Virus record (IMG/VR): IMGVR_UViG_3300020414_002094
Coordinates: 1-31,251 of that record
Length of the DNA: 31,251 bases
Strand: one strand, 5' to 3'
From: a virus
Taxonomy: Duplodnaviria > Caudoviricetes
Shown: one piece after another, positions 1 through 31,251 of the stretch
How positions within the stretch are numbered: position 1 is the first letter of the stretch
Layout: every line of letters starts with the position of its first letter
Notes under the pieces: generated by a model
Seen by the model: the letters and a program-made list of their open reading frames with translations, nothing else
Told to the model about the DNA's origin: nothing
Database searches by the model: none
Position numbers and translations under genes: made by a program

Positions 1-1
1 A

Positions 2-229
2 TTCTAAAGTCTGGTCATGGAGATTGGCAACGTCTTGTAATCCTTCAATACTATACCACGGTGCAGTCTCCCAATCAAATCCATCACCAAAAGTGTTATC
101 TGCCTGGACAATATACCAGTGACAAGATGTATCAGGAACATCTACAGCACAGTTGCTCCAGTCATCATTCCATTGTGGAACTTGCACCCATAATGTTACT
201 GCTAGCAGGATGTTAAGTAGAGCGGGCAT
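2..229 (-). CDS. hypothetical phage protein with hydrophobic N-terminus (runs off left edge)
   Basis: Translated by hand from ATG at 229: MPALLNILLAVTLWVQVPQWNDDWSNCAVDVPDTSCHWYIV...; the frame is open to the window edge and overlaps the upstream small ORF. Confidence 0.7.
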   Translation of the reverse strand, partial: MPALLNILLAVTLWVQVPQWNDDWSNCAVDVPDTSCHWYIVQADNTFGDGFDWETAPWYSIEGLQDVANLHDQTLE

Positions 230-350
230 TTTTAAGTGTTTCTAATAAGTGCATGTGACCATGAAAATACCCTGCAATAATAACAGCGAGAGTGCAAACG
301 ATTACACCCACGAACATTAAGATGGGTACAGTAGGATCCTTTAGTGCCAT
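213..350 (-). CDS. small membrane protein (45 aa)
   Basis: Hand translation MALKDPTVPILMFVGVIVCTLAVIIAGYFHGHMHLLETLKNARST*; one TM-like segment; fills the gap between neighbours and overlaps both. Confidence 0.65.
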   Translation of the reverse strand: MALKDPTVPILMFVGVIVCTLAVIIAGYFHGHMHLLETLKNARST

Positions 351-538
351 CTCTTTGTCTTAAGATAGTTAAGCACATCCTGACGGACATCCATCAGTTC
401 ATGATAACACCGTTGATTGTGAGCACATTGACGAAGTGCTGAGTCAGGTTTGATTACACTCTCGATGAAAATATCAAGACCTCGATTCCATTTGTCTTGT
501 TTACTTTCAAAGTCATCAATGTTGTTCTGATCCTTCAT
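341..538 (-). CDS. hypothetical phage protein (65 aa)
   Basis: ORF with a 4-nt overlap with the upstream gene; GGAGG lies just upstream of the ATG. Confidence 0.75.
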   Translation of the reverse strand: MKDQNNIDDFESKQDKWNRGLDIFIESVIKPDSALRQCAHNQRCYHELMDVRQDVLNYLKTKRWH

Positions 539-738
539 TTAATAACCTCCCAATGGTCATCGGATGATTCGTTCATCCAAAAGAAGTATTTACCCGAGAT
601 AGAACGTAGGAAAACTTTGTTACCCTCTCGCTTCTCTACACGGCAAGAATGTAAGAGGTCCATCTGATTAGCAAAACGATTCTTCGCTTTACTGGTTTTG
701 GGACGTACACAAATAAACTCAGTCTTAGTAATAGTCAT
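535..738 (-). CDS. hypothetical phage protein (67 aa)
   Basis: ORF track starts at GTG 756, but GGAGG at 750-754 favours ATG 738 (MTITKTEFICVRPK...). Confidence 0.75.
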   Translation of the reverse strand: MTITKTEFICVRPKTSKAKNRFANQMDLLHSCRVEKREGNKVFLRSISGKYFFWMNESSDDHWEVIK

Positions 739-762
739 AGTTTGATTAACCTCCACAAAGGT

Positions 763-790
763 ATTCTACAGGATTTTTAGAATTTGTCAA
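763..790 (-). promoter_or_regulatory. sigma70-like early promoter TTGACA-16-TAGAAT
   Basis: -35 TTGACA at 790-785 and -10 TAGAAT at 768-763, upstream of the RBS and ATG 738. Confidence 0.7.
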
Positions 791-872
791 GAACAACAGA
801 GGTCACACGAACACCCCAGTTCATCAACCAGAAGAACGATGCAACGAAGATTAGTTTGTGTGTGGCAGTCAT
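777..872 (-). CDS. very small hydrophobic protein (31 aa)
   Basis: Hand translation MTATHKLIFVASFFWLMNWGVRVTSVVLDKF*, preceded by AGGGGG. Confidence 0.55.
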   Translation of the reverse strand: MTATHKLIFVASFFWLMNWGVRVTSVVLDKF

Positions 873-896
873 ACCCCCTGTGCGTTGTATGCACCT

Positions 897-931
897 ACTA
901 TAAGACCCCCTGAGGGTCTCTCAGAGGGTCT
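897..931 (-). promoter_or_regulatory. inverted repeat next to a -10-like TATAGT (operator/terminator candidate)
   Basis: Arms agaccccctgag (903-914) and ctcagagggtct (920-931), 12 bp with 1 mismatch and a 5-nt spacer; TATAGT at 902-897 on the minus strand. Confidence 0.5.
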
Positions 932-963
932 GTGGACGGTTTATGGAGTGTCTCAGTTCATCC

Positions 964-1476
964 TCAGTTGTCGGTCACATAATAGTTAAAATTGATGTTG
1001 ACCCTACAAGTTTGATCTGTACATGTTGTAGCTCGATGTGGAATTGATGGATCAAACAAAATTAATCTATTTTCCACTGATTTTATTTTTTTATTCTTAA
1101 AACAAGTAAACCCATTATTAGTGTTGATACAAAATATAGCACCTTTATGTGGATTTAAAAAATCTGTATGCCAATCATGATATACTCTTCTTTTCATTGA
1201 AGGATACATATTTCCTTTTGCTCTTGCCAATGCAGATTGATCATATGGTATTTTATATAAGAGAGGTTGTATCAACTGCAAAAATGCATTTGGGTCAGGT
1301 GCTTTATAATGATAAAAATGATGGGCAAAATACATACCATCTCCACCTTTATAATAACCTACTCCTCCATTAGGATCCGTAAACCATGGAAACCTATCTG
1401 ACATCATCATTCTCTGAATACTACGAAAATGATAAGTATCTAAAAAATTATCAATAACAGAGACATTATGTTTCAT
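964..1476 (-). CDS. 2OG-Fe(II) oxygenase-like protein
   Basis: VIDNFL N-terminus, HTD...H motif, and RVNINFNY C-terminal strand. Confidence 0.75.
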   Translation of the reverse strand: MKHNVSVIDNFLDTYHFRSIQRMMMSDRFPWFTDPNGGVGYYKGGDGMYFAHHFYHYKAPDPNAFLQLIQPLLYKIPYDQSALARAKGNMYPSMKRRVYHDWHTDFLNPHKGAIFCINTNNGFTCFKNKKIKSVENRLILFDPSIPHRATTCTDQTCRVNINFNYYVTDN

Positions 1477-2048
1477 AGTTTATAATCAAAAATTTTGAAG
1501 TCTTTTTCGTAGAGTTCGTGTATCTTTTTCTTAGTATCTTCACTCATCTCTACTCTTGACTTTGGAAGAGTTTTAGACTTATTTAATAGAGGTAATCCTG
1601 ATACTCCTATTTTTTTTAAATCAGAATTCAATGATTCGTATCTAACGACTTTATCTACTATTATATCATCACCATCACAAATAAACTTATATTGTGGGTA
1701 TAAAAACCACCTAAAAAGTTTACCATTAAAATTATTATACACGTAATCAGCAAATTCATTGATAGTAGGACCTATCTCGGGCAAATCTGCTGATGGATGT
1801 GATAACCAGGGATTAGGACCCACAGATCCACCCAGAATAAATTGATAGATGGATACAAACCTACAAAAAGGATTCCTAACGATTGAAAACTTCGTATAGG
1901 AATCCCAATAAGAACTATAGTATTTTTTATATTCTTCCCAAAATGAATCGGTTAATCCATCATCACTGTTAAAATGCTCTTTGATGGATGAACCTGCGTT
2001 TTTTGTTATGTGAATAAAAATCAATCGTTTATCATGACAAATAGACAT
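1473..2048 (-). CDS. sulfotransferase (Sulfotransfer_2-like)
   Basis: PAPS-binding motifs IFIHITKNAGSSI and FSIVRNPFCRFVS; also PQ..F, RYESL..DL and Y.KDF..F.Y. Confidence 0.85.
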   Translation of the reverse strand: MSICHDKRLIFIHITKNAGSSIKEHFNSDDGLTDSFWEEYKKYYSSYWDSYTKFSIVRNPFCRFVSIYQFILGGSVGPNPWLSHPSADLPEIGPTINEFADYVYNNFNGKLFRWFLYPQYKFICDGDDIIVDKVVRYESLNSDLKKIGVSGLPLLNKSKTLPKSRVEMSEDTKKKIHELYEKDFKIFDYKL

Positions 2049-2050
2049 TA

Positions 2051-3145
2051 TTAACTTATAGCATAACTAACGATTACAAGACCATGCCCACCAGCAGCGC
2101 CATCGCCATTAGTGGGAGATGCGTATCCACCGCCACCGCCACCACCAGTGTATGCCTTTCCGGGGGCGTTAGCATCTCCACCACCGCCAGTTCCACCAGA
2201 ACCTTGAGAACCGTGGTTCATTCTATAGTTAGCGCCTCCACCGCCACCGCCATATAGTCCAGTAGGTCCAACGTTGTTTTGAAAGTCAACTCTTGTTGGA
2301 GCAGGGATACCAGGACCAATAAGGGGACCAGGATAAGCTGGGAGTGCCACACCATTGCCACCATCACCACCAGCGTTAGTTCCATCAGCCGAGGGAGCTT
2401 CACCCGCTCCACCACATCCTGATCCACCACCACCAGATCCATAAATGGACGTGCCAGTGTGTCCAGCATTTCCGTAAACCGTAACAGTTCCAGGACAATT
2501 GGGATAGACAGGGGCGTTTGGAGGTGCAACAAGACCACCACCGGTGTTTGATTGTGCTCCTCCACCACCGTTACCACCACCATGGGCAGCTCCAGGAGTT
2601 CCACTACCAGAAGTAGCACCACCACCGCCACCCTTTGCCGTCAGTGCAATCTGTGCCTGCGCTGGTCCAAGAGCAAAAGGACTGAAATCAATAACTGAAT
2701 CACTACCGTTTGTACCACGTTGCTCATCGGAAGTCTGTGCAGCTGCTCCAGGACCAACGGTTACTGGATAACTAACGGGACCACCCGAAGCACCATAAAT
2801 TTGATAACTGCTCAAATAAACAGCGCCACCACCACCAGCGCCAGCACTTCCAGCGTAGGATGGTCCAGATTTACCACCAGAACCTCCACCTGCTAAGATC
2901 AATGCATTTATAGTGCCATTCATTCCTGGACCAGGAGCAACAACTAAGGAACCACTAGAAAGAAAAACGTGATATTTATTTCCATTTCCAGGAGTTAATA
3001 CCGCATCTCCACCAGTCACCGTAAATGGTCCTGATGCTGCTCCTGCTGCACCACCTAACGAAATCCCAGTTCCTCCACCACCAAATCCAGTTAATGAGAG
3101 AATAGGTGACTCTTTTACATTGAAAAAGTTACTAAAAAATGACAT
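2051..3145 (-). CDS. Gly/Pro-rich adhesin-like virion protein (class I)
   Basis: KESPILSLTGFGGG leader, PGNG.KYHVFLSSG, many GGGGG runs, GPTGLYGGGGGG, and C-terminal GHGLVIVSY; strong RBS AGGAGG. Confidence 0.8.
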   Translation of the reverse strand: MSFFSNFFNVKESPILSLTGFGGGGTGISLGGAAGAASGPFTVTGGDAVLTPGNGNKYHVFLSSGSLVVAPGPGMNGTINALILAGGGSGGKSGPSYAGSAGAGGGGAVYLSSYQIYGASGGPVSYPVTVGPGAAAQTSDEQRGTNGSDSVIDFSPFALGPAQAQIALTAKGGGGGATSGSGTPGAAHGGGNGGGGAQSNTGGGLVAPPNAPVYPNCPGTVTVYGNAGHTGTSIYGSGGGGSGCGGAGEAPSADGTNAGGDGGNGVALPAYPGPLIGPGIPAPTRVDFQNNVGPTGLYGGGGGGANYRMNHGSQGSGGTGGGGDANAPGKAYTGGGGGGGYASPTNGDGAAGGHGLVIVSYAIS

Positions 3146-3157
3146 TAGCTACCCTCC

Positions 3158-3961
3158 TCAAGAAGTCTTACTGTGATTGCCGATGACCGTAAACGTTGCG
3201 TTCGCTGTCTTAATAATAGTGAAGGAATGAATATCAACTCCACTGGAACCACCACTAGAGGGAGCAGAACCTCCAATCCAATTTTCTGTTTGTGCTCCAC
3301 CATCAATCGTCATTTGTGCTGAATATGCAGATGCATTTGCAGTTGTAATTAAGGTAACAACGATAGACTGACCAATGCTCATTCTGGCATTAAGTGCAGT
3401 AGAACCATTGTATCTGATGTTTGGTGTTGATGTGGTAGATTCTGCCGTGGTGAACAGATGAACCATTCCATCTTCAACGTTGATGTTTGTATTATCGCTT
3501 AACTTACCAGCAGTTACATTAACTTCTTCTGCCAGAATATCTTCAAGATTTAATCCACTATGGAAAGTTCCGATTCCAGTAGCAGTGACACCAGCACCTA
3601 AAACTGCGACTCCTGATCTTGCAGTTACAATGCCGATGGAGTCAACATTAACAACATCTTCGTAAGAGAGTTTACCACTGAAGGTAGCGGCAACACCCGT
3701 AATATTTCTGACAGAGACATCACCAGAGAAAGTACCAGCAGTGCCAGTGATATTACCACTGAACATTACAGCGGTCGCGATGCCAGTAGAATTTACTCCC
3801 TTAACACTAATATCTGGAGTCCCCGTTAATCCAGCGGCGCTAGTGGCAGAACCGTCAAAACTGGTGGCAGTGGCAACACCAGAGACATTTATACCTTTAT
3901 TAAAGGAAATTGGTGATGCACCATCCTCAGATTTTATAGTGTTAACCCTAATTTCAGACAT
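3158..3961 (-). CDS. short fibre-like carrier protein
   Basis: MSEIRVNTI N-terminus, YEDVVNVDSIGIVTAR module, and C-terminal KLS..NI..E.GMVH domain shared with 20251 and 22068. Confidence 0.8.
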   Translation of the reverse strand: MSEIRVNTIKSEDGASPISFNKGINVSGVATATSFDGSATSAAGLTGTPDISVKGVNSTGIATAVMFSGNITGTAGTFSGDVSVRNITGVAATFSGKLSYEDVVNVDSIGIVTARSGVAVLGAGVTATGIGTFHSGLNLEDILAEEVNVTAGKLSDNTNINVEDGMVHLFTTAESTTSTPNIRYNGSTALNARMSIGQSIVVTLITTANASAYSAQMTIDGGAQTENWIGGSAPSSGGSSGVDIHSFTIIKTANATFTVIGNHSKTS

Positions 3962-3988
3962 CGTTTCTTAAAATCCTTTTCTATACTT

Positions 3989-3996
3989 TATTTATC
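3989..3996 (-). promoter_or_regulatory. T4-type late promoter GATAAATA
   Basis: NATAAATA about 28 nt upstream of ATG 3961. Confidence 0.6.
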
Positions 3997-4396
3997 AAAA
4001 TACACCTAGGACATTTGTATGTAAGGTGGTGCCAGATCCAACGTGGAATGTTGCACCAACTCCTACATAAACGATCCCTTCTCTGATAAATGCCATATTT
4101 CCTGAGGCAGCATCAGATTCAACAGAAATAGATGTTCCTGCACCAATGTTTACCTGTTGTGGTGTCTTGAAGAAAACATTGAGCGGTGAGGTTTGATCAG
4201 TTGAAAGCGCAGTAGCAAATCCACTAACACCAGTTAACTCACTTCCATCACCAACCACTTTAGTTGCAGTGATAGTACCATCAACATCTAATTTAGTTGT
4301 AGGTTGTGTGCTGCCAATACCAGCACGACTATTATCACTATCCAGAGTGAGTAAATCTTGTACTGCTAAATTGGCAAGTGTTACTGCTCTAGTCAT
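3995..4396 (-). CDS. short fibre/branch protein (MTRA type)
   Basis: GIGSTQP..KLDVDG and GDGSELTGV fibre modules; collinear with the first ~130 aa of 11493..13190. Confidence 0.8.
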   Translation of the reverse strand: MTRAVTLANLAVQDLLTLDSDNSRAGIGSTQPTTKLDVDGTITATKVVGDGSELTGVSGFATALSTDQTSPLNVFFKTPQQVNIGAGTSISVESDAASGNMAFIREGIVYVGVGATFHVGSGTTLHTNVLGVF

Positions 4397-4416
4397 TATG
4401 CCAGTTACTTTCTAGT

Positions 4417-4424
4417 TATTTATA
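4417..4424 (-). promoter_or_regulatory. T4-type late promoter TATAAATA
   Basis: Exact consensus about 20 nt upstream of ATG 4396. Confidence 0.8.
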
Positions 4425-4614
4425 TTCCAGCACCGCCACCTTCTTGAATGGGTGCTAAAACCCATTGCAGGTTATCTTCATCCCAATTCCATATTTGTCC
4501 ATCAGTAGGTTGAGGTGTAGGTGGTGTCCATTCACCATCAACTAAACTCCACGATGGAAACATATAAAGTGCTTCGTACTCCGACTGACTTAATCCTTCC
4601 GATGAAATTGCCAT
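4420..4614 (-). CDS. small Trp/Pro-rich phage protein (possible fibre accessory)
   Basis: PSWSL...WTPPTPQPTDGQIWNWDE...W motif of a type I recall beside Gly-rich phage tail genes. Confidence 0.65.
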   Translation of the reverse strand: MAISSEGLSQSEYEALYMFPSWSLVDGEWTPPTPQPTDGQIWNWDEDNLQWVLAPIQEGGGAGI

Positions 4615-4628
4615 TAGTATAATTTTTT

Positions 4629-5258
4629 TTAAATATTTAGTTCCATCGTCTTTACATCACTTACATTCCCTTTGACAAAACAATTAAAGGAGAGACTAAA
4701 ACGACTTTGATATGAATTATTGCGCTCAACACTATGAAGAAGATGTGATGGAAAAATAAACAAATCTTCGGACACGGGATTCATACTCCACGATCTTGAA
4801 TTGTAAATATTATCATTCTCTACGTCTGGAAATATGGTTGATGTCATAAATGTTGGAAGAGAATGTGGAGCATGAAAAATTAACTTTCCACAGTTCTCAT
4901 TAGGAACGTCCAAGTACAACACTCCACTAAAAATTGAGTTGCAATGCACATGTGCTTGTGCAAAGTCACCACTATCATGTTTATTAATCCATGATGATGT
5001 AATATATAAATTAATTTCTTTAAGTTGCAAAACGTTGAATGCATAATTTTTTACATGCTCAACAATTTCGCATTTGATTCTACGAAAAATTCTTCTATCT
5101 AAAAAATTTTTCTCTTTAGTTGTCTTACCGTTTCCACTATCATATCCCTGATAATTCAGATGAGGAAGTTTATCATTAATGAATGATTTTTCCTTATCAA
5201 CAAAAAAGATTTTGTCCCGATATATCGGTGTGGAGAAGAGAGGAGTTATATCAGGCAT
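4629..5258 (-). CDS. 2OG-Fe(II) oxygenase-like, TIGR02466 type
   Basis: LFSTPIY, SWIN...HVH.NS.FSGVLY, FPSHLLHSV and RFSLSFN. Confidence 0.85.
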   Translation of the reverse strand: MPDITPLFSTPIYRDKIFFVDKEKSFINDKLPHLNYQGYDSGNGKTTKEKNFLDRRIFRRIKCEIVEHVKNYAFNVLQLKEINLYITSSWINKHDSGDFAQAHVHCNSIFSGVLYLDVPNENCGKLIFHAPHSLPTFMTSTIFPDVENDNIYNSRSWSMNPVSEDLFIFPSHLLHSVERNNSYQSRFSLSFNCFVKGNVSDVKTMELNI

Positions 5259-5868
5259 CTTTAATATTCAATTCTTCATATCCACCACAATCAATCTGCC
5301 CAAGTAAAAATGAATTAAACGCCACTGAAATTCTCCATTTGTTAGAGGTATTTACTGGAACTGAGTGAGTCAAGTTAGATGGAAAAATAACTAACATTCC
5401 ATCTTTCAAGTTAATTGTATAGTTTGAACTATTGAAGGATGTTTCTTCCCTTCTTCTATACTCTAAGAAATATCGGTTGGTTTTTTCAAATTCAAGTAAA
5501 GGCACAGAATCTTCGACTTGCAAATAATATATTCCACTCAAAATACTATTTGAGTGTTGATGAAATCTATGGCAATTACCCGTGTGTGAATAGTTACCCC
5601 AAGAATTAGTAATCTTTATTTTATTATCACACTTCATAATATCAGAAACATATGCTTCAAGATGTCCCTGCAAATATTTTTTAAACCTTCGCAATTTTCT
5701 ATCCTCTAGAATTCTTCCAGAGTAACTTGCGTGACAGTTATGATAATTGTTGTCATTATCTAATCTGTAGTTCCATATTACATCTCTTTCTTTTTCTGTC
5801 AAAGAAAATGATGGATCTAAAATAGAAACTACCGCTGTTGGAAATAAAGAATGAAGTTCGATTTCCAT
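5251..5868 (-). CDS. 2OG-Fe(II) oxygenase-like, TIGR02466 type
   Basis: LFPTAV, SWGN...HQHSNSILSGIYY, FPSNLTHSV and RISVAFN. Confidence 0.85.
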   Translation of the reverse strand: MEIELHSLFPTAVVSILDPSFSLTEKERDVIWNYRLDNDNNYHNCHASYSGRILEDRKLRRFKKYLQGHLEAYVSDIMKCDNKIKITNSWGNYSHTGNCHRFHQHSNSILSGIYYLQVEDSVPLLEFEKTNRYFLEYRRREETSFNSSNYTINLKDGMLVIFPSNLTHSVPVNTSNKWRISVAFNSFLLGQIDCGGYEELNIKDA

Positions 5869-5870
5869 GA

Positions 5871-6398
5871 TTAATTTAACTCATACTGAAATGCAATAGA
5901 CAACCTACCAAAGTCATTACATAACAGGTTGGGAGGGACAGGTTTATGATCTGTTTTACCTGGAAAGCATACACATCTTCCTGGTTTTGCAGCAACAAAA
6001 TGAGTCCTGAATCCTTTCTTAAATTTTGTGCCTGAACCCCAATACCACTTCCAAACAGGATTGACATACATTAAAACAGTGCTTCCTGATCTATCCTGAT
6101 GATAATTAAATTGATCTCCAGGTTTGATGCAATTCACATAGAAATGTCTTAATCTATTACAGTTAGGCAGTCCTGAGTTGCGAATATATTCATCAAAATA
6201 CGAAACCATGGGAATAGTTTCTAATGCTCTTACAAGATCCTCATGCTCATATCCTCTACCAAACGCCGCTTTCTTGATATTTGACCCAGGTTTATCAGAT
6301 ACCACAGTCCAATAAAAATTATGCCTTAAATCTAGATATGCAGAATTAACAGTTTTGCGGTCAATAAAATTATCTAACTTGATGATGTCGTTCTTCAT
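5871..6398 (-). CDS. 2OG-Fe(II) oxygenase (prolyl-hydroxylase-like)
   Basis: HQD, TVLMYVNP.W...WG.GT.F, KPGR.V.F...H and R.SIAFQ; start set at ATG 6398 (MKNDIIKLDNF). Confidence 0.8.
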   Translation of the reverse strand: MKNDIIKLDNFIDRKTVNSAYLDLRHNFYWTVVSDKPGSNIKKAAFGRGYEHEDLVRALETIPMVSYFDEYIRNSGLPNCNRLRHFYVNCIKPGDQFNYHQDRSGSTVLMYVNPVWKWYWGSGTKFKKGFRTHFVAAKPGRCVCFPGKTDHKPVPPNLLCNDFGRLSIAFQYELN

Positions 6399-6987
6399 AA
6401 TTCCACAATCCTTTTCTGATAATAATAAGTTGATTTTCAATATGCAGAGATTTAATCCACCATGAATAAAGGTTCATCCTTTCTGGATAATCAAGACAGT
6501 CAGTTATCCCATTTGCATTTAATAATAGTTGATATGCAAATTTTTCTAATCCATTACTATAACCAGCATTTTCAATACAGTATATTCCACCGTCAGCAAG
6601 AATAGGGAAGAGATTTTCAAATGACTGAATTATATCAGAGGCATCATGGGAAGCATCATCTATAATGATATCAAAAGATCCATATTTTTTCAACCTATCA
6701 TAAAACGAGTTCTCTCTTAAATCCCCGATTTCAAATTTAAGGGGATGTCTCAGTGGAATAATAATCTTATCACTATATTTTTCAACACCCACAAGAAGAG
6801 ACAACTTAGAAAAATATTTTTGCCATAAGTGAAGAGAACCTCCCTTGTCAATACCTAACTCTAAAATTCTAAGATTATCCTTATCCAAAAACTTTTTAAA
6901 TTCCTTATCATAAGTCTCTAGAAAATGATGTTTTTCAAATTCAACGCCATCCCAATCTTTTTCTAATTCTTGTAAAGTAGTCTGCAT
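6370..6987 (-). CDS. class I SAM-dependent methyltransferase (O-methyltransferase-like)
   Basis: ILELGIDKGGSLHLW..YF, FDIIIDDASH and L..GGIYCIE. Confidence 0.85.
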   Translation of the reverse strand: MQTTLQELEKDWDGVEFEKHHFLETYDKEFKKFLDKDNLRILELGIDKGGSLHLWQKYFSKLSLLVGVEKYSDKIIIPLRHPLKFEIGDLRENSFYDRLKKYGSFDIIIDDASHDASDIIQSFENLFPILADGGIYCIENAGYSNGLEKFAYQLLLNANGITDCLDYPERMNLYSWWIKSLHIENQLIIIRKGLWNYEERHHQVR

Positions 6988-7573
6988 GATAAAAATTTTT
7001 GTATGATGATTCTATTGGTTTTGTTACATTAAAATTGAATGACACTATTGTTTTTTGAGTATCATTCAAGAGAGGTGGTGCTCTATGTATGAAGAAACTT
7101 GGAAAAAAGATTAGGTCACCTTCTTCAACGTCCATACGACGAATTTTTCTGTTGTTGAATGGGTCAACAATTTCAGTGTTAGGTGACTTTTTATCTAGTT
7201 GAACATAATACACACCTGTAAAATTTTCTGCATGTGTATGCCACCCATGAGTATTGTGCTTCTTATATTGTTGAAACCATATACCACGAAATTTTATACC
7301 CTGATATGACATGGAGTATATCATATGAGTTAGTTCACTCTCAAGTAAAGGTAGAAAGTATTTTACCCATTCTCTATCATAATTATTGCAGTGTCTCCAA
7401 TCTAGTTTGGAAAAAGAATCTGGAAACTCTAAATCATTGATACGATAACCCTGTCCAATATCAACAGTCTCTCCCTCACATGACTCAAAAAATTTAAGAA
7501 GTTTTTGATTGATTGATTTGTAATCTTTTAGTTTAGATTTAACAACAGGGCAACTGAATTTATACTTTTGCAT
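6941..7573 (-). CDS. 2OG-Fe(II) oxygenase-like (HxH type)
   Basis: WFQQY....HGWHTH, FTGVYY, EGDLIFFPSFFIHR and KTIVSFN; ATG 7573 chosen as start. Confidence 0.8.
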   Translation of the reverse strand: MQKYKFSCPVVKSKLKDYKSINQKLLKFFESCEGETVDIGQGYRINDLEFPDSFSKLDWRHCNNYDREWVKYFLPLLESELTHMIYSMSYQGIKFRGIWFQQYKKHNTHGWHTHAENFTGVYYVQLDKKSPNTEIVDPFNNRKIRRMDVEEGDLIFFPSFFIHRAPPLLNDTQKTIVSFNFNVTKPIESSYKNFYHADYFTRIRKRLGWR

Positions 7574-8264
7574 AACAATGTGCTCTGTCACCATCACGAA
7601 ACACGAAATTGCAAATTAGGAAGTGTGCGTATGTGTCGTCTACTTTTTTAAATTTTTGGACCAATCTGTTCTGATTGGATAAAAGTGGTTGAGTACAATA
7701 TGGAATTTCTACTCCATTGTATATCAATACATCTCCAGTAGACAAAGAAATTTTAGTCTCTACACCTTGTTTCCATACAACATCTAACTTTTTCCTGTCA
7801 TCATACCAAGTTCTTGTTCTTATATAATGATTCCACTTTTTATTTAAGTTTGAACCTAAACACACTAAAACCTTTACCTCACCATCGTCTTCACTAATGG
7901 ATGGGGGAATAGAATCTCCTGAATGAAAAATTCTATCAGTATAATATGTTGTTAATAATTTTCTACCAAGGTGAAATTGTGCAAATTTTTTAACTTCATA
8001 ATAAAGATCTCTGTAAAGTGGATATCTTACTCTTTCAAAGGTATTACTTTCTTTATGAGTGTAATCATCAAGATTATGAGAATGAAAAATTCTTATTCCT
8101 TGCTCTGAATTGTCATTATTAGGAACTTTGGAGACATCTAAGATTGTCGGACAGTCCGATACACCTTTTTCGTAGTGAAGATATCCCAAATCATCATATT
8201 GAGAGTTCCAACTCCAGGAAGAAAGATAATTCTGTTTAATAATCTGTTCAATAGGATTTGTCAT
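7560..8264 (-). CDS. degenerate paralog of the 2OG-Fe(II)-like protein at 14353..15084
   Basis: Collinear (RYPLYR, LGRKL..TYY.DR, GD.LIY.G.E.P, final H...C.A) but lacks the HxD and distal His. Confidence 0.7.
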   Translation of the reverse strand: MTNPIEQIIKQNYLSSWSWNSQYDDLGYLHYEKGVSDCPTILDVSKVPNNDNSEQGIRIFHSHNLDDYTHKESNTFERVRYPLYRDLYYEVKKFAQFHLGRKLLTTYYTDRIFHSGDSIPPSISEDDGEVKVLVCLGSNLNKKWNHYIRTRTWYDDRKKLDVVWKQGVETKISLSTGDVLIYNGVEIPYCTQPLLSNQNRLVQKFKKVDDTYAHFLICNFVFRDGDRAHCYAKV

Positions 8265-8812
8265 GGTTTAACTGGGAACTTAATATCGAATCCAATACAT
8301 CTTCTAGTTATAAAGGAATTATTAGGATAAAAATGATGCAGAACTACAGAAGGGAAAAATAATATGTCACCTTCTTCAATGTTTTGTGGACTATACCAAC
8401 TTAGATACCCGTTGAATGGGTCATTAAATGGGGACACGAAAGTGGTTGTTTCATGCAGTCTTGGAACATAATCAAGATACATAACGCCAGAATACCCAAA
8501 TGTTCCATGATTATGAACTGACTGAAATTCTCCCTTCTTATATCTTACTGTCCAGATGTCCGTAATAAGACACTCTTCTTGGTTTATTTCATCCAACCAA
8601 TCATCGATTTCTTCTTTAAATATTTGAACAAAGTCTTTGATATAAGATTTACCATCGTTCTGCCTATCCGTGCCAAACGTATGTAAACCTTTCTTTTCAA
8701 TTTTTTTGTAATCAATGATATTGTTTATTTGCTTTTTCTTCTCCTTCCAGTTATTTGTTCTAACAACGTAGAGGGGAAGTGCAAACATATTGTCACTTCT
8801 GATTCTAAACAT
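8261..8812 (-). CDS. 2OG-Fe(II) oxygenase-like (HxH type)
   Basis: TDIWTVRYKKGEFQSVHNH, GVMYLDY and FFPS..LH; paralog of 13215..13763. Confidence 0.8.
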   Translation of the reverse strand: MFRIRSDNMFALPLYVVRTNNWKEKKKQINNIIDYKKIEKKGLHTFGTDRQNDGKSYIKDFVQIFKEEIDDWLDEINQEECLITDIWTVRYKKGEFQSVHNHGTFGYSGVMYLDYVPRLHETTTFVSPFNDPFNGYLSWYSPQNIEEGDILFFPSVVLHHFYPNNSFITRRCIGFDIKFPVKP

Positions 8813-8815
8813 AGA

Positions 8816-9406
8816 CTACTCTTCTCCTCCAAATGTATACCATCCAGTCATGATATATTTTACATCAGTTTGCTCTGTTTGTCCTCTATGTATATGTGTC
8901 CAGTCAGCAGGCCAAATTACAATCGAACCCTCTTTTGCTTGGGTGGTTAAACCTTGATACATGAATTCTGTGCCACCTTTATCCACATCATTTAAATAAA
9001 TCATCCACACTAATTTTCTATTAGAGGACGGTTTACCAGATGATTCCGAATGCCAGTTAAAATATCCTTCTCCAGGATAATATCTTTGAATATTGAAATA
9101 TGGACACATACTCCAATATTCCATTTTAGTTAATCCCTCGTAAAATCTTTTGTAATACGAATTTAATACCGCATTATCTAAAGATTTGAGAAATGGATTT
9201 AAAACTCTTGTTATTTTCCTATCAGAACTATCTTCAGGTCCAAAACAAAGATCAGTAGACGCTTTTAAACTACGATCTACCTCTTGATTTCCTTGTTTAC
9301 CTGCTTCTTTATAGGGAGATTTTTCAAAAAAATTGATTAATCTTTTACAATCGCGGGAGGAGATAGCATTCTCCTCCACGTAAATGAAGTCAAAAAAAGT
9401 TTTCAT
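8816..9406 (-). CDS. 2OG-Fe(II) oxygenase (prolyl 4-hydroxylase-like)
   Basis: IQRY.PGEGYFNWHSE, R.LVWMIYLNDV..GGTEF, WPADWTH.HRG and KYIMTGW. Confidence 0.9.
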   Translation of the reverse strand: MKTFFDFIYVEENAISSRDCKRLINFFEKSPYKEAGKQGNQEVDRSLKASTDLCFGPEDSSDRKITRVLNPFLKSLDNAVLNSYYKRFYEGLTKMEYWSMCPYFNIQRYYPGEGYFNWHSESSGKPSSNRKLVWMIYLNDVDKGGTEFMYQGLTTQAKEGSIVIWPADWTHIHRGQTEQTDVKYIMTGWYTFGGEE

Positions 9407-9424
9407 AACAAAAAGAATATAAAT

Positions 9425-10480
9425 TTAACTCTTGTGTCCGAACGTTCTACCGTTACTCCATGTGGGGCAGTTCAAATACCAATATGGTGAAGCACTGGGA
9501 CCTGCTGGGGGATAGTATTCATTAGTGGTGCTAGACAAGGATGGATCAACATGACTCGATCCTCCACCACCGTATCCAGAACCATGGCAGTCACCACCGT
9601 CACGACCGCCGCCACCGCCACCATACCATCCATCATATCCACTTCCAGCGGATCCACCCGATCCTCTACCACCTGAGAAACCGCTTCCGGGGTTGGGGGG
9701 AGTTCCAGTTCTGTGAGGACCTCCACCACCACCTCCATTGGAGTTTTGAGTTCCACCGCCGCCGCCACTTGCTCCGCGACAACCAGAACCATAAGAATTA
9801 CCACCGGTAGCGTCAGGTCCACCAGCACGTCCATTATTGTTTCCAGAACCACCAGAACCAGCAAGTAACAAAACCCTATCTCTATTTGTAGAGTCGTTGT
9901 CAATGGATGGTGAATCACCTGAGAAGAATCCCGCGATACCTCCCCTGAAGAATGTTTTTTTAGCGAGGATGGCATATAAACCATCGGTATGTTTTGTTTG
10001 CCAGTTTGGATGAGTGCCTCTCACATATCCGTGAGTTTCATCATGTCCTCTGGTGTGAATTAAATGATTCTCAGTGCCAGTGTTCCCAGTAAATTTAATT
10101 GGGTTAGCGGTAGATGCACTATTAGGATATCTTGATACTCTATATCCAGACAGATTAGCAGTGTTAGATGCTAAAGGTGCAGGAGTTCCTGGTCCTGTGA
10201 AAAATTCAACAGTGGTAGTTGCATCTGCAGCAGGCATATTGCCATGAACAAATACTTCTGCTCCACTGTAAGCGAACACCATACCGTAGTTTGCTGTTCC
10301 ACTGATAGCAGCAGTGGAGTTGTCACTTTCACTAACAGCGTCTTGGAACTGTGCTCCTGAAACAAAAGGAGGAGAACCACCGGTGTCTGGTGCTTTACCA
10401 AAACCAAAACCAGCGATACCTCTTGTTATACCACTGAAAAAGGGTGCTTCCTTTGTAAAGAAATCATTGAAAATTCCCAT
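9425..10480 (-). CDS. Gly-rich adhesin-like virion protein (class II)
   Basis: KEAPFFSGITRG..GFGFG leader; LLLAGSGG, GGGGTQ and GWYGGGGGG...GGGGSS, resembling ALK/LTK-type Gly-rich domains; RBS GGAGG. Confidence 0.8.
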   Translation of the reverse strand: MGIFNDFFTKEAPFFSGITRGIAGFGFGKAPDTGGSPPFVSGAQFQDAVSESDNSTAAISGTANYGMVFAYSGAEVFVHGNMPAADATTTVEFFTGPGTPAPLASNTANLSGYRVSRYPNSASTANPIKFTGNTGTENHLIHTRGHDETHGYVRGTHPNWQTKHTDGLYAILAKKTFFRGGIAGFFSGDSPSIDNDSTNRDRVLLLAGSGGSGNNNGRAGGPDATGGNSYGSGCRGASGGGGGTQNSNGGGGGGPHRTGTPPNPGSGFSGGRGSGGSAGSGYDGWYGGGGGGRDGGDCHGSGYGGGGSSHVDPSLSSTTNEYYPPAGPSASPYWYLNCPTWSNGRTFGHKS

Positions 10481-10492
10481 GATTACCTCCTA

Positions 10493-11458
10493 TCAAATTG
10501 CGATATCGCCATGTGCAAATCCACCATTCTTGGTAATAAATGGTTTGTAACTTTGAGCGTCGGTATTAGTTCCACCATTGTAGTGAACACCAATAGAAAT
10601 TATATCAGTATCTCTTGCCGTATTGGATAAAGTGACTGTTGTCGCACTTCCGATGCGTGCATCAGTATTAAATCCTGCCACTCCTCTTGGAGTGAGTCTA
10701 ATATGAGTTCCAATACCACCGGGGAATCCACTAGGAATGCCATCCACCATTGTATTACCAATACCACCCGAAGGTGCAGATGTATTTTGATCAAATATGA
10801 TGGTTACTGTGTGGAAAGAATTTTGCTCTACTGGGAAGTTCTTGATAGAAACAATACCAACGTTTCCGTTAGCAAGACTGTGAGTGAAAACTGTGCCCTG
10901 TAAGCAGTCGAGTTCGAGTGTAACACTCTTGTCAGTAATATAGTGGGATGTAGCACCGGTAGCAACACGTTCTCTTGCGTTGTAGACACTAACTCCTCCC
11001 TGGAATGTTACCGCTGTTCCTGCTCTAGCAGTGATAATTCCCGTTGCATTGATACCTCCTTGGGCATCAACAAGATTTCTAGCAGTTACAATGCCAACAG
11101 AGTCAATGTTGGTTACATCTTCATATGTAATTGTTCCCCCGACACTGATAGACGTTGAAAAAGCAACGAATCCCGTGAAAGTACCAGCAACACCAGTGAC
11201 ATTTCTAACAGTAATGTCTGGGGTTCCTGTAAGTGCGGCAGCAGAAGTAGCACTGGTGGCAGATGTAGCACTGTCAGCGTTACCAGTAACATTACCAGTT
11301 AAGTTACCAACAAATCCGCCAGCAGTGGCAACACCAGCAATATTTACACCACCAGCGCCGGTGATACCGTAACCTACAGGAACTTCAGCACCATAGCTAA
11401 GTTCAGGTGCGCCACTTCCGGCTCTGTTAGTTAATTTATTCGCTCTGACTCTTGACAT
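10493..11458 (-). CDS. fibre-like carrier protein with divergent C-terminal domain
   Basis: MSRVRANKL N-terminus; GTPDITVRNVTGV and YEDVTNIDSVGIVTAR modules. Confidence 0.8.
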   Translation of the reverse strand: MSRVRANKLTNRAGSGAPELSYGAEVPVGYGITGAGGVNIAGVATAGGFVGNLTGNVTGNADSATSATSATSAAALTGTPDITVRNVTGVAGTFTGFVAFSTSISVGGTITYEDVTNIDSVGIVTARNLVDAQGGINATGIITARAGTAVTFQGGVSVYNARERVATGATSHYITDKSVTLELDCLQGTVFTHSLANGNVGIVSIKNFPVEQNSFHTVTIIFDQNTSAPSGGIGNTMVDGIPSGFPGGIGTHIRLTPRGVAGFNTDARIGSATTVTLSNTARDTDIISIGVHYNGGTNTDAQSYKPFITKNGGFAHGDIAI

Positions 11459-11474
11459 GTTTCTAGAATCTTTT

Positions 11475-11486
11475 TATTTATTTAGT
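11475..11486 (-). promoter_or_regulatory. T4-type late promoter (ACTAAATA/AATAAATA overlapping)
   Basis: Minus strand reads ACTAAATAAATA upstream of ATG 11458. Confidence 0.65.
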
Positions 11487-11492
11487 AGGAGA

Positions 11493-13190
11493 TTAAGTTA
11501 CTATATTGATAACACCACCCATATTTGCGTGCGCGGTGCATTGATAGTAAAGCGTATTAGGACATACAAAAGGAACTTCAAAGATTAACACGCCATTTGA
11601 TACGTCATTATTAGTAACACCCACGTTCCATTGTGTACCAGCGGAACCATTTGAGGTGCTTTGAATACGGAATGGGTGTGCTCCCATTTTATTCTCAAAC
11701 ATATAAGTCTGACCTCTCATCAGATATAATGTTGGATCATTGAGAGTAGAGTGACCTAAACCAGGTCCAGTGAAGGTGTAATGATTAGTTCCATCTGCAC
11801 CTAATACCCAACGTCCAGCAGCAGAGTAAGAACTGTCACCACGATAAGTTACAATTCCAGAGTCAACGTGACCCGTTGCAGTGATAATACCAGCGTTGCC
11901 AGAAATTCTGATACCTGTAGCAGTTGCTATTCCTGTTACAACCACTCCAGGAGCAGTTGCTATTCCTGTCGCAACCAATCCACCAGTAACACTTACACCA
12001 CTATTAGTGGTTTCAAACTTTTTAGAATTGTCATAATAAAGATCTACTGAACCGCTATCATTTAAAACTAATGATTGTTCTCCACTCGTTGCTTGGAAAT
12101 AGAATTGCGATCCAGATCCATGAGAGGAACGAAAATAAGTGGGTTGTGTGACATCAATATAATTTACTGAGTTATGATAAATCTGTAGGTCTTGATTAGC
12201 ACCAAATCTTAATCTATCATGATCGCCAAGAGATATGGTGTCTCCAACGGAAACGGCACCTGCAAGAGTAGAAACACCAACAACATTTAAGGTGCTAGTG
12301 CTTACATCAGCAGTGTCACCACCACTGACCGTATTGGTAATAGTAACATAACCACCAGTTAAACTTGCACTAAGACCAGTGCCAAAGTTTACAGTTTGCG
12401 CTGTGCCAACAGCACTTCCGCTATCACTTACACCAACACCAGTAAATACTTCGCTAACAGAGACAGTAGCAAAACCAGCGTTTACGTTTGATATAGTTAT
12501 ACCAGAACCAAAGTTAATGGTCTGTGCTGTACCAACCGTGGTTCCACTATTACTTACACCGATACCTGTTCCAACTGCGGTGACATTAGTCAGTCCAGAA
12601 CCATCACCAATGAATTTATTAGCAGTGGCAATACCAGATATCTGCAATCCACCGGCGATGTTAATCTGACCAGTTCCATCAATTCTCTTGCTATTGAGAT
12701 CTAAATTGCCACCGAGTTGTGGAGAAGTATCTTCTACAACATTGGAGATTCCACCTCCACCAGTTCCACTACCACTAATGCCATAGGTCATGGCACCATC
12801 TTCTAATGCTAAAATATCAGGGACGAAATCGTCACCCTCAGCAACAATTAAGTCAACATTTTCATCTAACGATATTAACTCATACTGAGTATAAGCAACG
12901 TTAGTGGTTGCTGGTGGTTGAACTACAACTGTAGAACCAATACCAAGTGTGGTGTCTGTATAGTAAATAACCGATCCAGCATCATCCCCATCGGATAATG
13001 CAGTTCCTAATCCAGCACTAGCAACTCCTTCAAGATTAGATCCATCACCAATAAAACTGGTTGCGCTAACAACACCAACAACGGTTAACTTCTGATTAGG
13101 TGAAGTTGAATTAAGACCAACGTTATCACTACTATCTACCGTAAAAACGCTAGGGTTAACTAATTTTGATACCTGCCTTGCCCTTGTCAT
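11493..13190 (-). CDS. tail fibre-like protein with C-terminal cupredoxin-like domain
   Basis: MTRA N-terminus, GDGS.L modules, DTSPQLGGNLD and DLQIYH fibre motifs; C-terminal DPTLYL.RGQTY.F...HPF...LYYQCTAHANMGG. Confidence 0.8.
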   Translation of the reverse strand: MTRARQVSKLVNPSVFTVDSSDNVGLNSTSPNQKLTVVGVVSATSFIGDGSNLEGVASAGLGTALSDGDDAGSVIYYTDTTLGIGSTVVVQPPATTNVAYTQYELISLDENVDLIVAEGDDFVPDILALEDGAMTYGISGSGTGGGGISNVVEDTSPQLGGNLDLNSKRIDGTGQINIAGGLQISGIATANKFIGDGSGLTNVTAVGTGIGVSNSGTTVGTAQTINFGSGITISNVNAGFATVSVSEVFTGVGVSDSGSAVGTAQTVNFGTGLSASLTGGYVTITNTVSGGDTADVSTSTLNVVGVSTLAGAVSVGDTISLGDHDRLRFGANQDLQIYHNSVNYIDVTQPTYFRSSHGSGSQFYFQATSGEQSLVLNDSGSVDLYYDNSKKFETTNSGVSVTGGLVATGIATAPGVVVTGIATATGIRISGNAGIITATGHVDSGIVTYRGDSSYSAAGRWVLGADGTNHYTFTGPGLGHSTLNDPTLYLMRGQTYMFENKMGAHPFRIQSTSNGSAGTQWNVGVTNNDVSNGVLIFEVPFVCPNTLYYQCTAHANMGGVINIVT

Positions 13191-13211
13191 TATGCCAAGA
13201 TCTTTTTTATA

Positions 13212-13219
13212 TATTTAGA
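13212..13219 (-). promoter_or_regulatory. T4-type late promoter variant TCTAAATA
   Basis: About 22 nt upstream of ATG 13190. Confidence 0.55.
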
Positions 13220-13763
13220 CGCTCTGATGCTCTGGCAGTTTGGGAAGCAAATCGAAGGACATAATTGTCCTTGGTTTTCTTACTTGATTAGGATGAACAA
13301 AGTGTAATGTATATGATGGACAGATAAAAATTGTACCTTCTTTTACATTTGTAGGAAATGTGAGTGTAGTTGTATCACTTCTAGGATTTTGCCATGGAGA
13401 AACAAAACAAGTAGGAGTATGAACTTTAGGGTCAAAATCTAGGTAAAGAATGCCAGTGAAACCCCAACTTCTATGGTTATGAATAGTTTGTTGGTCACCT
13501 TTCTGATACCTAACAGTCCAAACATCAGTCATGCTGCAAGTGACTTCTGCCTCTTCACAGAACTCAGATAGTTCTGGTTTGATAAGATCCTGAAAGTAAT
13601 AGATATAAGATTTCTTATTTGTCTGCCTATCAGTCTCAAAGGTTTGGAGGTCAGTCCTTACAAACTTCTCCTCCTTAACCCTTTTAAGTAATCCTTTCTT
13701 TTTAAACTCCCAGTCTTTAATTTGATATTGATAGGAGGGATATTCAAATATGGGTGCCTTCAT
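13215..13763 (-). CDS. 2OG-Fe(II) oxygenase-like (HxH type)
   Basis: TDVWTVRYQKGDQQTIHNH, GILYLDF, PSYTLH and R.IMSFD. Confidence 0.8.
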   Translation of the reverse strand: MKAPIFEYPSYQYQIKDWEFKKKGLLKRVKEEKFVRTDLQTFETDRQTNKKSYIYYFQDLIKPELSEFCEEAEVTCSMTDVWTVRYQKGDQQTIHNHRSWGFTGILYLDFDPKVHTPTCFVSPWQNPRSDTTTLTFPTNVKEGTIFICPSYTLHFVHPNQVRKPRTIMSFDLLPKLPEHQSV

Positions 13764-14353
13764 AGTTTAATCCAACGTTTTTTTGCTGCCTCTTGCATAT
13801 CAAAATTGAACCACTCTTCACTGCAAATATCAAAAGCAATCGTAATTCTTTCACTATCACCTAGGTATCTGTCTGTCCAATGTGACACAGTTGAGGGAAA
13901 GAAAGTCATCTGACCATTTACATTATGAATAGGTGAACCATCATAATAAGTGCTAGTTGTGTCATCAACTTTCACACACAAATGCCCAGAAAGGGCATGA
14001 ATGGGTTTAACCTGAAATGGTGAGTGTGCATGTGGATGTATTTTTTCTCCCTTTCTCATTACATTTGCCCAGCATTGAACAAATATAGGTTTATTATTTA
14101 CTCTATTGTATGTATTATACCCGTCTTTAATACACTGTTTAAGTTTTCTTGTTCCCCACCAACTCAAAAGATTATAATGGCAGGACCTTGAAGTCAGACT
14201 TTCATATCCTAGACCTGTTTGTCCATCAAAATCATACTTGAAATCATAACTTTTTGCTGGATATTTTTTTATAACTGACTTTTCATTACTCAATATTCTT
14301 GATGACAACCAAGAAAGGTCGATATTATTGTTATCGACCACTAAAATATTCAT
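13760..14353 (-). CDS. 2OG-Fe(II) oxygenase-like (HxH, QCWAN subfamily)
   Basis: VQCWANVMRKGEKIHPHAH, FPS.V.H.TD and RITIAFD; paralog of 16727 and 23614. Confidence 0.8.
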   Translation of the reverse strand: MNILVVDNNNIDLSWLSSRILSNEKSVIKKYPAKSYDFKYDFDGQTGLGYESLTSRSCHYNLLSWWGTRKLKQCIKDGYNTYNRVNNKPIFVQCWANVMRKGEKIHPHAHSPFQVKPIHALSGHLCVKVDDTTSTYYDGSPIHNVNGQMTFFPSTVSHWTDRYLGDSERITIAFDICSEEWFNFDMQEAAKKRWIKL

Positions 14354-15084
14354 TATCTTGCCTTATCCCATGCACAATGAGCACGTTGTCCATCCTGGAG
14401 AACATAGTGGAAGAAAATTTGATGATAATAATATTGTTTCTCCTTCCTACGAAGAATGATGTCTCTCTTTCTACGTCGTGGTGTTGGCATTGGGTCACGC
14501 CAATGTGGACGTTCGCAACCCTTATAGATTACACCATCACCAGGTTTCAATACTAAACTCCTCACCTCACCAGGAACAAGAACAGTTGCTTTAGTCTTAT
14601 CAGTGTAAGTATCAGGAGTTTTGATACAGAAAGGCCAATCAGCATCATCACCCTCTAAATTAGTGCTGATATGAATAGAAACTGAAATCTCACATGCATC
14701 ACGATCAGCATGTCGAGCAAGTTCTTGTCCAGGATAATAATACCTATCATAGTAATAGGTATTATACAGTTTGCGACCAATTGCTTCTTCCAGTTTCTTA
14801 CGAACACCAGAGTGAATCTCACGATATTGTGGATGCCAATAACGTGCAGTAGAACCTTCAACCTGATGCTCAACAGGAACAAGATTAAAATGCTCTGGGT
14901 TTTTATCGTAGTAGTTATATTGCCCTTTCTGCTCAGGAACAGGATGATACAGTTCTTCTGGATCCCAAAGGTCTTTGACTACCAGATATCCATTCTTCTC
15001 AAAACTTTCATTACGAGTCCAGGCAGTTCCAGTGCTTCGCCTTTCCTGCATCGTCAGTTGCAGTTCTGTCATTTCTTCTGCCAT
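14353..15084 (-). CDS. 2OG-Fe(II) oxygenase-like protein
   Basis: RHADRDACEISVSI, PGDGVIYKGCERPHWR and YHQIFFHYV; RBS GAGG. Confidence 0.75.
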   Translation of the reverse strand: MAEEMTELQLTMQERRSTGTAWTRNESFEKNGYLVVKDLWDPEELYHPVPEQKGQYNYYDKNPEHFNLVPVEHQVEGSTARYWHPQYREIHSGVRKKLEEAIGRKLYNTYYYDRYYYPGQELARHADRDACEISVSIHISTNLEGDDADWPFCIKTPDTYTDKTKATVLVPGEVRSLVLKPGDGVIYKGCERPHWRDPMPTPRRRKRDIILRRKEKQYYYHQIFFHYVLQDGQRAHCAWDKAR

Positions 15085-15092
15085 GTTCTACC

Positions 15093-15713
15093 TCACTTCC
15101 AACGGGGACCAACAGTCCAACCAACAATAGACTTACGGGTTCCTTTTGTTACTTTCAAAACTCGATGTTGTGTGCGGGAGTCAAACAATACAATCGTGCC
15201 ACGCTTACGGGGAACCATATAACTATTGCCTGCTTCATCTAGCAGTTGCACATTACCACCCTCATAATCATCGGGGTCAGAAAGTTGCATCGCAAAAGAC
15301 AGTTTACGAACCATCTCCACATTCTCATTCAGGAAATCTTGTCCCAGACCTTCTGTGCGATTACCAACTGCAACTGGTTTGTAGTGTGTTGCTAATCCAG
15401 AATCATTATGCCATCCATAGAACTGACCTGTTTCATATCTGGTATATTGCATTGATTCTCCATCAATGCACCGCAAATCATACAGAAAATTTTCGCGATT
15501 TGCTCGCATAATATAATGCCACAAGAAACCACCGACCCAATGGTCAGTTGGAATCCAGGCATTTTGAGAGTTCCTTTTCTCTTTGTTGAGAGCATCTCCA
15601 TGCAATTTGGAATCTCCCATTTGATTATCAAAATTTTCAGATACGTCCCTCTCGATGATATCTACAATATCTTCGGGCAATCCCGTATAATACCAAATAG
15701 ATTGATACGCCAT
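15093..15713 (-). CDS. 2OG-Fe(II) oxygenase (PKHD/prolyl-hydroxylase-like)
   Basis: QYTRY..GQFYGWHND, RKLS...QLS...DYEGG and HRV..VTKGTRKSIVGW. Confidence 0.9.
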   Translation of the reverse strand: MAYQSIWYYTGLPEDIVDIIERDVSENFDNQMGDSKLHGDALNKEKRNSQNAWIPTDHWVGGFLWHYIMRANRENFLYDLRCIDGESMQYTRYETGQFYGWHNDSGLATHYKPVAVGNRTEGLGQDFLNENVEMVRKLSFAMQLSDPDDYEGGNVQLLDEAGNSYMVPRKRGTIVLFDSRTQHRVLKVTKGTRKSIVGWTVGPRWK

Positions 15714-15736
15714 ATACCTATAATGTATTCAGGTTA

Positions 15737-15765
15737 ATTATATATCAGAATTTACAAAGTGTCAA
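15737..15765 (-). promoter_or_regulatory. perfect sigma70 promoter TTGACA-17-TATAAT
   Basis: -35 at 15765-15760 (overlapping the upstream gene's TGA), 17-nt spacer, -10 at 15742-15737; 23 nt before ATG 15713. Confidence 0.85.
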
Positions 15766-16673
15766 ACGAAGTAATCAATAACAATTCTTCCAGCGTCTAC
15801 ACCACTTCCACCTGCCGTTGAAGTGGTATTTGTTCCATCAGCTCTGATAAAGGAACTTCCGCCGCCTCCACCACCAGAGGGCCACTGGTTTTCGGAGTCA
15901 GCACCGGAACCTCCGCCGCCACCTCCATAGTATCCGCCGCCGCCAGCGCCAGAACCAGATCTGCTAAGGTCTGATTTCTTGTGAGCACCGCCTTGCAATG
16001 CGCTACCGCTTCCGCCTGGTCCTTCATAACCAGCACCACCGCCACCGCCGCTGGATGGTGTTCCGCCGCCACCACCGATAGATGTCTGTCCTGGTGGTCC
16101 AGAACCACCATTACTACCACTGTTACCATTACCACCGTTAGCGCCACCTTGTCCACCAGATGCAATCCTGTGAAGATCTCCAGCGCCACCGCCACCAGAA
16201 ATAATTAGTGTATTGCCGTGAGAGACACTACCCACAAACACTCCAGCATAATGACCACCTGTCATTGCTGGTCCTGGTCTACTTCCACTATGTCCCGAAA
16301 CAGGACTAGCAGGTCCACCACCAGCAAAAGAGATGACAAGTGTTTGACCCGCTAATCCTGAGAAAGTTGCAGTGTTTAATGCACCTGCCGCTCCTCCACC
16401 ATTACCATTTCCCCCACGCGCTCCCCTTGTAGTGATAGTAATTGTATTGGATACAGCAGGGACAGTAAACGGAGTTGAACTTGTCGAAGGACTGCCAGGA
16501 CCATTAAAAGTATCTGTAGCGGGGGTTCCAACTGCTAATCCGCCGCCAGCACCAAAACCAAAACCAGAAAGACCTCTAGTAATTCCAGTGAAAAAAGGAG
16601 CTTGTTTTACGAAAAAGTCCTTATACATGGAAAAAGATGCAGTATAATATTTAGAAGATTTTATAGGTGACAT
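15762..16673 (-). CDS. Gly-rich adhesin-like virion protein (class II)
   Basis: KQAPFFTGITRG..GFGFG leader and GAGGGGYYGGGGG...GGGGGSSF; start is ATG 16673 or ATG 16628. Confidence 0.8.
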   Translation of the reverse strand: MSPIKSSKYYTASFSMYKDFFVKQAPFFTGITRGLSGFGFGAGGGLAVGTPATDTFNGPGSPSTSSTPFTVPAVSNTITITTRGARGGNGNGGGAAGALNTATFSGLAGQTLVISFAGGGPASPVSGHSGSRPGPAMTGGHYAGVFVGSVSHGNTLIISGGGGAGDLHRIASGGQGGANGGNGNSGSNGGSGPPGQTSIGGGGGTPSSGGGGGAGYEGPGGSGSALQGGAHKKSDLSRSGSGAGGGGYYGGGGGGSGADSENQWPSGGGGGGSSFIRADGTNTTSTAGGSGVDAGRIVIDYFV

Positions 16674-16726
16674 AATCAAAAAATAACTAAAGTATTACCC
16701 AGCTCAGGTAGCGTATCTGATAATGA

Positions 16727-17326
16727 TTATATTTTAATCCAGTGATTTTTTGCTCCATCATATACATCCTCATACCAATCTTCTTTTGTTTTGATGTCAA
16801 AAGCTATTGATATTCTCTCTTCATTTCCAACATATTTGTCTGTGCGATGACCAACAAAACTAGGGAACAGAGTCATGACTCCTGGTTCATTAGGAATTGA
16901 AAATGATTCATAGTGAGTATGTGTCTGTACATCACACGATATGAATAAATTACCAGAAATTGAACCGTACTTCACACTAGCATCATAGTTCCTATGTCTA
17001 TGATATTTTATTACTTCACCATTTCTCATCACATTTGCCCAGCACTGAACATATAATGGTTGCTTCTTATTCTTTGTAATATCAAAATAAGATTTTTTAA
17101 TTTCCTTTTTTAAGGAAGATACTCCCCACCAATTCAAGACATTAAAATGAGAAGATCTAGAAGTTAGAGAATTGTATCCTAGTCCAGTTTCACCATCAAA
17201 ATCCTCCGTTAAATCCCAACTTTTAGCAGGATATTTTTGAATGATTTTTTTCTCATTTTTTAGAATTTTATTTTTGAAATACAAAACATCAATATTAGTT
17301 TTGTATTTTTTCAAATCATATATCAT
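16727..17326 (-). CDS. 2OG-Fe(II) oxygenase-like (HxH, QCWAN subfamily)
   Basis: VQCWANVMRNGEVIKYHRH, FPSFVGH and RISIAFD; closely similar to 13760..14353. Confidence 0.8.
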   Translation of the reverse strand: MIYDLKKYKTNIDVLYFKNKILKNEKKIIQKYPAKSWDLTEDFDGETGLGYNSLTSRSSHFNVLNWWGVSSLKKEIKKSYFDITKNKKQPLYVQCWANVMRNGEVIKYHRHRNYDASVKYGSISGNLFISCDVQTHTHYESFSIPNEPGVMTLFPSFVGHRTDKYVGNEERISIAFDIKTKEDWYEDVYDGAKNHWIKI

Positions 17327-17352
17327 TTTAAAAAATTAAATTTTATTACAAA

Positions 17353-18420
17353 TTATACCTGATAACGGAGAATGATAATACCGTTGCCTCCATCCTTTCC
17401 AGCACCATTATGCGATCCTCCACCACCACCAGTTCCATAAACACCATCCCCATCTGCATCAGGGACAGATGGACCACCCTGTCCACCACCTCCAGGACCA
17501 CCCGCACTGTTGCCCGGAATACCTTCACTTGATCCACCACCACCTCCACCAAAAAGTCCAGTAGGACCAACAGCACTTGTAAATGCACTTTGTTGCGGTG
17601 ATGGGATGCCAGGTGAAATTACAGGTGCAGGGAAACCAGTAAATGGTTGTCCAGGTCCACCATTACCATTTGCACTTGGGGTTTTGTTAGTACCAGCACC
17701 ACCAGCACCACCACCACCTCCAGCAGTAAAGTTTGCCGTATGGGCATCACCACCAATATTGCCGTAATGTACTACACCTACACCAAAGTTTGGTTGACTA
17801 GGTTGACCTGCTGGAACAGAAGCGATGCCATTTGGACTTTTGCCTGGATAAGTATATCTTCCACCTGCCGATGATCCACCTGGATACACATTAGAAGGAA
17901 CTGGAGTAGCTACCTCATAGTTAGGAGTCTCGTTTGCAGGACCACCACCACCAAGTCCTGTAATTGTTCCTACTGGGTGAGTGAATGTACTGTTTGTTCC
18001 CCTAGTGGGATTGCCACTAGGATGTCCTGGGTAATTAAAAGTAGAAGATCCTTGACCACCAGGTCCTACAGTTATGGCATGTGCTCCCGCACTGACTGGT
18101 AAGGCTGGTACATATGCAATGCCACCAGCACCACCGCCGCCACCATTATCAAATGCTGCAGCACCACCACCACCAACGACCAAAAGTTCAATATCTGCAG
18201 TTCCAGAGGTAACTGTAAAGTTTCTTGTTGGTGATGGAGTATCGGTTGTATAGATGTGATACTTATATCCACCATCGGTGTTAGTTGTTCCACCCGTTGC
18301 TTCAAACCCAGCTGTAAATCTACTACTCTGAACATCACCTCTTAGTGATAAGTCAGTATCTTTACTAACACCAAAAAGTTTTCCTACAGTTCTTGCGAGT
18401 GATGATTTGATTGGAGCCAT
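17353..18420 (-). CDS. Gly/Pro-rich adhesin-like virion protein (class I)
   Basis: MAPIKSS leader, GGYKYHIY, LLVVGGGG, GPTGLFGGGGGG and GGNGIIILRY. Confidence 0.8.
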   Translation of the reverse strand: MAPIKSSLARTVGKLFGVSKDTDLSLRGDVQSSRFTAGFEATGGTTNTDGGYKYHIYTTDTPSPTRNFTVTSGTADIELLVVGGGGAAAFDNGGGGGAGGIAYVPALPVSAGAHAITVGPGGQGSSTFNYPGHPSGNPTRGTNSTFTHPVGTITGLGGGGPANETPNYEVATPVPSNVYPGGSSAGGRYTYPGKSPNGIASVPAGQPSQPNFGVGVVHYGNIGGDAHTANFTAGGGGGAGGAGTNKTPSANGNGGPGQPFTGFPAPVISPGIPSPQQSAFTSAVGPTGLFGGGGGGSSEGIPGNSAGGPGGGGQGGPSVPDADGDGVYGTGGGGGSHNGAGKDGGNGIIILRYQV

Positions 18421-18423
18421 GTA

Positions 18424-18786
18424 TCAAGCCTCCTTGTCGCCAGTAATCAAAAAGTTAATGTGAGTCGCTGCGATCCCTGTGTAATTTCCTGTTCCAACTT
18501 GCAGACTGTCACCAGTCGTATCTAACACAAGAGGATATGATGGTTCAAGCAATACAGTTTCTCCTGCATTTACATCAACATCAAAGATTTTATTGGTTGA
18601 TGCGCTACTGACACCTACAGGACAGAAATAAACTTGTGCCGTCCCAGTATTGATTCCAGTTCCAGCAGCGTGACAAACAATAGATTTTATGTACACCTTC
18701 TTAGAAGATGCACAGGTGATAATGCCAACAGTCGTTCCTGCTGCTACATTCACCACATTGCTAAGTTTTCCCCTTTCCAGTGCCAT
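18424..18786 (-). CDS. small beta-rich adaptor-like virion protein
   Basis: IKSIVCH...DVNAGETVLL...LVL..GDSLQ pattern shared with 27529 and 29038. Confidence 0.75.
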   Translation of the reverse strand: MALERGKLSNVVNVAAGTTVGIITCASSKKVYIKSIVCHAAGTGINTGTAQVYFCPVGVSSASTNKIFDVDVNAGETVLLEPSYPLVLDTTGDSLQVGTGNYTGIAATHINFLITGDKEA

Positions 18787-18802
18787 GACTTTCTTTTTTA
18801 GT

Positions 18803-18810
18803 TATTTAGT
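18803..18810 (-). promoter_or_regulatory. T4-type late promoter variant ACTAAATA
   Basis: Followed by ACTAAAAA, as at other late promoters here; upstream of ATG 18786. Confidence 0.6.
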
Positions 18811-18818
18811 AAAATAGA

Positions 18819-19166
18819 TCAACCGTATAACCAAGTGTCTAACGTGCTATCAATACCCGTAAGACTTGATCCATCTCCACGATAGGATGAAGCAGTAATA
18901 ATTCCTGCTGTTGTATAACTGCCGTCAGCAGCAAAAGTGCCAGCAACACCAGCAGAGGGTCCTATTTTGATACCTTGTCTAGCAGTGACGATACCAACAG
19001 AGTCAATATTCGTGACATCTTCATAAGTAAGTGTTCCACTGACACTAACATTTCCACTAAAATCACCTGTCGTTGCCGTAACAACACCAGTAACTACCGC
19101 ACCGCCAGGAAGTCCAAGTGCTCCACCAGTCCTATTTTTGATATTGTCAACGAATAGTTGCGACAT
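18819..19166 (-). CDS. minimal fibre-like linker protein
   Basis: MSQLFVDNI N-terminus, YEDVTNIDSVGIVTAR and GDGSSLTGI, ending DTWLYG. Confidence 0.8.
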   Translation of the reverse strand: MSQLFVDNIKNRTGGALGLPGGAVVTGVVTATTGDFSGNVSVSGTLTYEDVTNIDSVGIVTARQGIKIGPSAGVAGTFAADGSYTTAGIITASSYRGDGSSLTGIDSTLDTWLYG

Positions 19167-19185
19167 CTTATTGATTCTTTCTAGT

Positions 19186-19193
19186 TATTTATA
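19186..19193 (-). promoter_or_regulatory. T4-type late promoter TATAAATA
   Basis: Exact consensus; 17 nt at 19177-19193 are identical to 4408-4424. Confidence 0.8.
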
Positions 19194-19209
19194 ATGATGT
19201 CAAATATTA

Positions 19210-20238
19210 TTATACTGAGTACCTAATCACCACAATACCTTTGCCGCCAGGTGAGCCATTTCTCCCTTGTCCTGGTCCAGATCCACCTCCTCCACCACCG
19301 CTACCAGAATAATCAGTGCCAGATTGAGAATCAATCATAGGTGGGTGACTTGGTGATCCTACACCACCGTTACCACCACCACCAGATCCTCCTGGTGCTG
19401 GAGATCCTGGATTACTAGGTCTACCATGTCCACCACCACCGCCTCCAGCAAAATAAGCATTTAAAGGATTAAGTGCAGGGAGTCCAATCAAAGGACCACT
19501 AAATTGTGGGAATTGTCTGCCAGCACCACCTGGCGCACTTCCAGGAGAAGGAACACTACCAGTACCGCCACCACCGGCACCGCCGCCGCCACCACCGATC
19601 ATATTTTGTCCATCTTGAGAATTTGGTGGTCCATTACCTCCAGGATTTCCATATTCGCTTGCCCCTGGATTTGGAAATGGGTTATATGAACTTCCTCCAG
19701 GTTGATTAGTGCCTCCATTATAATGTCGTGATGCGCCACCACCAGATCCACCAGGTTGTCCATGCCCTTGTCCCCCCGGAGGACTTCCATCAGGACCATC
19801 ATTAAGATTGCTATCCATACTAGCACCGCATCCACCACCAGTAGCAGTGTAAGTGACTGGAAATGCAATAGAGGAGTTTCCACCACCAGTTTGACCTGGT
19901 GTCCCATTGCCACCATCTCCCACAGTTACAGTATATTCTCCTACAGTTGCAGAGAATCCTGGATGATGAACAACACTACCTGCACCGCCACCGCCGCCTC
20001 CAGATGAACCACCACCACCGCCACCGCCGATGATCATGAATTCAACTGTTAAATCACTACCTACTGTAAAAGTGCCTGGATTTATAAATGTATGATATGC
20101 GTATCCGTTTCCTGGTTCCAATGCATCTATATCACCACCAGAGGTAGCAAGAGCACCACCAACTAACTTACTTCCAATTCCTCCTCCCATTCCAAGCATA
20201 CTTAGGATTGGAGATTCTTTTTTATGCCAGTTAAACAT
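19210..20238 (-). CDS. Gly/Pro-rich adhesin-like virion protein (class I)
   Basis: KESPILSMLGMGGG leader, PGNGYAYHTF and GGKGIVVIRY; RBS GAGG. Confidence 0.8.
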   Translation of the reverse strand: MFNWHKKESPILSMLGMGGGIGSKLVGGALATSGGDIDALEPGNGYAYHTFINPGTFTVGSDLTVEFMIIGGGGGGGSSGGGGGGAGSVVHHPGFSATVGEYTVTVGDGGNGTPGQTGGGNSSIAFPVTYTATGGGCGASMDSNLNDGPDGSPPGGQGHGQPGGSGGGASRHYNGGTNQPGGSSYNPFPNPGASEYGNPGGNGPPNSQDGQNMIGGGGGGAGGGGTGSVPSPGSAPGGAGRQFPQFSGPLIGLPALNPLNAYFAGGGGGGHGRPSNPGSPAPGGSGGGGNGGVGSPSHPPMIDSQSGTDYSGSGGGGGGSGPGQGRNGSPGGKGIVVIRYSV

Positions 20239-20250
20239 AACTACCTCTCA

Positions 20251-21024
20251 TCAAGCAAAGTTAGAAGCATTTGCAAGGACATCAAAAGTTCCATCACCAG
20301 TTTTGATGATTTGATATGAGTTAGCGTCAACTCCAGATGCATTTGCAGCTGCAGGCGCTTCACCGCCATTCCAATATGTCGTAATACCTGTCAACTTATC
20401 ATCAATAGAGAATCTTGGGAAGTAACCAGCGTTATTTGGTTTACTCATAACTGTGACAGAGATAGTCTCTCCAGTTGCTAATTCTGTGTTAATGCCGACC
20501 GTGCTGAAAACATTTGGGTTTGCAGTAGTGGTTTCATTAGTCGTATAATAATGAACCATACCATTATCAAGATTGATATTTGGTGCAGCACTAAGTTTAT
20601 TTGCAACAATATTTACATTCTCAATCAAGACGGCGTTAAAGTCTGCTCCGTTATGGAATGTAGCAATACCAGCGACAGTAACTCCAGCACCTAATACTCT
20701 GACACCTGCCCTTGCAGTAACAATACCAATCGAATCTATATTGGTTACATCTTCATAGTTAAGAGTACCACTAATGTTAACATCCCCACTAAAGGTGGCA
20801 CCTACACCAGTGACATTTCTGACCGTAATATCTGGAGTTCCACTCAGTCCTGTTGCAGCACCAGTTAAAGCACCGGTGAACGTAGTTGCTGTAACTGCAG
20901 TTCCAGTTAAGTTACCACTGAAATGAGTTGCAGTTGCTACACCTGTAACAATAGCACCTTTACCAAACCCAGGTGCGCCATTATCTCCCTTATTTACAAT
21001 GTCATCAACTTGTAACTTTGACAT
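20251..21024 (-). CDS. short fibre-like carrier protein
   Basis: MSKLQVDDI N-terminus, YEDVTNIDSIGIVTAR module and KLS..PNINLDNGMVH C-terminal domain. Confidence 0.8.
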   Translation of the reverse strand: MSKLQVDDIVNKGDNGAPGFGKGAIVTGVATATHFSGNLTGTAVTATTFTGALTGAATGLSGTPDITVRNVTGVGATFSGDVNISGTLNYEDVTNIDSIGIVTARAGVRVLGAGVTVAGIATFHNGADFNAVLIENVNIVANKLSAAPNINLDNGMVHYYTTNETTTANPNVFSTVGINTELATGETISVTVMSKPNNAGYFPRFSIDDKLTGITTYWNGGEAPAAANASGVDANSYQIIKTGDGTFDVLANASNFA

Positions 21025-21041
21025 GACCGTATGTTTTTAGT

Positions 21042-21049
21042 TATTTATC
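21042..21049 (-). promoter_or_regulatory. T4-type late promoter GATAAATA
   Basis: GATAAATAACTAAAAA upstream of ATG 21024. Confidence 0.7.
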
Positions 21050-22055
21050 AGTTTGCATAGCGTATATAAACAGCGCCCGTTCCACCAGTACCGTTTGCGG
21101 CGCATCCTCCACCAGTATAGTTTACTCCTGGACCAGGGTCATATCCTGGACCTCCTCCTGAAGATCCTCCACCTCCAGGACCACCACTACCACCACCTCC
21201 ACCAGCACCACCACCAGCATGTAATCCAGTCGGACCTAATGCATCTCTCCATGCAGTTCCGACTGTTGATTGCACTGGAGATGGTAAAAGTGGATACATA
21301 CCAGGACCAGGAAGAGCAGGGAAAGCTTTACCAGCACCACCATCACCACCACCATTAGCAGATCCTGCTCCTGGAGTTGCATTAGATCCAGCACCACCGG
21401 CACCACCGCCGCCACCACCAGATGCAGTGTTGGGATTTGATGGTAAACCAGATCCTCCTGCATTACCATTTCCAGGTCCGGGTCCAGGGTTTCGGGAACC
21501 TGGTCCATATCCTCCACCACCTCCGTTGGAGTTATTTCCTGTACCAGATGAACCATGAGGAGATCCACCACCTTCACCATTACCAGCACCGTGTCCTCCC
21601 CCACCTCCAGTTTTTGTACCACCTGGAAATGCGACACTGGAAGCTATACCATTGTTATAAGGTCCTGCTCCTCCACTTGGAGATCCACCAGAGCCACTTG
21701 CTCCTCCAGTCCCAACTGTTACTGGGTATGTTCCTGGGGCGACTGCTCCACTTGGACCTGGTTCAGCATTGGGAACTGGTGAAAAATTATGAGTGACACC
21801 GCCAGCACCACCTCCACCAAATCCTCCACCACCGCCGCCTCCGCCGACGATTAAGTACTCTGTGTCAGCAGATCCACTTTCAACAACTAAACTTCCTGAA
21901 GAAGTAAAAAGGTGATATGTATATCCACTTAATACAAATTTAGTTCCACCAGAGGCAGAAAAAGCAGAAGAACCACTTTTAAAACGTGCAAAACCTCCAC
22001 CCATACCAGACATCCCAGTCATGGGTTTTTCTTTTTTAAAAAACTTATCAATCAT
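21048..22055 (-). CDS. Gly/Pro-rich adhesin-like virion protein (class I)
   Basis: KEKPMTGMSGMGGG leader, GYTYHLFTSSGSL, GPTGLHAGGG and GTGAVYIRY; RBS GGAG. Confidence 0.8.
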   Translation of the reverse strand: MIDKFFKKEKPMTGMSGMGGGFARFKSGSSAFSASGGTKFVLSGYTYHLFTSSGSLVVESGSADTEYLIVGGGGGGGGFGGGGAGGVTHNFSPVPNAEPGPSGAVAPGTYPVTVGTGGASGSGGSPSGGAGPYNNGIASSVAFPGGTKTGGGGGHGAGNGEGGGSPHGSSGTGNNSNGGGGGYGPGSRNPGPGPGNGNAGGSGLPSNPNTASGGGGGGAGGAGSNATPGAGSANGGGDGGAGKAFPALPGPGMYPLLPSPVQSTVGTAWRDALGPTGLHAGGGAGGGGGSGGPGGGGSSGGGPGYDPGPGVNYTGGGCAANGTGGTGAVYIRYAN

Positions 22056-22067
22056 CAGTCAATCTCC

Positions 22068-22871
22068 TCAAGAGGTTGCAGTGTAGTTAGCTACTACCGT
22101 GAAAGTTGCATCAGCAGTCTTGATGATTGTGTAGTTGTAAATATCAACACCCGAAGATCCACCTGAAGATGGTGCAGAACCACCAACCCAGTTTTCAGTA
22201 ACAGCACTACCATCAATCGTTAACTGCGCTGAATAACCTGCTGCAGCTGCAGTAGTAATAATAGTAACGGCAATAGTATCTCCAATTGCCATTACGGAGT
22301 TCAACGATGTTGATGAATTAATTCTGAGGTTTGGTGTCGATGTGGTGGATTCTGCTGTAGTGAACAGATGAACCATTCCATTTTCTAAATCAATATTGGC
22401 ATTATCACTTAACTTACCAGCAGTGACCTTTGCTCTTTCAAGTAGTTCTCCATTGTTGAAATGAATACCCCCATTGGAAGTAATACGAAATCTCTCATCT
22501 CCGTCTGTTGATACCGTAAATGTTCCTGCAGCAGGAAACCTAATCGAAGTATCAGTGTCTCCAGTGTGAATAATCGAATCTGCAATCGATACATTACTTC
22601 TTGCAGTAATAATACCAATAGAGTCAATATTAGTTACATCTTCATAATTTAATGTACCACTAACATTTAAATCACCACTAAAAGTTCCAGCAACGCCAGT
22701 GACATTTCTTACAGTGACATCTGGAGTACCAGAGAGTCCTGTTGCAGTTCCAGTTAAGTTACCACTAAAACTTGTAGAAGTAGTTACACCAGTGACTACA
22801 ACTCCATCTGGCATTGCAGGTGCAACACCGTTATTCCTTCCTTTTATATTAGTTGCTCTAAGTGTTGACAT
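22068..22871 (-). CDS. short fibre-like carrier protein
   Basis: MSTLRATNI N-terminus; YEDVTNIDS, HTGDTDT.IRFP and ERFRITSNG fibre motifs; C-terminal domain very similar to that of 3158. Confidence 0.8.
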   Translation of the reverse strand: MSTLRATNIKGRNNGVAPAMPDGVVVTGVTTSTSFSGNLTGTATGLSGTPDVTVRNVTGVAGTFSGDLNVSGTLNYEDVTNIDSIGIITARSNVSIADSIIHTGDTDTSIRFPAAGTFTVSTDGDERFRITSNGGIHFNNGELLERAKVTAGKLSDNANIDLENGMVHLFTTAESTTSTPNLRINSSTSLNSVMAIGDTIAVTIITTAAAAGYSAQLTIDGSAVTENWVGGSAPSSGGSSGVDIYNYTIIKTADATFTVVANYTATS

Positions 22872-23584
22872 CAGAGATCTCCGATTTGAAGTACGTCAAT
22901 GATCATAGTTTTACCTGCTCCAACTGTCACAGCAACGCCAGAGTTAATCTCAATGTTAGGAACAACACTAACAATAATAGAAGTGCTGACACCTGCATTT
23001 TCATCATTAAGCAGCATGTCTTCACTTACTTGCGTAAATCTATCAATATAACTGAATGGAGATGCAGTTCCATTTGAATAGTTAATAGCAGTTCCTAATC
23101 CACCGCCACCACTACCAGAGATGGCAACGTCAATAGTGCCGTCACCTTTATCAAGGAAAGTATTTCCAGTTCCAACAAAGTTTAAAGTTTTTGCGGTTCC
23201 AACAGCGGTGCCTGCTGACTGAATACCTATGGTTGATCCAGTTACAGATGTAAGACCTACAATCGTCCCACTGACAGTTAAATCACCATTAATCGTTTGT
23301 GCTGCTGCATTAGCTTGAAGTGCATCAGCAACTCTGAAGGTATCAAAAACTTCAAATAAAACCGTGTCACCAACGTTAGCAGCGTTGTTTAAGGTTACTG
23401 TAGAACCATCATTGGCAGTAAAGTCCGAACTCTGTGAAAGTTGAACACCATTACGAAATACTGCAAGTTGATTAATGCGATAACCGCCAGTAACCGTAAA
23501 AGCAGTTTGTCCTGCGGTTGCAGTTACCGTAATAATCTTAGATGCAACGTTATTTGTTAATGTTATAGGATTGCCTATTGCCAT
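22871..23584 (-). CDS. fibre/branch protein with N-terminal ATAGQT.F..Y...V..NGV domain
   Basis: N-domain resembles that of 27941; C-terminal GLGTA...NIEINSGVAVTVG domain resembles 3995. Confidence 0.75.
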   Translation of the reverse strand: MAIGNPITLTNNVASKIITVTATAGQTAFTVTGGYRINQLAVFRNGVQLSQSSDFTANDGSTVTLNNAANVGDTVLFEVFDTFRVADALQANAAAQTINGDLTVSGTIVGLTSVTGSTIGIQSAGTAVGTAKTLNFVGTGNTFLDKGDGTIDVAISGSGGGGLGTAINYSNGTASPFSYIDRFTQVSEDMLLNDENAGVSTSIIVSVVPNIEINSGVAVTVGAGKTMIIDVLQIGDL

Positions 23585-23602
23585 CGCATTTTATTTTTTA
23601 GT

Positions 23603-23610
23603 TATTTATA
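23603..23610 (-). promoter_or_regulatory. T4-type late promoter TATAAATA
   Basis: Exact consensus upstream of ATG 23584. Confidence 0.8.
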
Positions 23611-23613
23611 TTC

Positions 23614-24180
23614 TTAAAGAGTGTAGTATCTATATGGCGTATGAGATTCAATCCATAATGTTGATTCGTCAAAGTGAATATCCATGGCAACACTAATCCG
23701 AATATCTTTACTATTGTTTGGATGAACACAATGCATTGTTCTGGCATCAAACAAAGACATCTGACCATATCGGTTATTAAATTTTTTGATTTTACCATTC
23801 AAATTGTAGTATGTCCCAATGGATCTATCTCCAGAAATAAAAATATTTGCAGAAAGGAAATTGTTATCTTTATGGTGTGTATTATGTTTATGCCACTTAA
23901 TCCCTTCGTTATCTCTAAAAGTATTTGCCCAACACTGAACTATTACATTTTCAGGGTAGTTATATTTTCTAAGAGTCTTTTTTAATTTTGGAGCAAAAAT
24001 ATCTCTAAACTCTGTCTCATAAAAAAAGTTAAAGAAAGGGTGTCTACCTGTAAGTGAATCGTCCGATGTTCCCCAATAAACATCAGGTCCCATGGATTTA
24101 ATACTTTTTTCTTTACTTAAAATGAGTGATTTTATAATCTCACATTCTTTTCTAGATAAAAAAATAAATCTTTTAAACAT
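23614..24180 (-). CDS. 2OG-Fe(II) oxygenase-like (HxH, QCWAN subfamily)
   Basis: VQCWANTFRDNEGIKWHKH, H.V.PN and RISVAMD. Confidence 0.75.
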   Translation of the reverse strand: MFKRFIFLSRKECEIIKSLILSKEKSIKSMGPDVYWGTSDDSLTGRHPFFNFFYETEFRDIFAPKLKKTLRKYNYPENVIVQCWANTFRDNEGIKWHKHNTHHKDNNFLSANIFISGDRSIGTYYNLNGKIKKFNNRYGQMSLFDARTMHCVHPNNSKDIRISVAMDIHFDESTLWIESHTPYRYYTL

Positions 24181-25333
24181 TTATAATATCTCTTCTAGTT
24201 TTTCCTGTCATTCCACAATGAACGTGCAGATTATCCTCTCCTAAGAAACATGCCAACTGTGAATAATTTTTATTATAACAAATATCATTCCTAATACATT
24301 CCTCAAACGTGGAAATATCTCCATGTATGGGTAACTTATCTATTAACTTTTTCGCATTTCTTTGAGTATCTTTCCAGAAATCTGATTTAAATTTTGATCC
24401 ATAAGAATAATGAAATGCCACAAGTTCTTGATAGGCAATAATCTTCTCTAAGTATTCCTTATTTGTATCTGCATTGTTTAAGTAATTCATGTCGGTTGCA
24501 TATGAACATACCATCTCAGCAAATATGACATAATAATGTAAAGAAAGAGCCTGTAACGGTTCTATAAAGAATAAACAATTTCCATTAAGGGATTGCCTTC
24601 TCGAAATAAGAATTTTATTAGAAAATCTTTGTTCCCATTCTAAGACGGTCACATTTTCCTTATGTATGGTATTTTTTGCTTCCTCTACACTTTGATAATT
24701 TCTGTTGAACAGATAACCTTGCCTCGATAAGTTTTGTTCAGGAAAAGGAAGTTCAAATTGCCACCCGTTTTCATGTGCTCTATGCACGGTGTATGAATAG
24801 TCCTCAATATAATTGTCATTATACACCAATGCTGAGTTGACAGTTTCAAATATCGCTTTTCTATATTCTAAATTCAACCCATCCCAACCTGTACAGTGAG
24901 AGACAAATTCAAATTTTCTATCAGCAATTATTACACCATCCTCAACCTCATTGACAGTGCTGACATTCATGTCAACATACTCAACCCCGCAGGAACTTAA
25001 GATATTGTGTATGTATTGATTAAATTTCTTGGTTAAAAAATGTGCAGCAAGGGGAGTATCACTAAAAAAATGATGGCGAAATGATGGTTGACTACCCCAA
25101 TTTATAAACTTAATTCCATTTTTAAAAGAGACAATGCCATCATCAAGCATATCACCGATAGAAATTCTACAAACATCTTGAACTAATTTGGTTACTATTG
25201 GAGTTGTTGATTCTCCAACACAAATTTCTGGGATAGAGGAATCATAAAATATTGTTACTCTGTGCCCGTATTTTATGAAGGTAAGTGCTTGTATGATCGC
25301 ACCAGTTCCCTTACCGATGATTGCAATATTCAT
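24173..25333 (-). CDS. tryptophan halogenase (PrnA)-family flavoprotein, short and divergent
   Basis: IAIIGKGTGA Rossmann motif, VGESTTP, K.GIKFINW, GWQFELP (variant of WxWxIP) and GN...FIEPLQA. Confidence 0.85.
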   Translation of the reverse strand: MNIAIIGKGTGAIIQALTFIKYGHRVTIFYDSSIPEICVGESTTPIVTKLVQDVCRISIGDMLDDGIVSFKNGIKFINWGSQPSFRHHFFSDTPLAAHFLTKKFNQYIHNILSSCGVEYVDMNVSTVNEVEDGVIIADRKFEFVSHCTGWDGLNLEYRKAIFETVNSALVYNDNYIEDYSYTVHRAHENGWQFELPFPEQNLSRQGYLFNRNYQSVEEAKNTIHKENVTVLEWEQRFSNKILISRRQSLNGNCLFFIEPLQALSLHYYVIFAEMVCSYATDMNYLNNADTNKEYLEKIIAYQELVAFHYSYGSKFKSDFWKDTQRNAKKLIDKLPIHGDISTFEECIRNDICYNKNYSQLACFLGEDNLHVHCGMTGKTRRDIINV

Positions 25334-25383
25334 ACTTTTATACTATACTTCTACAATATACCACAAAAACTATATGGAGCCAA
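25321..25383. promoter_or_regulatory. candidate overlapping divergent sigma70-like promoters
   Basis: Plus strand TTGCAA-17-TATACT (25321-25349); minus strand TTGGCT-17-TATATT with TGn (25383-25355). The AT-rich context lowers significance. Confidence 0.4.
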
Positions 25384-26051
25384 TACAATATGAAAGTTTG
25401 TTCCCAACTCCATTATTCAGAACAAAATTATATCCAGATGACCTTGAGTTGTTGAAAGATGACATAGTTAATAATCACAAAGAGTATGTGAGTAGTGGAA
25501 ATGTCAATGAAGAAATGCTTGCCGATGGGGAAAATGCTTTTACTGGTCTACAATACAATGAAAAATATTCTTCATTTATGGGAAGAATAAATGAAATCGT
25601 AAGTCATACCCTTAAACAAGTATATTGCTACGATGACGATATAGAACCATACGTTTGTGATATGTGGAGTACTTGCTGCTGTCCAGGAGAAAGTGGAGAG
25701 GGGCATTATCATTGTAACAGTCAGTTCAGTGGCACTTTTTATCCCTTTGATGAAACTCCATCAGAAATTAGTTTTTATTCTCCAAACCACGAAAAAAACT
25801 CACTAAACATTAATGGAAATGTTAGTGAGTGGAATCCTTTAAATTGTACTCAATATACTATTAAACCAGAAAAATGTGATTTGATATTTTTTCCAAGTTA
25901 TTTAAAACATAAAGTTCAACAGAATAAAACAAATATCGTCAGATATTCATTAGCTTTTAATGTATATCTTAAAGGAAACTTAAAAGCAAAAACAGGTACT
26001 TTATATTTACCCGGTCCTTATAATAACGATACCGTTTCCTCCGTCCTTTGA
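25374..26051 (+). CDS. 2OG-Fe(II) oxygenase-like, TIGR02466 type; the only plus-strand gene
   Basis: LFPTPLF, MW...HYHCNSQFSGTFY, FPSYLKHKV and RYSLAFN; ATG 25374 avoids overlap with the halogenase start. Confidence 0.85.
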   Translation: MEPIQYESLFPTPLFRTKLYPDDLELLKDDIVNNHKEYVSSGNVNEEMLADGENAFTGLQYNEKYSSFMGRINEIVSHTLKQVYCYDDDIEPYVCDMWSTCCCPGESGEGHYHCNSQFSGTFYPFDETPSEISFYSPNHEKNSLNINGNVSEWNPLNCTQYTIKPEKCDLIFFPSYLKHKVQQNKTNIVRYSLAFNVYLKGNLKAKTGTLYLPGPYNNDTVSSVL

Positions 26052-27047
26052 AACTGGAGTTGGTCCTCCGAAGTTGGAGTTTCCACCTCCACCACCACCT
26101 AAGCCATCGATACCTGCTTCTGTGTTTCCTTTTTGGTTACTTCCGTCGTTGTCTGATGCCTTTCCGCCTCCACCTGGAACATGGGGAGGTTTATCTGCTT
26201 CGCCTTTATTGTTAACCCATCCATCTCTTCCTGATCCACCACCGCCACCACCAGCCCAAGAACCATTACCACCTTGATAAGGAGTGATTGAAGGAATACC
26301 GATTAAATCTCCAGTGTAAAGTGGGAAAGGTTGACCATTTCCTCCAAAAGAAGGTTGGTTTGTGTTATTTGTGAAATATGTGGCTTGAGCATTTTCTCCA
26401 GCAGCACTACCGCCACCTCCGCCGCCACCAGTGTAAAATGCACCACTTCCGCCAGGATTGCCATATTGAGTAATATTTGATATCCCTGGATTTTGTGCAG
26501 GTTGAGTTCCTGGTCCACCATCAATTCTAGACCATCCAGCACTATCGCGACCTCCACCACATCCACCATCCATGGAACCAGACCCGCCAGCACCACCTCC
26601 TTTTGCAGTGATAGATCCAAATTTACTATCACCACCTCTAGTAGCGTTAGGGCCACCTGGCGTCCATCTTGTTCCACCACTTCCTACACTGATGGGGACT
26701 GGTCCAGGCATGGGATGAGGTGCGCTGCTAATAACGATACCACCAGCACCGCCTCCTCCATTTTGACCTCCGCCGCCACCACCAACAATTAAGAAGTTGA
26801 CGGATACGCTACCACCACCGCCACCACCAACAGCAGCACCCTTAATTACTGAACTATCCCAAGTATTAGCAAAAGATAATCCTCCTGCTGTTGCATTAGC
26901 AGTTCCAGGTGAAGTGAACGTATAATAAGAATAACCATTTCCAGGAGTTGCTGTATAATCAGATCCGCTAATAGAAGCAGCAGTCTCCGACTGGAACCTA
27001 CCTATTTTACTATATTTTTCAAGTTTGCTAAGTTTAGAAATACTCAT
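26007..27047 (-). CDS. Gly/Pro-rich adhesin-like virion protein (class I)
   Basis: PGNGYSYYTFTSPG, FLIVGGGGGG and GGNGIVIIR. Confidence 0.8.
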   Translation of the reverse strand: MSISKLSKLEKYSKIGRFQSETAASISGSDYTATPGNGYSYYTFTSPGTANATAGGLSFANTWDSSVIKGAAVGGGGGGSVSVNFLIVGGGGGGQNGGGGAGGIVISSAPHPMPGPVPISVGSGGTRWTPGGPNATRGGDSKFGSITAKGGGAGGSGSMDGGCGGGRDSAGWSRIDGGPGTQPAQNPGISNITQYGNPGGSGAFYTGGGGGGGSAAGENAQATYFTNNTNQPSFGGNGQPFPLYTGDLIGIPSITPYQGGNGSWAGGGGGGSGRDGWVNNKGEADKPPHVPGGGGKASDNDGSNQKGNTEAGIDGLGGGGGGNSNFGGPTPVSKDGGNGIVIIRTG

Positions 27048-27511
27048 CAGCTTGGTTTAGTAGGCCAGGGTAAATCTTCAATATCTTCATACTGCATGAT
27101 GTCAGTTATAGTACTGGCAAAATTTCTAAGAAGGGTTCTATATTCTCTCCACTCCTGCTTTTTATCTTCTGTTATGGGATAATCTTCTACAAAAACGTAG
27201 TCGGAATCACTTAACAACTGATTTTTCCTTTGCTTGAGTGATACCCATCTCATTTCTGATAATTCTTCATCACCTATTAATGGATTATCTGTAACATCGT
27301 AACTCAATGTTTCAGAATTCCAATGTCTTTCCTGTCTCGTAAGGTCATAATCAGGTTCAGTATAAGGACCAGTAAATCCAGCGTCCTTTAATTCTTCATC
27401 TGTGTAAGTCGATACATCACTTCTAACCATCCCATTTGATAGTCTAATTCTATCAGGGAGAAATTTCGGTTCAGCACCATTGAGAGAGTAAAGTCTGTTG
27501 CTATCTGCCAT
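27047..27511 (-). CDS. phage tail-fibre assembly chaperone-like protein
   Basis: C-terminal W..LKQRKNQLLSDSDY...W.EYR..LR...WPTKP pattern typical of tail assembly chaperones. Confidence 0.75.
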   Translation of the reverse strand: MADSNRLYSLNGAEPKFLPDRIRLSNGMVRSDVSTYTDEELKDAGFTGPYTEPDYDLTRQERHWNSETLSYDVTDNPLIGDEELSEMRWVSLKQRKNQLLSDSDYVFVEDYPITEDKKQEWREYRTLLRNFASTITDIMQYEDIEDLPWPTKPS

Positions 27512-27528
27512 GGGTGATTACCTCAATA

Positions 27529-27903
27529 TTAAGAAATTTCTTCGTAAGAACAAACAACGTCCAAATCGTTACCATTAGACGCTGTGCAAACAATAGAACG
27601 ATCCTCTTCAAGATAAATCGCTGCGTTTTTATCAATAACAACCAAGGTAGAATCAGCAGCTACATCTATGGTATGAGCAAGTTTATATGCTGTACCGCCT
27701 CCATCATCTTCACTGTTGATAGAAATTGTAATAGCAGCAGAACTGCTACCATCATCGTTGGCAACAAGTATGTTGTTGATTTTAAAAACCTTCCCGCTAG
27801 AAGCAGGATTACTAACAAGAGTAGTTGCGCTTGTGTTTGTTAAATTTAAGTATGCTGTTTTGCCAGTAATAGTGGCAACATTTACAATGTTGGGTGCAGC
27901 CAT
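27529..27903 (-). CDS. small beta-rich adaptor-like virion protein
   Basis: MAAPNIVNV.TI.GKT...I.VAN.DG...TIDVAADSTLVVI....IYLEE...DLDVVCSYEEIS. Confidence 0.8.
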   Translation of the reverse strand: MAAPNIVNVATITGKTAYLNLTNTSATTLVSNPASSGKVFKINNILVANDDGSSSAAITISINSEDDGGGTAYKLAHTIDVAADSTLVVIDKNAAIYLEEDRSIVCTASNGNDLDVVCSYEEIS

Positions 27904-27924
27904 GGTTTTTAATCTCCGTAGTGA

Positions 27925-27932
27925 TATTTATG
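27925..27932 (-). promoter_or_regulatory. T4-type late promoter CATAAATA
   Basis: NATAAATA upstream of RBS GGAG and ATG 27903. Confidence 0.65.
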
Positions 27933-27940
27933 CATAATGA

Positions 27941-29038
27941 TTAACCAAAAACGATTGACATCGCAATTGCTTTACCAGTTGATGCCTTTGTCTCTAGTGC
28001 TGTCGCGACTTCAGTTGATCCACTACCTACATTAATACTGATAGATGAATATGCGGTTAAAATACCAACGGTGCTCACGCCAGTTGCGGATGTTGAATTA
28101 ACATTACCAGTTACGTTACCAGTTACGTCACCAGTTACGTTACCACCAACGTTACCAGTAACATTACCAGTGATATTACCGGTAAAAGTAGTTGCTGTAA
28201 CTGCAGTTCCACTAACGTTGCCTAGGAAGGTGGTTGCTGTAACAGCAGTTCCAGTTAAATTACCACTAAAATGAGTTGCAGTTGCTACTCCAACAGCGTT
28301 AATACCACCAGCAAGGACTTTGATTCCTGTTCGGGCGGTGATAATACCAATCGAATCTATGTTAGTTGCATCTTCATAAGTTAATACACCACCTACATTT
28401 ACATTTCCCGTAAATGTTGCAGCAACACCACTGATGTTTCTAATTCCAATATCATCAGTGCTTCTTAGTGCAAAAGGAGTGATATTTGCTGATGTGCCAG
28501 AAACGACAATGGTGGTTCCAGAACCAATGAAATTAAGACTGGTGATACCATATCCAATGTTAGTTCCACCTGAGTTGATACCAACACCCTGTTCGATACC
28601 ACTTAGATTGGAACCATCTCCGTAGAATGCTGTTGCAGAAACAATTCCAGTGCTAGCAGTAAGAGTAATGGCACTTCCAACAGTCGCATTGCCTGTAAGT
28701 GTGGATGATCCATTAACAACTAGATCACTACCAACAGTAAAGTTACCTGCTGCCTCAGACACAGAGGTGGCATTAAACGCTTTATACGCCACTGCTTCAA
28801 TTGCGTCACCATCAGAAGCGCCGCCATTCAATATAGAAAATGTAGAACCATCTGAGGAAGTATAATCACTTCCTTCAATCACCTTTACACCGTTAATGTA
28901 AATATCAAAATAACCAGGAGTATAACCAGAGTTGAATGTAAAATCTGTAGTGATTCCGCTAGCAGTGTAACTTTGTCTTGCTACCTGAACTGCAGAGTCA
29001 CTAGGAGATCTTCCAATATAACCGTTTTTACCTGCCAT
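27941..29038 (-). CDS. fibre-like structural protein ending GKAIAMSIVFG
   Basis: YIGRSP N-terminus, GDGSNL, YEDATNIDSIGIITAR and (GNVT)n modules, hydrophobic C-terminal tail. Confidence 0.8.
   Translation of the reverse strand: MAGKNGYIGRSPSDSAVQVARQSYTASGITTDFTFNSGYTPGYFDIYINGVKVIEGSDYTSSDGSTFSILNGGASDGDAIEAVAYKAFNATSVSEAAGNFTVGSDLVVNGSSTLTGNATVGSAITLTASTGIVSATAFYGDGSNLSGIEQGVGINSGGTNIGYGITSLNFIGSGTTIVVSGTSANITPFALRSTDDIGIRNISGVAATFTGNVNVGGVLTYEDATNIDSIGIITARTGIKVLAGGINAVGVATATHFSGNLTGTAVTATTFLGNVSGTAVTATTFTGNITGNVTGNVGGNVTGDVTGNVTGNVNSTSATGVSTVGILTAYSSISINVGSGSTEVATALETKASTGKAIAMSIVFG
28101..28184. repeat. 12-bp tandem repeat x7 encoding TGNV-type tetrapeptides
   Basis: acattaccagtt acgttaccagtt acgtcaccagtt acgttaccacca acgttaccagta acattaccagtg atattaccggta. 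Confidence 0.85.
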
Positions 29039-29589
29039 CAGCTAACTCCTGTAAGAACACTAAGACTTACGTCAACAGCATTATTAGTGTCACAATAGAC
29101 TCTAATCTCATCTTTAGACTCTAATACCGTTTTTCCTGTATCAGAGATAACAAAAGAACTTCCTGCAGGAATGGGGATTTTACTTGCAATCGCAACCGAT
29201 CCAGTAGAAGTAACTCCAACACTACTGTCTAAAAGTTCAACAGTAACATTAACACTGTTACTAGTATTGTTTGCAAAAGTACCACCAACTAAAATCGATT
29301 TAGTTGATACTGGGGAGGTATATGCTGTCGTAGGTCCTAGGAATCTTACAGTCTGACTGGTTGCACTTGCACCGTTCGTAGAATTACGATCAGTGTAGAT
29401 AGTTGTACCGACAATCTGAGCAACTCTCGTTCCAGCGATAAAGTTCTGATTATCAACCAAGTCAGAAACACCAATACCAGTGTTAGCAGTCACCGTAATC
29501 GTGGTTCCTGCAGCACCAATAGTGCTACCAGCATAGGTGGTCACAATACCCGCCGCTCTTGCTAGTGAATTTGAAAAAGCTTCTGCCAT
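29038..29589 (-). CDS. adaptor-like virion protein with an inserted domain
   Basis: C-terminal half FAN...IPIPAGSSFVI...KTVLE..DEIRV...VDVSLSVL matches the 27529/18424 family. Confidence 0.75.
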   Translation of the reverse strand: MAEAFSNSLARAAGIVTTYAGSTIGAAGTTITVTANTGIGVSDLVDNQNFIAGTRVAQIVGTTIYTDRNSTNGASATSQTVRFLGPTTAYTSPVSTKSILVGGTFANNTSNSVNVTVELLDSSVGVTSTGSVAIASKIPIPAGSSFVISDTGKTVLESKDEIRVYCDTNNAVDVSLSVLTGVS

Positions 29590-29609
29590 TTTCCTTTAAG
29601 TGTTATGAG

Positions 29610-29617
29610 TATTTATT
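29610..29617 (-). promoter_or_regulatory. T4-type late promoter AATAAATA
   Basis: Upstream of ATG 29589. Confidence 0.65.
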
Positions 29618-29620
29618 AAA

Positions 29621-30688
29621 TTAACCGCCAAGAGCGATTGCGAGTCCGATAGAGACACCTGGAGTTACGATTGCAGTGGCAATACCACCAGATATAGTAA
29701 CATCCATAGCAGTTCCGTTTGTTGATTTAAAATCAACGATTGTTGCACCTGTTCCAACAAAAGTTCCTTCTGAAGAAACACCAATAGTACCACCACTAGT
29801 AGCAGTGATATTGGTTAAGTTCGCACCGTCACCGTAGAATGCCGTTGCACTTACGATTCCAGTGGAACCATACATGGTAATCGCAGTACCTACGGTAGCG
29901 ATTCCAGTTGCTAAGAAGTCTTTGGTAGTAATCGCGGTGCTAACGTTGATTCTTCTACCAGTAACCTCATCATAAACAATATCATCAGCGACATATAAGT
30001 CACCACCAACATAAAGATCTCCACCAGTGGTAGTGATACCTCCTGATGAAGCGAGTGTAGTGATTCCAGTGACATCAAGACTAGAGTTGATGTCAACTGC
30101 GCCGCCGATAGTAGTGATACCAGAAACATTTAAAGTTCCTGAGATGTCAGCGAAGGAGTTGATGTCTACATTTCCAGTGAAAGTAGAAACACCAGCGTTG
30201 ATAGTTGTAGCAGTAAATCCTGCTCCAGCTACCTGTAATCCATCTTGAATAAAGACATAATCTCTAAATGTGGAATATCCTACAAGAGTAGAAATTCCAG
30301 CAACAAATAACTCATCAAGCGAGGTATCATCTAAGTTGATATCACCAGTGACATGCATGTCACCAAAGACGTATAACGCGGTTGTTCCTGTGCTAACAGG
30401 ACCACGAACGTCTAAAGTATATGCTGGCAACGAAGTACCAACACCAACGTTGTTAGATGAGTTACTTACATAAAAAATACTACCAGAGGCACCAACCTGA
30501 ACGTCGGTGACAAAGGTAGACATTCCTGAAACGATGATGTCGGTTGCACCGATACCACCTCTTACATCAAGAGTTTTTGTAGGTTGGGTTGATCCGATAC
30601 CTACATTCTTAGAAGTACCATCAACGAGAACTGCGTTTGATGCAACTTCTAACCCGTTTTTGACGACAAAATTCTTATTGACTGCCAT
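29621..30688 (-). CDS. fibre-like structural protein ending GLAIALGG
   Basis: NFVVKNGL N-terminus; VGIGST.P, TTGGDLYVGGDL and GDGANL modules; hydrophobic C-terminal tail. Confidence 0.8.
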   Translation of the reverse strand: MAVNKNFVVKNGLEVASNAVLVDGTSKNVGIGSTQPTKTLDVRGGIGATDIIVSGMSTFVTDVQVGASGSIFYVSNSSNNVGVGTSLPAYTLDVRGPVSTGTTALYVFGDMHVTGDINLDDTSLDELFVAGISTLVGYSTFRDYVFIQDGLQVAGAGFTATTINAGVSTFTGNVDINSFADISGTLNVSGITTIGGAVDINSSLDVTGITTLASSGGITTTGGDLYVGGDLYVADDIVYDEVTGRRINVSTAITTKDFLATGIATVGTAITMYGSTGIVSATAFYGDGANLTNITATSGGTIGVSSEGTFVGTGATIVDFKSTNGTAMDVTISGGIATAIVTPGVSIGLAIALGG

Positions 30689-30723
30689 TCGGGTTCACTC
30701 TCCCCCGCGTATTGTTATATGCT

Positions 30724-30731
30724 TATTTATA
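30724..30731 (-). promoter_or_regulatory. T4-type late promoter TATAAATA
   Basis: Exact consensus upstream of ATG 30688. Confidence 0.75.
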
Positions 30732-31250
30732 CTACCAGTTCGCTTCGTACCTAGAATCACTTGTAAATGTTCCTTGATTAGGAGTGACTTGTAAGTCATT
30801 AAAGTCACTATCAAGGTTATCATCCAACTGAAGTGTATTACCAGATAATCTAAACGATAATCCTCTTCCACCTGAAGCAGTTTGACCTGTCCTTGTATAA
30901 ACAGCACCTCTACTAATCTGAGCAGTCACACTTCCACCATTAGGTCCAAATGTAAGTGAAGATGGACCAGTGCCACTTTGTTTTGAGAAAGTAACAGTAT
31001 TACTATCACCAGCCTCTCTACTTATAGAGAACGTGACAGTTTTCTCTGTTGTTGTATTGGATTTAGGTGGTATAAGGGGCGTATGGTCGTCTGTAGCAAC
31101 ATATCTCTCAATAGAAATAAATGCAACGTCGTCATTGCCACCGAGTCGTGTTCCCTCAGGTAAAACAGAACTAGACAAGAGTTCTATTTGACCAGATTGG
31201 TATCCTGATGCTCCTCCTCCACCACCATTATTACCTGTTCCTTGACCACC
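30732..31250 (-). CDS. C-terminal part of a larger Gly-containing structural protein (start lies outside the window)
   Basis: The frame is open to the right edge: ...GGQGTGNNGGGGGASGYQSGQIELLSSSV...; ends with L.LDD..D.DFNDL.VT. Confidence 0.7.
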   Translation of the reverse strand, partial: GGQGTGNNGGGGGASGYQSGQIELLSSSVLPEGTRLGGNDDVAFISIERYVATDDHTPLIPPKSNTTTEKTVTFSISREAGDSNTVTFSKQSGTGPSSLTFGPNGGSVTAQISRGAVYTRTGQTASGGRGLSFRLSGNTLQLDDNLDSDFNDLQVTPNQGTFTSDSRYEANW

Positions 31251-31251
31251 T

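Follow-up and report, generated by a model that had tools for sequence, protein, structure and literature searches.

Gene order in a cyanomyovirus fibre island follows a probable docking code and suggests a branched appendage with several receptor-binding tips

The analyzed window, a stretch of 31,251 nt taken as a whole, comes from a marine virus of cyanobacteria and contains a fibre island of the T4-like cyanomyovirus type. The structural genes and motifs listed in an earlier note on this DNA were all found in place, all on the minus strand. They are given below from high to low coordinates and are named in the text by the lower coordinate.

30732..31251 (minus): 3' part of a variable gene before the putative tree root; the window edge cuts the gene
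29621..30688 (minus): fibre, MAVNKNF start, hydrophobic tail LAIALGG; putative root
29038..29589 (minus): adaptor, MAE.F.N subtype (phrog_26609; adaptor family)
27941..29038 (minus): fibre, MA..GYIG start, EDVTN box, tail AIAMSIVFG
27529..27903 (minus): adaptor, MAAPNIV subtype
27047..27511 (minus): tail-fibre assembly chaperone (PF16778, E 1.5e-11)
26007..27047 (minus): glycine-rich tip 1 (Gly_rich_2, 37.5 bits); putative partner adaptor 27529
22871..23584 (minus): hub, C-terminal branch domain of K subtype (22874-23110)
22068..22871 (minus): triad carrier 1, MSTLRATNI; domain A at 22071-22442
21048..22055 (minus): glycine-rich tip 2, A-type leader (Gly_rich_2, 27.5 bits)
20251..21024 (minus): triad carrier 2, MSKLQVDDIV; domain A at 20254-20625
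19210..20238 (minus): glycine-rich tip 3, A-type leader (Gly_rich_2, 44.1 bits)
18819..19166 (minus): triad carrier 3, MSQLFVDNIK; tail DTWLYG
18424..18786 (minus): adaptor, MALERGKL subtype; predicted single jelly roll
17353..18420 (minus): glycine-rich tip 4, MAP(I/F)KSS leader (Gly_rich_2, 51.7 bits)
15762..16673 (minus): glycine-rich tip 5, B-type leader, no adjoining carrier; start at 16673 or 16628
11493..13190 (minus): hub fibre with a distal domain of its own; acidic branch domain internal (12795-13022)
10493..11458 (minus): carrier MSRVRANKL; domain B at 10496-10969 (phrog_36132)
9425..10480 (minus): tip 6, B-type leader, 22% Gly
3995..4396 (minus): short hub, C-terminal branch domain of N subtype (3998-4231; phrog_28668)
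3158..3961 (minus): carrier MSEIRVNTI; domain A at 3161-3532 (phrog_5906)
2051..3145 (minus): glycine-rich tip 7, A-type leader (Gly_rich_2, 36.2 bits)

Homology to fibre genes was evident at several points. Fibre 29621 matched phrog_8215, 'baseplate wedge initiator' (E 9e-36), and its slot was the same in Bellamy, P-TIM68 and S-SM2; the shaft of hub 11493 matched the P-SCSP1u fibre gp28 (E 9e-14). The open frame cut by the window edge has 172 aa, and the same slot before MAVNKNF genes was seen in loci L113-L117. Fibre 27941 has a small N-domain in common with hub 22871. Adaptor 29038 was present in 10 records of cultured cyanophages, and at least 551 stretches related to adaptor 27529 were found in viral contigs. 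The cultured Synechococcus phage Bellamy carries the same island in its gp29-gp54 region, with six glycine-rich tips; the island of S-SM2 is much smaller. Genes for oxygenases, a halogenase and a sulfotransferase are interspersed with the structural genes.

The earlier note had proposed that the end of each structural gene predicts the start of the next one. For the carriers this was borne out. Genes 3158, 20251 and 22068 end in a domain with the motif KLS..NI..GMVH (domain A) and are followed, after 12 nt each, by genes 2051, 19210 and 21048 with the leader KE(S/K)P..G.GGG, while carrier 10493, which ends in domain B, is followed after 12 nt by gene 9425 with the leader KEAPFFSGITRG. Exceptions to the rule for domain A were tandem A-carriers in P-SSM7 and in locus L216. 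We observed modular exchange: A-type leaders are retained on bodies of unrelated kinds (of 59 complete bodies, 30 were rich in glycine and 25 poor), and domain A caps two podovirus tail fibres that have a T7 tail anchor (PF03906). Behind one of these fibres (locus L018) lies a gene with the leader on a body that matched GP38 weakly, with an E-value of 2e-4, below the cut-off. The exchange is not free, as all 20 carriers starting with EIRVN ended in domain A or domain B. All eight distinct B-type leaders occurred in loci with domain B, two of them in non-adjacent genes. Tip 15762 has a B-type leader, yet it is preceded by an oxygenase gene; a chimeric double leader on this tip was considered and got no support from DNA alignment.

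Domain A had 4583 representatives at E<=0.001 and no Pfam family, and sequence searches gave no solved relative at a significant level (best E 0.066). Its best fold matches were knobs of phage fibres or baseplates, with middling scores (Z 7.3 and 5.4); the AlphaFold2 model of carrier 22068 had pLDDT 96.7. The complex prediction for three copies of domain A and its 36-residue leader gave a score of 0.02 and a mark of 0.32, values that, with no folded controls, speak neither for docking nor against it. The idea that domain B is a remote domain A was dropped because the two were not detectably homologous in hhalign (probability 0.3 and 0.7).

We collected gene pairs in two sets of loci; in both, the pair counts are not independent events, since related phages inherit junctions together, and the loci were fetched using these very domains. 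In the first set (1330 non-redundant pairs), where the patterns were written after viewing the loci, domain A was followed by its leader in 60 of 69 cases, domain B in 6 of 6, the branch domain by an MS start in 25 of 28, and a hydrophobic tail by an adaptor in 41 of 45. In the later set (181 later-fetched loci, 1151 pairs) the patterns had been frozen beforehand. Here, a P..G.GGG leader followed domain A in 39 of 42 cases, the B-type leader followed domain B in one of two, an MS-carrier followed a terminal branch domain in 12 of 12, and an adaptor followed a hydrophobic tail in 50 of 55. As a background, among 976 other genes an A-type leader came next in only 7 cases and an MS start in 37. 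Covariation of neighbours across genomes, which the earlier note had named as a check, was found: the pairings are non-random and covary at the level of subtypes. Judged from these patterns, the docking code is likely real.

The branch-domain genes agreed with the earlier claim in part. Hubs 3995, 11493 and 22871 do share a domain, each seed converging on the same 46-49 matches, and do precede the carriers starting with MSEIRVN, MSRVRAN and MSTLRATN, respectively. For gene 11493 the claim needs correction: the branch domain is internal (aa 57-132 of 565) and reads LIVAEG instead of V.VG. Internal branch domains were seen together with a second C-terminal socket in one chain. The adjacency rules do not run backwards: the gene before tip 15762 encodes an oxygenase, and those before carriers 20251 and 18819 are glycine-rich genes and not branch genes. 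Upstream attachment of hubs 22871, 11493 and 3995 is not accounted for by the docking rules.

The subtype of a hub predicted the peptide of the first carrier in 16 of 19, 16 of 19 and 14 of 16 hubs; other peptides followed the acidic hub in 2 of 16 cases. After K hubs, the position among the three carriers was recovered for 31 of 42 peptides, compared to a shuffle mean of 14.1, and none of 5000 shuffles reached 31. The payloads of the three carriers differed between loci while the carrier order held. We add the rule that, behind one type of hub, there are three carriers, each specific to its position, whose payloads swap. The earlier note had left it open whether the tips are displayed on one virion or as alternatives; the ordered series favours co-display on one virion.

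The hydrophobic tails behaved as had been claimed: fibres 29621 (LAIALGG) and 27941 (AIAMSIVFG) and carrier 18819 (TWLYG) precede adaptors 29038, 27529 and 18424, which form one family (hhalign probability 99.4-99.95). Among 74 adaptor triples, the similarity of adaptors correlated with that of the last 14 upstream residues (rho 0.63; 0.05 for residues -44 to -30) and of the next leader (0.38; 0.14 for residues 61-84), although plain linkage would also make the correlation fall with distance. The other rule added here is that the subtype of an adaptor goes with the tail before it as well as with the leader after it; the MAP(I/F)KSS leader of tip 17353, for example, is typical after MALERGKL adaptors. 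Exceptions were adaptor-like genes without a tail and a homologue in S-CBWM1 situated outside any fibre block. We rejected the view that GG-ending tails do no more than encode the ribosome site of the next gene, since the tails lie 31-37 nt before the adaptor start. Sequence searches for a solved relative of the adaptor gave none, and for the adaptor and the branch domain the matches in the ESM Atlas were all unnamed viral clusters.

As for the tips, which the earlier note had taken to be up to seven polyglycine adhesins, only five of the seven belong to one polyglycine family, the Pfam family Gly_rich_2. Tips 15762 and 9425 matched no Pfam family, the glycine-rich profile gave no match to 9425, and no solved relative by sequence was found for 15762. 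A profile built from 27 tips matched Pam3 gp24 (E 0.002), with agreement of start and end motifs; by these comparisons the tips appear to resemble Pam3 gp24 and not the T-even gp38. A tblastn search with tip 17353 against cultured phages at 1e-8 found nothing, for which the low-complexity filter is probably responsible.

Since the pairing code holds across many viruses, the island probably builds a branched tree displaying several host-binding tips. Each protein would start with a short N-terminal plug and possibly end with one of several sockets. A socket of domain A or B would take a leader of the form P..G.GGG or P(V/F)F(T/S)G. A hydrophobic-tail socket would hold a jelly-roll adaptor that in turn takes a subtype-specific leader, and a branch-domain socket would take the peptides of MS-carriers; plugs and sockets would be exchanged among genomes, with recombination in shared shaft boxes as a plausible route. 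The wiring could then be as follows: a chain 29621-29038-27941-27529-26007; hub 22871, whose three carriers would connect to tips 21048, 19210 and 17353 (the last via 18424); hub 11493-10493 with tips 9425 and 15762; and hub 3995-3158-2051. All the support comes from gene order and homology; on this reading the parts would bind physically through trimeric sockets, the tips would be co-displayed on one particle and bind the host surface, and the tree would be attached to the tail or baseplate and not to the head. We favour, with moderate confidence, the reading that the island encodes a branched receptor-binding appendage assembled by plug-and-socket docking; that there is one branched tree seems nearly as probable.

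The docking pairs could also be real while the modules compete for few sites, so that a burst would yield virions with differing tips. Cases of several tips of the same leader type after a single socket (5 of 329 distinct sockets), the shared MSQLFVDNIK start of three carriers in locus L121, and the ability of S-SM2 to manage with a far smaller island speak for such competition. Still, we find it unlikely, given that the conserved peptide order after K hubs would be unexpected, that internal branch domains occur with a second C-terminal socket in one chain, and that there was neither a recombinase match among 43 proteins nor a long exact inverted repeat. An invertible or shufflon-type switch was rejected, with all structural genes on one strand and the same lack of a recombinase match; the nine inverted pairs in the window, which is part of a genome, are all 74-82% complementary.

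Stable docking would be dispensable if a gene end and the next start travelled together in a single DNA block that is preserved because of translational coupling or a transient chaperone-client relation. The 12-nt gap between A or B carrier and tip, with a Shine-Dalgarno-like stretch in four of four window cases, the shared shaft boxes of 69-112 nt as possible crossover points, and the real chaperone genes in the island all fit such linkage. What makes it improbable is that the leader residues P, G, G, G and G are at least 90% conserved (52 rows) at gaps of -1 to 19 nt, that leaders also occur on non-adjacent genes, and that domain A terminates anchored tail fibres. Assembly outside the virion, as released decoys or structures on the infected-cell surface, is less probable still. 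The admixture of enzyme genes would agree with it, and direct virion data on close homologues were not found in the literature searched. Conversely, late-promoter-like motifs are situated upstream of structural genes (TAAATA within 45 nt in 11 of 21 structural genes vs 0 of 17 enzyme-type genes), the island adjoins conserved fibre genes, and domain A is fused to T7 tail anchors. Moreover, T4-GC347, whose P-SSM7 member matched the branch profile (E 7e-12), was detected in S-SM1 virions (PMC3037559 Table S8); this evidence is from another phage and concerns one domain, to which T4-GC347 is remotely related. The cluster that contains the P-SSM7 domain-A carrier, T4-GC351, was absent among the Table S8 rows examined (PMC3037559).

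In T4-like cyanophages, the parts that recognise the host mostly carry the annotation 'hypothetical'. With a docking code that can be read, candidate receptor-binding tips can be named and the number of tips per particle predicted, and in a cultured phage, Bellamy, it becomes testable how island size relates to host range. Since domain A is widespread and has no Pfam family or significant solved relative, many fibre regions that are still uncharacterised could be annotated by this rule.

The analogy to T2/S16 drawn in the earlier note holds functionally, as a genomic lock-and-key, and not by family, since neither GP38 nor a gp37 C-terminal family was found among the 23 proteins. In T-even and S16 phages, the subtype of the gp37 C-terminus is invariably paired in the genome with the N-terminal attachment subtype of the glycine-rich adhesin, which the authors read as lock-and-key (PMC3157838). 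The island has a similar genomic pairing of fibre end and tip start. However, the system described there (PMC3157838) has one joint per fibre, compared to at least four apparent socket types in series and in parallel here; none of the seven tips matched the GP38 family (PF05268) at E<=0.1, no Pfam family of a gp37-type distal fibre with C-terminal chaperone domain was found among the 23 proteins, and the carriers have only 115-321 aa, unlike the gp37-type distal fibre upstream of a tip.

In Pam3, tail fibre gp24, with its chaperone gp25, has a TNF-like and glycine-rich head (PMC9608196, PMC9942802). Likewise, a TNF-like and glycine-rich domain was found, by sequence, in five of the seven island tips, and a Tfa-type chaperone (27047) is close by. 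The fibres of Pam3 are of a single type, with a helical bundle at the N-terminus and disulfides as the anchor (PMC9608196, PMC9942802), whereas the island encodes several heads, each on a short interchangeable leader. A long helical bundle with cysteine anchor was not seen in the tips, where the head profile starts at residue 24-39 and the leader has no Cys.

The best fold match of domain A was the C-terminal knob that the Pseudomonas phage Pa223 capsid spike carries on a homotrimeric triple beta-helix (10.1101/2025.06.11.659172), with Z 7.3, rmsd 3.2, 100 aligned residues and 10% identity; that knob belongs to a head spike, with no docked partner reported in the portion of the source available (10.1101/2025.06.11.659172). 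In Klebsiella KP32 gp37/gp38 and the CBA120 TSPs, one fibre has a T4 gp10-like branching domain to which the following protein docks by its N-terminal peptide, as established experimentally (PMC13352976). Domain A, the socket that was folded, aligned with residues 76-181 of CBA120 TSP4 (Z 5.4, rmsd 3.6, 98 aligned), and its Foldseek E-values to TSP4, gp9 and gp10 were 0.2-1.8. The tips described for KP32 and CBA120 are enzymes such as depolymerases (PMC13352976), in contrast to the non-enzymatic glycine-rich heads of the island, which differs also in its free-standing jelly-roll adaptors, unrelated branch domain and ordered three-carrier series.

A literature search, mainly of openly accessible papers, found no description of this docking code. 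The gp37/gp38 lock-and-key and the Klebsiella/CBA120 branching domain with its docking peptide are known already. Beyond them we propose, tentatively and at slightly less than even chances, that at least four plug-socket pairs, orthogonal to one another and specific by subtype, together with an ordered heteromeric three-carrier node, would make up a recursive toolkit of marine cyanomyoviruses and many unrelated marine phages, from which a seven-tip tree on one particle could be read in the gene termini.

Neighbouring gene ends and starts in the fibre island are paired, and this pairing is real and general. The earlier note had proposed four neighbour rules, all of which we found at the following genes, named by their left coordinates.

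3158, 20251 and 22068, minus strand: carriers ending in domain A (KLS..NI..GMVH), each followed by an A-type leader (P..G.GGG)
10493, minus strand: carrier ending in a different domain, B
9425 and 15762, minus strand: glycine-rich tips with a B-type leader, P(V/F)F(T/S)G
29038, 27529 and 18424, minus strand: adaptors, each preceded by a fibre with a short hydrophobic tail
3995, 11493 and 22871..23584, minus strand: hubs with the branch domain G(L/F).TA...V.VG, each followed by a carrier with an MS-start peptide

The three adaptors form one family, as do the three branch domains; sequence comparison detected no relation between domains A and B. The branch genes share their domain and precede an MS-carrier as claimed, but in 11493 the domain is internal. 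Of the seven polyglycine tips claimed, five scored above the Gly_rich_2 cut-off, but a profile of the other tips failed to hit 15762 and 9425. Read in reverse, adjacency fails for the B-type leader of 15762, which has no neighbouring carrier, and for carriers 20251 and 18819, which have no branch gene immediately upstream. Tip 15762 has two possible starts (16628-16673 region); the longer form begins with MSPIKSS and resembles the adaptor-type leader of 17353, although DNA alignment gave no clear relation.

Genes in the fetched comparison loci were called with a simple ORF caller and every adjacent pair was classed. The first set, with the window and an identical contig excluded, comprised 1697 pairs, or 1330 after 90% collapse. 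Its patterns were drawn up after the data were seen and were therefore frozen before being run on 181 later-fetched loci, where dropping every pair that resembled an earlier one at 90% or more reduced 1844 to 1151. The counts bear out non-random pairing in other genomes.

Pairs with the expected neighbour; these same domains served to fetch the loci, contigs of the first set overlap with some of the later loci, and counts from related phages are non-independent
Rule; first set; later set (frozen patterns)
Domain A, own leader; 60/69; 39/42
Domain B, own leader; 6/6; 1/2
Terminal branch domain, MS start; 25/28; 12/12
Tail, adaptor; 41/45; 50/55
Adaptor, tail upstream (reverse view); later set only, 50/60

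By eye, the misses were mostly variant leaders or tails; the true exceptions were tandem A-carriers in P-SSM7 and one further locus (L216), and distant adaptor-like genes.

Such pairing could reflect plain linkage of gene ends and starts or a code read by the proteins, and four results favour the latter. The A-type leader keeps five positions at least 90% conserved (52 rows) across a variable intergenic gap, on bodies that are glycine-rich in 30 and glycine-poor in 25 of 59 cases. Proteins capped by domain A range from 146 to 3211 aa; two of them have a T7 tail anchor, and the gene following one of the two bears an A-type leader on a weakly GP38-like body. Among 74 adaptor triples (from 175 collapsed at 85%), adaptor similarity correlated at rho 0.63 with the last 14 upstream residues, compared with 0.05 for residues -44 to -30; for the next leader the value was 0.38, falling to 0.14 and 0.10 further in. 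A fifth rule, absent from the earlier note, is that adaptor subtype tracks both the upstream tail and the next leader, as in DTWLYG, MALERGKL, MAP(I/F)KS. Finally, all eight distinct B-type leaders lie in loci with domain B, two of them non-adjacent. Correlation would likewise fall with distance under plain linkage, so the support for a protein code, which these results would jointly favour, is strong but indirect.

The domain A model was confident (pLDDT 96.7). The best matches to its predicted structure score in the middle range: the trimeric Pa223 spike, at its C-terminal knob (Z 7.3), and CBA120 TSP4 residues 76-181 (Z 5.4). The adaptor is predicted to be a single jelly roll resembling turret and cement proteins of viruses (Z 9.5); this fold is a common one.

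Three branch-domain subtypes, set after inspection, each predicted the first carrier: MS.LRVT after K hubs (16/19), MSEIRVN after N hubs (16/19) and MSR(V/I)RA after acidic hubs (14/16). K hubs are followed by three carriers in mostly conserved order (MS.LRVT, MSKLQVD, MSQLFVD), which accounts for the apparently orphan carriers 20251 and 18819. Nearest-neighbour prediction, applied to the 14 hubs that have three or more carriers, recovered the position of 31 of 42 peptides, with one locus (L121) mis-phased by the search pattern; shuffling gave a mean of 14.1 and a maximum of 29, and 0/5000 shuffles reached 31. Any one position may hold domain A, a tail with its adaptor, or a long fibre as payload, although modularity is limited, EIRVN carriers ending in A or B in 20/20.

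The tips might be alternatives rather than parts of one branched tree. A single socket is followed by two or three tips in 5/329 cases and never by more, which fits trimeric sockets as well as alternatives. Distinct, ordered plugs are better explained by a heteromeric node or chain than by competition for one site. Physical docking of plug-socket pairs appears probable to us, and display as one branched tree moderately so.

Genes 27941-29038 and 22871-23584 share a small N-terminal domain, and 11493 and 3995 are both hubs of the M(T/S)RA(R/V) type. Three loci (L113, L126, L130) repeat the slot order MAVNKNF, adaptor, MA..GYIG, MAIG(N/R)P, M(T/S)RAR, which hints at one more socket-plug pair. 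Three podovirus-sized contigs (L016, L029, L046) carry a related grammar: gene ends ASPM.IA.G..LT...NSTMTFV precede MSKVIVDEI carriers, and ALIIALG tails precede MANTFK adaptors.

Every structural gene of the window is on the minus strand, in PHROGs families that are cyanophage tail-fibre, baseplate-wedge or unnamed; 2OG-Fe(II) oxygenases, a halogenase, a sulfotransferase and a methyltransferase are interspersed. The same island lies 3' of a ~2000-aa fibre gene in cultured T4-like cyanophages, its size ranging from large (Bellamy) through intermediate (P-TIM68) to minimal (S-SM2). The shaft of 11493 matches P-SCSP1u fibre gp28; its C-terminal domain (11493-11750; phrog_677 match) has the motif YYQCTAHANMGG, which we take to be a putative cupredoxin-like metal site. 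An EDVTNIDS shaft box, shared by six window genes at 68-86% DNA identity and a plausible crossover point, occurs in 27/42 A-carriers versus only 7/27 tail carriers.

Oxygenase-like clusters (964-2048, 4629-9406, 13215-15713, 16727-17326, 23614-26051) adjoin tips rich in Gly and Pro. Over all loci, 32/104 glycine-rich payloads have an oxygenase no more than three genes away, versus 4/63 glycine-poor ones; this could mean proline hydroxylation of tips, with lineage as a confounder. The oxygenase 25275-26051 is the sole plus-strand gene, its true start probably internal; in four loci (L113, L115, L117, L122) its slot holds a minus-oriented ORF before MAIGNPIT hubs.

The T4 late-promoter core TAAATA precedes 11/21 structural and 0/17 enzyme-type genes (two enzyme starts being set shorter than in the main gene calls), and also gene 4420. 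This 64-aa gene (4420-4614), with its late-promoter-like motif, carries a PTPQP..WNWDED stretch, possibly a fibre-chaperone end; compare MAHF-type genes after tips in other loci. A perfect sigma-70 site (TTGACA-17-TATAAT, 15765-15737, minus strand) ahead of the 15713-13215 enzyme cluster suggests that the cluster may be expressed apart from the fibre genes. T4-GC347, a remote relative of the branch domain, is reported from S-SM1 virions (PMC3037559).

The portions available of PMC12801897, PMC9146016, PMC10575957 and the Pa223 preprint contain no such docking code. Genomic lock-and-key pairing has a described precedent in gp37/gp38 (PMC3157838), branching by a domain plus conserved peptide is proven in Klebsiella podophages (PMC13352976), and Pam3 gp24, which the tip profile matches (E 0.002), is the source of the head fold (PMC9608196, PMC9942802). 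By analogy, the window proteins may work similarly, although a Pfam scan places them outside the gp37/gp38 family. As far as these sources go, the window system differs from the known ones in how many socket types it has, in using free-standing adaptors, in its specificity at subtype level and in its ordered triad.
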